Part shown: piece by piece, positions 1 to 64,000 of the stretch
How the letters are laid out: each line of letters opens with the position of its first letter
How positions within the stretch are numbered: the stretch's first letter is position 1
DNA from: an uncultured virus (IMG/VR IMGVR_UViG_3300042451_001437)
Taxonomy: Duplodnaviria > Heunggongvirae > Uroviricota > Caudoviricetes
IMG/VR virus record: IMGVR_UViG_3300042451_001437
DNA: 64,000 nucleotides
Strand: one strand, 5' to 3'
Notes under the pieces: model-generated
Databases searched by the model: none
What the model was told of the DNA's origin: nothing
What the model saw: the letters and a program-made list of their open reading frames with translations, nothing else
Translations under genes and position numbers: made by a program

Positions 1-779
1 GGTAAAAACCCTTCTTGAACTAAAGTTTCGTACATGCAGTCTGAAAGTTGTTTATTTTCCATAATACCGCTCATGCATTTTGATGCGAATTCGGGCGTTA
101 ATTGTATGTTTTCCATAGTATTTGTATTTTCTAAGTTTTTATTTTCTTCTGTATAATTTTCATCCAATAATTCGATGGATTCATTTAATTGTTCAATAAC
201 GGATTCATTGATATTTTCCATTTTAACCATATCAATTGTTTCTGCTAAATATTTTTCTCTGATTAATTTTGCAATAAATTCTGGTGTTTTACCAGTTTCC
301 TCTGCAATGTGTGAGCAATATCCGTAGCAATTTTCACACATATGTTCTTTACCCTCACCAATAAGCTTGATTGGTTTATCAGTAGCTCCTTGTGAGCAGT
401 ATGGGAATGCAAGACATTTAGGTTCAATAGCAACCAAATGGCCACCATTATAAGCTGGTTTTTGTTTTAAATCACCACCAAACCATTCTAATAAATCCCC
501 TTCAGTAACTAAATTACCTTCGGTACTATATAAATGCTCTTTAACGTAACCTTGTGGTGGTACAGCTATTCTACCAACACCAACACCATTTTTAACACTA
601 GAGTCTTTCCATGTATGGAAAAGTCTACTGTTTAATTTCTTTTTTGAAATTCTACCTAAAGGCCCAATAAACCCACCATAGGTTGGGCTACCTGGATCAC
701 CTAAAACAGAAGCAACAGAAGCTGATTCATTAACCACCTTTTTTTCAGTAATGCTTTTTAAAAAATCTTCTTTTTTCAT
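1..779 (-). CDS. Hypothetical protein, 3'-truncated by the window edge (>259 aa); Cys-rich, possible internal head protein
   Basis: Not in the ORF track. Hand translation from ATG at 779 (MKKEDFLKSITEKKVVNESA...KCLAFPYCSQG...HMCENCYGYCSH...LVQEGFL) stays open to position 1. Start overlaps the upstream stop (TAATG). Confidence 0.85.
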   Translation of the reverse strand, partial: MKKEDFLKSITEKKVVNESASVASVLGDPGSPTYGGFIGPLGRISKKKLNSRLFHTWKDSSVKNGVGVGRIAVPPQGYVKEHLYSTEGNLVTEGDLLEWFGGDLKQKPAYNGGHLVAIEPKCLAFPYCSQGATDKPIKLIGEGKEHMCENCYGYCSHIAEETGKTPEFIAKLIREKYLAETIDMVKMENINESVIEQLNESIELLDENYTEENKNLENTNTMENIQLTPEFASKCMSGIMENKQLSDCMYETLVQEGFL

Positions 780-1117
780 TAATTAGGAGAATTTTTAAGG
801 TCATTTACCCAGAAACTTCTTCTGGTCCATAACTGTTTATATAATTGAACTAACACATTTCTAGTTATTTCAACCACTTTATTTTCAAGATCTTTGTTAG
901 TTTTAACAGTATCTTTTACAATATCTTTTACCTTCGTTTCAAACTGTGAACCACGAGTAATATTTAAGAAATCTTTTATCTCATTCTTAATTAAAACCTT
1001 AATATCGCTCTTATCCGTTGGGCTAAGGGCTTCATTAATTGGTGTCTTAGTGTCCATTTCAACCAAACATTCTTTCAAATATTGGTCTAATTGGGTATCA
1101 GTTATTTTAACTTTCAT
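779..1117 (-). CDS. Hypothetical protein (112 aa), possible head-associated protein
   Basis: Full ORF with ATG, preceded by TATTTATA motif, translationally coupled to the next gene. Confidence 0.75.
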   Translation of the reverse strand: MKVKITDTQLDQYLKECLVEMDTKTPINEALSPTDKSDIKVLIKNEIKDFLNITRGSQFETKVKDIVKDTVKTNKDLENKVVEITRNVLVQLYKQLWTRRSFWVNDLKNSPN

Positions 1118-1132
1118 GGTACGTTTTATTAA

Positions 1133-1140
1133 TATAAATA
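1133..1140 (-). promoter_or_regulatory. Putative phage late-promoter motif TATTTATA
   Basis: 15 nt upstream of ATG 1117. Same core recurs in 7 of 11 intergenic gaps >25 nt. Confidence 0.6.
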
Positions 1141-1158
1141 GTCTTTAAATCGGAAATG

Positions 1159-1566
1159 TTACAATAAAAGTAGTATTGTTAGTATAAAAATACCCCCGCT
1201 TGTTATGTAGGAAATATTTCTTTGTTTTTTATAAACCTTTATGTTATGATTTAAATCCGAAATGTGGTTATCTTTTGTTTCAATAACTTTGTCTTTAGTC
1301 GTTATAATAGTGTCTTTTTCTGTTATAATACCCTTCTGATCAATAATGATACTATCTTTTTCTAAAGACTGCTTTGTTATTAAATTAAGACTATCCCTGG
1401 TAACACCTATTTCAGCTTTTAATAACTGATGATCCTTTTTGAGGATTAGTGCGTTTCTTATGGCTGTGCAAGGTACACAGCAGGTTGAATCATTTAAATT
1501 CGTCTGCGAAAGAGCTGGAGAGCTCACTGCTAGACATAGCATTAATACGATTAATATCTTGTTCAT
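1159..1566 (-). CDS. Exported coiled-coil protein with N-terminal signal peptide and C-terminal hydrophobic helix (spanin-like candidate)
   Basis: MNKILIVLMLCLAVSSPALS signal-like N-terminus, heptad-rich middle, C-terminal GGIFILTILLLL. Overlaps the upstream gene by 77 nt. Confidence 0.55.
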   Translation of the reverse strand: MNKILIVLMLCLAVSSPALSQTNLNDSTCCVPCTAIRNALILKKDHQLLKAEIGVTRDSLNLITKQSLEKDSIIIDQKGIITEKDTIITTKDKVIETKDNHISDLNHNIKVYKKQRNISYITSGGIFILTILLLL

Positions 1567-1828
1567 GTGCCTTTTTTTCTTTATTTAATTTATTTTTTAA
1601 GCCAGCTAATTCAACACCATAAGCCGCAATTTTAGCGTTTCTATTATCAACAGATTTATTTAATGAATCTATTTTTAAATTACTTTTTGTAATAGCTAAA
1701 TTTAATGAGTCAATTGTTTTTTGGTAGTGACTGGTGTCAATAACACCGCCAGTTTTTTTAAAAACACTCATGTAAATAAGAAAACTAATACCAGCAAAAA
1801 AAATTAAAAAAATTATATTTTTTTTCAT
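1490..1828 (-). CDS. Membrane-anchored coiled-coil protein (i-spanin-like candidate)
   Basis: One N-terminal TM helix (IIFLIFFAGISFLIYMSVF) followed by a coiled coil. Lies near the amidase gene. Confidence 0.55.
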   Translation of the reverse strand: MKKNIIFLIFFAGISFLIYMSVFKKTGGVIDTSHYQKTIDSLNLAITKSNLKIDSLNKSVDNRNAKIAAYGVELAGLKNKLNKEKKAHEQDINRINAMSSSELSSSFADEFK

Positions 1829-2385
1829 TACACAGGGGTTTGTTTACTTTGTGTTACTTTTACTAAATTATTTCTACCTATCTGTGGATCAGCATATGAT
1901 CTACTAATACCATTTAATAAATTTAAGAAATCTTGGTTTAAAATCAAGGTTCCACCAATTAAATTAATCTTAGGGTCTTCCTCATCCGTGTCAATCATAA
2001 TTGACTTAACACCATCTAATGTTGGGTTTTTAATAACCTCTGCGGTTATAATAACACGTCCGTTTTCTAATCTAATATTAACGTAAGGTAACATTAACCC
2101 AGTATTACCGATAAAATCACCAACAGCTTTTGTAAACTCAGCTTTACTTTCATCAGATAACTGAGCATCATCAGCTTTACTTAAATAACCAACTGTATTG
2201 ATGTTATCGAATGTTAATTCCTCACCATCTTTACTTTGAACTTGCTCTGGTTCAGTTTTAATCATTTCATCATTCTCATTTAATAATGATGATGTTGTTT
2301 TTCTAAGTGACTGCTCTAATTGAACGGTTCTAACTTTGTGTAATAATGACTTAATGTCATCATAGCTCTTATCGTAATTGTTCAT
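1828..2385 (-). CDS. Hypothetical protein (185 aa)
   Basis: Full ORF coupled to both neighbours. N-terminal segment ends in LLNE. Confidence 0.75.
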   Translation of the reverse strand: MNNYDKSYDDIKSLLHKVRTVQLEQSLRKTTSSLLNENDEMIKTEPEQVQSKDGEELTFDNINTVGYLSKADDAQLSDESKAEFTKAVGDFIGNTGLMLPYVNIRLENGRVIITAEVIKNPTLDGVKSIMIDTDEEDPKINLIGGTLILNQDFLNLLNGISRSYADPQIGRNNLVKVTQSKQTPV

Positions 2386-2995
2386 ATTTGTATTCCTTAT
2401 TTATTAATTCATTTATTTTCTTAAAATCGGCTGCTGGGGATAAATCATAGTTGTTTTTTGTGTAGTTACTCCTATTCAATATACCCTTTTGATAATTTGG
2501 CTTGTTTATAACAATATTATTACCTATAAAATCTTTTATTATACTATATTCTATACATAAATAGTCTATTAATTCCGCAAGTTTCGTATACTGTTCCTCG
2601 GAATATGTGGCCCAATGTTTTTTATTTCTCCAAGGTATTTCAATCACATCACCAACATATTCAGAACCCTTCCAGGTGAAATATTTTTCCAAACCAATAT
2701 CCTTTGTTAACCAACCCACGTTCTCCAAACAAATGGTTATTGAGTTTTTCTCAATTTGTTGCTCCCACATCATCAAACTATAGTATTTCGGATCGAAGTG
2801 TTGGTATATTTCACCATTTTGTGAAATAAAAAAACACGGTAATCGGTTATATTTACCGTTGTACCGTGTTTCGATTTTTGCCAAGTACTCTTCTTTGGTA
2901 CATGACGTATGTGTAAGAATTATTTGCTTCTTTTTAGTTTTGTTTTTTTGTATACGCTCACCACTTTCAAAATAATATTCCTTATTGACCACCAT
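2369..2995 (-). CDS. N-acetylmuramoyl-L-alanine amidase-like protein (Amidase_2/PGRP fold), catalytic site degenerate
   Basis: QIILTHTS, FFISQNGEIYQ, NSITICLEN, YSEEQYTKLAELIDYL and DLSP motifs match the Amidase_2 layout. Confidence 0.75.
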   Translation of the reverse strand: MVVNKEYYFESGERIQKNKTKKKQIILTHTSCTKEEYLAKIETRYNGKYNRLPCFFISQNGEIYQHFDPKYYSLMMWEQQIEKNSITICLENVGWLTKDIGLEKYFTWKGSEYVGDVIEIPWRNKKHWATYSEEQYTKLAELIDYLCIEYSIIKDFIGNNIVINKPNYQKGILNRSNYTKNNYDLSPAADFKKINELINKEYKYEQLR

Positions 2996-3821
2996 CTTTA
3001 GTAAAAACCATAATATTTTCTATTCCGTTATTATTAATCTCATTAGTTTTATCGTAAACGGGATAGTTTTCTGGATTCTCTTCAATAGGTTCTTCTTTAT
3101 CATCAGAAAAACTCTCATCCACAGCTTCGGGTGCTTCTGGGGCGATTTGCATATTAATTAAGCACTCTTCCTCAAAATCATCATCCACATCCTCACTAGC
3201 TTCATACGGTGTAAACGCTAGGGCTGTTGGTTCGTTTTCTAAATCTTCTTCTGTAATTTCAGTTAATTTACCCTCTTTACGTAATTCGTCAACTTTCTCC
3301 CAAACCTTTTTAGCTTCTTCATTTAAATTTGATTGTGTAACCGAATCAGTTATTTGGTCGTTTACCGTGGTTGTTGTTTCATCCTCTGGTCTTATATAGT
3401 CAACCAATGATTTAATAAAACCTAGGGCAACTAATGGTAAAATAGCACCACTTACAATGGATAGTACTCTTTTTTGTTCGATGGGTTCGCTATCAACCAA
3501 ACCAAATAATTCAATCCATGATTGGTAATTAGTTAAGTGGGTGTAAGCAAAAAATGCGTTACCCATTGCTTGCATAGCTGTCAATATAAAGAATAAAGCC
3601 CATACGATACCCTTATTCATTTTCTTAAGCGCTATTATAGACGCTAAAGACGCAGCGGCACCAATTTCAAAAGCTACTGCCAATGTGACAGCCAACCATT
3701 TCGGATTTGACAACTCAAAGAAATCAATTACGTGGATTGTTGATATCAGAGATACCATCACATATAATGTGACAAATGTACCAATAATAAAATTTCTTGT
3801 TAATTTATTCTCTGTTTGCAT
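2982..3821 (-). CDS. Four-TM membrane protein with long acidic C-terminal tail (holin/antiholin candidate)
   Basis: Four hydrophobic segments in the first ~140 aa, then a D/E-rich tail. Directly upstream of the amidase. Confidence 0.6.
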   Translation of the reverse strand: MQTENKLTRNFIIGTFVTLYVMVSLISTIHVIDFFELSNPKWLAVTLAVAFEIGAAASLASIIALKKMNKGIVWALFFILTAMQAMGNAFFAYTHLTNYQSWIELFGLVDSEPIEQKRVLSIVSGAILPLVALGFIKSLVDYIRPEDETTTTVNDQITDSVTQSNLNEEAKKVWEKVDELRKEGKLTEITEEDLENEPTALAFTPYEASEDVDDDFEEECLINMQIAPEAPEAVDESFSDDKEEPIEENPENYPVYDKTNEINNNGIENIMVFTKDGGQ

Positions 3822-3828
3822 TTTAATT

Positions 3829-4122
3829 TTATTTATTTTCCAAAGCGTTTATTTCTTTATCAATCTCAGCTTGTCTGGTAACATCTAACATTTTTCTATC
3901 GGTTGATTGGATCATACGTTTTTCAGCTCTAAGACCTTCAAGTCTTAAATCTTCGTGTGTAACTATCATCATTTCTAATGAATCAACTTTGTTAGACATT
4001 TTGTCAATTCTCTTATTCAGACTTCTTACATCGCTATTACATGTTCTCATGAATAGTAATACTAACATAACCAAGACTATCTTGGTAAAATGTTTGTTCA
4101 AAATTTGTTCGATTTTGTTCAT
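3829..4122 (-). CDS. Membrane-anchored or lipoprotein-like coiled-coil protein (97 aa)
   Basis: Hydrophobic IVLVMLVLLFM followed by RTC (non-canonical lipobox-like Cys), then a coiled coil. Confidence 0.6.
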   Translation of the reverse strand: MNKIEQILNKHFTKIVLVMLVLLFMRTCNSDVRSLNKRIDKMSNKVDSLEMMIVTHEDLRLEGLRAEKRMIQSTDRKMLDVTRQAEIDKEINALENK

Positions 4123-4125
4123 ACT

Positions 4126-4133
4126 TATAAATA
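4126..4133 (-). promoter_or_regulatory. Putative phage late-promoter motif TATTTATA
   Basis: Only 3 nt upstream of ATG 4122, heading the membrane/amidase cluster. Confidence 0.55.
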
Positions 4134-4151
4134 TTTAGTTTTTAATTAAAA

Positions 4152-4958
4152 TTACAATAAATTAAAGATTCCCCCAGAATAGAACCTAAGTTTCTTAATA
4201 GCTTTTTCCTTAATTTGCCTAACACGTTCCTTGGTTAACTCTAAATCTTCAGATATCTCTTGTAAGGTACATTCGTTACCATCTAACCCAAAATATCTAA
4301 CAACTACAAGCTTTTCAGTTTCAGTTAGGTTATTTAAAACGTTATTTAATGCGTTAATTAAATTAACCCTATCACTGTCATACGCATCATCTGGTCTTGG
4401 TGATGACTTGTCTTCATAAATATCATATAAAGATAGACCCTCATCATCATATTTATCATCCAATCTTTCAACAGATGGTAAATTTGAAAACCCGTTAATG
4501 ACATCATTCTCAGTCATAGAGGCAAAATTCTTTTGAGCTTCTTTGTTGGCTTTACGAACATCATTAATGACATTGATTGGTAATCTAATCATTCTTGAGT
4601 TATCGTGCAATGATTGGATGATGGATTGCTTAACCCACCAAACAGCATAGGATAGGAATCTAACCTCATCCTGTTCATAATTAAACCTCTCAGCCGCCTT
4701 TAACAAACCAAGGTTACCCTCAGATATTAAGTCCTCAAAATTTAAACCTTGACCTTGATATTGTTTCGCTACAGTAATGACATATCTAAGATTCGAATAG
4801 ATTAATTTTTCTTTGGCCTTAGCATCCCCAAGTCGGATTTGCTTAAGCAATTCACGTTCCTCAAGTCTACTAAGTGGTTCATGTTTTCTTACGTCTTGTA
4901 AGTAATTTGCGATCTCTCTTTGATCGATCCAGTGTGATGTGTCAATTTTCTGTGTCAT
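4152..4958 (-). CDS. RNA polymerase sigma-70 factor (RpoD-like, no region 1.1)
   Basis: Region 1.2 YLQDVRKHEPLS; region 2 SNLRYVITVAKQYQGQGL..DLISEGNLGLLKAAERF..FLSYAVWW; RMIRLP; region 4 TLQEISEDLELTKERVRQIKEKAIKKLR. Confidence 0.95.
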   Translation of the reverse strand: MTQKIDTSHWIDQREIANYLQDVRKHEPLSRLEERELLKQIRLGDAKAKEKLIYSNLRYVITVAKQYQGQGLNFEDLISEGNLGLLKAAERFNYEQDEVRFLSYAVWWVKQSIIQSLHDNSRMIRLPINVINDVRKANKEAQKNFASMTENDVINGFSNLPSVERLDDKYDDEGLSLYDIYEDKSSPRPDDAYDSDRVNLINALNNVLNNLTETEKLVVVRYFGLDGNECTLQEISEDLELTKERVRQIKEKAIKKLRFYSGGIFNLL

Positions 4959-5568
4959 TTTCCGTATTGTAGCGTTTTAAAATTAATTTTTCTTCTTCTG
5001 TTAAACTGTCGTAACCGTATTCAATTATCTTATCAAGTATCGGATCAATAATATCCATATTGATTTTCACATCCCTTTGTTTGTCTTTCTGTTCACTAGC
5101 GTTCTTTATTTCTTCTTCCAATAAAGCGATATACTGTTCCCTGGCTTTTGCTACTAAATCAACAAAATATTGTATTTTGTTTAATGTTAGTTCGTTGTGT
5201 CTTTTTGGGCCATCTGAGTACAGATGTTTATAATATTGGTCCGTAACATGCTTTGAGTACTTTTCTTTCGTTATATCAAATAAAAAGAATGATTCTGTGT
5301 ATTCGGAGTACATCTTCTTGAAGAACTTATCCAAAAACTTCATCTTTTCTTTTGAGTGGAAAATCAATATTATTGACGCTGGCCCAAAAATCCACTTAAG
5401 CTGATGTTCATTATCTAATATCGGCTTTAGCCCATGCTTAAAATTGTCGGGGTATTTACCGACAAAAAACATGATATATTTTCTTGGTCTTTTGCCAAAT
5501 ATTTTATTAAAAAATAAATACACCTCATATTTTATCTTGAAAACTATCCAGTCTATTATCTTAATCAT
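4942..5568 (-). CDS. Hypothetical protein with C-terminal DUF6576-like motif
   Basis: C-terminal IDPILDKIIEYGYDSLTEEEKLIL resembles the motif at the end of Bacteroidota rhomboid proteases. Confidence 0.65.
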   Translation of the reverse strand: MIKIIDWIVFKIKYEVYLFFNKIFGKRPRKYIMFFVGKYPDNFKHGLKPILDNEHQLKWIFGPASIILIFHSKEKMKFLDKFFKKMYSEYTESFFLFDITKEKYSKHVTDQYYKHLYSDGPKRHNELTLNKIQYFVDLVAKAREQYIALLEEEIKNASEQKDKQRDVKINMDIIDPILDKIIEYGYDSLTEEEKLILKRYNTENDTEN

Positions 5569-7945
5569 TTAACTCAACCACTTTTGAAATGTTATCTGTT
5601 TTTTCAACCCTTACTATATGATCAGCCCAGTCTTGAACATATGGGTTATGACTAATTACCCAAATATGTTCAAATAACGTCTTCAATTTATCGAAGAACA
5701 TACCTAATCTATCCAAATTATCGTTAGATACTTTACCAGTTACCTCATCAAAGATGATAATATTTGGTTTAGGTAATGAACAAACTTTACTCAACACACA
5801 TCTTAACGCCAATGAGCTAACCGTTTTTTCGTACCCAGAGCCAGATGCCAATGGTTTTTCAACACCACTCTCGCAATCTATCATCCAAAACTCAATCTCG
5901 TTCTTATCATTCATACGCATTTCAAGATCAAAATCACAAGTATCCGACAAAAGTATTTTTAAATGGCTGTTGATTAAAGGTATCATTGTACCAAGTACCA
6001 TTTTAGAAATACCATTTTTTCCGTAGACATCAAGGTAAACCCTAAATATTTTATCAACTACTTCTTCTCTTTTAAGTTCAGTTAATAAACCATTGTACTC
6101 AGTTATTTTGGTTTCAGATAATTCAATGTCTTTTTTCAAACCATTGATCTGTAACATCAAACCTTCCTTTTCGTTAGTCTCATTCTCAACCCTGAATTTC
6201 AATCTTTGTAAATCGGTGTCAATGATTTTGTTCTTTTCCAAAGCTTCCTTAGCCAAACGATAAGCTTTTAACTTCTCTTTACCACGATCCAAACTACCGC
6301 TATAGTTTGTTAACTCCATCTCTTTGTTTTGCAACAATAGCTCAGCTTTGTTATAAGCATCCCATAGGTTTTTCAACGTATCATAACTCGCTATTTTATC
6401 AGACAACGTAGTTATCAAATTCGCTGCTTTTTTATACGCAGTATTTTTTGTTTTTAACTTTTTATCGTTTTCAGCAATTTCTTTTTTGTGGTCGACACCC
6501 TCTAATGGTCTTTGGCAAGATTGGCATATTTCACCATCTTCGAGCATTTTGATTGTTCTTTCAATCGCTGCTATCTCTAATTTTAGCTCAATCTCCTTTT
6601 CTCTCGCATCACGCAAACCAGAAACTGCCGTTGCATAAGCATCCACATCAAATTGTTCAGATGGTACTGGATTTTCCTTCTTTAGTTGTTCAATCTCCTC
6701 TTTTTTAGTTTTGATTAGACCATCAACTTTTTCGATACCAGCCATGATAGAATCCTCGTCAACCTTATACATTTCTGTATCAACATTATTAATGCGGACA
6801 CTATTTAATCTATCCCTTTCCTCATCAAATGATTTTAATAAATCAACTTTAGCTTTAAGGTTAACATTCAATCCATCAATAAAATCATTGTTGTTTTTAA
6901 TCTTATCGTTTTCAACATCAATCTTAGCAAGAATATCCTGTGAGTTATTGTGATATAACTTAGATTTTTCTTTCCATTCCTGGTGTTTTTTCTTAGCAAT
7001 TTTTTCTTTTTCCCTGAAAAACTCTAACCCAATGAATTTTGTTAAGATTCTACCACGCTCAGTTGGTTTGGTTTTGATTAGATCATCCAAGTTGTCACCA
7101 GTAGTTAAAATAGTGATTAAGAAATCCTCGTATGAACCAACATAAGTTTTAATTAAATCGTCAGTGAACTTTCTTTGTTCGCCATTCAATTGTTTAACAC
7201 CACCTTTTGGTAACACCTGATAGAAGTCCAATTCACTCTTACATGTGTACTCACCATTTCTACCCTGTTTTCTGTTGATCTTTCTGCTGATGATATAGTT
7301 ATCACCCTCAATTTCAACCATACCCTTAACACTAACAGTATCCTCACCACTGAATCGGTTAAACACATCTTCCATCTTATCAGTCTTTGATGTAACACCA
7401 AAGAATAGGAATAGTAATAAGTCAACTGTCATGGTTGTTTTACCACCGAAGTTAGCTGGGTTTGATACAACAGATGTGATACCCATTTTATCGGTAAAAT
7501 CAATCCTGTTATTCTCACCAAAAGATAAGAAGTTAGAAAACTGTATTTGCTTAATTTTAAACTTCTTGTACCTGTTTGTCTGCTCTTTATAATCTTCCAA
7601 TTCAACGTTTACGGAAGTATCCAATTTCATCAAGTAATCAATCGGAACATCGATATTTTGGTCCTTAAGATAACTTTCAATCAATTGTTTTTGATAGTTT
7701 TCGTCCAAGATAACTTCAGAAGCATCCGCAGTACCTTCAGCCACAACATCACTATTTTTTATTGATATTGGTTTAAAGATTACCTTGACCTTATTAGTTT
7801 TGTACTTATTCTGAAAGTACTTCTCAATTTGTTTCTCTTTGTGTGTTGAGTGGTTGTCTAATGTATCTTCCCAGATAACTTTAATCTGGTTGTTACTATC
7901 ATACAAATCAACTTCGTTTATTTTAGATTTCGTCATATACGTCAT
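5561..7945 (-). CDS. sbcC: SbcC/Rad50/gp46-like ATPase with ~128-aa N-terminal extension
   Basis: FSNFLSFG, Walker A NFGGKTT, long coiled coils with CQSC zinc hook, signature SGSGYE, Walker B IIIFDE, H-loop VISH. Confidence 0.92.
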   Translation of the reverse strand: MTYMTKSKINEVDLYDSNNQIKVIWEDTLDNHSTHKEKQIEKYFQNKYKTNKVKVIFKPISIKNSDVVAEGTADASEVILDENYQKQLIESYLKDQNIDVPIDYLMKLDTSVNVELEDYKEQTNRYKKFKIKQIQFSNFLSFGENNRIDFTDKMGITSVVSNPANFGGKTTMTVDLLLFLFFGVTSKTDKMEDVFNRFSGEDTVSVKGMVEIEGDNYIISRKINRKQGRNGEYTCKSELDFYQVLPKGGVKQLNGEQRKFTDDLIKTYVGSYEDFLITILTTGDNLDDLIKTKPTERGRILTKFIGLEFFREKEKIAKKKHQEWKEKSKLYHNNSQDILAKIDVENDKIKNNNDFIDGLNVNLKAKVDLLKSFDEERDRLNSVRINNVDTEMYKVDEDSIMAGIEKVDGLIKTKKEEIEQLKKENPVPSEQFDVDAYATAVSGLRDAREKEIELKLEIAAIERTIKMLEDGEICQSCQRPLEGVDHKKEIAENDKKLKTKNTAYKKAANLITTLSDKIASYDTLKNLWDAYNKAELLLQNKEMELTNYSGSLDRGKEKLKAYRLAKEALEKNKIIDTDLQRLKFRVENETNEKEGLMLQINGLKKDIELSETKITEYNGLLTELKREEVVDKIFRVYLDVYGKNGISKMVLGTMIPLINSHLKILLSDTCDFDLEMRMNDKNEIEFWMIDCESGVEKPLASGSGYEKTVSSLALRCVLSKVCSLPKPNIIIFDEVTGKVSNDNLDRLGMFFDKLKTLFEHIWVISHNPYVQDWADHIVRVEKTDNISKVVELND

Positions 7946-8360
7946 AATTATCTTTAGGTTGTTTCTTTACTAATGTTACAGGTTTTTTTACTGGCTTTGG
8001 TTCTTCTTGTTTTATTTCGTAAACAGGTTCCTTTGGTTGTTCTGTGATTTCTTCTTGCACAACAGGTTGTTCAACAACAGGCTCTACAACTTTTTTCTTT
8101 CTACCACCCTTCTTCTTCGGTTCTTCTATTACAACAGGTTCCTCAACAGGTAAGTTTTCTTTTTCCGCTGGTGGTCCATTAAAGATCATATCAGCTTCAG
8201 TTTTATTAAAAAACATAGCAAATGATTCACCATATTTTTTTAAATCAAAACCTTTTCTGAGTGTCTTATTTATGAAATCATCAACATCAGTTATTTGATT
8301 TGCTCTACAAAAATCCACTATATCCTCATACAAGGATGTTTCTATGTTAACGTTACGCAT
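7923..8360 (-). CDS. Hypothetical protein with P/E/V/K-rich disordered C-terminus
   Basis: 145-aa ORF overlapping both sbcD and sbcC ends. Confidence 0.75.
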   Translation of the reverse strand: MRNVNIETSLYEDIVDFCRANQITDVDDFINKTLRKGFDLKKYGESFAMFFNKTEADMIFNGPPAEKENLPVEEPVVIEEPKKKGGRKKKVVEPVVEQPVVQEEITEQPKEPVYEIKQEEPKPVKKPVTLVKKQPKDNYDVYDEI

Positions 8361-9150
8361 TTACTAACACCTCGTTATTTTCTTCAATATCACTGATATC
8401 GGTTATTTTAAATGTCAAATACTTAACAGGGTTTTCAATGTCAAAAAACTCATATGACAATAATTTATCATTTTGTATTTTAACCACGTTAAAACCATGT
8501 TCACTGACAGTTTCACCAAAATTTTGTTGAATTAATGAGCCGACCATAATGATTGGTGTGGTATCGTGCATAAAAACTTGTCTTTTATGAATGTCACCAC
8601 AAAGAACCATGTCACAATGTCTGAATTTATTTACTTCAGCGCCATGGCTAAATTTAAACCCCTGCTCATTTACAGCCCCAACAATCGTACCGTGATATAA
8701 ACCAATGTAAGCACCGTTATATGGTCTCATTTCCAAGTTATCTGGTGCCATATGATTATCAAAGATACTAAATACTGACCAAACAACATTTTCGTCTTGG
8801 TATAAACCAGATTTTGTGTAATAGATAATGTTATCCACATCAAGAGCTTTGATAATTGGTGTCAATGCATCCATACGTTCTTTGTTTTGCTCAACAATGT
8901 CATGGTTACCAGGGATTATAATAACCTTACCAGTAACTTTTGAGCATTGGCTTAAAAACCAAGAAACCTCGTTAACCAATTCTGGGCTAATTTGGTTTCT
9001 TGAATGGACGATATCACCAGCGATAACAATTCGTTCTGGTTTGATTTTTTTCATTTGATCAATAAAGTTTTCGCATATCGCTCTAAACTCATTGTGTCTT
9101 TGGATATTCCTAAAATGGATATCCGCAATATGTGCAATTGTTTCTATCAT
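8353..9150 (-). CDS. sbcD: SbcD/Mre11/gp47-like metallophosphoesterase nuclease
   Basis: ADIH, AGDIVH, PGNHD, YHG and GDIHKRQ motifs; GSLIQQNFGE. Confidence 0.92.
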   Translation of the reverse strand: MIETIAHIADIHFRNIQRHNEFRAICENFIDQMKKIKPERIVIAGDIVHSRNQISPELVNEVSWFLSQCSKVTGKVIIIPGNHDIVEQNKERMDALTPIIKALDVDNIIYYTKSGLYQDENVVWSVFSIFDNHMAPDNLEMRPYNGAYIGLYHGTIVGAVNEQGFKFSHGAEVNKFRHCDMVLCGDIHKRQVFMHDTTPIIMVGSLIQQNFGETVSEHGFNVVKIQNDKLLSYEFFDIENPVKYLTFKITDISDIEENNEVLVNA

Positions 9151-9890
9151 AATATAAGTCTCTTCATTTTATAGTGCTCAATAAGCATTTCAGCCTCTTT
9201 TTTCATGTAACCAATAGGGATCAATCTAAATACTTGGATGTTTTTGTCCCAATAGAATAAACCACCACGATTAAATTTCTTACCAGTCTCTCTTTCGTAC
9301 ATTACACCATACACAGATAACTGAATAGTGTAATCATTATATTGGCAGTGTGCTAAATGGTTTAATGGGAAATGTAAAAATTCACCATATTTGTTTTCGT
9401 ATTCAAACTTTTTGTTTGTCTTGAAATCCCATACATTAAAAAACATACCGTCTGGTAAATCCTCAATAATGTCTGAAGTACCAGCAACACCTTCATCATC
9501 GTTAAATTCGATTGACATGATGTGCTCTGGTTTAAGATACGGGCTATCGATTAAAGATAAACCTTCTTCGTAACAAACATCTCTAAATGCACCGATAACA
9601 ATTTTTTCAAACTCGTCTCTTGGTGAGTACATCCTATTTGGTGCCAACAAAAATCTTTCGAGGATTTCGTGTAATGCGGTTCCGTACTCATTTGCCATAC
9701 GATTTATTTCTCTCCACTCAGCAATAACCTCTTCTTTGGTTACACCTTTTCTGTTCGCCACCCTTTCTGCATGGTAATCTTCATCAAATTTTTCTTTGTA
9801 CTGTCCTAATACAGTAGTTACTGACGTATACTTAACGGTAGGTTTTTTACTGTTACTGTACGTGTGGGTTGCGTGATCTAATGTTATCAT
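9147..9890 (-). CDS. PD-(D/E)XK exonuclease
   Basis: SVTT, GTALHEILE, AGTSD, DFKT and QLSVY motifs. Confidence 0.85.
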   Translation of the reverse strand: MITLDHATHTYSNSKKPTVKYTSVTTVLGQYKEKFDEDYHAERVANRKGVTKEEVIAEWREINRMANEYGTALHEILERFLLAPNRMYSPRDEFEKIVIGAFRDVCYEEGLSLIDSPYLKPEHIMSIEFNDDEGVAGTSDIIEDLPDGMFFNVWDFKTNKKFEYENKYGEFLHFPLNHLAHCQYNDYTIQLSVYGVMYERETGKKFNRGGLFYWDKNIQVFRLIPIGYMKKEAEMLIEHYKMKRLIL

Positions 9891-10849
9891 TCTTTAATTC
9901 TTGTGCTTGTTTGTAATAATTTTTTTAAATTTTCTGGCCCGTATTTCTCATAATACAGTGAGATATCAATACCTTTAGGTAATGTTAGTACCAAGACTTT
10001 CTTATATAGTCGGCCACTATCTAGTTTATTGTATATTCCAACCGTATCATTCCACGCATCGGGATCGAGTGCAATAATAATGAAATTTTTTGATTTAAAG
10101 TACAATTCTGTAAATAATTTTTGGGACATTTTTTTACCCAACAACGGAACGCTGTTTGGTACGACAATGTGGTCAAAAACACCTTCAACCAAAAATACGG
10201 GTTTATCCCAGTTAATTAAAGACTCGTTAAAAATTAACGTTTGTTTTTCAACCGATGGGTTTAAGTATTTGTACTTTGTTGTTTTTGGGCTTATGGATCT
10301 TGTTACAAAAAAGTTTAGTTTGTTGTCAGCATCATAAGATGGTACAACAACACGATTTTGGTACTTTCCGTCTAAGCAAAAACCAATCTTGTATGTTTTA
10401 ATGTGATGGTCATTTAACCCCCTACTATACAAATAATCAAAGGCAGCGTTAAATCTTGAATTACCAATTTTACCATCAAGTAGTATATATTCCTCTGGTA
10501 ATCTAAGTTCATCTTTCTTCTCCTCTACAGTTTTCTGTAAGATAAATTTGAAATTAAGTTTGTAGAACTGGTCTAATGTTTTCTTATCAGAATATTTTTT
10601 AACCAAAAAAGACAGACGGCCCTTAGTTCCATCTGTTTCACCGCATGACCAACAGTTATATACCCCATCTTTGTAGGAAATTTCAAGGTTACCCTTTTTA
10701 TCGAACTCAACACCTTTCATGGCGGAGCAGTTCGGACAGTCAAAACTAATCTGTTTCTTACGTTTATAGTGCTTTCTAGGTTCCCCCAAAAAGGATTCCA
10801 ATAAATCGATTAGTTTTTCTGTTTCTAATTCGTTATTAAGTAAATCCAT
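9887..10849 (-). CDS. DNA primase (Zn finger + TOPRIM)
   Basis: CPNC...CWSC zinc finger, YLYSRG, RVVVP, KYLNP, VEGVFD, LDPDA. Confidence 0.9.
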   Translation of the reverse strand: MDLLNNELETEKLIDLLESFLGEPRKHYKRKKQISFDCPNCSAMKGVEFDKKGNLEISYKDGVYNCWSCGETDGTKGRLSFLVKKYSDKKTLDQFYKLNFKFILQKTVEEKKDELRLPEEYILLDGKIGNSRFNAAFDYLYSRGLNDHHIKTYKIGFCLDGKYQNRVVVPSYDADNKLNFFVTRSISPKTTKYKYLNPSVEKQTLIFNESLINWDKPVFLVEGVFDHIVVPNSVPLLGKKMSQKLFTELYFKSKNFIIIALDPDAWNDTVGIYNKLDSGRLYKKVLVLTLPKGIDISLYYEKYGPENLKKLLQTSTRIKE

Positions 10850-10857
10850 AATTCCTA

Positions 10858-10889
10858 CAAAGATAAGAAATTATTTCTTTACAAACAAA
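10858..10889 (-). promoter_or_regulatory. Bacteroidota sigma-A-type promoter (TTTG-N20-TATCTTTG)
   Basis: Minus strand TTTG at 10889-10886, 20-nt spacer, TATCTTTG at 10865-10858. Matches the -33/-7 consensus TTTG/TAnnTTTG, upstream of primase. Confidence 0.75.
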
Positions 10890-10890
10890 T

Positions 10891-11490
10891 TTATTTAAAA
10901 ATTTCTTTCATGTGGGCAAAGGCAAGCATAACGGTGTATGCATCAGACATATCAAAGTTCTCTTTTTTCAATTGACCTTTTTTGTCTAATAACCAATTAA
11001 TTTGTGGTTCTCTCTGACTAACCTTGTCCCATATAAGTTTTTTCTTATCAATGTCTTTAGGTAACCCACCAAATAAAACCATTTTACCCGCACTACCTGG
11101 TTGCATAAACTCAGGGAATGCGTATCTTCTAGCCTCATAAGTAGAGATGTATTCTGGGACAACACCAATTACATCATAGCATATTTTTGTTACCATTCCG
11201 TTAAAACGCAATAAGGTACCAACGGTATTAACATTGTTTGACCTTAATAATGGTTCCTCAATAACTATGTGTTTGATATTAAGTGTTTTATACTTTTGTA
11301 TAAAATCGTAAAACAAATCAGCTTTTTTAATAAGCTCTTCAGTTTTTGTTTTAGGTTCGGGTTTAGCTTTTGGAGAAATGTGTGTTAACTCCAAAAGCTC
11401 CCCTTTATTGTTGAATAATGAAATTCCGATTGTTTTAGTTGAAACGTCTAGTCCAAGTAAGTAGTATTCTTCTTGTATCTCTTTTATCAT
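10891..11490 (-). CDS. RuvC-like Holliday junction resolvase
   Basis: LLGLDVSTKTIG, IVIEE and DMSDAY catalytic acidic motifs. Confidence 0.8.
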   Translation of the reverse strand: MIKEIQEEYYLLGLDVSTKTIGISLFNNKGELLELTHISPKAKPEPKTKTEELIKKADLFYDFIQKYKTLNIKHIVIEEPLLRSNNVNTVGTLLRFNGMVTKICYDVIGVVPEYISTYEARRYAFPEFMQPGSAGKMVLFGGLPKDIDKKKLIWDKVSQREPQINWLLDKKGQLKKENFDMSDAYTVMLAFAHMKEIFK

Positions 11491-11500
11491 AAAATATTAA

Positions 11501-13369
11501 TTATAATCTTATTTTGATATTGAACGATACAACATCATACCAATATTTTTTAATTGGTTGTGTTGGTTTGCAAATCGCCAATAAATTACCATCAGCATCA
11601 TGGATACCCAATTGTGTGATGATAACAGGATATAAATCACCGTTTGTTGATTTAAATGATGCCCAATCTTCCGTTTGTGCAACACCCATCATATCCTTTG
11701 CTGTATCATTTGTTGATTTGAAAAATTCATCCGAAGATGCCAAACAAACAATATTTAAGGATTTTTCAGTATTGTAACTATTGTATGATAACTTATAATC
11801 AGTTGTACCAGTATAAATAAATTGTGTGCTATCCCATAGAATATCGGCACCATCTTTTGTTATGATCAATTCATATGTGTCATTACTATCCGTAGTTCTA
11901 ACATCACCTCTACTGTCAGCATTTACAGTTCCACCAGTGATATTTTTTGTTACATCATAATTTTTAACCATATTGGTTAAAGTACCACTTGTGTAAATAT
12001 AACCGTTAAAAACATTACTGAAATATGAATCCACAAGTAATGGGTGTGTAATTACAATAAACCCTTTATCCAAATAAGCGGCTCCCACACAAACATCATT
12101 TTTATAGTTGTATGTTGGTTTTTCTTGTGATCCAGGTACAAAAACTCTAGTTCCGTTTATAACCTCACTGTAGGCATCACCCCAGTTATTAAAGTTTGCA
12201 TATGGTGTTTGTACAGCATCTGTAAATAATAACACAACATTACTTTCATAAGTTGTTGAGCTAACTGTTTGTAAATCAGGTCTAACCCCGATTGATCCTA
12301 CGCTAATGTCTGGTTCAGATAATTTTTTATCTAAATTATTGTTTATACCAGCTGAATTATACGTACCATACAATTCAATTGTACTTGGGCCAGTCCAACC
12401 AGTCATAATACCCAAACGTTTTGGGTCAGCGGTACTTGATGTCGCCCCAGTATAATATGGTAATTCTAATTTAACTGTTTTACCGTCAATGATTTCACCA
12501 TATTTGTTATTTGGTATTTCAAATATCATGTATAAATCATTGGGAACTGGTAGATTCCAAGGTTTATTGGTTTCAAATTCATTGCAACCAATTGTTTGCA
12601 TAACAGTTTCATAGTATTCACCAGTATAACCTGTTGTTGGGTGTACTAACAACGCATCGGTTGTACCAGTATATGAAGATGTAATCGCTGTCCATTTTTT
12701 GGCAACACCATTAATAGTAGTTGCTACCGTTTCGTTAGTACCCGCATCTGATAAAACACCGTAAGCTGATCTAGAATATTTCTTATATTCCTCATTAGTT
12801 ATAGGTAAATTAAGGGATTTTAACAAATTAGAAAAAATTGTATTATTATCTTGTCTACCAACAAAGAAACCTGGTAAAATATCTGTTGTGTTTAATGTTG
12901 TACCACTAAAAGTGTGGTTTAATTCTTGGTATCCATTTGATAAATCAAACGGTACGCTTTCATTAACCAAAACAGCACCTTCAATGTTTTTTAGAACATT
13001 ATAATTCGTAGGGTTGTAATCATATTCAATATAACCACGGCAAGTTCCACCTGAGTTTGAGAAATCAGTATCATTGTAAGCGACCGTAAGTACGTAATTA
13101 AACCCACCGCTTGCGGCAAGCAATGTCGCATTATCACTTATGTTTGTGGTTGACTGGTATTTACCTAATACAGTGTTTGTACCTAACGTGTTTAATTTAT
13201 TATATAAACTAGTATTTTGATTAACCTCTGTATGTGTAATAACAACAGGTTGGTTTAACGTTGGTATATACTTTAACGGTTCTAGTAAATAGAACTCAAC
13301 AATACCAGCTGTACCAGTACTCACAGTTCTTTTATAATACGGGATTCTAACTTTTAATATCGCACTCAT
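11501..13369 (-). CDS. Virion structural protein (baseplate/tail-collar fibre-like C-terminus)
   Basis: C-terminal ITQLGIHDADGNLLAICKPTQPIKK parallels the end of the 910-aa paralogue. T/G/N-rich. Confidence 0.7.
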   Translation of the reverse strand: MSAILKVRIPYYKRTVSTGTAGIVEFYLLEPLKYIPTLNQPVVITHTEVNQNTSLYNKLNTLGTNTVLGKYQSTTNISDNATLLAASGGFNYVLTVAYNDTDFSNSGGTCRGYIEYDYNPTNYNVLKNIEGAVLVNESVPFDLSNGYQELNHTFSGTTLNTTDILPGFFVGRQDNNTIFSNLLKSLNLPITNEEYKKYSRSAYGVLSDAGTNETVATTINGVAKKWTAITSSYTGTTDALLVHPTTGYTGEYYETVMQTIGCNEFETNKPWNLPVPNDLYMIFEIPNNKYGEIIDGKTVKLELPYYTGATSSTADPKRLGIMTGWTGPSTIELYGTYNSAGINNNLDKKLSEPDISVGSIGVRPDLQTVSSTTYESNVVLLFTDAVQTPYANFNNWGDAYSEVINGTRVFVPGSQEKPTYNYKNDVCVGAAYLDKGFIVITHPLLVDSYFSNVFNGYIYTSGTLTNMVKNYDVTKNITGGTVNADSRGDVRTTDSNDTYELIITKDGADILWDSTQFIYTGTTDYKLSYNSYNTEKSLNIVCLASSDEFFKSTNDTAKDMMGVAQTEDWASFKSTNGDLYPVIITQLGIHDADGNLLAICKPTQPIKKYWYDVVSFNIKIRL

Positions 13370-13375
13370 TTTATA

Positions 13376-13621
13376 TTATTTTCTTAATATTTGACTTTTT
13401 ATTGTTATGTTTTTTGATATTGCGTATACATTATCATTATAGTCCCCAGTTATGTCCGTAACTATCTGATCAACAGTTGATAACGCATTGTAGTTACCGT
13501 CTTCATCTGAAATAGAAAAAGTAACTGGTTTAAAACCTTGTTCTAAAAGTCTTCTTCTACCCAACTCTGTTAGGTAAACTTTAATTTCTTCGGTGCTTCC
13601 GCTTTGTGGTACAAACCCCAT
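13376..13621 (-). CDS. Small structural protein with tail-collar-fibre-like N-terminal motif
   Basis: VYLTELGRRRL..F.ISDEDGNY shared with ORFs 15384-15764 and 15764-18496. Confidence 0.7.
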   Translation of the reverse strand: MGFVPQSGSTEEIKVYLTELGRRRLLEQGFKPVTFSISDEDGNYNALSTVDQIVTDITGDYNDNVYAISKNITIKSQILRK

Positions 13622-13681
13622 GTTTTTAGTTTATTTAAATATATTAATTTTATTCTACAAATCAAGTTATTATTCCTATAT

Positions 13682-13689
13682 AATAAATA
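13682..13689 (-). promoter_or_regulatory. Putative late-promoter motif variant TATTTATT
   Basis: In the 95-nt gap upstream of ATG 13621. Confidence 0.4.
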
Positions 13690-13716
13690 TGTGATTCTTT
13701 TGTTTTTTTTTATTTT

Positions 13717-14346
13717 TTAAGTTTTAACCAGTATAACGCTGATAACAACCGTTTCTTTAATTGCCGTGTTAAAACTACTATCAGCAAAACAATTTATGTC
13801 AAAACTTAGGTCAATAGCCCCAACTCTCCTATCTGGATCGTTTGATGTTTTACCATAATACTGATTACCCAAAACATTTAGATTTAAAACTTCATAATAA
13901 GCTGAAAATTCTAAAGTGTTTAAAGGTAATAACGCTTTATTTGATCCTAGTAAACCAACTGGCGTCACAATGGTTAATTTACCTATTATTCTGCCCTTAT
14001 TTGTTAAACGATACTCCTGGTAATATTTTGTACCGACAATTGTTTCACTACCTGTTACACTATTTTCGCTATATTCGTTAATTAACGTTAACCTTAATGT
14101 GTTAAAGTTAGATTTTAACTTAGCATCTCTAAATTGTGCCTTTGAAAAAGTTAAGTTATTAAAATAAATCGATTTTGTGTTAGGGTTTAAAATACTAAAT
14201 TTACCTTCAGATTCATTGGTAATGTATTTATCTGGCCCAACAACACTAACGCCTGGTGTATTTATATAAAAATTAATTTTAGGTATACTAAAATCAAAAA
14301 CGGGCATTTTTTTCTCAACCCTTCTCCCAAAAATTATATTTCCCAT
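13717..14346 (-). CDS. Hypothetical virion protein (209 aa)
   Basis: Full ORF in the structural operon, beta-rich composition. Confidence 0.7.
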   Translation of the reverse strand: MGNIIFGRRVEKKMPVFDFSIPKINFYINTPGVSVVGPDKYITNESEGKFSILNPNTKSIYFNNLTFSKAQFRDAKLKSNFNTLRLTLINEYSENSVTGSETIVGTKYYQEYRLTNKGRIIGKLTIVTPVGLLGSNKALLPLNTLEFSAYYEVLNLNVLGNQYYGKTSNDPDRRVGAIDLSFDINCFADSSFNTAIKETVVISVILVKT

Positions 14347-14352
14347 ATTTAA

Positions 14353-15384
14353 TTATCCTACTGGTTGTGGTAAAGCACCTGGATCAATAACCGCTATATC
14401 TTCTTGGTCATAAACATATTCAACGGTTGTTTGTGATATAGTACCGTTATAATCCACAATTATTTTAAATTCTTTATTACCAGTACATATATTTGAGTTA
14501 AACAATTCTTCTGTACTTGTATCTAATTCAGCTGTAACTTTAAACATATAACCACTCATAAAATTAAATGGGCTAATGTTTGCTCCTTCCGCTAAACCCT
14601 GATCTTGTATCGTATATGTTGGTGAACCAAAACCACTAACTACTGGTGTAGTAAATGATACCACATTAAGATTACCCCCAGTAGAAACTGTTTGAGTTTG
14701 TGTTGTTGCATAACCAGGGAAACCAACACTACCCTCTATCCATGACACTGTCATAGATGAGCCCCCAGTATTTATAAGTTCATACCTATGTGGGTGTGGT
14801 AAATAAGATACGTTTATTGAATCACCGCTTATGTTAACCCAATCGTTAAAAAAAGATGTGTTAATATTTACATAACCATAACTATATGGGTTAGACGTTG
14901 AGCCAGTATAAAACACACCATAATCATAAACTTTTAAATCCGATAATTTAAGTTTTTTCTTATTATTACCAAAGACAGCATAAACATCAACAGCGATAGT
15001 ATACCCGTTTGAACCAACGGTATAGTTTTGACCATCACCATTAAAGTTAAAATACATATCAAAACTTGTATAATAAACCTCTCCTTTAACTAAAGTGTTT
15101 AATTTCTTAAATTGGGTGTAATTAACAGGGATAGTTCTTGAAGCACGTGAATTGTTACCAATAAAACCGTTACCCATTGGCATGTTATTATATATGGAGT
15201 TTTTATCAACCAATTTATAAGAACCGTTTATAAATTCAAAATCAGATAAATCATTTGATTTATATGGGTGGAAATCATAATCTTCTATTAAAGCGTTAAC
15301 ACCATTTGCGCTATATGATGTGTAATCATAAGGGGCTTTAAGGTGTATACCGTTTAAATTTTTAAGGTTGTATTGTCTAGCCAT
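14353..15384 (-). CDS. Hypothetical virion protein (343 aa)
   Basis: Full ORF coupled to the upstream gene; G/T/Y/N-rich. Confidence 0.7.
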   Translation of the reverse strand: MARQYNLKNLNGIHLKAPYDYTSYSANGVNALIEDYDFHPYKSNDLSDFEFINGSYKLVDKNSIYNNMPMGNGFIGNNSRASRTIPVNYTQFKKLNTLVKGEVYYTSFDMYFNFNGDGQNYTVGSNGYTIAVDVYAVFGNNKKKLKLSDLKVYDYGVFYTGSTSNPYSYGYVNINTSFFNDWVNISGDSINVSYLPHPHRYELINTGGSSMTVSWIEGSVGFPGYATTQTQTVSTGGNLNVVSFTTPVVSGFGSPTYTIQDQGLAEGANISPFNFMSGYMFKVTAELDTSTEELFNSNICTGNKEFKIIVDYNGTISQTTVEYVYDQEDIAVIDPGALPQPVG

Positions 15385-15764
15385 TAGTCTTTATATGTTA
15401 CTATTTTAATCGTTTCTGTTGAAAGATCTGGATCATATGCGATATAGTTATTTTCAGCTCTTTGGTTAACGCCCAAAAAACCATGAGTAAACAATATATT
15501 GTTATCCACAGAACCTCGTTTAGAGTCCTGTGTGTAGACTTCAATTGTGTTATTAACTTCTGTGGTATCATAGAATTTTATTGTTGGTATTGTTTGGCCT
15601 GTTAAGACATTGGGGTCAACACCGCTCATCTGGTTATAATTTGAGTTATCGATTAATGAAAAATATTTAATCTCATTCTTAAAACCATTGTTTATGAAAG
15701 CTTCTCTACCCTTATCTGTAAGGTATATCTCAAAAGTATACTTATTTCTTTTTATAAATCCCAT
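15384..15764 (-). CDS. Small structural protein with tail-collar-fibre-like N-terminal motif
   Basis: MGFI...IYLTDKGREAF...YFSLIDNSNY. Confidence 0.7.
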   Translation of the reverse strand: MGFIKRNKYTFEIYLTDKGREAFINNGFKNEIKYFSLIDNSNYNQMSGVDPNVLTGQTIPTIKFYDTTEVNNTIEVYTQDSKRGSVDNNILFTHGFLGVNQRAENNYIAYDPDLSTETIKIVTYKD

Positions 15765-18496
15765 TAGAAGTCAATTGTAGCTTGTATTACGACCATATCA
15801 GAATTATATTTTCTTGTTATTGGTTCTGAAAATTTACCAATAGCCACCAAAATACCATTGGTATCAAAAATACCTATTTGTGTAAACGCAACTTTATCTT
15901 GGTCAGAATTAAAAGTTGGGTTATCAGTGGTTATATATTGATTAGGTAGCACATTACAAGTTAATTGTGTTTTATATATTGTAGCTTTAATATCCGTTTC
16001 TATATTACCAAAAAAGAAAACTTCATCACCAAAACTAAAGTCTGATGAGGAAATCCCTGGTATGGTAATATAATCATTTAAATTATAGATATCCGTGTCA
16101 CTATTGTCAAGCATAAATTGATCTATGTTTACTCTAAGCGCTGATATCGTATTTTTTGTTAAAACATTTGTTGATACCGTTTGTCCAGCGCCAGCATTAT
16201 CTAAATAAAAGATCGTTATTTCACTACCCTGTGTTGGTGTGAAATTTAATTCAACACGTCTATCATCTATTGTTTCATTTGTTACAAAAACACCATATGT
16301 TGTTGCGTTTAGCAGCATACCTTTATAAAACAACCAAACAGTTGAATTATTAGGTTGTTTATCCAATTTAAGGGATATTCTGTTAGGTGTAATTGTCGAT
16401 TTATAAATCGGGTTAGCGTTTGTATTTGAATTAATAGTTGCCAACGATGGAACTGTTACAACTTGTTTAATTGTTCTAGATGTTATACTTGTACCAGTTA
16501 AATAATAAATTTGTAAAAGGTCTGGACTAACACCATATCCCTGTCCAAAAACAATAACTTGTCTATTATTAGGGCCGACAGCGTCTGTAGTTGGGTATGC
16601 GTAATATGTACCATCAGCTAAAGTGTCATCGGATGCTTGTGTTTGTACCGTACCATTAAAAATAACGATAATCTCACCCACTGGTGTGTCACCTAATTCA
16701 AAAATATCAAAACTACTAACATTAATTACTGAGTGAGAACCCAATTTATCGGCATCATAATCAATAATATCGGCATGCAACTCAAAATTAGTACCATTAA
16801 CGTTCATAACCCCAGTAACACAACCATTTGTACCTAAAAACTCACTTACATCAATGTAAGCCCAGTTTGTTGGATCTGGTTTTATAGCTGTTGTTGATTT
16901 TTGCCATAACATTAATATCTGGTTAGTTTTATAACCGATACCAGTTTGGTCATCGTAATCTTTTAAGAAAGAAAATTCCGTGTAATTAGGGTCTTCTATT
17001 TTTTTATTAAATTGGAATAGGACGTCTTTAGCAGACGCACTATTATTTTGTATGGTTGTGTAATCTTCGCAGTGCATACCTGTTATACCAGCAGTATCAA
17101 GTAACATATAAGTTACATAAAGGTATTCACCTGGTTGTAAAATACCAGCTGTGCTTGTATTACCACAAATTCCAGGTTCCGTTAAATTTAACAACGGTTT
17201 TGGTAAAGTCCAATTTCTATTACCTTTGTATGATAAAGCTGATAATAACTCAGGGTGTTCAATTATAACAACCTTTTCATCAACAAAAACTTTACCAACA
17301 ACATTTTTATCTTTTTCTTGGTCAACAAGATCGTAATAAGGGTATTTTACTATCCCTAAACCAGCTTCTGTTGTTTCGGTTAAATATTTTAATTCGGTAT
17401 CAGCAACAAACGTATAACCAATTGTATCAGCAATACCAGTTGTGAATTGTTGTTTATGCCACATTATATAAGGGACTTTAAGTTTAAAGCTTGAGCGATA
17501 AAAACCCTCACCGTAAAAATTAGAAACCGTATTATTTGTATAATGTATAACACCAATTTTACTGTTTGAATCGTAGTACCCAAAATTTATTGCTGTACCT
17601 AAGTAATCCTTTGATACAACATCATATTTTGATTTATCTACAGTTGAATCCAAACCTATAATATCCTCAATATTAATAATATTCATATTCCAAACTGGAA
17701 CATCCAATTCAGATTGCGTGTTATTATTCGAAAAATCTAATAAACCACCTTGCCAATAAGCCATCGGGCTCGATTCATCATAATAATCTTTAATTGTATC
17801 TTTACCTGGGTAAATAAAAGCATCAACCTCGTATGAATCAAACGCTGGTAAGTCACGATCAACAACTATTGTGATTGTTGTACCAGTTGTTAATCCTGTT
17901 AAATCATATGTTGACCCACCATTAACAGTTTTTACAACATACATTAAATACTGAACTGGTTCAACTGTTATTTGATCAGCTGGTACCTGTGTTGTCGTAT
18001 AATTTGTTGTATACCCACTAGTTTTAAATTTAACAAACAAGTAATCACCTTCTTTCACGGTTGTATCGTATGAAGAATTTATTGTGCCACCATTATATGT
18101 TAAATCAATTGATGTTGAAGCGGTAGCTGTCGTACCTGTTAACGGCCCTACAAGCCATAGATTTGAATCAACACTTATTGTTGAACCAGTTGTGTCATAA
18201 TTAAAAAAACCTCTTTCTATTGCTGACGTATAAACTTCATTTGGTATTGCGTTAACAATTGTAATTGGATTTAAAACATTAGACCCGTCATATGTTAACG
18301 GTAAACTTAAACCTAATACATTATCAGATGGTCTTAAAATGTTAACATTTGAGAACGAGTCGTTGGAGTAATCCATTTCACCGTCACCAAGTCCAAAATA
18401 TGTAAAATTTAATGTTCCCTCAGCTAGATTTCTCCTACCGTTATTGGTTAATTTAACATTAACCAACGGATCGTTTTTCTTAATTATATAGCTCAT
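15764..18496 (-). CDS. Baseplate/tail-collar fibre-like structural protein (910 aa)
   Basis: N-terminal KLTNNGRRNLAEG..FTYFGLGDGEMDY and C-terminal FTQIGIFDTNGILVAIGKFSEPI, resembling the two halves of the P2 gpH N-terminal (DUF3751-like) domain. Confidence 0.7.
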   Translation of the reverse strand: MSYIIKKNDPLVNVKLTNNGRRNLAEGTLNFTYFGLGDGEMDYSNDSFSNVNILRPSDNVLGLSLPLTYDGSNVLNPITIVNAIPNEVYTSAIERGFFNYDTTGSTISVDSNLWLVGPLTGTTATASTSIDLTYNGGTINSSYDTTVKEGDYLFVKFKTSGYTTNYTTTQVPADQITVEPVQYLMYVVKTVNGGSTYDLTGLTTGTTITIVVDRDLPAFDSYEVDAFIYPGKDTIKDYYDESSPMAYWQGGLLDFSNNNTQSELDVPVWNMNIINIEDIIGLDSTVDKSKYDVVSKDYLGTAINFGYYDSNSKIGVIHYTNNTVSNFYGEGFYRSSFKLKVPYIMWHKQQFTTGIADTIGYTFVADTELKYLTETTEAGLGIVKYPYYDLVDQEKDKNVVGKVFVDEKVVIIEHPELLSALSYKGNRNWTLPKPLLNLTEPGICGNTSTAGILQPGEYLYVTYMLLDTAGITGMHCEDYTTIQNNSASAKDVLFQFNKKIEDPNYTEFSFLKDYDDQTGIGYKTNQILMLWQKSTTAIKPDPTNWAYIDVSEFLGTNGCVTGVMNVNGTNFELHADIIDYDADKLGSHSVINVSSFDIFELGDTPVGEIIVIFNGTVQTQASDDTLADGTYYAYPTTDAVGPNNRQVIVFGQGYGVSPDLLQIYYLTGTSITSRTIKQVVTVPSLATINSNTNANPIYKSTITPNRISLKLDKQPNNSTVWLFYKGMLLNATTYGVFVTNETIDDRRVELNFTPTQGSEITIFYLDNAGAGQTVSTNVLTKNTISALRVNIDQFMLDNSDTDIYNLNDYITIPGISSSDFSFGDEVFFFGNIETDIKATIYKTQLTCNVLPNQYITTDNPTFNSDQDKVAFTQIGIFDTNGILVAIGKFSEPITRKYNSDMVVIQATIDF

Positions 18497-18508
18497 TTTT
18501 TGTTTTTA

Positions 18509-18516
18509 TATAAATA
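18509..18516 (-). promoter_or_regulatory. Putative late-promoter motif (ACGA)TATTTATA
   Basis: 12 nt upstream of ATG 18496. Identical 11-mer ACGATATTTAT also upstream of ATG 36771. Confidence 0.65.
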
Positions 18517-18532
18517 TCGTTATTTTATAAAT

Positions 18533-21500
18533 TTATGGTATTCTTATGTAATCCCTTGGATCAACGGTTTCAGCTGTTACCAAAATTGCACCGTCAAAAT
18601 CAATTTTAACTACTCTACCTTCACTTATATCTTTTAATTTTATTGTTCTTGTTACTATTCTACCAACATTTGTTTTTGTTGATGTGAAATATCCATTATC
18701 AATACCATTGTCATTTGTATCAAATAATGTATAATTATCCATAAAACCTGATACATATCTGGTAAGATTTCTAGTTATATCAGTTTTAACACTAATTGTA
18801 ATAGATTCTCCATAATTAACAACAATATTTTCATCAAAATATTTATTTCTTCCCAATACTTTGTTAAATAAAGTTGTACCAACTGTGTTATTCTCAACAA
18901 GGACAGTAACATTTGATAAACCGTTTTGATTAATGATTAATCTAACCTCTGGTTTAAATCCAGTTATTAACTCAGTGTTTTCTGGTAGAGGTGGTGCTGT
19001 CATTATTCTAGGTTTCAATTGATCTAATTTAGTTAAATCAGCTTCAAATAAAACACCAAACACTGTTTTAGCTACGTGGCCACAGGGGTTTGTTATCGTC
19101 AAACCACCAATAAACTCACCAGTTAATGGTAAACCATTATCATCTTTTTCATAATAATAATCCATTATTATGTCATTTTCTATCCTTCTAAAACCAGTTA
19201 AACCATATTCATTAACACTTCTAAGATTTGTGTTTTTAGCGTCAAATAATTTATTAACACCATTTAATAATTTAGCGTTTGTTGTTGCGCCACTAAATGT
19301 TTGTTCGGTAAAGCCCGTTTTTAATTTTAAATTACTATCAAAGAAATATAAATTACTTTTGGTTATATCATTTATTGATTCGATAGTACCTTCATAAATT
19401 TTAACCTTACACCTGTCTTTTTTAAATGTAAACTTGTTAACTAACATGAAGTCACGTTCTTCCCAATTAGTAGATAAATGCGGCTCTGTTGTGTTTGAAA
19501 ATGAACCCACACCTGTTTTTGTTCTATATAAAACGTTTCTACTAACAGTGTATTTTTTACTTTGGTAAGTTGAATTACTATTATATGTTGTACCAGTCGC
19601 AATAAAATTTAATATACCATTATCTTCAGTGGTTCTTACTAAGGTATGAAATAATGGTTGTGGGTAAAATGCTTGGTTATAAAACATCCAAATCACTTGA
19701 CCAACACGTCTTACTGGTATAAACCCACCAACATTTGTAATTGTATAGTTATTTTGTATTAAATTGGTATCTTGTGTACCACTAAAAGTCATTAAACTAC
19801 CAGTAGTACCAGTGTAATTTAAAGTTGATCCAGTTACTCTAAAATATTCTATTACATCAGAATTTTCAGGTATTGTATTTGTATCGCCAGGTAACGTTTT
19901 GTAAAACATATCAGCTATTAATATGTCTGTTGAACCAGTAAGAGGTAAAGAGTATTCGTAACCGTTTGTACTAGCAGTAGTTGGTAATAAATTTTTAACC
20001 CTGAAGGCTGATGGTCCATATGAGTAATAAAGTGTGAAAGAGGATCCAGTAGCACCTGTAATGTTTTTAACCCAGAATGGGCTATTAGCGTTTGTACCAG
20101 TTATCGGTAATTCATACCAAGCACCTGTACCACCTGTTGGTGATACCCCAGCTGTGGTACCACTCACGTTAAACCAAAAACTATATTTAGAATCTGTCGC
20201 AAAGTTAGACCCTGGGTAGTAAACCATTTGAGACAATTGATAATCATTTGTTGGGTCCCAAGTTAAAGGTCTGTTATATACGTATTCGCATAAGTTATAA
20301 ACCGCTGTTGCACCAGTTCCACTCACATAAAATTTAACAATGTCCCCGAGATTTAATTTTTGTGATGGTGAACCATCCAATATAATCGGTTCTGAGTACC
20401 TATAAGGTGCAACATTAGGTTTAACAACTTGATTGTTAACTAATTTATCGTACCCTATTGGAGTAAATTTTTTAAGATCGTAACGTTCAATAGGTATGAA
20501 ACAAGCTCTAGCACCATTCGGTCTATATATTGGGTGTATTTCAAAAGTAGCTGCTGAACCAGTTATTTTACATAAATGGTCCGTTGTTATATCTTCAACA
20601 CAAACATATAGTCTATCGACATCAACAGTTGAAACTGTTGTACCAGTTGTTGTTTCTACAACTTTTCTATAATTACTTAATTTAATTTTAACAATGTCAT
20701 TTATAACGTAATTATTTACACTAGAACTAAAGTAAGGTACCGCCTCTAATATATCTGTATATAGCTGTGTTTTGTAAACGTCATTTTCTTTTTTCCAATA
20801 ACCGTATACTGACCCGCTAATTAATTTATGTCTTTTTTTAGATATTAAACTATCCGCTAGGTTACTATTAAAATCTAGTTGATTATAATCAACAAGGCCT
20901 TCATCGTAACCAATAAAATCAATTGTTGTCGAACCAGTTATTTCAACATCATTTTTATATGATTTTAAGAATGGGTAGTTTTGTTTATTAAGGGTTACTT
21001 TTCTAATTTTTGGTGTTTTTCCTATGAAAATATTTTTTGTTAAATTAGCATTTTCAATAGTTTGCGGAGTATTACCAAGATAGTTATCGGTCGAAGTTAT
21101 TGTAAACTCTTTCTCAGCACCAGCAAAAGAATAATAAATTTGGGTATCGTCACTATAATATTGTGGTGTGTTTGTTAATTCTTTACTTCTAACGGTTAAT
21201 TCAAAATTAACGTAATCATTATTATATTTTTTCTCGTAAACGGAAACATCCCCTATTTCTGAACTGTTTTTATATTTTTCGAAATACGCACCATATAATA
21301 AACCAAAATTATTTGTTTCATCATATGATTGGTTTATGTTTAGTTTATGAACAAATTCATACCTATCAAAAGTATCACTAGTTTTAAATAAGAAACTATC
21401 AACAGTGTGATCATCGTTATAACCAATAGGTTCTATAGATAAGGCGTCTTCAAAATAATGGTTATCGATTAAACCTCTACCACCGTTAAAATACACCCTG

Positions 21501-24500
21501 AATCTAGGATCATCTAACGAATCATATGTTGATGCGTTAGTATAATCAACATCAATTGTTTCATACCTAGATAGTTTACATGATTGTGTTATTGGTTCAA
21601 TAACTAAATAAACTTTAGTATCAACAAAGAAAACACCTTCATGTGTAAAGTTAACAACTCTAAGATCACTCGCATCAGCACCACTAAAGTTAAATAATTG
21701 TTCGTATATAATAGAACCAAACTGATCAATTAATTTAATTAAAACAGATTGTTGCGTAGCAAATTCTGATTCAAAGAATAAATCAATATCAAATTTAAAA
21801 TATTTGTTTTGTTTTATTAAGTAATAACCGTTACTTAAGCCAATATTACGATTAACAATATTAAAGTTCGAATTTAAAGATTGGAAATCGATATAGTTAT
21901 TTTTATCTGGGATTAACTCCAAAGATTCAACCAAAGTTTGTATACCAATTGGGTCAGCGTCTGGTGTGTAAAAAGGACCAATTTTATCATCATCTAACGA
22001 ATAAAATCCGTCAAAAGATAATGTGTTTGAGTCACTGATGTACAATTCATCATTTAGTAAATTGTCAATAACTTTATATGTTTCTTGATCTGTAGCACCA
22101 CTATAAACTTGATACAAGTATAATGATTTTGTTAAATTAAATGATATCCTATCGAATAATGGGTTAATTAAATTCTTTTTAATATATGCAGAATTTATAT
22201 GCATATAAGCATCTGTTGTTGTTCTACCAGTATAATGTTGGTATAAACCAGGTACAACGGTTGTTGTTGTTGTACCAGTTGGTGTGGTTGTTGTACCAGT
22301 TACAGTATCAAATGTCACCTCGTAATAAGTTGATCCGTATTTTACGATATCACCCTTATAATATACCGTACCATTTGTCCAAATATTTTCTTTTTGGTAA
22401 GGTACAACCCAATTTGAGGCTACCCCATAAAGTGCGTTATTTGGTTTTGTTGATGATGTATTTTTTGAATACCCGTAATATTTTGATTGCTCAATTGTCA
22501 AATATTTACCAGATTCATCATAATAGTCTGTAATACCAGATGTTGCCATTGATATTGTGTTACCACTAAAGTTAAAGTAACATGTATGTGGTTTTGGTAT
22601 TGGGCATAAAAAGTCAATATCTGAAGCTAAATGAGCGTGACCAAATGATATCGCCTCAATATAGTAATTTCTTTCTTCAAGTGATGTTGCATCCAATGGA
22701 ACACCATCTAATTTTAAATCAATAATTTTAATTACCGAACCAGCAAAACCAGAGTTATAAAAAGTTATGTATCCTGTTGTTGATGTTATTGAGCTTGAAT
22801 GGTTAATAATACCCTGATTATAAACCTCAGTGACTAATGTGGTACCTGAATTTGTTTTACCATCGTGTACGGTCATGTCATCATTAGTATCACTAGTAAA
22901 AGTTATTTGATATGTTCCTGGGCCTTCTGGTAATTTAACCGTATGAACGCTATCAACAGAAGTACTTGGCCCATCTGGTGTTAACCTAATAGAATTAGAA
23001 TCTTTAAATGTTATAGTTTTTGCGTTAGCATCGAAAGGTATATACTCATAAACCATCTCACCGTTAACTGTGAGTGAATCTGGGGTGTGTTTTTGCGTCA
23101 CAACCAAATTAGTTATCGCAACATCATTTGGGAAGTTTCTCATGTTCCAGATTGTAACGTAATTTGTTGTGAAAGTTAAATTAGCTGAATATGTTCTTGT
23201 TGAGCCGCTAAGGCCGCTAATACCATCTAATTGTATACCACCACTTAGATAACCATCATAAATAAGTAAGTCATCTAAACCAGACAATGTAAATGTTAAT
23301 TTGTAAGTACCAGGACCATTAGGTAATGTTATTGTGTCGGTATCATAACCAGCATCTAAAAGAACATAACTTTTTTTAAGTTCTGGGTATGTATTAATTT
23401 GTATTGGGTCGATAAATAAATTATTAGTATTTAACCTATATAATTTATCATTATATGTGACAAATGTTCCGTTTTTTTGTGTTTCAACAATTGGTATCAC
23501 AAACAAATCTGATATATAACAATCATTACCGTAATTATTATCGTTATAGAACGATAATGAATTTGTAGCAGCTGTTATAAGCGAACTATAAGTTTGGGTT
23601 GTACCAGATGTGTAGGATAAACTATCTAATAAAATGCTTGAGTTATTTGGTCCATTATAAATAAGAATATCATCATTACTCGTATATTTAAATGATAATA
23701 TATAAACACCAGGGCCATCTGGTAATGTCACTGTTTTACTAGCTGGGTAAAAATTTGGCGCATCACCTGGATTACCTATACCGAAAGACGCTATGTTACC
23801 TTTATTTACATTTCCGTAATATAACAAATCATTACCAAAATCTAAACCATCTTCCCACTTGTATATCTGAACATCGGTTGAACACGCTTCTTCGATACCG
23901 TAATAAAAACCAAAGTATTCATTAATTGTTGGGTCGTAACCTGAATAGTTTTTACCTCTAAGACCTTCAAACGTATAGGTTGACGATTCCCCAGCAACTG
24001 GTAATTTATTAACACCAATCGGATTAAATGGGTTTGTTAAACCCTGATTAACAGTTTTTTTAGCTAAATCTTGGAATTCGGAACCATCTGTTCCTAACCA
24101 ACCAACATTATTATTTAAACCATGTTTATAGATAAATTTATTATCCATAAACTTAGAGTTCTGTATTTTCTTACCAGCATTTAATATTGTTGTTGCTGGT
24201 GTAAATTGTTGTACTAATTTAACCCAAGACGAATCAAAATAACTTAAGAATTCTAAATCTTTTGTGTTTGTCATTGGTGACGAAACAGCATTTAGGTAAT
24301 CGTAATATATTTTAGTTAAAGTTGGGTACGTTTTAATTGTTTTTCTATTGTCTGGTTTAACGTAATTGTCAAGTGACCTCTGTAAGAATTGATTAAATGT
24401 CAAATCACCACCATTGATTGTTGGCACAAAGGCAAAAGTCAAATCACTATTAATATTAAGACTGTTTCTATTGTAATACCTGTAAACAGATAAATCAAAT

Positions 24501-26575
24501 ATCTTATCAGACGCTAAATAAACTTCTAATTCTTTAGAATTGATTACTAATTTAGAATGTGGTTCATAATATTCGGTGTAACCAACAGAATCTTCCGATA
24601 ACCTTAAAACTTCTTCTGTGCTATAAGCCCAAGATTTTACGTTATCGGTGTATCTATCAACTGTAAACATACTAACACTACCTCTTTTTTCAAAAGCTTG
24701 TATGTATTGTTTACCAAAATCATAAGGGCCAAAGTTTTTACCGTTATTTGTTGTAGTAAAACCGCTTTCCTGGAATCTAACATCATGTGGTACCGTTGGG
24801 TAACCATCTTTATCAAAAGGTAATAATGTTAATAACGTTTCATCTGAATAAGCACCACGAAATATTTCGAACGATTTATCTGTGAAGTTAACTGGATTTC
24901 TAGCGATGTAAATCTTTTCATCTATTTCAAAAATAGAATCTGGTAAACCAACTAAATTTAATATAAACTCAATTGATTTTCTAGTACCTTTTGATTTCCA
25001 AAGATAATAAGCGTTTATAAAAATTCTTCTCCATAACTCAATGTCAATTTCAGCTGGGGTTAAACCTGGCTCAACGTTAAGATCTTTTATATTGAATAGG
25101 GATTCAATTATTGTGTTTTCATCTTCAACATTATAAGTTTCAAAACCCAACATGTTACCAAAATTCTTAACCAACAAATCGGGTATGTTCTCAATTTTGT
25201 CATAAGTTAAATTCGTCATGAAGGTTATACCATCAATGTATTTTCTTATATTATCAAAGTTTTTACCGATAAGGCCAAACATTAAATTTATTTTTCTATC
25301 ATCAGTGTCAAATTCTTTTAAAGAATCAGTTGTTAAGAATCTAGAAATTAAATTTGTTTTAGTGGCATCAAAATCATCTGAAATCTGATTTAATTTTGTT
25401 AGGAACTTATCAAAGTCTGATGTAAAAATATCAATATTAAGCTCATCAAATTGTGGAAAAACAAGATGTTCTTCCATATTTAATCTAGCACCAGAATCGG
25501 TAACTTTAGCATACCTAATAACAGATTTATAAACCTGTAAATCATAATCATAATCCATTAAAAATTTACCCATATCGGATAAACTGTTTTGGAACTCGTC
25601 AAATTTCCCCAAAGAAGGTTTTAACCAAAATGTTGTATTAACCGTTTGGTTATTATTAACAATGGTACCAAATGGATTACCTTCCACGACCAAATAAATA
25701 CCATTATCAGTATCAGTTTGGTTACTAGGCAAGGTTGCGTTTAATATTTTATATTCAGTATTATTAAAATATACAACAAAATCACTGTATCGCTTAGAAA
25801 AGTTTCTAAGTGGGGTTATATTTTCACTATCATTTAGTGTTGCACCTGTTACAGTATACTCAACACCAAACGGGTTTTCGATATTATTTAAATTTATCTT
25901 AAATTCTGATGTATCCTTATTAGTGTTATAACTATAATCAGTAACTGTCGGTGATAATAAACCAATAACGTTTAATCTTATTGATGCGGGATATTTTTGT
26001 GATATCTCAACAATTGTATTTTTAACGGTTTCCTTTAATGGTGAGTATAAAACATAGTTTTCTAGTTTTTTCTTATCAAAAAGAATTGTTACCGTTAAGT
26101 TATTCTCAATTTTAGCGTTAATTGTTTCAACTAAGTTAGTTGACGTTTGTGTGTTTTTATTAGGATTTAAGTTATTAATAGATTCCGCTGTATAAGTCCT
26201 TGTTTCAGGGCTAATATTAGCTGTTTTTCCAACAACTGGTTTCTGCGAAACACTTGTATTAATCGAAAAATTACCCAGGGTAAAGAACGGATCACCAGCT
26301 ATTTCATTATTGCTATTAGCGAATTGTAAACCAACCGCTTTATCAGCAATATTACCTTTACCAGAAATGGCATTAGATACACCTTGACTCCTTACAAATC
26401 TTAAAGCTTGTTCGTAGGCTAAATAGGTCGCACAAGGTACGTACTTATTCTGTCCATTAATATTATACGTTCTGTATCCATTACAACCCAGACCAACTGA
26501 AGCTGCGAGTGCCGCTTCTGGTGTATCATATAAATCGGCTATTAATGGTGTGTTTGAGTAACTAAGATTAGCCAT
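18533..26575 (-). CDS. Giant baseplate wedge/fibre protein (2680 aa; P2 gpI/T4 gp7-like region plus adhesin-like repeats)
   Basis: RRIFINAYYLWKSKGTRKSIEFILNLVG (gpI-like), three LPxGPG..DD..IYDG repeats, several W..Y..GD.V.Y CBM5/12-like motifs. Confidence 0.7.
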   Translation of the reverse strand: MANLSYSNTPLIADLYDTPEAALAASVGLGCNGYRTYNINGQNKYVPCATYLAYEQALRFVRSQGVSNAISGKGNIADKAVGLQFANSNNEIAGDPFFTLGNFSINTSVSQKPVVGKTANISPETRTYTAESINNLNPNKNTQTSTNLVETINAKIENNLTVTILFDKKKLENYVLYSPLKETVKNTIVEISQKYPASIRLNVIGLLSPTVTDYSYNTNKDTSEFKINLNNIENPFGVEYTVTGATLNDSENITPLRNFSKRYSDFVVYFNNTEYKILNATLPSNQTDTDNGIYLVVEGNPFGTIVNNNQTVNTTFWLKPSLGKFDEFQNSLSDMGKFLMDYDYDLQVYKSVIRYAKVTDSGARLNMEEHLVFPQFDELNIDIFTSDFDKFLTKLNQISDDFDATKTNLISRFLTTDSLKEFDTDDRKINLMFGLIGKNFDNIRKYIDGITFMTNLTYDKIENIPDLLVKNFGNMLGFETYNVEDENTIIESLFNIKDLNVEPGLTPAEIDIELWRRIFINAYYLWKSKGTRKSIEFILNLVGLPDSIFEIDEKIYIARNPVNFTDKSFEIFRGAYSDETLLTLLPFDKDGYPTVPHDVRFQESGFTTTNNGKNFGPYDFGKQYIQAFEKRGSVSMFTVDRYTDNVKSWAYSTEEVLRLSEDSVGYTEYYEPHSKLVINSKELEVYLASDKIFDLSVYRYYNRNSLNINSDLTFAFVPTINGGDLTFNQFLQRSLDNYVKPDNRKTIKTYPTLTKIYYDYLNAVSSPMTNTKDLEFLSYFDSSWVKLVQQFTPATTILNAGKKIQNSKFMDNKFIYKHGLNNNVGWLGTDGSEFQDLAKKTVNQGLTNPFNPIGVNKLPVAGESSTYTFEGLRGKNYSGYDPTINEYFGFYYGIEEACSTDVQIYKWEDGLDFGNDLLYYGNVNKGNIASFGIGNPGDAPNFYPASKTVTLPDGPGVYILSFKYTSNDDILIYNGPNNSSILLDSLSYTSGTTQTYSSLITAATNSLSFYNDNNYGNDCYISDLFVIPIVETQKNGTFVTYNDKLYRLNTNNLFIDPIQINTYPELKKSYVLLDAGYDTDTITLPNGPGTYKLTFTLSGLDDLLIYDGYLSGGIQLDGISGLSGSTRTYSANLTFTTNYVTIWNMRNFPNDVAITNLVVTQKHTPDSLTVNGEMVYEYIPFDANAKTITFKDSNSIRLTPDGPSTSVDSVHTVKLPEGPGTYQITFTSDTNDDMTVHDGKTNSGTTLVTEVYNQGIINHSSSITSTTGYITFYNSGFAGSVIKIIDLKLDGVPLDATSLEERNYYIEAISFGHAHLASDIDFLCPIPKPHTCYFNFSGNTISMATSGITDYYDESGKYLTIEQSKYYGYSKNTSSTKPNNALYGVASNWVVPYQKENIWTNGTVYYKGDIVKYGSTYYEVTFDTVTGTTTTPTGTTTTTVVPGLYQHYTGRTTTDAYMHINSAYIKKNLINPLFDRISFNLTKSLYLYQVYSGATDQETYKVIDNLLNDELYISDSNTLSFDGFYSLDDDKIGPFYTPDADPIGIQTLVESLELIPDKNNYIDFQSLNSNFNIVNRNIGLSNGYYLIKQNKYFKFDIDLFFESEFATQQSVLIKLIDQFGSIIYEQLFNFSGADASDLRVVNFTHEGVFFVDTKVYLVIEPITQSCKLSRYETIDVDYTNASTYDSLDDPRFRVYFNGGRGLIDNHYFEDALSIEPIGYNDDHTVDSFLFKTSDTFDRYEFVHKLNINQSYDETNNFGLLYGAYFEKYKNSSEIGDVSVYEKKYNNDYVNFELTVRSKELTNTPQYYSDDTQIYYSFAGAEKEFTITSTDNYLGNTPQTIENANLTKNIFIGKTPKIRKVTLNKQNYPFLKSYKNDVEITGSTTIDFIGYDEGLVDYNQLDFNSNLADSLISKKRHKLISGSVYGYWKKENDVYKTQLYTDILEAVPYFSSSVNNYVINDIVKIKLSNYRKVVETTTGTTVSTVDVDRLYVCVEDITTDHLCKITGSAATFEIHPIYRPNGARACFIPIERYDLKKFTPIGYDKLVNNQVVKPNVAPYRYSEPIILDGSPSQKLNLGDIVKFYVSGTGATAVYNLCEYVYNRPLTWDPTNDYQLSQMVYYPGSNFATDSKYSFWFNVSGTTAGVSPTGGTGAWYELPITGTNANSPFWVKNITGATGSSFTLYYSYGPSAFRVKNLLPTTASTNGYEYSLPLTGSTDILIADMFYKTLPGDTNTIPENSDVIEYFRVTGSTLNYTGTTGSLMTFSGTQDTNLIQNNYTITNVGGFIPVRRVGQVIWMFYNQAFYPQPLFHTLVRTTEDNGILNFIATGTTYNSNSTYQSKKYTVSRNVLYRTKTGVGSFSNTTEPHLSTNWEERDFMLVNKFTFKKDRCKVKIYEGTIESINDITKSNLYFFDSNLKLKTGFTEQTFSGATTNAKLLNGVNKLFDAKNTNLRSVNEYGLTGFRRIENDIIMDYYYEKDDNGLPLTGEFIGGLTITNPCGHVAKTVFGVLFEADLTKLDQLKPRIMTAPPLPENTELITGFKPEVRLIINQNGLSNVTVLVENNTVGTTLFNKVLGRNKYFDENIVVNYGESITISVKTDITRNLTRYVSGFMDNYTLFDTNDNGIDNGYFTSTKTNVGRIVTRTIKLKDISEGRVVKIDFDGAILVTAETVDPRDYIRIP

Positions 26576-27461
26576 TTCCTACTATATTGTTTAATCCTTT
26601 TGTTGTGTCTATATTATTTCTTCTTGTTCTAACTTCAAACAATTTGTTATCGGTACTATCTTTAATCTCATATAAATCATATTGAGCATAAATGTTACCA
26701 TCAAAATCGTATAAAGTGTAGATCCCATCTTCCATTGATTTAGTTTGATCTGAGTATAAAGCAATTGCTAAACTTTCAGCGTCATAATTAACCAATTCAA
26801 CCTCAAGTATTTGTGGTGTGAAACTAGTGCTTGTTATAATAACATTTTGACCTTTATAACCGATAAAAGGTGTTGCTGTTGGTTTAAAACTTGGTGCAGC
26901 GTTTGGAGTTACCGTGCAAAATAACAAGGATCCAACGTTGTTGTACGTATATTTGATTGTCTTTACGGAGCTGTTTGGTGTATCCACTTGAACTGGCTCT
27001 ACAATGAAAGAGGAAGTAACAATTCTGTAAATATTTGATTGTTTACTACCGTTTTCGTTTAAATATTCAATTCTATAACCATCTAAACCGTTATTAGTAA
27101 ATTTACTTCTAAATTCGGTTGGTACATTTGTTGTGTTAAATACAAGGCCTTTAATATCTGGGAATGTGGCTAATTCAGCACAATCCTCAATTTGTAATCT
27201 AATTTGAGTTGGTCTAATGTAAACGGTGTAAAAACCCCTCGCATTAAAAACAGTTTTAGGTAAATCCAAATTATACATACCACCCAACACCTCAATTGGG
27301 TTGGTTGGGTCGAATACTTGTTTCATAACATCAGTACCCTTTAATTTTGTAATTGTTTGAGTTTCAGTTGCGTTTCTTGTTTTACTGTATAAAACAATAA
27401 CTTCTATATCTGAAGGGTCAACATCCGCTGGTCTTTTAACACCATATACACCTATTCCCAT
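26568..27461 (-). CDS. Hypothetical virion/baseplate protein (297 aa)
   Basis: Full ORF in the structural operon, coupled to neighbours. Confidence 0.75.
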   Translation of the reverse strand: MGIGVYGVKRPADVDPSDIEVIVLYSKTRNATETQTITKLKGTDVMKQVFDPTNPIEVLGGMYNLDLPKTVFNARGFYTVYIRPTQIRLQIEDCAELATFPDIKGLVFNTTNVPTEFRSKFTNNGLDGYRIEYLNENGSKQSNIYRIVTSSFIVEPVQVDTPNSSVKTIKYTYNNVGSLLFCTVTPNAAPSFKPTATPFIGYKGQNVIITSTSFTPQILEVELVNYDAESLAIALYSDQTKSMEDGIYTLYDFDGNIYAQYDLYEIKDSTDNKLFEVRTRRNNIDTTKGLNNIVGNG

Positions 27462-27463
27462 AT

Positions 27464-28390
27464 TTATTGATCTTTAAAATTATATCCTCTTGTGTTTATT
27501 TTGTAGTATCCAAATCCTGTTTTTGTCAATTCATTTAAATCTTTAACATTTTTTAGTTTTCTAATAGGTTCAAACACATTATTTGTACCTCTATCTATAA
27601 ATACTTCGGATAAAATTTTTGGTTCGTCAACCATGTCAGAATAATAATTTAATCCAGGTCTAACCGTTTCATCCGAATTATCTCTCATGTATTTAAATAT
27701 AGTATTTCCAGCAGCATTATCAACATAAAATATGGGATTTGGCGTATCTAAATATAAAACATATTCAATTCTAGCTTCAGATTCCAATAAAATCATCCCA
27801 ACCACATTTGTACCACTAACTTCTATTCTTTTACCAACCCTAATATTTGGTGGTGGTGGCGTAGCTACTATAACACCACTAGGGTCACGTAAAATAACTT
27901 GTTTTTCGTTTACTTGTTGGTATTGTTTAAAAGCTACATCCTTAGGGTAACTAAGATCTAATAAAGAAAATTTACTATCAGTTACACCCTCTATAAAATA
28001 TTTTTCTGGGGATGGTAAAAAATGGGTTTTAATATCCTCTAACGTTGATATAACACGAACTACACTGGTTTGGCCCACATCACCTGGACGGGACGTTTGA
28101 CTATCAGGTAATGTTGATACGGTAAGGGTATTTGTAGTACTATTTTGACCTACGTCACCTAAACCAGATGTTTGTCTATTCTCTAATGTTGATGTACTAG
28201 TGGTGTTTGTTTGACCCGCTTCAGTTAACCCAGTTGTTTGGGTATTAATAGCTATTATTGATTCAATCTGTGCTATTTTATCACTTGATTCATGTTGATA
28301 CGGTAAAACAAATGATCCGTTTGGGTCAATTTTTGTTTCAAGGTATACATTGATTACCCTATCTTCCCCATTTATTAAAATTGTTTTCAT
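27464..28390 (-). CDS. Hypothetical virion protein with three internal degenerate repeats
   Basis: 308 aa; QT.G..D.GQ...STL repeats. Confidence 0.75.
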   Translation of the reverse strand: MKTILINGEDRVINVYLETKIDPNGSFVLPYQHESSDKIAQIESIIAINTQTTGLTEAGQTNTTSTSTLENRQTSGLGDVGQNSTTNTLTVSTLPDSQTSRPGDVGQTSVVRVISTLEDIKTHFLPSPEKYFIEGVTDSKFSLLDLSYPKDVAFKQYQQVNEKQVILRDPSGVIVATPPPPNIRVGKRIEVSGTNVVGMILLESEARIEYVLYLDTPNPIFYVDNAAGNTIFKYMRDNSDETVRPGLNYYSDMVDEPKILSEVFIDRGTNNVFEPIRKLKNVKDLNELTKTGFGYYKINTRGYNFKDQ

Positions 28391-30633
28391 TATTTTAAAT
28401 TAATGTTAATTGGTATTATTATTTTTTCAACAGGGGAGTTACTGTCATTCAAAATGCTATAATTAATAACTAAATTACCTTTAATATTCATTTCCTTAAT
28501 GATACCAGAATAAAATAACCCCATTCTACCAAAAACAACATTAAGTGAGATAACCATCTGTTCATCATAAAGTAACTTTTTTGAGTCGGTGCTCGCTGTT
28601 AAAGCAAAAGTTTGTTCTTTAAACAATGGATCTGTTACTAATTTTTGTAAAAGATTTTGTTGCGTGTATTCATTACCAGGGCCAGAAACTGAGGAAACAT
28701 TTAAAGGTGTGTTAACATTTTTTTCTAACACACTCATGTTAGTGAATAACCTCTGGTAGAGATTATTAAATACCTCTTCATTTCTTGGGGGTATTGTAGC
28801 TGGTGCGGGGTATTCATAATTTTTCTTATAAACTTCATAATCATCACTAAATAAGGTTTTAAAATAACTGAGTGTTTTTCTATTATTTAATTTAGGTAAA
28901 ACATAAGCTTCGGTATACAAATCACTGCCAGTTGGGAAATTTTGTATTTCATATGATGAAGTAGCTGTTGTGGATAAGTCAACACCAGACTCATTTGATG
29001 AGAATGTAATGTTTTCTAATATAATACTATTAATTAAAAAGTTTTTTTCCTCATTTATGTTTTTTAATTTAATACCTTCTATAGGTTTTTTGGAACCTTT
29101 TATGTTGGTTAATCCGCATTTTATATCTCTTATGTTTAATAAAGCGAGTGTTTTTACATCAATATTTGTTGCGTTTTTAAAAAAATAACCTTGGTAATTA
29201 CCCTTTTTTATCACATCTATTGTTATTTGCGATGTGGTTGGGGTTCCAGTTCCTGTATTAAAACCACCAGAAGATGGGCCATAACCTGTACTAAAACCAC
29301 CAGAAGAAGGGCCAGTAGGAAAGGTGTTGGTAGGTGTCGTATTAGTTGTTACTGTTACTGTTTGTTTACCTAATTCAACTTCAATAGGTTCAACCTCAAA
29401 TAAAAAACCTTCTTTAGCCGTTAAATATTTTGTGTCCGTTAGATAATAAGGTCCAATCACTTTTTCTTTAAGTGGTAAAATATTTCTATAGGCTGGTAAT
29501 AGTTCTGTTTGCACACTATTTGTTGGTTGTTCGTTCTCAACAAAGAATTTTGACCAATAATCATCATAAGCAAATTCATACAAATCAATCTTATCAACTT
29601 CTATATCAAAATCACCAGTTGCCCCGTTCAAATCAAAAATTTTATATTTTTTTGATGTGTAGTCCAACTCGTATTTTAAATACAAATTTTTTTGATCGAA
29701 AACCTCAACATCCTGTAACCATTTTTTTTTCTTATTGCTTTTTGCTGATGGTATAAATTCTATTTTTCTACCATTTAATGCGTCCCAAAAATAAAATCTC
29801 GCATAAAAATCAGACTTAATATATTTTTTTAAAAAGAAAAAAGAATACCCGTCAATACCTTCAGATAATTTAAATACGGGTCTTTTTTGGTATATACCTT
29901 CAGTTGTAACAGATTCAATAATATTACCCAACTCATCAAGCACATTATAAGATCTTGTTTCTCTTTTTTCTTTAAAAAGATATCTATCAGAAGCATATAC
30001 TGGTATTGTTGTTATCTTTTTTTGTTTTTCAACTTCGTATGTATCGTATATCTCTATAATCATAAAAGAGTTATACATATACGTTTTATTATTAAAACCG
30101 TATTTTAAATCAACCCAAGCATCTTTTTTACCCCAAAATGGTAAAGCAAATGTATTGTAAAAATGCGGGTAACCTGGTTTTCCTGGGTAATTTTTTCTTA
30201 TCTCAACAAGTGGGTCAACAACAACATATGGTTTACTTTCATTTATTTCAGTTCTAGTTAAATCAGCGATTCCTTCAAACTGTGGGGCCATTAAATCCTC
30301 GTTATCTCGTATTTCAAGTGCTTCGGTTCTTGCTGAAGTTATTAACTTTAAAACTTTATTACTGTAAGTTTTAAAACCTGGTTCAACATAATTTTTAATA
30401 TCATTTATCTCATCTTTTAATAGATACGTTAAAAAGAATATATCAAACTGAATATTATTACTAGCATGTTTGTATTCAATAGACTCAAAATCAATCACAC
30501 TATTAATGTTAGTTAATGATTCAACGTTCAGTATTTTTTCAAAAACAAAGTCTCTATCAGAAGAACTATCTTCTGAATATAGTGATATATTTGTTACCAA
30601 ATTAGTGTCTCGTTTAAAAGGTTTTTTTAACAT
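28390..30633 (-). CDS. Hypothetical virion protein (747 aa)
   Basis: Full ORF with a T/G/P/S low-complexity insert (GPSSGGF x2). Confidence 0.75.
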   Translation of the reverse strand: MLKKPFKRDTNLVTNISLYSEDSSSDRDFVFEKILNVESLTNINSVIDFESIEYKHASNNIQFDIFFLTYLLKDEINDIKNYVEPGFKTYSNKVLKLITSARTEALEIRDNEDLMAPQFEGIADLTRTEINESKPYVVVDPLVEIRKNYPGKPGYPHFYNTFALPFWGKKDAWVDLKYGFNNKTYMYNSFMIIEIYDTYEVEKQKKITTIPVYASDRYLFKEKRETRSYNVLDELGNIIESVTTEGIYQKRPVFKLSEGIDGYSFFFLKKYIKSDFYARFYFWDALNGRKIEFIPSAKSNKKKKWLQDVEVFDQKNLYLKYELDYTSKKYKIFDLNGATGDFDIEVDKIDLYEFAYDDYWSKFFVENEQPTNSVQTELLPAYRNILPLKEKVIGPYYLTDTKYLTAKEGFLFEVEPIEVELGKQTVTVTTNTTPTNTFPTGPSSGGFSTGYGPSSGGFNTGTGTPTTSQITIDVIKKGNYQGYFFKNATNIDVKTLALLNIRDIKCGLTNIKGSKKPIEGIKLKNINEEKNFLINSIILENITFSSNESGVDLSTTATSSYEIQNFPTGSDLYTEAYVLPKLNNRKTLSYFKTLFSDDYEVYKKNYEYPAPATIPPRNEEVFNNLYQRLFTNMSVLEKNVNTPLNVSSVSGPGNEYTQQNLLQKLVTDPLFKEQTFALTASTDSKKLLYDEQMVISLNVVFGRMGLFYSGIIKEMNIKGNLVINYSILNDSNSPVEKIIIPININLK

Positions 30634-32297
30634 TTGTTGTCGGTGTAAGTTTTAAATGAATCGTTATTTACATCATCATTATTATCCCCAAATAAATCAT
30701 CAGTAACATTTCTTATATAGTCAACTGTAACATTAACAGAATCAATATTTGTTATATCATTAACATTTAATGCGTATTTTTTAGTTTTATTTTTTTCACT
30801 TAAAACGTGAAAATTTAATCTCTGATATGTGTATCTGCTCCCATTTAAAAATGGAAAATCCAGTAAATTACCCTCATCATCTGAAAACCCTGGATCTAAT
30901 ATATCTCTCCAAATAAATTTATCGTTTTTTCTACTGTAAACAGCGTATGTTGGTATAAACTTATTCGATGTGGAGTCTTCAATATAAGTCGATTTTAACC
31001 TAAGTTTAATCTCATAAAAAGGTCTATATTTGAATATTACGTCATTATGAAAAAAATTATGCATAATGGGTGATATTAATGTTTCGGAAAGTAACTCTGA
31101 AGAATATTCACAAATACCATAATCTAAAACATTATTTAAATCTGGTTTATCCGAAACATCTGATGTTGATTTTTCAGCTATTGTTTTTATACCCTCGCCA
31201 GGGTTTGTGTAATCAATTAAATAATTAAAATTTGATTCTACAGAATTAAACGGTTTTGCTATTGTTGAACCATTTTTTATAATACCTAAATAACATTCAG
31301 TTATTGGTTCATTTTTATTATCATATAAACCACTTATATCCAAATCATCCGTAAAATAATAATTAATTAATTGGTTATTAAATAAATTATTTGAAAACCC
31401 ACATTGGTCTAAATCATCCGCTATATTCACAATTTTTAATTGTTTAACATAATATTCCAAAACCTCATTATCAACAACCTTTGATATAAAAAATCTAGGA
31501 TTTATCAAATCATACGGTGCGGGTCTTGGTATTTTTAACGCATTTAAAATTGTAGTATTATCTTTTGTTTGCACATTTCGTATGACATTAGTATATTGAT
31601 TTTGCTGTGTTGGTGTTGGTGCAGCGGGTATTGGTGCAGCCAAATTATTTATGCCAGGTAATGATTGTCTTTCTGGTGTAGCTGCTATAAAACTAGCGTT
31701 GGATAATATAAAATCTATTGTAATTTTATTACCATCAACATTTGTGATGTTATAAACCCCGCTTGGTATTTTAGGTGTATCCCCACTATTAATATAAACA
31801 GTATCACCGATTAAAAAATTGTGTTCAAAATGTAATAAAAAAGAAGCTCTCCTATCAGACATTTTAATGTTTGGGGTCATTATACTAGCAGGTAACCCCT
31901 TTGATAAATCGATATTAAATGTTTTGTTTGTATTACTTGATGATGTATATTTTATGGTGTATTCTTTTTTACCCTTTGCACCATTAAATTTAACTGGTAT
32001 TGCTAATACAACAGACCAGTTAGATTTATCAAATGTAAAAATTTTCTTATTTAAATTTATTTTTATACTCCTGTAATAAACTTCTCGTGATATAATCGGT
32101 GATATAGTTCCGTAAACTTTATATTTTAAATTTTCATTTTTTTCTTTAACATATTGATCATCCTGTGATATATTAGTGAATAAATTATATTCATTTCTAA
32201 CCATAGCAGGTTGCTCTAATATCACTCTAGATTTTAATGTTTCATTGGTTCCACCAAAAAACTTTTTTTCACCAAGTACTTCTATTATGTTACTCAT
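30627..32297 (-). CDS. Hypothetical virion protein (556 aa)
   Basis: Full ORF overlapping neighbours in the structural operon. Confidence 0.75.
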   Translation of the reverse strand: MSNIIEVLGEKKFFGGTNETLKSRVILEQPAMVRNEYNLFTNISQDDQYVKEKNENLKYKVYGTISPIISREVYYRSIKINLNKKIFTFDKSNWSVVLAIPVKFNGAKGKKEYTIKYTSSSNTNKTFNIDLSKGLPASIMTPNIKMSDRRASFLLHFEHNFLIGDTVYINSGDTPKIPSGVYNITNVDGNKITIDFILSNASFIAATPERQSLPGINNLAAPIPAAPTPTQQNQYTNVIRNVQTKDNTTILNALKIPRPAPYDLINPRFFISKVVDNEVLEYYVKQLKIVNIADDLDQCGFSNNLFNNQLINYYFTDDLDISGLYDNKNEPITECYLGIIKNGSTIAKPFNSVESNFNYLIDYTNPGEGIKTIAEKSTSDVSDKPDLNNVLDYGICEYSSELLSETLISPIMHNFFHNDVIFKYRPFYEIKLRLKSTYIEDSTSNKFIPTYAVYSRKNDKFIWRDILDPGFSDDEGNLLDFPFLNGSRYTYQRLNFHVLSEKNKTKKYALNVNDITNIDSVNVTVDYIRNVTDDLFGDNNDDVNNDSFKTYTDNKC

Positions 32298-34536
32298 TGT
32301 TTGTAAAATAATTTTTTTCTATTGATTTTAAACAATTAGCTCCATCCCAATAACCAAAATAATAGTAATTACCGTTATATCTATTTGACACATCTGGGTT
32401 AAATGCGGTTGGTGCTTCATTACCAGTATAAAAACCGTATGAGGTATAAACTTTATTATCTATTAAATCTTTTAATTCATCTGTAATATCATATATTGAT
32501 GTTTCTAAAACAGGGAATTTGTTTTGAAAATCAGTTGACGATATAAAAGGACCAGCTGTTATTGTTGGGCTATATGCTTGAGTAAATCTTCTGTGTACAC
32601 CAGCATCGTTTACTGTTGCATCAGGCCTCTTTGCCAATTCAATAGCAAATAAACTTAAGTTTAATGGCCCATCTGAGTTATCACCAAAATTATATGTCCT
32701 ACCATCACCATAAAAATTAGTACCAGTTTGGTAATCTAAAAAATCATCAGCCCTAAATATCTGGCTGTACACTTTACCCTGATTTAAACCAAATAAACCA
32801 CTACCAATACCGATATGGTATTCATAATCTTTAACCTTTTCATTAAAAGAATTAAGCGGGTCTATCCATAAATAATTTATAACCTTATCTGGAAAACGAG
32901 TCGCTGGGTCATAATTTTTATCATAATTATCGTTGGTGTAATCCATTTTGTTAAAATCAAGACCAGGCGCAAAATCAAAATAGTATCTTGGTATTAAAGT
33001 GGATCCGATTATTTCAACATCGTTAACATAAATTGCATCTTCTTTACTCACAGGAAAATTCCATGCAATATCCTTATTTGGGTTTATTGAAGGGAAATAT
33101 GTTAATTCACTACCAGCAAATGCTACATTGGTAGCTCTATGTTTATTATACCTAGTTTTTATGGTATAAAACTTTCTTTTTCTATTAACTAAATCGTATT
33201 CAAACAAACTATTTTTTGTACCTTCCCATCCACCTGTTAATGGTTCACCATTTCTTGATGCTGGTATTCTAACACCTGGTGTTGGTGATATGCGGTAACC
33301 ACCCCAAGGTATTCTAGTTTGGTAAGACTCACCATTCTCATATAATTCAAATGCGTAATAACCCTTTGTTGGTATACTATTTTCAGTATCATCGGTTGGT
33401 ACCAGATCACCAAACTGTGTTAGTTTATAATAATCCATGTACATTGGTAGTGATATCCTAAATATACCTGTAGAAGTTTCTGCTTTAAAAGCACCAACTC
33501 TTACCCTACTACCAGGGGATAATTTATCATCTAACTTATAAACGACAACAACCATATTATCTAATGGCCAAACTTCACATGTGTCACGATTTAAAGATTT
33601 ATCAAAACCGTATAATTCTATGGGTTTGTTATCAAAATTACTAAAGGTGTTATCATAGTTCATAAAAAACCCAGCACTTGGGCTTGCCACCCAACCAAAA
33701 AATACCGCTGTCGGGGTATACTTGTAGTTTACTTTAAAATCACATCTTGTTATTCCAACGTCATGTTCAACATCATCACCCCAAAAAGGTGATACGTTAA
33801 CTTGTTTTACCTCGTTAAAAATATTAGGCATCTCATTAATGTTGGTTTTAACCTCAACATTAAAAGTACCGTCTGACTGGTAAATGTAATTTGGTATTTT
33901 ATTTATATCAGAACCAGTGGCTGAGCTAACTGATTCAGCTATTGTTTTTATACTAGTGTATTGTGTTGTTGATTCAACTAAATCATTAGCAGATAATTCA
34001 AAACTTTTTGTATCAAAAAGATCAAAATCCATCATAATGTTATGTGAACCAACTGGTACACCAAATATCATATAATCACCAGAATCGTTTGTTATAGCCG
34101 TATACTTATAATATTTATCCATCACCTCAGCATATTGTGGGTAATGAACAAAGTCACTTGTGTTTGGTAGATTACCTACAGCTCTATGACTTGGATTTTG
34201 ATTTCTGTTTCTTGGTAATAAATTGTATCTAACCCCATTTGGGAATTGATCATTAACAGTTTCAAATGGGTATAACTCAGTTATATCTGGTCTTAATTTG
34301 TCATCAGCATCTATAGGTACAAATATTGACACCCTCGCATTTTGCAAACCGTAACCATTTGTTGTCTGAACTCTACCGACAATAACACCAAAATCAGATG
34401 AGGATTTTCTATAAACATCCGTACTGGATATTTTTAAACTTAAAATTTCTAGATTATCAAAATCATCTTCTAAGTTTACCTGTATCCTCTCATTTGTTTG
34501 GTTATCATTTAAAACTATTTTAATGTTTTTTTCCAT
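32290..34536 (-). CDS. Structural protein with N-terminal carboxypeptidase-regulatory-like (transthyretin-fold) domain
   Basis: GVIVGRV...GLQNARVSIF...TNDSGDYMIFGVPVGSHNI pattern. Confidence 0.6.
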   Translation of the reverse strand: MEKNIKIVLNDNQTNERIQVNLEDDFDNLEILSLKISSTDVYRKSSSDFGVIVGRVQTTNGYGLQNARVSIFVPIDADDKLRPDITELYPFETVNDQFPNGVRYNLLPRNRNQNPSHRAVGNLPNTSDFVHYPQYAEVMDKYYKYTAITNDSGDYMIFGVPVGSHNIMMDFDLFDTKSFELSANDLVESTTQYTSIKTIAESVSSATGSDINKIPNYIYQSDGTFNVEVKTNINEMPNIFNEVKQVNVSPFWGDDVEHDVGITRCDFKVNYKYTPTAVFFGWVASPSAGFFMNYDNTFSNFDNKPIELYGFDKSLNRDTCEVWPLDNMVVVVYKLDDKLSPGSRVRVGAFKAETSTGIFRISLPMYMDYYKLTQFGDLVPTDDTENSIPTKGYYAFELYENGESYQTRIPWGGYRISPTPGVRIPASRNGEPLTGGWEGTKNSLFEYDLVNRKRKFYTIKTRYNKHRATNVAFAGSELTYFPSINPNKDIAWNFPVSKEDAIYVNDVEIIGSTLIPRYYFDFAPGLDFNKMDYTNDNYDKNYDPATRFPDKVINYLWIDPLNSFNEKVKDYEYHIGIGSGLFGLNQGKVYSQIFRADDFLDYQTGTNFYGDGRTYNFGDNSDGPLNLSLFAIELAKRPDATVNDAGVHRRFTQAYSPTITAGPFISSTDFQNKFPVLETSIYDITDELKDLIDNKVYTSYGFYTGNEAPTAFNPDVSNRYNGNYYYFGYWDGANCLKSIEKNYFTNNE

Positions 34537-34538
34537 AA

Positions 34539-36353
34539 TTAACTAATTCCTGTTGCGATAACTGGTATCACCTTTATATCGACATCACTGTTTTTAATGT
34601 TTAACATTTGATACTCCTCAACAATTATATAATTGCCAGTTATATCTATTTCACCAGTTGCGGAATCAATTAAAGATTGACTGGTTGTGTTTGTTGAGTA
34701 ACCAACACCAGTTTTGTTAAATGCTTTAACATAATTAACGTTTAAAACACCATCAACCTGTGTAATCTTTTTAATCATCTCACCAACACTATAACTCTTA
34801 CCCAGTTGTTTTTTATCATCTAAAAATTCGTTTTTAACAATTGTGGTTATGTTTGATACAGCTGATATTTGTTGACCAACCTCAACCAAAACACCAATCT
34901 CAAAACCTAAATCAATAACTTCCGCTGGTTTAACAATTACATAATCATTTATCATCCTAAATTTTGATAAATAAGATGCTATGTTTTCCATCAATAAAGA
35001 TGTAACCGTGTTTGATATCTGACCGTTAGCATCGTATGAAAGGACGCCAATCTCAATCTTATTTTGTTTTTGTGTTATACTTGTTTTTGCTGGAGTACCA
35101 AATTGACTCGGCATACTCAATAACAAAACTTTATAGTCATTCAATGTCACAGCTCTATTTTGAGCGGCAAAGTTATAACCAATGTAATTTCTCAACTCTT
35201 CAACCGTTGGTTCATCAGATCCACCAACAGCTGGTGTTGTGTTTGTAACAACGATCGAAGACTGTACGGTTGAGTTAATAGCTGCATCTGGTCCGTTTAT
35301 AGTTGAATTTAACCTGTTAATTGTTGTTATTGTACCAGGGCCAGTGTTTGTATTAACCCCACCACCAATTCTGTATTTAACAAACATAGTTGTGTTTGCT
35401 ATTGGTGCCATACCAAGGCTACCGTTTCTTAAAAAACTTTTAAGATCAAAAGTACCACCATCTAAAAAGTCATCTAAAATATCAAAAGATGAATCAGTTT
35501 GCGCCCCAAATGTTACTGTACAAAAACCTTTTGGTGTAAACTCGGTAATATATCTTTTGTCTATTTTTTGGTAGATGCCTTTCGCAATACCGCTTACTCT
35601 TGGTGAATTTATATCTTCAACAAAAACACTATCCTCAGCTAATGATGGTACCTCATACCATTTATTAGGACTACTAATAAATTCACTATCAGTTGGTGTT
35701 GCCGTAAAGGTTGTACCCGCTTTATGAATTATAGATTCAACCGATAAAATATTGTTCTCTGGTAATGTTATCTTATAAAAAGGTGTTGAATTTACGAATG
35801 TTTGGTTATAAACTTTTGTTGTACCAGCGATAACAATACCAGTTTTTGTTATTGAATATGCTGTTATTTTGTTGTTTATAAAAATAGGTCTCTTTGTTCT
35901 ATCAACATTACCAGAACTATTAGTTGCTAAATTAAAATCAACATCATAAACTAATTCATATGTGTTTTCACCGTTTGAAACTTGGGTACCAGCTTTAATT
36001 ACAGGTAGATATCTTATGTCCTCTTGGTCGCCAAAAACAGGTACTTGGGCTGTAAACTCAACAACAGCAACTGCTGATGATTTTGTGGGCAATTTAAGGC
36101 CGTATGTCTTAGCAATGTTATATAATGACTGTTTTTCCTGTGCGTAGTCTAAAACAGTCTCCTGTAACGCCCTATCGATCTGAAAGTTTAAGTTATCAGC
36201 GATAGCCGCATTTAAATCTAAAAATACGGATAGGATTGACGCATCATTGAAGCTTTGTACAACTTCGGGATAATATTGTTTAATATAGTTGATTTGCTCG
36301 GTTTTTAAGGAAGCGAAATCTCTCTTACTATAATTTATTTGTCTATTTGCCAT
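34539..36353 (-). CDS. Baseplate wedge subunit (T4 gp6/baseplate J-like)
   Basis: DFASLK..YIK.YYP, AQEKQSLYNIAKTYG, YRIGGG, AVGGSDEPTVEELR, AQNRAVTLNDY. Confidence 0.88.
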   Translation of the reverse strand: MANRQINYSKRDFASLKTEQINYIKQYYPEVVQSFNDASILSVFLDLNAAIADNLNFQIDRALQETVLDYAQEKQSLYNIAKTYGLKLPTKSSAVAVVEFTAQVPVFGDQEDIRYLPVIKAGTQVSNGENTYELVYDVDFNLATNSSGNVDRTKRPIFINNKITAYSITKTGIVIAGTTKVYNQTFVNSTPFYKITLPENNILSVESIIHKAGTTFTATPTDSEFISSPNKWYEVPSLAEDSVFVEDINSPRVSGIAKGIYQKIDKRYITEFTPKGFCTVTFGAQTDSSFDILDDFLDGGTFDLKSFLRNGSLGMAPIANTTMFVKYRIGGGVNTNTGPGTITTINRLNSTINGPDAAINSTVQSSIVVTNTTPAVGGSDEPTVEELRNYIGYNFAAQNRAVTLNDYKVLLLSMPSQFGTPAKTSITQKQNKIEIGVLSYDANGQISNTVTSLLMENIASYLSKFRMINDYVIVKPAEVIDLGFEIGVLVEVGQQISAVSNITTIVKNEFLDDKKQLGKSYSVGEMIKKITQVDGVLNVNYVKAFNKTGVGYSTNTTSQSLIDSATGEIDITGNYIIVEEYQMLNIKNSDVDIKVIPVIATGIS

Positions 36354-36354
36354 T

Positions 36355-36771
36355 TTATACTGTTATTGATAATTTATCGCTCGTTGAGAATGTCTTTGAG
36401 CTTATTGTGTAATCCAAATTTATTCTAATTTGATGTTCCTTTTCGGTATTATTTAAAAATTCGGGTTCATCCCCAACTTTTGTAATATTAATAGCATTTA
36501 ATTTTAAATTCGGTATGTATTTTTCAACAGCATCCTGAATTTCATTCTCAATTTTAGCCAATGTGGTTTCATCAAGTGGTTCAAATATATACTGATATAA
36601 ATTTGTACCAAAATCTGGTAAGTAATATCTAGAACCTCTTCTTGTTAAAAGAAGGTGTATTAGCATAGATTTTACCTCAGCTTCTGGTATACTGGTTAAA
36701 CCAACATAGTCCCCGCTATTCGATTCAGTAAAGGGAAAATCAATACCAAATGTTTGTTTTTTAAGAGCCAT
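36355..36771 (-). CDS. Baseplate wedge/sheath initiator (T4 gp25/gpW-like)
   Basis: GIDFPF, LLLTRRGSRYYLPDFGTNLYQYIFEP, IQDAVEKYIP. Confidence 0.9.
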   Translation of the reverse strand: MALKKQTFGIDFPFTESNSGDYVGLTSIPEAEVKSMLIHLLLTRRGSRYYLPDFGTNLYQYIFEPLDETTLAKIENEIQDAVEKYIPNLKLNAINITKVGDEPEFLNNTEKEHQIRINLDYTISSKTFSTSDKLSITV

Positions 36772-36778
36772 ATTCTTT

Positions 36779-36790
36779 TATAAATAAATA
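36779..36790 (-). promoter_or_regulatory. Putative late-promoter motif (ACGA)TATTTATTTATA
   Basis: Two overlapping TATTTAT cores just upstream of ATG 36771 and just downstream of the nrdA terminator. Confidence 0.65.
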
Positions 36791-36815
36791 TCGTAATAAT
36801 TTATTTTTTGTAAAG

Positions 36816-36846
36816 AAAAAAAAATCCCGCCAATGTGACGGGATTT
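36816..36846 (-). terminator. Rho-independent terminator after nrdA
   Basis: Minus strand ATCCCGTCA-CAT-TGGCGGGAT stem-loop followed by a long T run. Confidence 0.85.
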
Positions 36847-36867
36847 CAATATTATCAAGGATTTAAC

Positions 36868-39282
36868 TTAAGCACTGCACCCAAAACAATCAAATTGGCT
36901 GTTTTCTGGTTTTGACACTTCCTGAACCTGAATTGGTTCTGGTTTTGGTGCGGGACTAGCAACAGGTGTTTCAGTAGCAGATACGTTAATCGCCAAGTGT
37001 TTTGCACCAGTTGAGATGGCCTTTGTTCTAACATAGTAACAAAGTGATTTAAGACCACGTTTCCAAGCCCAGAAATGACTAGAAGACAATTTTTGAACGG
37101 TTGGTGCTTGGAAATAAACGTTCATTGACTGTGATTGGTCAATAAATGGTGCTCTATCAGCAGCCATATCGATTAATTCTTTTTGCGATACTTCCCAAAT
37201 TGTTCTATATTTTTGGATTAGGTGCTCAATTCTTTTAATTTTTTTCTCATAATGTTTGTCAGCTGGATCCAAAAACTTGTTAAAGTTAATATTTTGGATT
37301 GAACCTTCGTTCATAATGATTTCATTTTTAAAAGCCTCTGACCAAATACCCAAATCTTCAAAATCTTCAATTAAGTATTTGTTAGCGATTAAGAACTCAC
37401 CACCCACAACTCTTCTGTTGAATAGGTTAGATGGGATAACCTCAGTCATCTCATATGAACCTGTGATTTTAGCTGAAGACGCTACTGGCATTTGTGCTGT
37501 GAACAAACTGTTGCAGATACCATGTTCTTTTACCAAAGTTTTTAAAGAATCCCAATCCCACATCAATTCACTCTGATCAACACCCCACATATCAAACTGG
37601 AATACCCCTTTTGACATTGGTGAGCCTTTAAAGTGTTTATAAGGTTTGTATTCCCCAGTTTTACACAATTCATTACTTTCGCTAATTGCGGCAAAGTAAA
37701 TTGTTTCAAATATTCTCTTATTAAGAGTTTTAGCTTCTTCAGAAGTAAAAACATAATCCATCAAGAAGAATACATCAGCAAGTCCTTGAACGCCAATAGC
37801 AATTGCTCTTTGCTCCAAACCACCTTTTTTACCTTTTTCGGTTGAATATGAGTTGATGTCTACCACTTTGTTAAGTGCTCTAACAATTTTTCTAACCTCA
37901 TGATATAATTGGTCAAAATCAAATGTTTTATTTTTAACGTAGTTTTTAACAACCACAGATGATAATGTACAAATAGCTGTTGTCTTTTCATCTGTAAACT
38001 GATAAATCTCGTTACAAAGATTTGACTGTTTAATAACCCCAATGTTTTGGTGGTTAGTTTTTTTATTGGCATTGTCTTTTGAACAAAGGTAAGGTACACC
38101 AGTTTCAACTTGTGCCTCAATAACCTTAATCCAAATATCCTGAGCCTTTACTTTCTTACCTAAGCCCATTTCTACGGCCTTATTGTAGTTAGCCTCATAT
38201 TCATCCCCAAAACACTCCTGAAGTGGCTTTAAACCGTTTTTAACGATATCATTCGGGCAGAACAAATACCAATCACCATCTTCTTCAACCGCTCTCATGA
38301 AATTATCTGGAATCCATAACGCTGTGAACAAATCTCTCGCTCTTAATTCCTCAGCACCAGTATTCTTTTTAAGTTCAAGAAGATCGAAAATATCTTTGTG
38401 CCATGGTTCAATATAAATTGCTGCACTTCCTGGTCTGCGACCTTGTTGGTTAAAGAAACGAAGTGATTCGTTTACAATTTTAAGGTACTTTAATAACCCA
38501 CCAGCAAAACCACCAGATGTTTTAATTCTACTTTCTTTACTACGGATGTTTGACATACATAGTCCAATACCAGCAGCGTCAGCAGAATAAACTGAAATAT
38601 CTCTTAAACTATCTAAAAGACCGTTTCTTGAGTCGTCATTATTGTAATGTAATACACATGAAGCTAATTGAGGTATTTTGGTACCTGAATTAATCATGAT
38701 GGGTGTTGCGGGCGAAATAAATTGGTTTGATAAAGCCTCATAATACTCAACAGCCTCTTCAAACGATTTAGTAACCCATAGGGCCACACGCATGTACATG
38801 TGTTGTGGTCTTTCAATTTGTTTACCCTGTGATGTTTTGGTTAAATACATCTCGTGTAAAGATCTCCAAGCGAAATAATCAAATTGGAAATCTCTTTCGT
38901 GGTTAATAATTGAATCAATGTTTTCAGGACCATAATTATCAATTATCTTGATTAGATCCTCATTGATGACACTATCCTCAGCTAACAATCTCATTGTTTC
39001 GCTGAAACTAGGGTTTGTTTCTTTATGATAGGAAGAAATAGCAATATTTGCGGCCAATTTACTGTAATCATAGTGACTACCAGTATATGAAGCAGCAATC
39101 TCAGCTAACAACTTATCAAGTTCTTTGGTTGTTACAACACCTTCGTTTGGTAACGAGGTGATGCCTTTTATAAAAATTTCGTCTGAACTAACTTTTAATC
39201 CTTTTGCCGCCTTTTTAATTCTCGTCAAAATCTTTGACGGATTAAACGCAGTTTGCTCATCATTACGTTTTTGTATGATCAT
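36868..39282 (-). CDS. nrdA: Ribonucleotide reductase class Ia alpha subunit with ATP cone
   Basis: N-terminal ATP cone, SPATP, LASC, SNLCNEI, YYVRT, C-terminal CFGCSA. Confidence 0.97.
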   Translation of the reverse strand: MIIQKRNDEQTAFNPSKILTRIKKAAKGLKVSSDEIFIKGITSLPNEGVVTTKELDKLLAEIAASYTGSHYDYSKLAANIAISSYHKETNPSFSETMRLLAEDSVINEDLIKIIDNYGPENIDSIINHERDFQFDYFAWRSLHEMYLTKTSQGKQIERPQHMYMRVALWVTKSFEEAVEYYEALSNQFISPATPIMINSGTKIPQLASCVLHYNNDDSRNGLLDSLRDISVYSADAAGIGLCMSNIRSKESRIKTSGGFAGGLLKYLKIVNESLRFFNQQGRRPGSAAIYIEPWHKDIFDLLELKKNTGAEELRARDLFTALWIPDNFMRAVEEDGDWYLFCPNDIVKNGLKPLQECFGDEYEANYNKAVEMGLGKKVKAQDIWIKVIEAQVETGVPYLCSKDNANKKTNHQNIGVIKQSNLCNEIYQFTDEKTTAICTLSSVVVKNYVKNKTFDFDQLYHEVRKIVRALNKVVDINSYSTEKGKKGGLEQRAIAIGVQGLADVFFLMDYVFTSEEAKTLNKRIFETIYFAAISESNELCKTGEYKPYKHFKGSPMSKGVFQFDMWGVDQSELMWDWDSLKTLVKEHGICNSLFTAQMPVASSAKITGSYEMTEVIPSNLFNRRVVGGEFLIANKYLIEDFEDLGIWSEAFKNEIIMNEGSIQNINFNKFLDPADKHYEKKIKRIEHLIQKYRTIWEVSQKELIDMAADRAPFIDQSQSMNVYFQAPTVQKLSSSHFWAWKRGLKSLCYYVRTKAISTGAKHLAINVSATETPVASPAPKPEPIQVQEVSKPENSQFDCFGCSA

Positions 39283-39314
39283 CTTATTTTTTTTTATTTT
39301 AATGTTTGTTTAAT

Positions 39315-40265
39315 TTAAAAATCGTCAGTAAAACTAAGCTTTTCGTTTAATTTAGCTTTCTGATACTCAACTGTTCTTGACTCAAAAAAGTTACCCTTTG
39401 TTTCAACGGCAATTTGCTCCATAAATTTGAACGGTTGTTCGACATTGAACTCTTTTTTGCAACCAAATTTTACTAATAACCCATCTGTAACAAACTCTAA
39501 ATATTGTTTCATTAAGTTTGAGTTCATACCAATAAGTGACACTGGTAATGATTCTGTGATAAATTCTTTTTCTATATTCAAAGCAGACAATATTATCTCT
39601 TTGATTCTAGCTTCTGACGGTTTGTTCTCAACGTGATTGTTGATTAGATGAATGGCGAAATCACAATGTAAATTTTCATCTTTAAAAATTAATGTATTTG
39701 CATTACATAACCCCTGCATTAAACCTCTTGATTTTAACCAAAAGATAGAACAGAATGATCCTGAGAAGAATATACCTTCTACCGCTGCAAATGCAACTAA
39801 TCTTTCCTGAAAAGAAGCGTTTTCAATCCAATCCAAAGCCCATTTAGCTTTTTTCTGTACGGCTGGTAAATTTTCCAATGCTCTGAAACTTTCTAACTTT
39901 TCCTGTGGGTTTGATATGTAAGTATCAATTAATAAGGAATACATAAGGCTGTGGATATTTTCCATTGCGATTTGCATACCGTAGAAAAACTTAGCTTCTG
40001 GGTATTGAACTTCTTTTAGGAAATTTTCTGCAAGGTTTTCGTTAACAATACCATCTGATGAGGCAAAGAACGATAAGATATTTTTAATGAAATACCTTTC
40101 ATTATCTGTTAAATTCTGCCAATCCCTAATATCGTTAGATAAATCGACTTCTTCAGCTGTCCAAAACGCAGCCTGGTGTTGCTTGTAAAACTCCCAAATG
40201 TCGTTGTACTCGATGGGGAAAATAACAAATCTGTTAGGATTTTCCTGTAAAATTTTTTCTTGCAT
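39315..40265 (-). CDS. nrdB: Ribonucleotide reductase class Ia beta subunit
   Basis: [30 protein letters not shown] (radical Tyr), [15 protein letters not shown]. Confidence 0.97.
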
Positions 40266-40297
40266 AATTTTTTATTAATGTTAATTTTTGTTGTTTA

Positions 40298-40317
40298 GAT
40301 AAATATAGACAAAGATA
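40298..40317 (-). promoter_or_regulatory. Tandem promoter elements upstream of nrdB: TATCTTTG (host -7 type) and TATTTATC (late-type)
   Basis: TATCTTTG at 40317-40310 and TATTTATC at 40305-40298. No good -33 match. Confidence 0.5.
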
Positions 40318-40323
40318 CGATTA

Positions 40324-41736
40324 TTACCCTAAATCATCACTAATTTCAGTAGTATTTTCATTATCTTTTTTCAAACTCTCTAGAAACTTCCTTCTAGTCT
40401 CAATACTTTGCTGTTGTTTTTGTGATTCAAAACCTTTTTCAGTTAACACGTCATTTGTGTCAATTAAAATTTTTGAATTATCAAACACGCAATCTTTAAA
40501 TATCATACCATCATCACCCATACGGTTTTTAAGGATTGATATAGTTGCAATTTTTTGATCTTTTTGTTCAAGGGTTTTACCGATACTCATAATAAAGTGA
40601 GCAATCTGTGCTTTTTTCAAGTTACCACCCATATTTTCTGTTTTAACAACTTCAACACTTGTAGAACTTCTGTTACCCTGAGTTGCGGTCCAACCAACAA
40701 CATTCATCTCATCAACCATACTTTCAAATGCACGCATGATTTTACCCTCATTTGACCACTCTTCCGAGTTTGAGGTTTCTTTTTCCATGGAAAGACAATC
40801 AATGTAGTCCAATACTAACATATCAACCTTAGCACCTTTAGAGTTGATTTTTTTAATGATGTTTTTTATCTTATTTATCGTAACACCATCTGCTGGTAAT
40901 TTTTGTAGATAAAGGTTGTTTTTGTGTTCGTCCTTTATAACTTTAACTTTATTTTGAATTAAAGATTTGTTTTCTGATAACTCACTAAGTGGAATACCAG
41001 TTAAAGCCGAAAAGTGTTTTCTTTGTACAGCCTCTTCTTTATCTTCAAAAAATATTTGTAATACCGTCTTACCGCTAAGGAATGCGCTACTAGCGACTTT
41101 AGTGAGGAATGTTGTCTTACCAACACCAAGTGGTGCGATAACTAAACCAACTTCACCTTTTGATAAACCACCTTTAGTGCATTTATCTATACCATCAATC
41201 CCAGTCGGGATTGGGTCTCTATAATCCTCTGATAGTACTTTATCAATGTTATCAAATAATAAGATTGGGTCTTGCTCCTCTTTAAAAGTAATAGCGTCCT
41301 TAATCTTTTTTTCGATTTCATCGTAATCTGAGATAACACCACGATCTAATTTTGTTTTTATCTCATTTACCGCACCACGAATGGATTGTAATTTACAGAA
41401 TTTTTTTGCGTTATCCTGTGTGTTTAGGTTACCAACCTTACAATTTTCTACATCATCAATAGTATCATGTAATTGTGTCCTAAAAGCTTCAAACTCTGGT
41501 CCGATTTCATTATTAACCTCAAGTCTCAATGATGGGAAATTTAATAACACATCATGTTTTTCGTGGTATTTTTTAATAATGTGAGCAATTTTCTGAAAAG
41601 CTTCAGATGGAAAATACGCTGGTTGAATAATATCGATTATTGATTCACCAAACTTATGGTCTGTAATTATTTCATTTATTAATTGTAATTGAAAGTCTTT
41701 GCCTAAATCTTCAAAGCTGCTTATTATATTAGCCAT
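40324..41736 (-). CDS. Replicative helicase (DnaB/T4 gp41-like)
   Basis: PIPTGIDGID, Walker A APLGVGKTT, LVLDYID, WTATQGNR, LKNRMG. Confidence 0.92.
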   Translation of the reverse strand: MANIISSFEDLGKDFQLQLINEIITDHKFGESIIDIIQPAYFPSEAFQKIAHIIKKYHEKHDVLLNFPSLRLEVNNEIGPEFEAFRTQLHDTIDDVENCKVGNLNTQDNAKKFCKLQSIRGAVNEIKTKLDRGVISDYDEIEKKIKDAITFKEEQDPILLFDNIDKVLSEDYRDPIPTGIDGIDKCTKGGLSKGEVGLVIAPLGVGKTTFLTKVASSAFLSGKTVLQIFFEDKEEAVQRKHFSALTGIPLSELSENKSLIQNKVKVIKDEHKNNLYLQKLPADGVTINKIKNIIKKINSKGAKVDMLVLDYIDCLSMEKETSNSEEWSNEGKIMRAFESMVDEMNVVGWTATQGNRSSTSVEVVKTENMGGNLKKAQIAHFIMSIGKTLEQKDQKIATISILKNRMGDDGMIFKDCVFDNSKILIDTNDVLTEKGFESQKQQQSIETRRKFLESLKKDNENTTEISDDLG

Positions 41737-41749
41737 TTAAATTTTATTT

Positions 41750-42205
41750 TTATTGTACTTGTAAACTGTATCCAAGGTATTCTGTTTCCAATTCTTTTGT
41801 TGGCGTACACAAGCATTTTTGAATGCGTGTAATCAACTCGTAGATATGCTGACGAATGTCAACTGTGTATCTAACTTTAACTGGGTAAATAGTAGCATCC
41901 CATTCTCTGTATGCAATTACATTACCATCGTGTTTAACCACAATTCTCATCATGTCTTTAGAGGCATTTTGTTCGTAGTCTGGTGTTTCCAAGAAATGTC
42001 TTTGGTGTTCAGTGATGAAGTCTAATGCTCTGTCTTTTAAAACACTTTGAATTAACTCAACGTTCTCATCAATCGCATATTTAAAATTCATTGAGTTTAT
42101 CGCTTTGTTATTAAAACCGATAATGTTAAAGAATCTTTGAACGATAATGTTGTCGTTTAGATAAAGTGTAAATTCGAATTTACGTTGTTCTCTTTTTTCT
42201 TCCAT
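41750..42205 (-). CDS. Hypothetical protein in replication operon
   Basis: ORF track start 42232. ATG 42205 (MEEKREQRK), just after the upstream stop, is more plausible. Confidence 0.75.
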   Translation of the reverse strand: MEEKREQRKFEFTLYLNDNIIVQRFFNIIGFNNKAINSMNFKYAIDENVELIQSVLKDRALDFITEHQRHFLETPDYEQNASKDMMRIVVKHDGNVIAYREWDATIYPVKVRYTVDIRQHIYELITRIQKCLCTPTKELETEYLGYSLQVQ

Positions 42206-42206
42206 G

Positions 42207-43259
42207 TTATTTGTTTTTTGTATTGTATGCATTTTCTTCTTTTTTTATAATAGTAATAAAAGAACTCCAGAAAACAAAGAAAGCGTCATCATTTTTTGGT
42301 AAAAAATTTAATAATTCATCTTCCTTCATCATTTCCATGATTTTTTTGATCCCACCACGTCCTTCAGGTGATAAAGTTTCATTGACCATTTCGTCAATTG
42401 CTTCCTTTAACCCATTCGTAACATGTGGTTCTTTAAGGTTGATTATTTTATTCATTACTGAAAAATAATCAGTTCCGTATGTTCCCCATTTGGTTTCACC
42501 GTTAATGATAGTGTTTAATGTTTTATCATTCGGTTTTTCAATCAATAGTTCTTTGGTTCTATTAATAATCCAATCCTGGTTAACGGTTTGTTTTTTTATT
42601 TCTGGAAAATATTTTAACACCTTTTGTTCACCAATATTTTGTAAACCAGATATGTTGTCGCTTGTATCACCAGCAATCATCTTGATAATACCAACATTTG
42701 AGTAGTGGTAATCAAAATAACTTTCAAAGTTATCCATGTTGACCATTACCTTGGCGTTTTTTATTGTTAAACAAACCTTTGTGTTTTCATCAAGTAGTTG
42801 TAGCAAGTCACGATCATTTGTGTAAACAATCTTATTCTCATTTGGGGAATTCATTGAATAGTATGCTATGCCGTCATCAGCTTCGCAACCATCAATTTCG
42901 ACCTGTCTAATTGATAATTCTTCTAGGTATTGTTTGATTCGGATTCTTTGTCGATCCAAATCGTGTTTTTCATCAATTGTTACTTTATTGTCACGGTTTT
43001 GTTTGTAATACGGATAGTAACCTTGTCTATATTCCTTAGACCCTTTACCTTCCCAAAATACAACAACCTTTGTGACTGCGTAATCTTGATAGAATCTTTT
43101 AATCGTATTGATAAAGTGGAATATGGTACCAACGCTACCTTCTTTTCCTTGAAGTTGCTTGGTACCATGAAATCCTTGCTTTAGAAGATATTCACCATCA
43201 ATAAGTAGTGAGTTAATTGTTGTATTAACTTTGTGTCTTATTGGTTTATTAATCTTCAT
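42207..43259 (-). CDS. 5'-3' exonuclease / flap endonuclease (T4 RNase H, PolA N-terminal-like)
   Basis: LLIDG, YKQNR, EADDGIA, NDRDLLQL, GDTSDNISG. Start set to ATG 43259 (MKINKP). Confidence 0.9.
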   Translation of the reverse strand: MKINKPIRHKVNTTINSLLIDGEYLLKQGFHGTKQLQGKEGSVGTIFHFINTIKRFYQDYAVTKVVVFWEGKGSKEYRQGYYPYYKQNRDNKVTIDEKHDLDRQRIRIKQYLEELSIRQVEIDGCEADDGIAYYSMNSPNENKIVYTNDRDLLQLLDENTKVCLTIKNAKVMVNMDNFESYFDYHYSNVGIIKMIAGDTSDNISGLQNIGEQKVLKYFPEIKKQTVNQDWIINRTKELLIEKPNDKTLNTIINGETKWGTYGTDYFSVMNKIINLKEPHVTNGLKEAIDEMVNETLSPEGRGGIKKIMEMMKEDELLNFLPKNDDAFFVFWSSFITIIKKEENAYNTKNK

Positions 43260-44265
43260 CAGAATAAGAGATTTTTTGGTTAACCTCATATTCCTCTAAC
43301 TCGAAGTTAGCGTCATCTATTTTACTAGCCCAGTACTCAAAAGTTTCTTTCTTGTACAAGTCTAACGCTGCTTTATTATCACGTTTGTCATCAGTGATGA
43401 ATCCGTGTGGCGTAACAATAATTTTTGAGTCAGCGTAACCAAGACCATTGATATGGTTTTTATCCACAGTAACTTTGGTTCTTGTTGCAAAGTTAATTTT
43501 TCTTCCCTTGCTTGTTGCATCAATTTTGTTGATACCACCATCAGCTTCGTTACCAAAACGGAAAACTAATGTAGCCGCTTGGTAGATAGCCTCACCACCT
43601 TTTGGTTTCATCTTAGGTTGGCCCATTGGTGAATCTGGAAGTCTAACCCATGGTAAGTTACATACAACCAAACCGTTTAAGTATGGTGATGTTTCCTTAC
43701 GGCTGTTGTTGATTCTTTGGTTAATACCCATGTTAATCTTTTCAGCCAATACACCAGCGGTATGTTGTTTACCACCCTTACCTTCCCATGTCATTTTACA
43801 CGGTACTGAACCAACTGAATCCCAGAAGAAACAAACATCATAAGGTAAATCACCTTTTGCTTGCATATCTAAAACCTCATTGATGTAATCGGTAACTTGT
43901 TCGATGAAATTAAAGTCATCACGGTAAAGGAAGAATCCATCCCATTCACCAGTTTCTTCGTTTCTTGAACAATCCAACCCCATAAGTTGACAATGTTCGA
44001 AACTCCATTTTTTTTCTGTTACCAAATAAACTGGTAAGATACCTTTTCTTTGCGCATCAACTGATGCAGCGATTAATGCACTTGTTTTACCAGTATTGGT
44101 ATGTCCAAGTAACATGTTAATGTGACCCATGCATGGACCTGGTACGCCAGATGCTTCCAAGAATGCTTCACCACAACTCAAAAATAAATCTGATTTGTAT
44201 TTAGTTGTCGTACTCATTTTCTTTTTGAGGTCATCAAAAGAAAATTCTTTTTTCTTAACTGCCAT
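43249..44265 (-). CDS. recA: RecA/UvsX recombinase
   Basis: Walker A GHTNTGKT, FFWDSVGS, PKGGEAI, KNHI. Start set to ATG 44265 (MAVKKK) because the track's GTG start at 44307 lies inside the hairpin. Confidence 0.9.
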   Translation of the reverse strand: MAVKKKEFSFDDLKKKMSTTTKYKSDLFLSCGEAFLEASGVPGPCMGHINMLLGHTNTGKTSALIAASVDAQRKGILPVYLVTEKKWSFEHCQLMGLDCSRNEETGEWDGFFLYRDDFNFIEQVTDYINEVLDMQAKGDLPYDVCFFWDSVGSVPCKMTWEGKGGKQHTAGVLAEKINMGINQRINNSRKETSPYLNGLVVCNLPWVRLPDSPMGQPKMKPKGGEAIYQAATLVFRFGNEADGGINKIDATSKGRKINFATRTKVTVDKNHINGLGYADSKIIVTPHGFITDDKRDNKAALDLYKKETFEYWASKIDDANFELEEYEVNQKISYSDED

Positions 44266-44287
44266 ATATATTTTGTATTTTTTTTGT

Positions 44288-44342
44288 AAAAAAAAGCATG
44301 GACACATACTTGGACATAATGTCCGAGTTAATATCCATGCTT
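44288..44342 (-). terminator. Long (23-bp imperfect) hairpin plus U-tract between SSB and recA
   Basis: Minus strand AAGCATGGATATTAACTCGGACA-TTA-TGTCCAAGTATGTGTCCATGCTT followed by Ts. Confidence 0.75.
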
Positions 44343-44354
44343 AAGATTTATTTT

Positions 44355-45305
44355 TTAGAACGGTAAATCGTCAATCTTTAACTGACCTGCTGGTGCGCTT
44401 TCTTCTTCAACACCACCATCAACATCACCACCGTCAGTATCTTCAGACATAGCAACTGGTGCTGGTGTCTCATACTTAGTTTTAGGTGTTGGTGCAGCAG
44501 AACCAGTGTAAGTGCTTACACCATCCTCAACTTTGGCAACAAAACATTTTTGCTCAGCATCCCAGATTGGTTCGCTACCTTCTGCAACAATGTTTAAATA
44601 CTCAATAGATTTTTTCTTGAAGACATCAGTCCAAGCCATTGGATCGCTTAACCATTCAACTGATTGGTTTTCGTCCTCAGACAATTTAGACTCTCTATCA
44701 GGGATGATAGATGCAACTTTAGTAAAACCAACTTTGCTGTCTTTTGATTTATCTCTAATCATAGAGATTGTAAGATCGAAACCTTCAAATGGGTTCCAGA
44801 ATGCACCGTATTTTTTAACAAGTGGTGCAATTTTGTCCATAATACCTGAACCGTCTTGTACTGCTGGGAATCTCCAGAATTTAACACCTTCGTGTTCTTT
44901 ACCACGTTCGATAACACGAACGATGAAGAATTGGCGAGACTTGTAATTGATAGCCAATTTTTTGTCTTCTTTGTCTGCACTCTTCATTAAGAATTTGTAC
45001 ATTTCATTCAACGGTGAATCGTCACCATCTTGTGATGGATCGTAAAGTTTTGTCCATCTTTTACCAATTTTTAGGTTGTGGAAGTAACCAACTTTGTACC
45101 ACTTAGTTGGATCATCTTGGTTAGGAAGAATCCTAACTGATTTTTCACCACTTTGCGCACCCTCATCAAGTGCAATTGTGAAATACTTTGTTAAGTCGAC
45201 AGAACTAGATTGGGTAGTCTGTGTTGTTTTCGACTTTGCTTTTTCATAGTCGGCCAGAGTGTCTGTTGCGGCCTTGGACCAATCGATTTTCTTGTAGTCA
45301 ATCAT
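44355..45305 (-). CDS. Single-stranded DNA-binding protein (T4 gp32-like)
   Basis: VRILP, FH, VIERGKEHEGVKFWRF, EGFDLTI; acidic tail ending DDLPF; adjacent to recA. Confidence 0.82.
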   Translation of the reverse strand: MIDYKKIDWSKAATDTLADYEKAKSKTTQTTQSSSVDLTKYFTIALDEGAQSGEKSVRILPNQDDPTKWYKVGYFHNLKIGKRWTKLYDPSQDGDDSPLNEMYKFLMKSADKEDKKLAINYKSRQFFIVRVIERGKEHEGVKFWRFPAVQDGSGIMDKIAPLVKKYGAFWNPFEGFDLTISMIRDKSKDSKVGFTKVASIIPDRESKLSEDENQSVEWLSDPMAWTDVFKKKSIEYLNIVAEGSEPIWDAEQKCFVAKVEDGVSTYTGSAAPTPKTKYETPAPVAMSEDTDGGDVDGGVEEESAPAGQLKIDDLPF

Positions 45306-45326
45306 AATTATATAAATTTTATGCTA

Positions 45327-45358
45327 CAAAAGTAAGAACAAAAACCACAAAAAACAAG
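45327..45358 (-). promoter_or_regulatory. Bacteroidota sigma-A-type promoter (CTTG-N20-TACTTTTG)
   Basis: TACTTTTG at 45334-45327 in the context CTTACTTTTGTAG (compare CTTATCTTTGTAG before primase), with TTG 20 nt upstream. Confidence 0.7.
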
Positions 45359-45383
45359 TTTTTGGGAAAATATTTTTAAAACT

Positions 45384-45689
45384 TTAGAAAATCGTCTTGT
45401 ATTTCTTAACTCCAAACACTAATAAACCCCTATAAACAGAGGTTGTTTCGTTTTGACTCGCATTTACCGCTGTAACTTCTAAAGACTGTATTGGCATTTC
45501 AAGCATACCCATCATTGATAGCGTTATATCAGTAACACCGTTGACACTTATAACAACTGTATCATTAGTGTTACCTAAAGTTATAAACCCATAATACTCT
45601 ATGGTATAATCAGCCTCATTTACAAAACCTATCGCTGTATCCCCAACTGTTAATTTTTGTGTAATTAATTCTTGTTGTATGTGTCTCAT
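45384..45689 (-). CDS. Hypothetical protein (101 aa)
   Basis: Full ORF, 2 nt after the upstream stop. Confidence 0.7.
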   Translation of the reverse strand: MRHIQQELITQKLTVGDTAIGFVNEADYTIEYYGFITLGNTNDTVVISVNGVTDITLSMMGMLEMPIQSLEVTAVNASQNETTSVYRGLLVFGVKKYKTIF

Positions 45690-45691
45690 TA

Positions 45692-46441
45692 TTAATAGTT
45701 ACTTACTGGTTTTTCGTTATTGTTCGCATTATAAAAACTATTTTTAATGTCAGTTGCGTTATAATTATTCATAAGACTGTCCATCATCGATAATTTATCT
45801 GGTCTGTTTTCGAGATCAGTTTGCGTTTTTGGTGCGGTACCACCCATATATTCATCTTGAGTTACACTAAAAGGGTATGAATCTTTAGCCAACGCTTTTC
45901 TTCTTTCACCCTCTGTTGGTGGTCTCATCAACTCAACTTGTTTTGTTAAAGCGTTCATTTGTTGAATAACGGAATCCATTTTTTGTAATCCTTGCTCAAC
46001 ACCATTAATTTTATTAATGATAGCCTCAATTTTAGTACTTGAATCAGCAATTTTTTGGATAATACTATCTGTTTTACCACCCAATTCTTTGCTTGTATTA
46101 ACTAAATCAGTTACATCAATTTCGGTGTCTCCTTCTGGAGCAGCTTCTGGGGCAACAGCGGTTGTGTCCACACCAGCATCTGCGGCTGGAACCTCTTCAG
46201 CACCACCCATTTCAGCGTCTGGAACAGCAGTATCAACACCAGCATCTGCGGCTGGAGCCTCGGCACCAATTTCAGCATCTGGAACAGCTGTATCTTCAGC
46301 TGGAATTTCTTCAGCTGGGGCATCTTCCTCTGCTTCATAAAATTTATAATGATGACCCTCAGATAATTTCTCTTGGTAGGCCATAATGCTATTAAATCTT
46401 TTTACCTCTTCGGATAATACTTTATTTAAATTTTTGCTCAT
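45692..46441 (-). CDS. Probable internal head/scaffold-like protein with acidic A/P/D/E repeats and coiled coil
   Basis: LSEEVKRFNSIM N-terminus, DTAVPDAE..PAADAGV repeats, coiled coil. Confidence 0.6.
   Translation of the reverse strand: MSKNLNKVLSEEVKRFNSIMAYQEKLSEGHHYKFYEAEEDAPAEEIPAEDTAVPDAEIGAEAPAADAGVDTAVPDAEMGGAEEVPAADAGVDTTAVAPEAAPEGDTEIDVTDLVNTSKELGGKTDSIIQKIADSSTKIEAIINKINGVEQGLQKMDSVIQQMNALTKQVELMRPPTEGERRKALAKDSYPFSVTQDEYMGGTAPKTQTDLENRPDKLSMMDSLMNNYNATDIKNSFYNANNNEKPVSNY
46150..46295 (-). repeat. Intragenic degenerate tandem repeat (~20-22 codons, ~2.5 copies)
   Basis: DTAVPDAEIGAEAPAADAGV / DTAVPDAEMGGAEEVPAADAGV / DTTAV. Nucleotide CACCAGCATCTGCGGCTGGA occurs twice. Confidence 0.85.
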
Positions 46442-46665
46442 CTTAAATATGTTTTACGACTGTGACTTATTGGTGATTCTTCTCTTAGTAATTCTCTACC
46501 ATCTTCCATCATTAATTTCTTTTCAATTAATGTTCTTTCAATTAAACCGTCTTTTGTTTTTACGTAACAAACCCCAGTTTTAATATCGCAAACTTCTTCA
46601 CCCATTTGTGCTTCTTCAATTTTTTTACCCAAAAATTGGTCTAGTTTACTGTTAAAATTGCTCAT
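46438..46665 (-). CDS. Hypothetical protein (75 aa, CDIKTGVC motif)
   Basis: Full ORF preceded by TATTTATA; ATGA overlap with the next gene. Confidence 0.75.
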   Translation of the reverse strand: MSNFNSKLDQFLGKKIEEAQMGEEVCDIKTGVCYVKTKDGLIERTLIEKKLMMEDGRELLREESPISHSRKTYLR

Positions 46666-46679
46666 ATGCTTTTATTTAC

Positions 46680-46687
46680 TATAAATA
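46680..46687 (-). promoter_or_regulatory. Putative late-promoter motif (AGA)TATTTATA
   Basis: 14 nt upstream of ATG 46665. Confidence 0.65.
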
Positions 46688-46694
46688 TCTGATA

Positions 46695-46732
46695 TTTTAA
46701 TAAAAGTTGGTATTATACCAAACTTATTAAAA
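46695..46732 (-). terminator. AT-rich imperfect inverted repeat after the 2425-aa gene (possible terminator)
   Basis: TTTTAATAAAAGTTGGTA-TTA-TACCAAACTTATTAAAA; no clear U-tract. Confidence 0.35.
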
Positions 46733-46742
46733 TTACCTTATT

Positions 46743-49700
46743 TTACCATTTTAATTTATCGTTAGTGTCATTCATTCGTTTAAGAAATTTAACAGCGTTT
46801 ACGCTTCTCTTATACGGTGCTGTGTTACTTTCTTCACTATGGTATTTATCCCAACCTTGGTTGCAATTAAAACAAACTTCAGTTTTCCAGGCAAAAACAT
46901 ATGCGGCAACATAAGCTTGTAATTCATCAGGTGATAAACCACCAACATTACTTGTAGCAACAGTGAAATTTTGTTGTATCTCTTTTTTAAGTTGGGCACG
47001 GAATTGGTCTGTAGTCCTTTTTGTAGGGCCTTCAACCATATAATTTAATTGAGCCACAACGGTTCTACCTATCACATCAAAACCTTTTTCAACATCTTTT
47101 GTACCACCAGCAATATATCGACCATTCCATTGTATTAAACCTAAAGATGGGTAACCGTTAAAATCTTTAGCATTTGTGGAATAAGGATTAAACGTGGTTA
47201 TAGTTTCTATATACATGTTACCCAAAACACCCGCAACTTCATATTTACTCCAACCTCTAGCTTGTAGATATTGTTTAATTTCAAGTATATTAGCCTCTGT
47301 TTCGGCACTATTAATTGTTTTTTTATCTGGACCAGCCGCACTATATGCTAAATAACTAGCTGGATCTACTTTTTTCAAACCAATAAAACTAGTATAATCA
47401 GTTGCAATACCCTCACCAACTTCAAAGTGTAAATGCGCACCACCATTTTTAGCGCTACCCTCATCACCTGATAAAGCTATAATATCCCCAGCAGAAACAG
47501 TTGCACCAACAGAAACTTTTTCTGCTGATATATGACCATATAATGTGCTCACATTTTTATCACTGTGTGCAACTATAACAGCTCTACCATAACCACCTGG
47601 ATTACATGGTCCAACAAACACAACTTTACCTGGTAAAACAGAATAAACACTAGTACCAACGGACGCTTTTAAATCAACACCCTCGTGCATTCTTGTTTCA
47701 CCATTCAAGGTTCTCATCCCGTATTTAGACGTAACAACCATTTCTTTTAAAGGATCAACCCAACCACTAATCTTTGTTTTTGTACCATCCGCAAATCTTC
47801 TAACAGGTGGTTTATAAATTTGATCTGACGTAATTGCTTTATTAACTATTGTCCAATCTTGTAGTGTTTGTTCTGAACCTAAAACTGATCTATTAATATA
47901 ACTTTTAATTGTTCTGTCTTTAGCCTCTGTAGCTTTTAATTGGTCTTCAGGTGATATTGCAATAAAACTAATATATGATTTACCATTACTAATAGCACCT
48001 AAAACATCAGCTTGATAAGTGGTTTCATCTGTTCCTCTACCACCTGGTAAATAAGGGTCACCATATGATGCCCCATAAACAAATTCGCCTGATAACGGGC
48101 TTGTTTGACCACTTACGGTACCAAATCCAAGTACCACAGCTGGTTTTGTATCAATATTAGCAAAGAAATTATTACTATTCAAAATAGGGCTATTACCACT
48201 ATTATTTATACCTATTGACCTATTATACTTTAATCTAGCATCTATGTGTGTTTTTGGTACAAACGGTGCTTTCCCATATCTAAGTACAACAAAATATTTT
48301 TCACCAACCTTACCCTTTGTTATTTTAGATGTATCAAAAGGTAATAAAACAATGTCACTACCATTATTATATGCGGTTGTTATTCTATCTTTATCGTTTT
48401 GCGTTAAATTAGTGTTTAACCACGCTTTGTAATCACCTATTGTTTCAATTAACTTATATTGTGAAATACCATTAAGAATTTTTGTTGGGTAACCATCGGG
48501 TGTTCTGTATGGTGTATAAACGTCAACAAAAATTGCATCACCATTTTCGGTGTATAATTTTGGATTTACATTTATACTCCATCTAGATGACAGACCACCT
48601 GTATTTGGTAGGATTTGGAGTGCTGTAAATGTTTCTTCTATACTACCATTGTGGTTACCATCTGGGAAAATCGATCCAGTTGTTTTAAATACGGTATTGG
48701 TTAAGTCATATCTACTAAAACCCTGTAATTCCTGAAAATTATTCGCTGGCTTATCTGAAACCCAATATGATGCACCAATAAAATCCGATTTACTGTTTTC
48801 AGATTTTGAGCTAGGTATTTCAATATCCTTAGGGTATGATACGGTTACACCTGTTACCGTGCCAGCCCCATCGTTACCTATAACATTACCAGTTTTTGTT
48901 GCGATTAATGTTGTTTTAATACCTTTTAATGGTTGGTCATGTTTTAAATATGCCGCCACTTCAGCCAATGGTTTTTGGCTAAATTCAAGTAGCATTTGTT
49001 CATATTGATTACCACTTGTTGGGTATGTGCTAAGTAAATTTGATATAGATCTACCCATACCGAGTTTAACAAACATGTCATAAAGAACGATATCCGCAAA
49101 ATATTTAACCGCTTCAGCTGGTTCTTGATTACCAGCAAGTAAAGATGCGTTGTTATATAAATAAGCTATTAAAGCTTTTATAAGTAGTTTGTTATTTTGA
49201 TCCCCATTTGTCATCAAATTAAGGTATGATGCTGCGATCCATTGTCCGCTATAGTTAACATAAACCCCACTATTAGCGGTTGTTGCTTGTGAAAATAAAG
49301 CGAATCCACTGTCTGTACCACCAGCTACTGATGTTCTATTATTATATGCATAAACATAACCATCGGTTGGTGTTGGCACCCTATTGTTAGGGTCAACGTA
49401 ACCAGTTGATTCAGCGTTAATTTTAGCTGTTTTAAGTAATTGCGCTAATATAGATGTATTGGCTGTTGGTTTTTTTGAAATCGGTTGTCTAACACCTTTA
49501 AATGTTGTTGTCATTGTATTCGGTGTTATTTTATGACTTACGTTTGTGATCCAATATGTACCATAAAATAAAGGCACATTTTTAATGTAAAAATATGTCA
49601 GTGGTTGAATGGCGGCATTACCTAAACTTGTAACAGTACAAGAATAAGACCTATTCTCCATAGCCGTAAATAATTTACCACTAGACAACTGAGCAACGTT

Positions 49701-52700
49701 TTCAGTTGATGCTAAGTTAACTTGTGTAAAAATACTCTCTTCCGTGTTTGCAAACTCATCTGTTGATAGTTGGATATTTTGGAACATGTTTTGGTTTTTA
49801 TTACCAAAATCAACAATAAATGAAGATACGTTTGAATTTAAAATATCATTTGGTATACCCTCATCTAAAATTATACCTTGATTATTTGTACCCAATTGTG
49901 ATGTTTCAATATCCAAACAAAACGTGTTACTTAAATCAAATTCCGATAAATTATTTCTTTTTTGTTTATTGCCAGCGGAAACATTTGATGTTAATGATCC
50001 TAATTGAAAGATAAATGCTGGGTTTGAATCAAACATTTCAAGATTGTTAAAAACACCAAACATATCATGGGCCACTTCAAATGGGTCTTCACTGTCTTTA
50101 ATAGCACCGTTTAAGTTAACATAAGATGTTAACGGTAATAATAAAAATTCATGATCACTGGCTAATGTTGATAATACGGACCACATAGATTTAGATCTTA
50201 GTGTATTGTCAACCTGCGTAGCGTTCTTTAAGTCTTCAGCAATAACTTTTTTAAGTGCATCAATATTAGCTAAAACTTTTGTACCGTAAGGGTTATTACC
50301 TCTATCGATAACCATGGCATAGTCGTAAAGATCTTTTAACTTACCATCATTTACATCTGCTGTTAATTTTTTATCAACACAATTTTCATAATCAGTATCA
50401 TCTGTTTCAACGTTAAAATTAAAAAACAATGGGTAGTTTAATATATCATTTACACTAATTTTTGCTAGATCCTTACTTGTTTTTTTGATTAATCTTTGAT
50501 CATTTAAATCTATGTCATTAAATGAAACACTTCTATCATATAAAGTTTTAATCCTATAGTATGTACCAGTCCTAGCCTCAATTTTTGATTTTGTTAACTC
50601 TTCATTATATTCGTCAAGATTACCCGAATCTGCTAATCTAGCCAAGCCGTCAACCTTTGATTTTGATAATTCAGCAAATCTTTTTAAACCAGTGTTAAAA
50701 GATTCTATCTGCTTTGTTAAAATATTTTTATTGGTGTAATCGATAAACTCTTTAAGTTTTTCAACAGCTTTAAGTTCATCAAAAGTGTTGTATAAATATT
50801 TTTGTTCAGCAACTTTTGTTAAAACACCGTTTACTACTTTTTCTGTTATGATATAATCATCAAGTATATAATCATACTTTTTATTAACAGCACCTTCAGC
50901 CGATGGGAATATTGTTGCGTTATAATAACCAGGTCTACCCGATCTATCTTCTCTGATGTTATTTACATACCCATTAAAGATATTTTCATTAAATAAATTA
51001 TATATATAATTTTTTATATAAGGTAACAATAATTTTAAATTACCTTCCGTAATCTCAATATTTAATGTAATAAAAAATGTTCTTACTAATTCAGGTAATA
51101 ACGTTTTTTCGAGTGTTGGTTCAACACCAAGTATTGGTTTATTATTTAAATATTTTTCAACAAGTGTATAATAATCCCCAGGTATTGTTTTTACATCATA
51201 AGCACTTACTGGTTGGTCACCAAATAATAATGTCCTAAACAGTAACCTATAATCAAGTTTATTAATAATACTATCAGCTGTTCTTGTTTCACTAGCGTAC
51301 ATTATTATTGGGTTGAATATATTAGAATTTAATCTAAGACCCTCTGGGTTATCACCAGTATTATCAACGTATAATGATCCAGTTGTTGAGTAATTATTAA
51401 TAGTTATTTTTGCGTTCATAAACTCATCAATAACGGCCTTAGCCTTGTTTTCCTGGCCAATTGTTAAAGAGTAGTTTATAATTTTAGACACATCATTTTT
51501 AGAAGCAAATTCGATAAAATAACCAGAATATCCACATAAAAAAGCTGATATTTCGTCTCTTGTATAAGCCTTATCTAAAGTTAATGTTTCTGGTAAATTA
51601 GAATAACCAAATATGTTTGTGTGTTTAATTAATGATTGAAAATTAAACGTATTAAACGCTTCAGTAAAATAGTTTTTTGTACTTGTGTCAGCAAAATTTT
51701 TAAATAACGATCTAAAATCTTCTAATTTATCAAAACCAAAGATATCAACAATACCATCAATAAATTCTTTACTATAAGTTAAATAAAGACTTGTGTCTTT
51801 TTGAAACCTTGAATAATCAAAAATCCTAAGTTCATCAACCAAGGGGTCACCCCATTCATAAAGTTCTTCTACGTTGTCACCATAACCATATTGTTCATTT
51901 TCAAAATAGTCATAAACTTTAATATCTTTTAAATGTTCACCTTTTTTAGATCTAAACGTACCTTTATTCGGGAAAATATTCCTAGCCTGGTCAAACCAAA
52001 ATAGTTTTGACGTATTATTAACTATAGTCCTATTATTAAAGTTTAAACCCTCAATACCATCTGGATTTGTTGTATTTGCAATAATATATAAATCATCATA
52101 CCTATCCAGGTTTGATGTTACCATTGGTTTTGTTATGTTTAATGTTGTTAAACCAGTGTTATAGGGAGACTGATCGTATTTCGGTAAGAAAAAATTATCG
52201 TTATCAGTTACCGAATTAGGTATTGTACCCTTTTCAGAATATTTTAATGTTGAAGCTAGCGCTTTTTGATCTAAAAACTCAGAATAGGTTGTATTAATCG
52301 CAACGTTATTAGGTAAATTTTCATAAAATATTTTATAATCAAAATTCAAAGCATCTAACAAATCATTATTTATGTCTGAGTAAGTAGTAAATGATGATTT
52401 TGTTAAACCAGTGATATAAGGGTTTAATAAATCGTTTGACTCCACAAATGCAGAAACATTATTTGTTTTATGGTATGTGTAATTTTTATTCGAAAATAAC
52501 TCTTTAATACCAATCTCACCACCACAACTTGGGTAAACAACGTAAGTACCCAACTTATCAATTGCTGACAATTTACTACTTTTTTCTGTGTTAAATTCTT
52601 TTGACCATAAAGATAATAATAGGTAAGCAACCTGTTCATGTTGTTTTTCCGCTAATTCATTTACTATATTTTTTAAAAAATCCGCAAGCTGTAAAAAAAT

Positions 52701-54020
52701 GTTTGTATCATATGTTATTACTGGCATGAATGAATTTGGATCCACATCATACAATGAAAGTACTCTAAGTGTTTTATTGGGTCTTCTAGAATCTTTTTCA
52801 CCACCATCTGGGTAAAAAAGTAAATGTATTAATAAAGCAGCAAAATCGGATAAATCTTTACCATCATTTTTTGCTTTTAAATTATTAACAGTACATAAAT
52901 CTTTAATTAAAAGATAAAAAGAATCTGTTGCAATATAACCACCAAGATAGTTGGCTTTAATTTTTGATAAAATTAGGAAAAATTCTGTTTTTTTAGGGTC
53001 TTTTGAGAAAACAAAATTAGTGTCTAAAGTAATTGATCTAGTTAGCGTGTCTAATGTATTTTTTATGCCATTAAGATCGTGCTGAACTGTTGTACCAAAA
53101 CTATTGTAAGAAGCTAAAAAGTTAAGTTGTGTGTCATTATATGTTTTAAAGGTTTTTAAATTACCCTTAAAATTACCAATAATATGATAAGGTACCCCAT
53201 TATCGTTTAAATTTGTGTTCTCATCTTTTTGGCCATCAAGTCCTTCCCCAAAAAAGAAATATGACATTGCGTTCATGTAATTGTTTAACACACCATACCC
53301 CGTAAAAGGTATGTGAGAAGCAATGTTGTTATTTAAAGGTATATATGTACTAAGATTGTAATCGTAATAGTTTTCTCTGTAGTTTTTAGAAATTTCAGTT
53401 TTACTAAATGAATCAGTACCATTACTAAAAACATCATCAATATGTCTTGGTGTTATTGGTTTAACAAAAGGTGCTGTAGCTAATATAAGGTTTTTATCAT
53501 CATAAACATATGTACCGTAATGTTTATTTTTTATGATCGGGTCATCTAATAAATCATAACCGTTTTTTGTTTTTAAACCATTAATTATATCAAAGTCAAT
53601 TTTATCATCTTTTTCATAATCATTATAATAATAAAAATCATAAATCCCACCAATTTTTAATATTGTATGTATTGGTAATTCAACCAGACCCTGGGTTGTT
53701 TTAAAAGCTGTTGTTAAAAATTTAATATCAATATAACCACTATTTGATGGGCATTTAATTTGTCTTAAAAACATCTGGCTACTTTTAAAAAATTTACCAG
53801 TTTTAAATTCTTTTACAATATTTTGAGCAAAAACAGTATGATTAGTAAAAGTATCCCAACCTAACGTAGTAATGTCAGCGTCATCTCTTTCCTTTTGAAG
53901 TGTATCAAAAGTACCGTCAATAGTTTCCCCTGTAACGCTACTCATCATAGCGTTTATATCGATATCATTGTTTAGTAGATATCTTTTATCTAAAAAATCT
54001 TTATTATTATAAAACGGCAT
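46743..54020 (-). CDS. Baseplate hub / tail-associated lysin (gp27/VgrG-like segment + M23 peptidase + phage tail lysozyme)
   Basis: YSCTVTSLGNAAIQP...GTYWITNVSHKITPNTMTTTFKGVR hub-like motif; M23 HEGVD, LYGH, HLHFEV; lysozyme-like AGVLGNMYIET..GLIQWNG. Confidence 0.82.
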   Translation of the reverse strand: MPFYNNKDFLDKRYLLNNDIDINAMMSSVTGETIDGTFDTLQKERDDADITTLGWDTFTNHTVFAQNIVKEFKTGKFFKSSQMFLRQIKCPSNSGYIDIKFLTTAFKTTQGLVELPIHTILKIGGIYDFYYYNDYEKDDKIDFDIINGLKTKNGYDLLDDPIIKNKHYGTYVYDDKNLILATAPFVKPITPRHIDDVFSNGTDSFSKTEISKNYRENYYDYNLSTYIPLNNNIASHIPFTGYGVLNNYMNAMSYFFFGEGLDGQKDENTNLNDNGVPYHIIGNFKGNLKTFKTYNDTQLNFLASYNSFGTTVQHDLNGIKNTLDTLTRSITLDTNFVFSKDPKKTEFFLILSKIKANYLGGYIATDSFYLLIKDLCTVNNLKAKNDGKDLSDFAALLIHLLFYPDGGEKDSRRPNKTLRVLSLYDVDPNSFMPVITYDTNIFLQLADFLKNIVNELAEKQHEQVAYLLLSLWSKEFNTEKSSKLSAIDKLGTYVVYPSCGGEIGIKELFSNKNYTYHKTNNVSAFVESNDLLNPYITGLTKSSFTTYSDINNDLLDALNFDYKIFYENLPNNVAINTTYSEFLDQKALASTLKYSEKGTIPNSVTDNDNFFLPKYDQSPYNTGLTTLNITKPMVTSNLDRYDDLYIIANTTNPDGIEGLNFNNRTIVNNTSKLFWFDQARNIFPNKGTFRSKKGEHLKDIKVYDYFENEQYGYGDNVEELYEWGDPLVDELRIFDYSRFQKDTSLYLTYSKEFIDGIVDIFGFDKLEDFRSLFKNFADTSTKNYFTEAFNTFNFQSLIKHTNIFGYSNLPETLTLDKAYTRDEISAFLCGYSGYFIEFASKNDVSKIINYSLTIGQENKAKAVIDEFMNAKITINNYSTTGSLYVDNTGDNPEGLRLNSNIFNPIIMYASETRTADSIINKLDYRLLFRTLLFGDQPVSAYDVKTIPGDYYTLVEKYLNNKPILGVEPTLEKTLLPELVRTFFITLNIEITEGNLKLLLPYIKNYIYNLFNENIFNGYVNNIREDRSGRPGYYNATIFPSAEGAVNKKYDYILDDYIITEKVVNGVLTKVAEQKYLYNTFDELKAVEKLKEFIDYTNKNILTKQIESFNTGLKRFAELSKSKVDGLARLADSGNLDEYNEELTKSKIEARTGTYYRIKTLYDRSVSFNDIDLNDQRLIKKTSKDLAKISVNDILNYPLFFNFNVETDDTDYENCVDKKLTADVNDGKLKDLYDYAMVIDRGNNPYGTKVLANIDALKKVIAEDLKNATQVDNTLRSKSMWSVLSTLASDHEFLLLPLTSYVNLNGAIKDSEDPFEVAHDMFGVFNNLEMFDSNPAFIFQLGSLTSNVSAGNKQKRNNLSEFDLSNTFCLDIETSQLGTNNQGIILDEGIPNDILNSNVSSFIVDFGNKNQNMFQNIQLSTDEFANTEESIFTQVNLASTENVAQLSSGKLFTAMENRSYSCTVTSLGNAAIQPLTYFYIKNVPLFYGTYWITNVSHKITPNTMTTTFKGVRQPISKKPTANTSILAQLLKTAKINAESTGYVDPNNRVPTPTDGYVYAYNNRTSVAGGTDSGFALFSQATTANSGVYVNYSGQWIAASYLNLMTNGDQNNKLLIKALIAYLYNNASLLAGNQEPAEAVKYFADIVLYDMFVKLGMGRSISNLLSTYPTSGNQYEQMLLEFSQKPLAEVAAYLKHDQPLKGIKTTLIATKTGNVIGNDGAGTVTGVTVSYPKDIEIPSSKSENSKSDFIGASYWVSDKPANNFQELQGFSRYDLTNTVFKTTGSIFPDGNHNGSIEETFTALQILPNTGGLSSRWSINVNPKLYTENGDAIFVDVYTPYRTPDGYPTKILNGISQYKLIETIGDYKAWLNTNLTQNDKDRITTAYNNGSDIVLLPFDTSKITKGKVGEKYFVVLRYGKAPFVPKTHIDARLKYNRSIGINNSGNSPILNSNNFFANIDTKPAVVLGFGTVSGQTSPLSGEFVYGASYGDPYLPGGRGTDETTYQADVLGAISNGKSYISFIAISPEDQLKATEAKDRTIKSYINRSVLGSEQTLQDWTIVNKAITSDQIYKPPVRRFADGTKTKISGWVDPLKEMVVTSKYGMRTLNGETRMHEGVDLKASVGTSVYSVLPGKVVFVGPCNPGGYGRAVIVAHSDKNVSTLYGHISAEKVSVGATVSAGDIIALSGDEGSAKNGGAHLHFEVGEGIATDYTSFIGLKKVDPASYLAYSAAGPDKKTINSAETEANILEIKQYLQARGWSKYEVAGVLGNMYIETITTFNPYSTNAKDFNGYPSLGLIQWNGRYIAGGTKDVEKGFDVIGRTVVAQLNYMVEGPTKRTTDQFRAQLKKEIQQNFTVATSNVGGLSPDELQAYVAAYVFAWKTEVCFNCNQGWDKYHSEESNTAPYKRSVNAVKFLKRMNDTNDKLKW

Positions 54021-54023
54021 ATT

Positions 54024-56957
54024 TTATATTAGTATTTTACTATATTTAGTTTGACTTTTAATTTTATTTTCTGGCTTAAGATTTGGGTCAACCAATTCGG
54101 TTTTAGCGGATATTGCCAAGGCATTAGAATCTTCACTATTAGCGGAAACTTTATTATCAATTTTAAAATCCATTGGGATCTCGTTTAATGAAATATTTTC
54201 ATCATCTATATAACCACTAACATTTTTAGTTGTCGGTGTGTAGTTAGCTTTAATCTCAGCTGAAAGATTAACCATAGTTGGGTCATAACCCTCATTTTTA
54301 TCATGAGCATTTAAACCGTTAAAAAACACAGCGTTTAATCTAGTTGATGTATTTGGGTTTTTACGGTTTTTGTATTCCAATGGATCGTAATTATACAAAG
54401 ATTTAAAAGTTTCTAAATTTGTTGCGCTATTAATATAACCCTCAATTTTTTGTTTACTACTATTAATTTCAGATGACGTATATTGGACATCCATTAACTT
54501 ATTCATCTCAACAATAATGTTATTGATGTTGTTAACTAAACCAAGCGAGTTATTTGCGCTACCAGCCATTGTTCTAGCAAATGCATCATAGTGTGTTTCT
54601 GTATTACCAGTTGGTGCAATTTTATTTGTTATATTATTAAAAAATATACTAACACTTGTTTTTTCAGCGTTTCTAACCGTATCCTCTAACATTAAGAATT
54701 CATGGTTTGTAAGCATATTAACTAACTTTGTGTTTATTTTTTCGGTTGACCCGAAAGCAAAACCAGAGAATAACATTAATTTGTCAACAAATTCATACAC
54801 CGTTTCAATGGGTGTTTGTTGTGTATCATAGGAATTAAGGTTATTTATAACCAGTAATGATGATATTAAACCACGTACTTGATTACTAACATTAAGTGCT
54901 GTTTTATTTATTATTTGTTCATTATATATTTGAGACTCGTCATCATCCGCATCAAGCTCTTTACTACCAATTGCGGTCATTCTTTCTAATGCACGAAAAA
55001 TCTCCTCAACAAACTGAACTTCAAACCAACCTTTTGTTTTTGCATTACCAGGATATGTTTTTTTAAAAACATATGTATTACTCTCTGTATCTAATTCTTT
55101 TTGGAAGTAATTAGGGAATGGGTAAAATTTTTGTATATCTGGGTTATCTACATCTATCTCATACTCACCAAAAAGTGATTGTATTTTTTGTCTACTTTCA
55201 CTATCAGCAATTTGTCTAAATGAGTTTAAAGCTGAAAGGTTTAATAATGTTAAAAAAACCTGCATGTTATTCATTAAAATACGAATAACATTATCAATAT
55301 TTGGTACAAAACCAACCTTCTCCTTTAACTGAAAAAATAATTCATCTTCGGTAACCGACTCAACTCTCTCAAAGAAAAGAATAAGATTACTTGTTATTAT
55401 TTTATGTACCTCTCTGAAAAATTTATCACTAAAATAAACTTCACCAAGATCATCAATATTTTTTGATGATGTGTTATTAAATAATATTAAATCATCATTA
55501 AAAATTGTTTTTAGATCATTACTATCTAATTTTTGTGCGTATGAAACTTCGTTTTTAAAACCAGCTGATGCTGTTAATTTTAACTTAATTTCATTAATGA
55601 TATTTTGTTTTAAACTAATATTAGCCCCTTCGGTTGTTTTATAAGCATCACCAGAAAATAAAGCGGCTTGGGCTACTACAGTTTCAGCGTAATCCCTTAT
55701 TAAACGATATGGGTCAACTTTATTTTGACCAGTTTCGTTAACCATTGTCTCACTTTTTAAATTAGCTAAAGTGCCGCCATTTAACCTGGTTATAAGATCA
55801 CCTTTAAGATAATAATCACTTGGGTTTCTTTTATCTTGACTTAATAATTTCTGCCAAATAGGTAATTGTTGTTTTAAAGAAGTATTAAATTTATCTTCTA
55901 ATTTTGAATATGCCTCTAATGCAATACCTCTATCTTTGTTAATTTTTTGTAACTCGGAATCATAAGCTAATTCATCATTGTTTAAAACATTACTTGTTCT
56001 AATCATATCCATTATTGATGGGTATTTCGTAAACTGGTGTTTTCTAAACTCATTTTTACTTCTTTCATCTGGGCCTTTTATTACCCATTTACCATCAACT
56101 CTTTCAGTGGTTACATTATACTGTTTTTCATATTTTTTATTTTGTTTTTGATATAAACCTTTTAATAATCTTTTACCGAGGTAATCTTTACTACCTTCAT
56201 CACCTATTCTATACATATAGGGTGCTAAATAGGCGTATACCATTAAAAAGTTATTGTATATTGAGAAGGTTCTTGACAAAAATTCCGCCCTAATAATGTA
56301 ATTACCAGTTGAGGAGTCAAATGTTGTTGAGGTTTTTGTCATTGACAACGGGTATTCGATACCCTTACCGTAATACCCCTTTATAGTTAAACTAAATAAA
56401 GGGTATGGGAACCTATAAAAAATATTATATGGATTTGTTGGGTCGTTACCTCTTTCAAGCAAGGTTCTACCCTGTACATCAACAAACTCTATTTTTATAA
56501 TAGGTGTCATTGATGCGTTATGCGATATGTCAATATTAGTTATACCAAATGTTTCTGGGTCAAAAAAACTTTCCTGACCAGTATTAGTTGTAAAAAAGTC
56601 ACTCCAGTCTGTTGTAAACACACCTTTATTCTTTTTTTTGTCAAAATTTATAGTACCGTCATTATTTTTTGTAGCTTCTCTTAGTGGGTTCATAAAATTA
56701 ACCCCTATTTGACCTATTGTTATAACATTATAACTAGTACCATCCTGTATTATTGCACTATCTGGGTTTAAACGAGCGGTAAGATTTGCATACATAACAA
56801 GATCTTCCTGTTTAACATATCTTGGTATAATGTCGTTTTCGCTGTTAATAACCTTATTAGGGTCAACAACAAAAACCCCATTTGGTATAGGGCTATTTGC
56901 TTCAACGGATCTTTTACCAAAGCTAGATAATATTTTTTCATCATATTTATTATCCAT
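54024..56957 (-). CDS. Baseplate hub-like protein, N-terminal part (977 aa)
   Basis: FGITNIDISHNASMTPIIKIEFVDVQGRTL..FSLTIKGYYG beta-barrel-like pattern; between the LysM-like gene and the hub-lysin gene. Confidence 0.6.
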   Translation of the reverse strand: MDNKYDEKILSSFGKRSVEANSPIPNGVFVVDPNKVINSENDIIPRYVKQEDLVMYANLTARLNPDSAIIQDGTSYNVITIGQIGVNFMNPLREATKNNDGTINFDKKKNKGVFTTDWSDFFTTNTGQESFFDPETFGITNIDISHNASMTPIIKIEFVDVQGRTLLERGNDPTNPYNIFYRFPYPLFSLTIKGYYGKGIEYPLSMTKTSTTFDSSTGNYIIRAEFLSRTFSIYNNFLMVYAYLAPYMYRIGDEGSKDYLGKRLLKGLYQKQNKKYEKQYNVTTERVDGKWVIKGPDERSKNEFRKHQFTKYPSIMDMIRTSNVLNNDELAYDSELQKINKDRGIALEAYSKLEDKFNTSLKQQLPIWQKLLSQDKRNPSDYYLKGDLITRLNGGTLANLKSETMVNETGQNKVDPYRLIRDYAETVVAQAALFSGDAYKTTEGANISLKQNIINEIKLKLTASAGFKNEVSYAQKLDSNDLKTIFNDDLILFNNTSSKNIDDLGEVYFSDKFFREVHKIITSNLILFFERVESVTEDELFFQLKEKVGFVPNIDNVIRILMNNMQVFLTLLNLSALNSFRQIADSESRQKIQSLFGEYEIDVDNPDIQKFYPFPNYFQKELDTESNTYVFKKTYPGNAKTKGWFEVQFVEEIFRALERMTAIGSKELDADDDESQIYNEQIINKTALNVSNQVRGLISSLLVINNLNSYDTQQTPIETVYEFVDKLMLFSGFAFGSTEKINTKLVNMLTNHEFLMLEDTVRNAEKTSVSIFFNNITNKIAPTGNTETHYDAFARTMAGSANNSLGLVNNINNIIVEMNKLMDVQYTSSEINSSKQKIEGYINSATNLETFKSLYNYDPLEYKNRKNPNTSTRLNAVFFNGLNAHDKNEGYDPTMVNLSAEIKANYTPTTKNVSGYIDDENISLNEIPMDFKIDNKVSANSEDSNALAISAKTELVDPNLKPENKIKSQTKYSKILI

Positions 56958-57270
56958 AATACGCTACCCTATTTTTCAATTTTGTTTCATATTCTTTTAA
57001 TGTATCCTGTAATGGGTATGGTACCCTTAAAGTTGTATTATCAGGTATTTCCCATTCACTAGAAGCTACGTCTGGGTTAGCCATTAAAATTAACCACCCA
57101 TAATATGGTACAGAATAGTATTGTTGGCTAATTTTATCCAACCTACTCTTACTTGTATTATAAACAGTGAATAAATCAGTTGTTTTTTCCGTTAACTTAA
57201 TAAACGGTGCTGATATGTGTTTTGAATCACTATCTAATGTTTTGTATCTATTAAAGTATCTAAGTGCCAT
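56950..57270 (-). CDS. Baseplate LysM-like protein (P2 gpX/T4 gp53-like)
   Basis: RLDKISQQYY...YGWLILMANP...IPDNTTLRVP. Confidence 0.8.
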   Translation of the reverse strand: MALRYFNRYKTLDSDSKHISAPFIKLTEKTTDLFTVYNTSKSRLDKISQQYYSVPYYGWLILMANPDVASSEWEIPDNTTLRVPYPLQDTLKEYETKLKNRVAYYG

Positions 57271-57278
57271 ATTAATAA

Positions 57279-60200
57279 TTATTGGTAAAGCTCTGGGTAG
57301 AGTATTGCTAATTGTGTTGTGTCATTTTGCTTAATAGACTCAGGCTCATTAGTTGTACATATATTAATAATAGGATCATTTTTGTATTTTGTAAAGAGTT
57401 TTAGGTTTCTAATAATTGTCGGATCTGGTTTACTTGTTTCTCTAAATGTAACCGTATAATCCGCAATAGAGCCTTTTAATAGCTTATTACAGTAATCAAA
57501 CTTGTCCATAACCTTTGTCATATTATCAACACCAAAAACATTTTTGTTTATTTTTTTTATTGTATTATCGTTTGATCCGCTCATATAAGTGAAAATATCA
57601 CCCAAATCAGTATCATATTTTTTAACAAAAGTTTCAATAAGTTTAAACGTATCCTCGATTGATTTTTTTATTTTTTTAGTTTGTGAGGTAACATACGCTT
57701 CTGACCTTATTGGGTTATTTCTAATACTAGCTGGTGGGTTAATACCAGTTTTTAATATTTTATCCATTATAGCGTCAATATGTATTGATTTGTTAACATA
57801 TAAGTTATATAAAAATTCTATGAATAAAACATCTTGCATGGCTGACATTTTCACGATTTCACCGTATGTTATACCAGTTGTTGTACCAGTTGTTGTACCA
57901 GTTGTTGTACCAGTTGTTGATCCGCTGATAAAACCGTTTAATTTAAACTTTTGCTGATCTGGTAATGAGTTAACATACTCTTCTGTAATGGTGTAATCAT
58001 AACCCATTAAAAGGTTAAGATTCTTTAATTGCGTATTTAATGTTGTACCAGTTAAATTAGGGTTATTTTCATTAAATAAGTAATAATTTATATTTCTTAT
58101 AAAACTATTTTGTGAGTTAGTCTTTTTATTAACACCATAATAGAATAAAATATCAGAAACAGTATCACCAGTTGTTGACCCTGTTGGATTTAAAGTAACC
58201 CCGCTAAGGTTATTAATTTGTAAATCAAACGCATAAGATGGTGTATAAGCTAAATCAATATCATTATTTTTACTTTCAGAATCATCTGATAACATAAATT
58301 CTAAAGTTTTATTACTAAAATCTAATAATTCATAGTTAATTTTTTCGAAAGTGTATTTCATCTCATAAACACCTTGAGCATATACATTATTGGTTGTATT
58401 TAAAACACTACCATCATCACCTCTTGTAACTAAAGCATATGAAGTTGTTTCTAAAGCCCTGGCACTATCACTTGTACCATATTCATAAGGGTTAAATGAG
58501 AAATTTTCATTTGTAACAGGCCCAGTTATTGGTAATGCTAATTGACCAAAATTAAAAGTATTTGTAGCTGTTGTACCATTGGAATCTAATGCGTTATTTG
58601 TTGGTAAAAAATTATCAAAATTATATTGGTTAGGTAAGTCACCAAGCGTTGTGTAACCAAAAACTTTTTTGATGTACTCCATATTTCTGGTATATTCCTT
58701 TATAACCTCATCTGAAGTGGTATTATCTATGTTGTTCTTCATTTGTTTAAAGAAATACAACCCGTTACCAAGTGATGCGTATTGGTTTATCGTAAACCCA
58801 CTTGTTGGGGAAAGTGAATTGGCGTCTGTTAAAATGTTATAAACATCTGCTAAATTAATTAAATCACCACCATCTATTGTTAGCTTTCTATATTGCTCAT
58901 AAGGGTTATAACCAAACATTGTACTACCAGTTACTGGTGTTGTTAGTTTTTTACCGTTAGGTATTACTTCATATAATTTAGCCCTACCCTCTGAATATGT
59001 TGCATCATAACCGTATAACGGTAATGATAATCCAGCCATAACAACTGACATTTTAGCTATGGAATCGTTTAACGCATTTAAAGTCGTTTCAGTTTCAGAA
59101 TTTTTATTGGCGTAAAAACTAGTAAATTGGTTATCAATATAACTAACAAAATCTTTAACATGTTGTGTATCAAGATTCTTATAAAAGTTTTTAAACGTCT
59201 TAAGGTTATCAGCTGGGTCAAACCATATACCTAATGTATTTGTGGCAATTTTTGTTCTAAATTCTTTAGCAAAATTGTCAGCAATATCATTATATATTTT
59301 TATACTATTTGTATCCCTAAAGTATATACCGCCTGTTTCAGATATACCATTAAAATTATTTGTATATCCGTTTGTAAAATTACCCTGGAAGTATTTACTA
59401 CTCCTACCGTTATTAGTCGCACCAGTTAAAGCTGTAAAATTATAAGGTAAACCTTTACCATCACCAATTTTAAACATGTATTCTTGTGGATGTAAGTTTA
59501 ACTTTAAGGCTTCAAATTCCTCTCCTTTATTGTTATTTCTAGTTAAGAAGAATGGGTGTTGTTTAAAGACATCACCAAGTTCCACATATCTTTTTTCTTC
59601 AGCAACTGTATTAAATATTTCTGAATATGTTAAACCACTAAGATTTATGCTTGGTGTTGTTGTACCAGAAATGTTATCAATTATCTCACTAATAGTTGTA
59701 CCACTAACAGATAAAGGTTTTTTGTAGTTTTTATTTCTTAATACATTATTAATAACTTTGTATTTACCTATTGTTTTGTCATCGGTTTTACCAATAAAAT
59801 CCGCAAAACCTTTTACATAATCACCAAAGCTGTAATATAACTCACTAAATAAATCAAAGTACTGAATATCATATCTTTGTATGTAGTACCTACCATATTC
59901 TTGTCTAAAAGCAAATTCACCGAAATTAGAATGATCGATTGCTGTCCAAGTTTTTGTATCTGTTGGTAATGTTTTTGTATATATACCATTAACAATAGGG
60001 TATTGCGCAACTTTTCTTACGTAATATTGACCCTGATAGGTAACACAAGTTTCTGCTTTGTATTCTTTATTTGGGTCAAATACTGTCGCACCCGTTAAGT
60101 TGTGATAATACGTACCACCAGCTAATTTAGGTAATAATCTTTCACTAATAACACCAATAGTACCATAAGGTATTGGTAAACCTTCTGTTGAAGGTGTTAT

Positions 60201-63200
60201 TAATTCAGCTGCCGCAACTATCGGAATTAAATCCAATGAATTTTCAGCAAAGAAATCTTGTTCAAGATTTATTAAATCCCTCTCCCTTCTATCCGTATTA
60301 GCAAATGTTCTTTCATCGTAAACATCTGTGTTAGCGTAATAGTTAAATGTTAACGCATTTTGTAATTGGTCAACATATCTTCTTAAGCCTTGTCCACCAA
60401 TATATTTAAATGATAAATTAACCTTAGCAAGCATTGGTTGTACACCGATACCTTCAGGATTTAAATCCCATAGTAACGGATCATAACTAATATTCAAACT
60501 ATTAATAATGATTTTTGTGTGGTAAAAATCACCAATTCTTAAAACAGATACTGGTGGTCTACCAAAAGCTGTGTTTTTAGCATCACAACCAGGTACACCA
60601 ATATCTTTAGTAATTGTATCACCAGGTCTCATACATTGCTGTAAGAAAGTTAATCTTGCGTTTAAACCTTCTGGTGTCATCGCATGGAATGCTGGGCTAA
60701 AATATTTTAATTTTTGTTTTAAACTATCAAAAATAATTGGTGACTCTTCTGATAAATAATCAAAGTAATCACACTCAGTTAATAATTTATTGAGTATTCT
60801 TTGCGCAATTTCTCTTTTAGTTACATTTGTTGTTGGAACTTCTTCCTCACGATATAACGGTGGTGTTTCCGCTGGTGGTTCCTTTCTTTCCAAAGGTATT
60901 ACTTTTGGTATAAGTTCAGCGTTAATTTCAACTCTTCTCGCAAATGAGGCAATTGGCGATAAGTTACCACAAACAATGTCAGATTCTTCTCTTGCTATTT
61001 GTTCAAAAGGTTTTGTTCTTACAGCTATACATGTACCAATATATTTTTCTGCTATTTTAGTACCATCCTTTAGTATAAAATTATCTTTATATTTAAACCA
61101 CTCATCTTTTGTTTTGACCATATAATAAGTTTCGTTTTGACCATAGCTTATTGGGAAATAGTCAACATTATCTTTGGTTTTAAGTGGTCTACCAAATAAT
61201 TGGGTGTACTCGTTAGGTTCTGGGTTTGTTTGGAATAAATCGTCTAATGTCTGGCCTCTTGAAACAATATCAAAACTAATCTCTTGTTTAGAATTAATGT
61301 CACCTCTTAAAATAACAATTCTTTTTGATTTTTCCAAATCACCATGTAGTTTATTAACATCAGCTTCTGATATTATTTCTTTACCGTCTGTTGTAAAACA
61401 TTTAACATCAGCATCACTCATTACATCAAGTATTAACCATTTTGTAACTGAAACAAATCTTCTTGAAGCCAATTTATCGTTATATCTTTGCAAAGCCGCT
61501 GCATCTTGACCAGGTGCTGATGGTGATGCGTGTGCAACCATACTAAATCTTAAATTATAATCTTTAGTACTAGCATAAGCTTTTGCTGAATAAGTTTTTG
61601 CTATAGATTGGTATTGTTCCTTATAACCATATGATTTTTGGGGATATGTTTTTCTATCTTCTGTAAAAAAGTGTTGGTGTTCTGCTGGTGCGTTAGTACC
61701 TATTGTATAGTCATATCTAATCCAAGCTAATCTTTCGGCAGGTGATAAATTAGAATTACCGCCAACAGCAACTTCTTTAAACTCTGAGTTTTGGTCAAGT
61801 TTTGTACCTCTCGCCAAACTATCATATATTTCATAATAATCGGAATATTTGTCAACAACAAAATTATCTGGATTTTTATATGAATTTTTTTGTATTGGAA
61901 TGTCGTTCTCAAAGAATAAATTAAACTGTGTGTTTTTTATAGTTTCTAATCTTGGGGTTTCTATCTTAACACCTTCTTGCTGGAAACTACCAGATGATTC
62001 AACTTTAGTTCTTATTTTCTCATTAGGTAATCTAATATCTAAATCAGATATAACCTTTTTAAAATATTCAATATCACTATCACTAAATACACCCCATATT
62101 CTCGCCAATTCAAATATGTCATAATCCAAACAACCAGCCCAAAAAGCCGCCAATAATTCGTCAACTTCACCATCCGTTAATTGGGCAAATTCTTTATCAA
62201 CCAATAAGTTCATTATTGTTGGGTGATCGACAACGATGTCCCATGACAACGTACCAGATCTTTCCGTGTTGTTATATGTATATATTGGTTCTGGTCTACC
62301 TAAAAATTGGTGAGTAGTCCAGTTTGTTGTTGTATCATCGGTAAATCTAATGTTATAAGGTGGGAACCACATGATTCTTCCACCATTAGAACCTTTTTCA
62401 CAAGGTGGTAATTCATTAAATTGCGCTGAATCTCTCCAAGCTAAATTCTCAATGGAGAACATATATTTTCTCGCCCTTTTTTCACCAAAAGCTTCAACAA
62501 CGGCATCACCCAAACCATCACCTAATCTACCATAACCTTCGTTAACGTTAAGTGCTGATGGGTGTATATTTAAGTTTCCGTATCTATCCAATACAGAATT
62601 TCTTTCTTTTCTATTTAATTCTTTCCATCTAATAAGATCTGTTATTTTCGAGAATGGCTTTGCTTTTGTCCAAGCTCTACAAAGAGTAACCTCATTATAC
62701 ATTCTCTCATCATCTCTCTTACCAGCTGTATCCAAACCAGGTACTAAATAAGTATAACCAATAACCTCATCTTTTTTGTTTTTTCTTGTGGTTCTAAGTG
62801 GAGTAATTACACCAGAACTTTTTGGTGAAAAGTGGTATCCATCGGTAAATTTTGTTTTTGTTTGGTCAATGGATCTTATTGCACGGTTACTATAACTACT
62901 TTCTAGTAATTTTTGTGTGACATCCATTATTGAACAATCTCTAAATCTATCAGCAGAAGTTCTGGATAAAATATCGTTATCAAGATCAGCATCCCAATTA
63001 AGTTTACCATTTTTACCATCTTCTATTGTCCAACGTGTTTCAACTGACTCACCTCTCCAAATAAATGAAGTTTGAACTGATCCGTATTTTGAAACATCTT
63101 CAACACCTGGTTCTACGAAATAGTTGGGTACACCACCGTTTTCTCCCGTACCAATTCTAATAGCCTTTGTTAACTCGCTATTAGCTTTAACCTGTAAACC

Positions 63201-64000
63201 ATTATTATCTTGTAACAAATAGAATATACTAACATTTTTACCAGCTGTAATGTATGGAGTGAAAACAACATCCTCAGTACCTTTTTGGGCTTTAGCTGTT
63301 CTTTTAAATAACCTTTTATCAGCACCACTTAATTTGTTTGTATAATCTGGTGAATATTTGTTATTACCTAAATTAGAAAACAAGAAAAATCTTTGAGCTC
63401 TACCCGTTTCATCTAATCTATCAATAACTCTATTCTCTAATTTATCTTCTATTCTTGAATCACCGAAACAAGTTGGTCTTAGTGTAACAGAATCATCTGA
63501 AAAGAAAGCGGATGTTAAACCACCTAAACCACCAATATCTGAAATAAAGCTAGCTAATTTACCTAAACCGCCCTTAAATGTTGTGATATCAGCATTACCC
63601 CTTTCAAGAATTGATGATGGATCTTTAATGAACTCAATAACTTTGAGTGGGTTTGTTAACATATCATCAATGGTTGTTAAACCAGCAACTTCCTGAGCCG
63701 TTTTAGCTAATAACCTTGTGTTTAAATGGAATTTTAATTGCAATGCCGCTACTTGTGCCAACACCGTATCATTTTTTAAAGTAGGTTCGGTTAACAAATT
63801 TGCTATATCCAAATCAGCACCTAATAGAGCACTCAATGGTGTTGATGCTGTAGGTATATTTAAGAAATCACCCATTCTTATTTCTGTTGGGTCAGCATTA
63901 CTTAATTTGTCCTGAGTAAGATATGGGTTTTGTGGTGTGTTTGGTGTTTGATTTAATAATAAATTTTGTAATATTTCATATACGACAACATTTTCAGCAC
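57279..64000 (-). CDS. Large tail-tube initiator/baseplate protein with OmpA-like insertion; start probably beyond the window
   Basis: Frame stays open from the track start 63875 to 64000 (hand-checked). Tube-like motifs W....FLGRPEPIYTY..TERSGTLSW and PP...LRIGDF..KIIINSLNISY. Confidence 0.7.
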   Translation of the reverse strand, partial: AENVVVYEILQNLLLNQTPNTPQNPYLTQDKLSNADPTEIRMGDFLNIPTASTPLSALLGADLDIANLLTEPTLKNDTVLAQVAALQLKFHLNTRLLAKTAQEVAGLTTIDDMLTNPLKVIEFIKDPSSILERGNADITTFKGGLGKLASFISDIGGLGGLTSAFFSDDSVTLRPTCFGDSRIEDKLENRVIDRLDETGRAQRFFLFSNLGNNKYSPDYTNKLSGADKRLFKRTAKAQKGTEDVVFTPYITAGKNVSIFYLLQDNNGLQVKANSELTKAIRIGTGENGGVPNYFVEPGVEDVSKYGSVQTSFIWRGESVETRWTIEDGKNGKLNWDADLDNDILSRTSADRFRDCSIMDVTQKLLESSYSNRAIRSIDQTKTKFTDGYHFSPKSSGVITPLRTTRKNKKDEVIGYTYLVPGLDTAGKRDDERMYNEVTLCRAWTKAKPFSKITDLIRWKELNRKERNSVLDRYGNLNIHPSALNVNEGYGRLGDGLGDAVVEAFGEKRARKYMFSIENLAWRDSAQFNELPPCEKGSNGGRIMWFPPYNIRFTDDTTTNWTTHQFLGRPEPIYTYNNTERSGTLSWDIVVDHPTIMNLLVDKEFAQLTDGEVDELLAAFWAGCLDYDIFELARIWGVFSDSDIEYFKKVISDLDIRLPNEKIRTKVESSGSFQQEGVKIETPRLETIKNTQFNLFFENDIPIQKNSYKNPDNFVVDKYSDYYEIYDSLARGTKLDQNSEFKEVAVGGNSNLSPAERLAWIRYDYTIGTNAPAEHQHFFTEDRKTYPQKSYGYKEQYQSIAKTYSAKAYASTKDYNLRFSMVAHASPSAPGQDAAALQRYNDKLASRRFVSVTKWLILDVMSDADVKCFTTDGKEIISEADVNKLHGDLEKSKRIVILRGDINSKQEISFDIVSRGQTLDDLFQTNPEPNEYTQLFGRPLKTKDNVDYFPISYGQNETYYMVKTKDEWFKYKDNFILKDGTKIAEKYIGTCIAVRTKPFEQIAREESDIVCGNLSPIASFARRVEINAELIPKVIPLERKEPPAETPPLYREEEVPTTNVTKREIAQRILNKLLTECDYFDYLSEESPIIFDSLKQKLKYFSPAFHAMTPEGLNARLTFLQQCMRPGDTITKDIGVPGCDAKNTAFGRPPVSVLRIGDFYHTKIIINSLNISYDPLLWDLNPEGIGVQPMLAKVNLSFKYIGGQGLRRYVDQLQNALTFNYYANTDVYDERTFANTDRRERDLINLEQDFFAENSLDLIPIVAAAELITPSTEGLPIPYGTIGVISERLLPKLAGGTYYHNLTGATVFDPNKEYKAETCVTYQGQYYVRKVAQYPIVNGIYTKTLPTDTKTWTAIDHSNFGEFAFRQEYGRYYIQRYDIQYFDLFSELYYSFGDYVKGFADFIGKTDDKTIGKYKVINNVLRNKNYKKPLSVSGTTISEIIDNISGTTTPSINLSGLTYSEIFNTVAEEKRYVELGDVFKQHPFFLTRNNNKGEEFEALKLNLHPQEYMFKIGDGKGLPYNFTALTGATNNGRSSKYFQGNFTNGYTNNFNGISETGGIYFRDTNSIKIYNDIADNFAKEFRTKIATNTLGIWFDPADNLKTFKNFYKNLDTQHVKDFVSYIDNQFTSFYANKNSETETTLNALNDSIAKMSVVMAGLSLPLYGYDATYSEGRAKLYEVIPNGKKLTTPVTGSTMFGYNPYEQYRKLTIDGGDLINLADVYNILTDANSLSPTSGFTINQYASLGNGLYFFKQMKNNIDNTTSDEVIKEYTRNMEYIKKVFGYTTLGDLPNQYNFDNFLPTNNALDSNGTTATNTFNFGQLALPITGPVTNENFSFNPYEYGTSDSARALETTSYALVTRGDDGSVLNTTNNVYAQGVYEMKYTFEKINYELLDFSNKTLEFMLSDDSESKNNDIDLAYTPSYAFDLQINNLSGVTLNPTGSTTGDTVSDILFYYGVNKKTNSQNSFIRNINYYLFNENNPNLTGTTLNTQLKNLNLLMGYDYTITEEYVNSLPDQQKFKLNGFISGSTTGTTTGTTTGTTTGITYGEIVKMSAMQDVLFIEFLYNLYVNKSIHIDAIMDKILKTGINPPASIRNNPIRSEAYVTSQTKKIKKSIEDTFKLIETFVKKYDTDLGDIFTYMSGSNDNTIKKINKNVFGVDNMTKVMDKFDYCNKLLKGSIADYTVTFRETSKPDPTIIRNLKLFTKYKNDPIINICTTNEPESIKQNDTTQLAILYPELYQ
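57872..57919. repeat. Perfect 12-bp tandem repeat x4 (TACCAGTTGTTG) encoding TTGT repeats
   Basis: Four exact copies read directly; protein SGSTTGTTTGTTTGTTTGIT. Confidence 0.95.

Follow-up and report, generated by a model that had tools for sequence, protein, structure and literature searches.

Structural Genes Carrying the [ST]-G-x-T Motif

The window analysed here comprises 64,000 nucleotides of the record IMGVR_UViG_3300042451_001437, which stems from an uncultured giant T4-like phage. Its 41 open reading frames (ORFs) of at least 100 amino acids were translated, occurrences of [ST]-G-x-T were counted, and every ORF was compared with 500 composition-preserving shuffles of itself. The genes and repeats considered, all on the minus strand, are the following.

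11501..13369 (-), 622-aa protein of the distal baseplate/fibre module; 8 sites versus 1.05 expected, reached by 0 of 500 shuffles
15764..18496 (-), 910-aa protein; 5 sites versus 1.45 expected, p 0.012
18533..26575 (-), 2680-aa protein; 23 sites versus 3.24 expected, z 11, reached by 0 of 500 shuffles
22262..22301 (-), 21-bp tandem repeat, copy number 1.9, whose translation reads P-T-G-T-T-T-T two times (94% matches in Tandem Repeats Finder)
34539..36771 (-), gp6-like and gp25-like core wedge proteins (PHROG baseplate wedge matches); 0 sites versus 0.66 and 0.10 expected
46743..54020 (-), 2425-aa tape-measure-like protein; Pfam matches PF01551 and PF18013 to M23 peptidase and tail-lysozyme domains
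57279..64000 (-), C-terminal 2239 aa of a giant protein, an open ORF (57279-63998 within the window); 16 sites versus 1.91 expected, z 10, reached by 0 of 500 shuffles
57867..57919 (-), 12-bp tandem repeat of 4.4 copies encoding (TGTT)n (Tandem Repeats Finder, 97% matches, score 99)

The 622-aa, 910-aa, 2680-aa and open 2239-aa ORFs are the four carriers of the motif. The counts of the initial annotation for them (8, 5, about 23, and 16) were reproduced exactly, and its estimate of about 60 occurrences in structural ORFs agrees with the 62 found in 17 structural-module ORFs, 52 of them in the four carriers and 10 elsewhere. The excess it had reported withstands shuffled controls, as the pooled 52 sites compare with 7.7 expected from whole-protein shuffles, 8.7 from shuffles within 60-aa windows, and 10.0 within 30-aa windows (z 14-16 across schemes). 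That the motif saturates the virion proteins, as was also claimed, is an overstatement; it is concentrated in a subset, and the 13 remaining structural ORFs hold 10 sites versus 5.8 expected (z 1.6). The internal tape-measure-like protein displays a marginal excess (5 versus 2.14, p 0.08). The non-structural proteins are indeed nearly free of any excess, the 24 ORFs containing three occurrences versus 2.4 expected, all of the form [ST]-G-K-T; that of the UvsX/RecA-like protein resembles a P-loop. Absence of the motif from the core wedge is correct as far as the counts go, but carries no weight because so few sites were expected in either protein.

Within the carriers the sites are unevenly distributed. 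They lie at residues 106, 155, 234, 246, 307, 323, 478, and 520 of the 622-aa protein, all within residues 103-204 of the 910-aa protein, at a density that peaks at residues 2087-2428 of the 2680-aa protein, and all at residues 1302-2041 of the in-window part of the open ORF. The latter protein starts at base 8117 of an overlapping public contig and measures about 2908 aa overall; its N-terminal 705 aa beyond the window hold no site (0.77 expected). The 622-aa protein has no match in Pfam, PHROG or PDB, and the open ORF, formerly labelled "tube-initiator", has none in Pfam or PHROG.

Sequence Specificity of the Motif

In a scan of gapped tripeptides that was not biased toward any pattern, the motif itself ranked first, TGxT reaching z 12.1 in the 17 structural ORFs without selection among them; the same scan of T4 structural proteins gave z 5.8 for the best of about 24,000 patterns. 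Specificity was then quantified in 227 distinct ORFs of the clade picked independently of the motif, where [ST]G.T occurs 1498 times versus 256 expected, an observed/expected ratio (O/E) of 5.85; clade-wide counts such as these are inflated by the relatedness of the sequences. In the same set the mirror pattern T.G[ST] reaches 1.05, a final Ser ([ST]G.S) 1.55, a hydrophobic first residue 1.00, and a charged or polar one 0.79. The x position had been described as free, which is not the case: Lys (0.6x), Pro (1.2x), and Arg (2.2x) are disfavoured, Ala, Cys, Thr, and Ser are favoured at about 9-13x (Ala 13x, Ser 8.6x), and Tyr, Leu, Val, His, and Cys are enriched 5-10x. Among the sense frames the underlying DNA pattern is confined to the coding one, with 28 occurrences and none in the others; the motif acts at the level of protein and not as a DNA motif. 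Flanking positions carry at most 0.28 bit, position -1 leaning to Val, Tyr, Phe, Leu, and Ile.

The general O-glycosylation motif of Bacteroidota is D-[ST]-[AILVMT]. It is not enriched in the four carriers (31 versus 28.7) or clade-wide (767 versus 810), and at 0.95-1.08x this system was rejected as the source. N-x-S/T is likewise without excess (0.99-1.1x), in keeping with the earlier statement that the motif is distinct from both.

It has to be considered whether [ST]-G-x-T might be a by-product of neutral mutation, slippage producing (ACT GGT ACA ACA)n arrays wherever loops tolerate them, with scattered TGxT left over from their decay. Repeats do encode the motif: as reported before, it is amplified head-to-tail as (Thr-Gly-Thr-Thr)n by the 12-bp repeat, the 21-bp repeat corresponds to residues 1426-1439 of the 2680-aa protein, another protein, in a relative, contains (TGIT)x16, and array copy number differs between relatives. 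Spacings of 3-5 and 7-13 residues between sites are also over-represented 2-2.7 times. Against such an origin, most distinct instances stand alone (1033 of 1301), and in 64% of spacings the sites are more than 30 residues apart. Single-step neighbours of ACA diverge sharply at x (compare Lys, Pro, and Arg with Ala and Ser above), residues that are not neighbours (Tyr, Leu, Val, His, and Cys) are enriched, and Gly and the final Thr stay fixed while x varies. Isolation, x spectrum, and fixed Gly and Thr thus indicate selection on the motif itself, and the neutral reading, largely refuted by the x-position spectrum, is highly improbable.

Distribution and Turnover in the Clade

An O/E of at least 3 is found in 72 of 77 related loci. 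The 622-aa protein has more than 110 full-length homologues, and 112 of them contain on average 5.3 sites versus 0.93 expected, density being kept while positions shift. Sixty-one homologues hold 310 sites versus 53.6 expected, distributed over 20 site regions with at least 102 gains or losses, and Gly and the final Thr remain constant among them while x changes. In their alignment 209 of the 310 sites fall into the least conserved quartile, in variable, gap-rich segments. One site, P-T-T-G-[YW]-T-G-E, is kept with its surroundings in 55 of 61 homologues, in the manner of a structural element. Homologues of the 910-aa protein in related loci contain 4-17 sites versus 0.9-1.7 expected, and when the C-terminal 640 aa of the 2680-aa protein are aligned with 18 homologues, the sites fall in variable columns.

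Outgroups do not show the excess of the clade, neither T4 (18 versus 13.1, 1.37x in total) nor Flavobacterium phage immuto (22 versus 11.9), Mel-JY01 (5 versus 4.8) or LR756508 (2 versus 1.7). Such a lineage-specific excess points to a trans-acting factor. A point against a sequon is that in one relative, G005, avoidance of the motif in the other proteins was not seen (about 37 versus about 32 expected).

Structural Setting of the Sites

Structural data consisted of secondary structure and pLDDT of predicted models. The AlphaFold model of the 622-aa protein has a mean pLDDT of 82.9, with 83-95 at the sites, and places two of the eight in strand ends and six in coil that follows a helix, a strand or a long loop; this share of coil is no different from the 59% observed for Ser/Thr in general. 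In a second model most sites fall where pLDDT is below 50. Contexts are mixed overall, several sites lying directly after a strand. All five sites of the sheath protein lie in its middle part, which does not align to T4 gp18. The three sites of the 527-residue capsid protein (156, 185, and 259) lie outside the firmly aligned gp23 block, the latter two within segment 165-278, which has no gp23 alignment coverage, and the first at the end of a weak alignment to gp23. The tube protein has no site. Location in variable, gap-rich regions and in sheath and capsid parts that do not align to T4 may mean that the sites are exposed on the particle.

One explanation would dispense with modification altogether, the motif being a lineage-specific structural or physicochemical device, for example a transition from β-strand end to loop (Ser/Thr cap, Gly turn, Thr) that selection would favour for helping exposed loops to fold, stay soluble or withstand proteases. 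The hydrophobic and aromatic lean at position -1, the sites directly after strands, the near-invariant site with its neighbours, and the preference for small x (Ala, Ser, and Thr) would suit it, and fibre motifs with structural causes do exist, such as the contiguous S-H-A-E-G-type repeat of immuto (z 24). However, β-rich fibre, sheath, and Ig-like proteins of T4 lack an excess (gp34, 0 versus 2.0; Hoc, 1 versus 1.0), as do the nearest outgroups. Hardly any information resides in the flanks, sites are irregularly spaced, and the secondary structure around them varies. A strict Thr at +3 (not Ser, Val or Ile) coupled to Ser/Thr at position 0 is hard to obtain from turn propensities, and (TGxT)n arrays of 4 to 16 units look like linkers rather than turns. 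BLASTP between and within carriers yields no match at E < 1e-3, no dominant period was detected between sites, and the test for a structural tail-fibre repeat found no regular spacing, conserved flanks, internal similarity or Pfam repeat families. We consider such a device unlikely, though it is the alternative to be taken most seriously. Since shuffles, frame, flanks, and spacing disfavour a composition effect, a DNA motif, and a repeated fold, the motif behaves like a short recognition signal, as the initial annotation had it.

Glycosyltransferases and a Variable Sugar Island

The window itself contains no modifying enzyme, as stated before, but the same contig holds five genes with matches to glycosyltransferase families 30-66 kb further on, one of them clade-conserved. 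The contig is 22% complete, and 50 of its ORFs were scanned with Pfam. The conserved gene, of family PF13712, lies about 30 kb beyond the window just after a dUTPase gene and heads a hypervariable sugar island. It is present in 17 of 22 clade records, including all five that are at least 90% complete, and in none of four outgroups; this co-occurrence with the motif concerns one clade and a single evolutionary event, so that any clade-specific gene would give the same pattern. Sequence comparison of its product with solved structures gave no match. In 12 of 14 islands, PhoH is followed by a second GT2, about 276 aa long.

Thirteen of the 15 islands read continue after the PF13712 gene with further recognisable sugar genes, which differ greatly in kind. 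The island of this phage carries RgpF/WbsX. Among relatives, NeuB is encoded in G004, G005, G007, and G008, a CMP-transferase in G004 and G008, and GT29-like genes in G004 and G005, while the islands of others contain fucose, rhamnose or galactofuranose sets. An ORF of G005 resembles Maf_flag10 at 28.7 bits, below the Pfam cut-off of 34.6, and has homologues in G007 and G008. This phage also has a GT1 gene immediately behind its capsid gene; just 6 of 22 records share this arrangement, whereas the motif occurs throughout the clade. Counting against a role on protein, the neighbours of the island are genes of nucleotide metabolism (dUTPase and PhoH, in G005 also a thymidylate-synthase homologue and a dNMP kinase), and there are also phage glycosyltransferases whose targets are DNA or glycans of the host surface (PMC12619734).

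The roughly sixfold excess of the motif together with a clade-conserved glycosyltransferase suggests that the motif probably marks the places at which the phage attaches sugar to its own particle. The earlier proposal of a recognition sequon for a phage- or host-encoded enzyme is thus partly supported by sequon-like statistics and candidate enzymes, its wording on saturation and the free x position having gone too far. Judged from sequence, we give about an even chance to [ST]-G-x-T being an O-glycosylation sequon of the outer particle proteins. The acceptor would be [ST]-G-x-T with x rarely Lys, Pro or Arg and with Ala partly tolerated in place of Gly, and the targets would be exposed loops and linkers of distal baseplate/fibre proteins, outer sheath domains, and the variable insertion of the major capsid protein. 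We infer that the PF13712 protein, as a soluble GT-A enzyme, would add the first sugar to Ser/Thr in the host cytoplasm, with Gly allowing it to approach and the strict Thr at +3 as an element that it recognises. Variable island genes might then extend the glycan differently in each phage lineage, with a rhamnan-type RgpF/WbsX set here and NeuB/CMP-transferase/GT29 or fucose, rhamnose, and galactofuranose sets in relatives. If enzymes, modified residue, and purpose are as inferred, the outcome would be a lineage-specific sugar coat.

Lineage specificity, turnover, and uninformative flanks would fit equally well a signal for another trans-acting factor, be it phosphorylation, acylation, nucleotidylation or the binding of an assembly chaperone or decoration protein, and the clade does possess chaperone-type genes, for example for a ClpB-like protein in G005. 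The Pfam scans (50 contig ORFs, 62 of the 176 listed G005 ORFs, and 214 island ORFs) identified many glycosyltransferases and no kinase or other protein-modifying family, which argues against this alternative, and we hold it to be rather improbable.

Comparison with Known Glycosylation Systems

The candidate O-glycosylation sequon may be compared with SgtA of Clostridioides difficile, a soluble GT-A-type enzyme described as placing O-GlcNAc on Thr of the Gly-Pro-Thr repeats of BclA3 (PMC7157674). As proposed here, a first O-linked sugar is placed on Thr (Ser being tolerated) in a Gly-x-Thr context of a surface structural protein, and each Thr of (GPT)n sits in T-G-P-T, an instance of [ST]-G-x-T. 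In contrast, most phage sites stand singly in loops of proteins that are not collagens, Pro is not favoured at x (1.2x), arrays have period 4 instead of 3, and the candidate enzyme gene is away from the substrate genes. Relatives do encode giant (G-T-S)n collagen-like proteins beside GT1 genes, and in one such giant the motif is depleted (19 versus 151 expected); this depletion, the 1033 of 1301 isolated sites, and the period-4 arrays rule out a collagen-like period-3 substrate of the SgtA type.

Exposed Ser/Thr of flagellin are O-glycosylated by soluble enzymes in the cytoplasm (PMC11339370; PMC4065374). The Maf/FlmG systems resemble the proposal in that a self-assembling surface polymer is O-glycosylated before assembly and with variable donor sugars (PMC11339370; PMC4065374; PMC7591256), and the NeuB, CMP-transferase, GT29-like, and weakly Maf_flag10-like genes of relatives add to the likeness. 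In the account of Maf enzymes in PMC11339370 no sequon is known, whereas the motif here is a sharp four-residue one, and the island of this phage carries RgpF/WbsX. Neither a Maf-like gene (PF01973) nor NeuB or CMP-transferase was found among the 50 scanned ORFs of the 22%-complete contig, and a Maf-type nonulosonic-acid system is not supported for the part of the phage genome scanned.

In mycobacteriophages, phage glycosyltransferases decorate capsid and tail proteins, with glycans reported at the C-termini of capsid and tail-tube subunits (Freeman et al., 2023, cited in PMC12619734). A glycosyltransferase gene beside structural genes is a shared feature, given the GT1 gene after the capsid gene here. 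The sites of this phage instead lie within the chains, spread across fibre, sheath, and capsid insertions, and conform to a defined motif; with capsid sites at 156, 185, and 259 of 527 residues and none in the tube protein, Ser/Thr-rich C-terminal sites of the mycobacteriophage type were discarded.

For the variable glycosyltransferase clusters of large aquatic phages, the passages of PMC12619734 that describe them name no acceptor or motif. These phages, "moraphages" among them, are characterized there by genomes of 200-307 kb, mostly freshwater occurrence, hosts predicted to be Flavobacteriia, chaperone genes, and a core of four glycosyltransferase families, and by that description their capsid protein is related to that of Rhodothermus phage RM378, as is the capsid protein of the phage studied here.

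The Phage and Its Gene Content

Every long ORF of the window lies on the minus strand, and the G+C content is about 31%. Among the products are baseplate wedge proteins resembling gp6 and gp25, a tape-measure-like protein of 2425 aa that contains M23 peptidase and lysozyme domains, and NrdA/B along with a DnaB-like helicase, a UvsX-like recombinase, and a gp32-like protein. Bases 57889-64000 match bases 1-6112 of a public viral contig of 66,101 bases (22% complete according to CheckV) exactly, and the remaining 60 kb of this contig code for a T4-type tube, sheath, portal, and prohead protease, a gp23-like capsid protein, DNA polymerase B, and several glycosyltransferases. Judged by its gp6 and its capsid protein, this phage has its closest cultured relatives in Flavobacterium phage immuto, Microcystis phage Mel-JY01, and Rhodothermus phage RM378 (26-42% identity). 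For the motif-rich proteins no cultured relative was found in the phage collection searched. This phage may belong to the ‘moraphages’, for which a recent study gives genomes of 200-307 kb, mostly freshwater origin, hosts predicted to be Flavobacteriia, and a core of four glycosyltransferase families (PMC12619734, 2025).

ORFs of the window, with observed vs. expected numbers of Ser/Thr-Gly-x-Thr ([ST]GxT) for the four motif carriers
4152-4958, minus strand: sigma-70-type factor with regions 2 and 4
11501-13369, minus strand: 622-aa ORF, 8 vs. 1.05
15764-18496, minus strand: 910-aa ORF, 5 vs. 1.45
18533-26575, minus strand: 2680-aa ORF, 23 vs. 3.24
57279-63998, minus strand: open 2239-aa ORF, 16 vs. 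1.91

Enrichment and Specificity of the Motif

The initial annotation had counted 8, 5, 23, and 16 sites in the four carriers, had proposed that [ST]GxT is a sequon for virion protein modification, and had suggested a comparison with shuffled sequences. Our recount gives exactly these numbers, and the comparison bears out the excess: the pooled carriers, which were selected after the counts had been seen, hold 52 sites vs. 7.7 expected from whole-protein shuffles, 8.7 from shuffles within 60-aa windows, and 10.0 within 30-aa windows (z from 13.8 to 16.0). When all 17 structural ORFs are taken together, TGxT reaches a z of 12.1 and the next-best patterns 5.9, while among 21 structural proteins of T4 the top of about 24,000 patterns reaches only 5.8. 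The other 13 ORFs of the structural module contain 10 sites vs. 5.8 expected (z 1.6), and the 24 non-structural ORFs contain 3 vs. 2.4.

Specificity, measured on 227 distinct ORFs of the clade that have 400 aa or more and were selected by position and not by motif (pattern: observed/expected)
[ST]G.T: 5.85 (1498 observed, 256 expected)
Mirror T.G[ST]: 1.05
[ST]G.S: 1.55
[ST]A.T: 2.99
D, P, N, S, or T in place of the Gly: 0.84-1.24
Hydrophobic residue-G.T: 1.00
Charged or polar residue-G.T: 0.79

At the x position A, C, T, and S are favoured (9-13-fold over expectation), K (0.6-fold), P (1.2-fold), and R (2.2-fold) are disfavoured, and the remaining residues lie at 3-8-fold. Flanking positions contribute no more than 0.28 bit each (1301 distinct instances), with a mild preference for V/Y/F/L/I directly before the motif and for N/G at +5, counted from the Ser/Thr as position 0.

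Several trivial causes could be discarded. A motif at the DNA level is not involved, as A[CG]TGGT...AC[AT] has 28 copies in frame with the coding sequence, none in the two remaining sense frames, and a single one on the opposite strand; the preference for ACT/AGT at position 0 reflects a general NNT-before-Gly codon-pair bias that is also present outside the motif and in other proteins. Composition or low complexity fails as a cause, since the excess persists in 30-aa window shuffles and the mirror motif is not enriched. Nor does richness in T, G, and S suffice, given that a 5316-aa collagen-like (G-T-S)n ORF of a relative has 19 sites where its composition predicts 151. A shared repeated domain was rejected because the carriers show no mutual BLASTP similarity and have no Pfam or PHROG family in common, and a generic property of fibre proteins because T4, immuto, Mel-JY01, and LR756508 stay near expectation.

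Motif counts outside the window (observed vs. expected)
Sheath of this phage: 5 vs. 1.12
545-aa collagen-like protein of this phage: 5 vs. 0.66
Capsid protein of this phage: 3 vs. 0.48
T4, outgroup: 18 vs. 13.1
immuto, outgroup: 22 vs. 11.9
Mel-JY01 module, outgroup: 5 vs. 4.8
LR756508 module, outgroup: 2 vs. 1.7

In baseplate/fibre-module proteins of immuto (DNA stretch L087:31093-38457), a contiguous motif of the type S-H-A-E-G is over-represented (z up to 24), which, unlike [ST]GxT, is a true structural fibre repeat.

Distribution and Turnover in the Clade

More than 110 full-length homologues of the 622-aa protein exist (37-100% identity, the largest contig measuring 362 kb), and 112 of them have on average 5.3 sites vs. 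0.93 expected. Just one, encoded on a contig of 201,916 bases, has none (0 vs. 0.52 expected), and its T and G contents are also lower. An alignment of 61 homologues contains 310 sites vs. 53.6 expected. The site P-T-T-G-[YW]-T-G-E is nearly fixed (55 of 61), two others are common (37 and 18 of 61), and the rest occur in 1-13 homologues each. Parsimony on the tree of these homologues requires at least 102 gains or losses in 20 site regions. The sites are concentrated in gap-rich, weakly conserved parts, 209 of the 310 falling into the least conserved quartile, and the trend is alike in the C-terminal 640 residues of the 2680-aa protein aligned with 18 homologues. Module-wide, 72 of 77 related loci show an observed/expected ratio of at least 3, and among them are some with a homologue of just 25-30% identity.

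In the complete relative G005 (298,833 bases), nine ORFs with p < 0.01, among them the orthologues of the four carriers and of the capsid protein, hold 78 sites vs. 8.8 expected, and the sheath orthologue has 4 vs. 1.12 (p 0.027); the remaining ORFs, without the collagen-like giant, have about 37 vs. about 32. In the sheath of our phage, all sites fall within the central region, for which T4 gp18 gives no alignment. Similarly, two of the three capsid sites fall into segment 165-278, which no gp23 alignment covers, and the third, at 156, lies where a weak alignment ends.

Spacing between motifs has no dominant period and 64% of the gaps exceed 30 residues, although gaps of 3-5, 7-9, and 11-13 residues are 2-2.7-fold in excess. 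The giant protein of the open ORF bears a (TGTT)n array. A 521-aa protein encoded upstream of the portal gene in G005 (118543-120108) carries (T-G-I-T)x16 head to tail, and its orthologue in our phage (L007:3319-4695, on the public contig) just SGAT-SGTT, so that array copy number differs strongly among relatives. Such arrays might arise by slippage and then decay neutrally into scattered sites, but as a source of the motif this seems very improbable.

The 5316-aa ORF of G005 (139607-155557, stretches L096-L097) consists almost entirely of collagen-like G-T-S triplets (30% S, 28% G, 20% T) and adjoins two GT1 genes near the capsid gene; it may be a glycosylated head or neck fibre. As the public contig ends within the homologous GT1 gene (L007:18102-20000), assembly may break at such a repeat. 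Also adjoining the giant gene is one for an 818-aa ClpB-like AAA+ chaperone (L097:15608-18064), in line with the chaperone genes reported for ‘moraphages’.

Structural Context of the Sites

The model of the 622-aa protein (mean pLDDT 82.9, pTM 0.81; 83-95 at the sites) places six of eight sites in coil, following a helix, short strands, or long loops, and two at strand ends. This variety of contexts argues against a single structural role, but the coil positions are no proof of exposure, since 59% of all Ser/Thr in the model are also in coil. That the motif is a structural device working unmodified is rather unlikely. For the C-terminal 640 residues of the 2680-aa protein the model is poor (mean pLDDT 51); just 4 of 10 sites lie in blocks with pLDDT of at least 58, between or beside predicted strands and once in a short helical turn. 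The fold of the 622-aa protein has no Foldseek match at E <= 0.001, VIA-align finds just a generic N-terminal beta-barrel in the chance range (Z <= 7.2), and in the ESM Atlas only unnamed viral clusters correspond to it. Sequence searches of solved structures with the PF13712 protein described below, GT1, and the 622-aa profile gave no match.

Glycosyltransferases and a Variable Sugar Island

Glycosyltransferase islands are common in large aquatic phages. The initial annotation had suggested looking for glycosyltransferase genes in the rest of the genome, and several are indeed present on the contig beyond the window.

Sugar-related genes on the contig of this phage
L006:9547-15816 (contig 35547-41816), about 30 kb past the window end: hypervariable sugar-building island between dUTPase and PhoH; in relatives, L095 and L119-L131
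Directly after dUTPase (contig 36426-37865): 479-aa fusion of PF13712 (Glyco_tranf_2_5) and a second GT2 domain
Following the fusion gene, in this order: RgpF, WbsX (E 4e-91), HAD-like protein, PhoH
Three genes past PhoH (contig 43560-44390): 276-aa GT2
Directly after the capsid gene, at the contig end: GT1 gene

Of 22 clade records, 17 encode the PF13712 domain (38-83% identity), among them all five that are at least 90% complete. None of the four outgroups does, although immuto and Mel-JY01 carry other GT2 genes. As clade-wide enzymes, the capsid-adjacent GT1 (6 of 22 records) and WbsX (3 of 23) were discarded, both being limited to near relatives. Of 15 phages picked for having the PF13712 gene, 13 have dUTPase immediately upstream of it, 13 have PhoH on its downstream side, and 13 have further recognisable sugar genes in between, whose content is very diverse and shifts among relatives from rhamnan-type genes to those for nonulosonic acids, fucose, rhamnose, or galactofuranose. 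Past PhoH, 12 of 14 retain a block of four genes, one of them for the 276-aa GT2. Thus, in this clade two conserved glycosyltransferases flank a serotype-like variable island.

Island genes and the phages carrying them (G-numbers are clade relatives)
NeuB: G004, G005, G007, G008
CMP-transferase alongside NeuB: G004, G008
GT29-like genes: G004, G005
Maf_flag10-like ORF: G005, G007, G008
RgpF and WbsX: this phage, G002
GDP-mannose dehydratase or related epimerases, with GT10/GT11 fucosyltransferase-like genes: G013, G016
RmlC/D: G020
UDP-galactopyranose mutase: G023
UDP-GlcNAc 2-epimerase: G010, G014, G020
Methyl-, acetyl-, and carbamoyl-transferases: among the island genes

A motif that is sharp, directional, and lineage-specific, whose number is kept while positions move, and which is found mainly in the variable regions of outer particle proteins and amplified into head-to-tail arrays, is best explained by a trans-acting factor of the lineage. 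Given the conserved enzymes, O-glycosylation leads among the candidates, and we give the reading of [ST]GxT as an O-glycosylation sequon about an even chance. Another modification or a binding factor would also act in trans on such a motif and is improbable. The link between enzyme and motif is one that we infer, and their co-occurrence is a single phylogenetic event. Because the island sits among nucleotide-metabolism genes, DNA is also a possible target; the ‘moraphage’ study names DNA, host surface, and virion as possible sugar acceptors and leaves the choice undecided (PMC12619734).

Tentatively, the clade of aquatic T4-like phages of 150-360 kb might thus combine the sequon [ST]-G-{K,P,R}-T, a conserved priming enzyme, and a variable-glycan island to produce lineage-specific sugar coats. 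In such a scheme, the PF13712 domain would perform the priming step by recognising this sequon in loops exposed on the fibres, the sheath, and the capsid, and the island would then build differing glycans from nonulosonic acids, rhamnose, fucose, and galactofuranose, which would bear methyl, acetyl, and carbamoyl groups.

A published TGxT/SGxT sequon was not found in the full-text literature, among the matches listed, nor in the literature searched on phage virion glycosylation. Maf and FlmG are described as cytoplasmic enzymes acting on flagellin (PMC11339370, PMC4065374, PMC7591256), for which no sequon is known (PMC11339370). SgtA, likewise cytoplasmic, acts on Gly-Pro-Thr repeats of BclA3 (PMC7157674), and mycobacteriophage virions are reported to be glycosylated at C-termini (as cited in PMC12619734). 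If confirmed, [ST]GxT would give cytoplasmic protein O-glycosylation its first sharp sequon among bacteria and phages, and would supply, directly usable in glyco-engineering, the minimal O-glycosylation tag that cytoplasmic systems such as Maf lack (PMC11339370). Virion glycosylation would then be widespread outside mycobacteriophages, and a conserved priming step would be linked to a serotype-like variable glycan. In any case, a sharp, clade-wide, acceptor-like motif on outer particle proteins makes the question of the acceptor concretely and cheaply testable.

Two islands have unusual genes within or near them. In G010, the PhoH gene (L123:12377-15415) has grown to 1012 aa by LAGLIDADG and homing-endonuclease domains, resembling an intein-type insertion. 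In the 313-kb phage G023, a TnpB/Cas12f-like ORF with OrfB_IS605 and TNB domains (L131:3233-4486) is situated a few kb upstream of the glycosyltransferase island.
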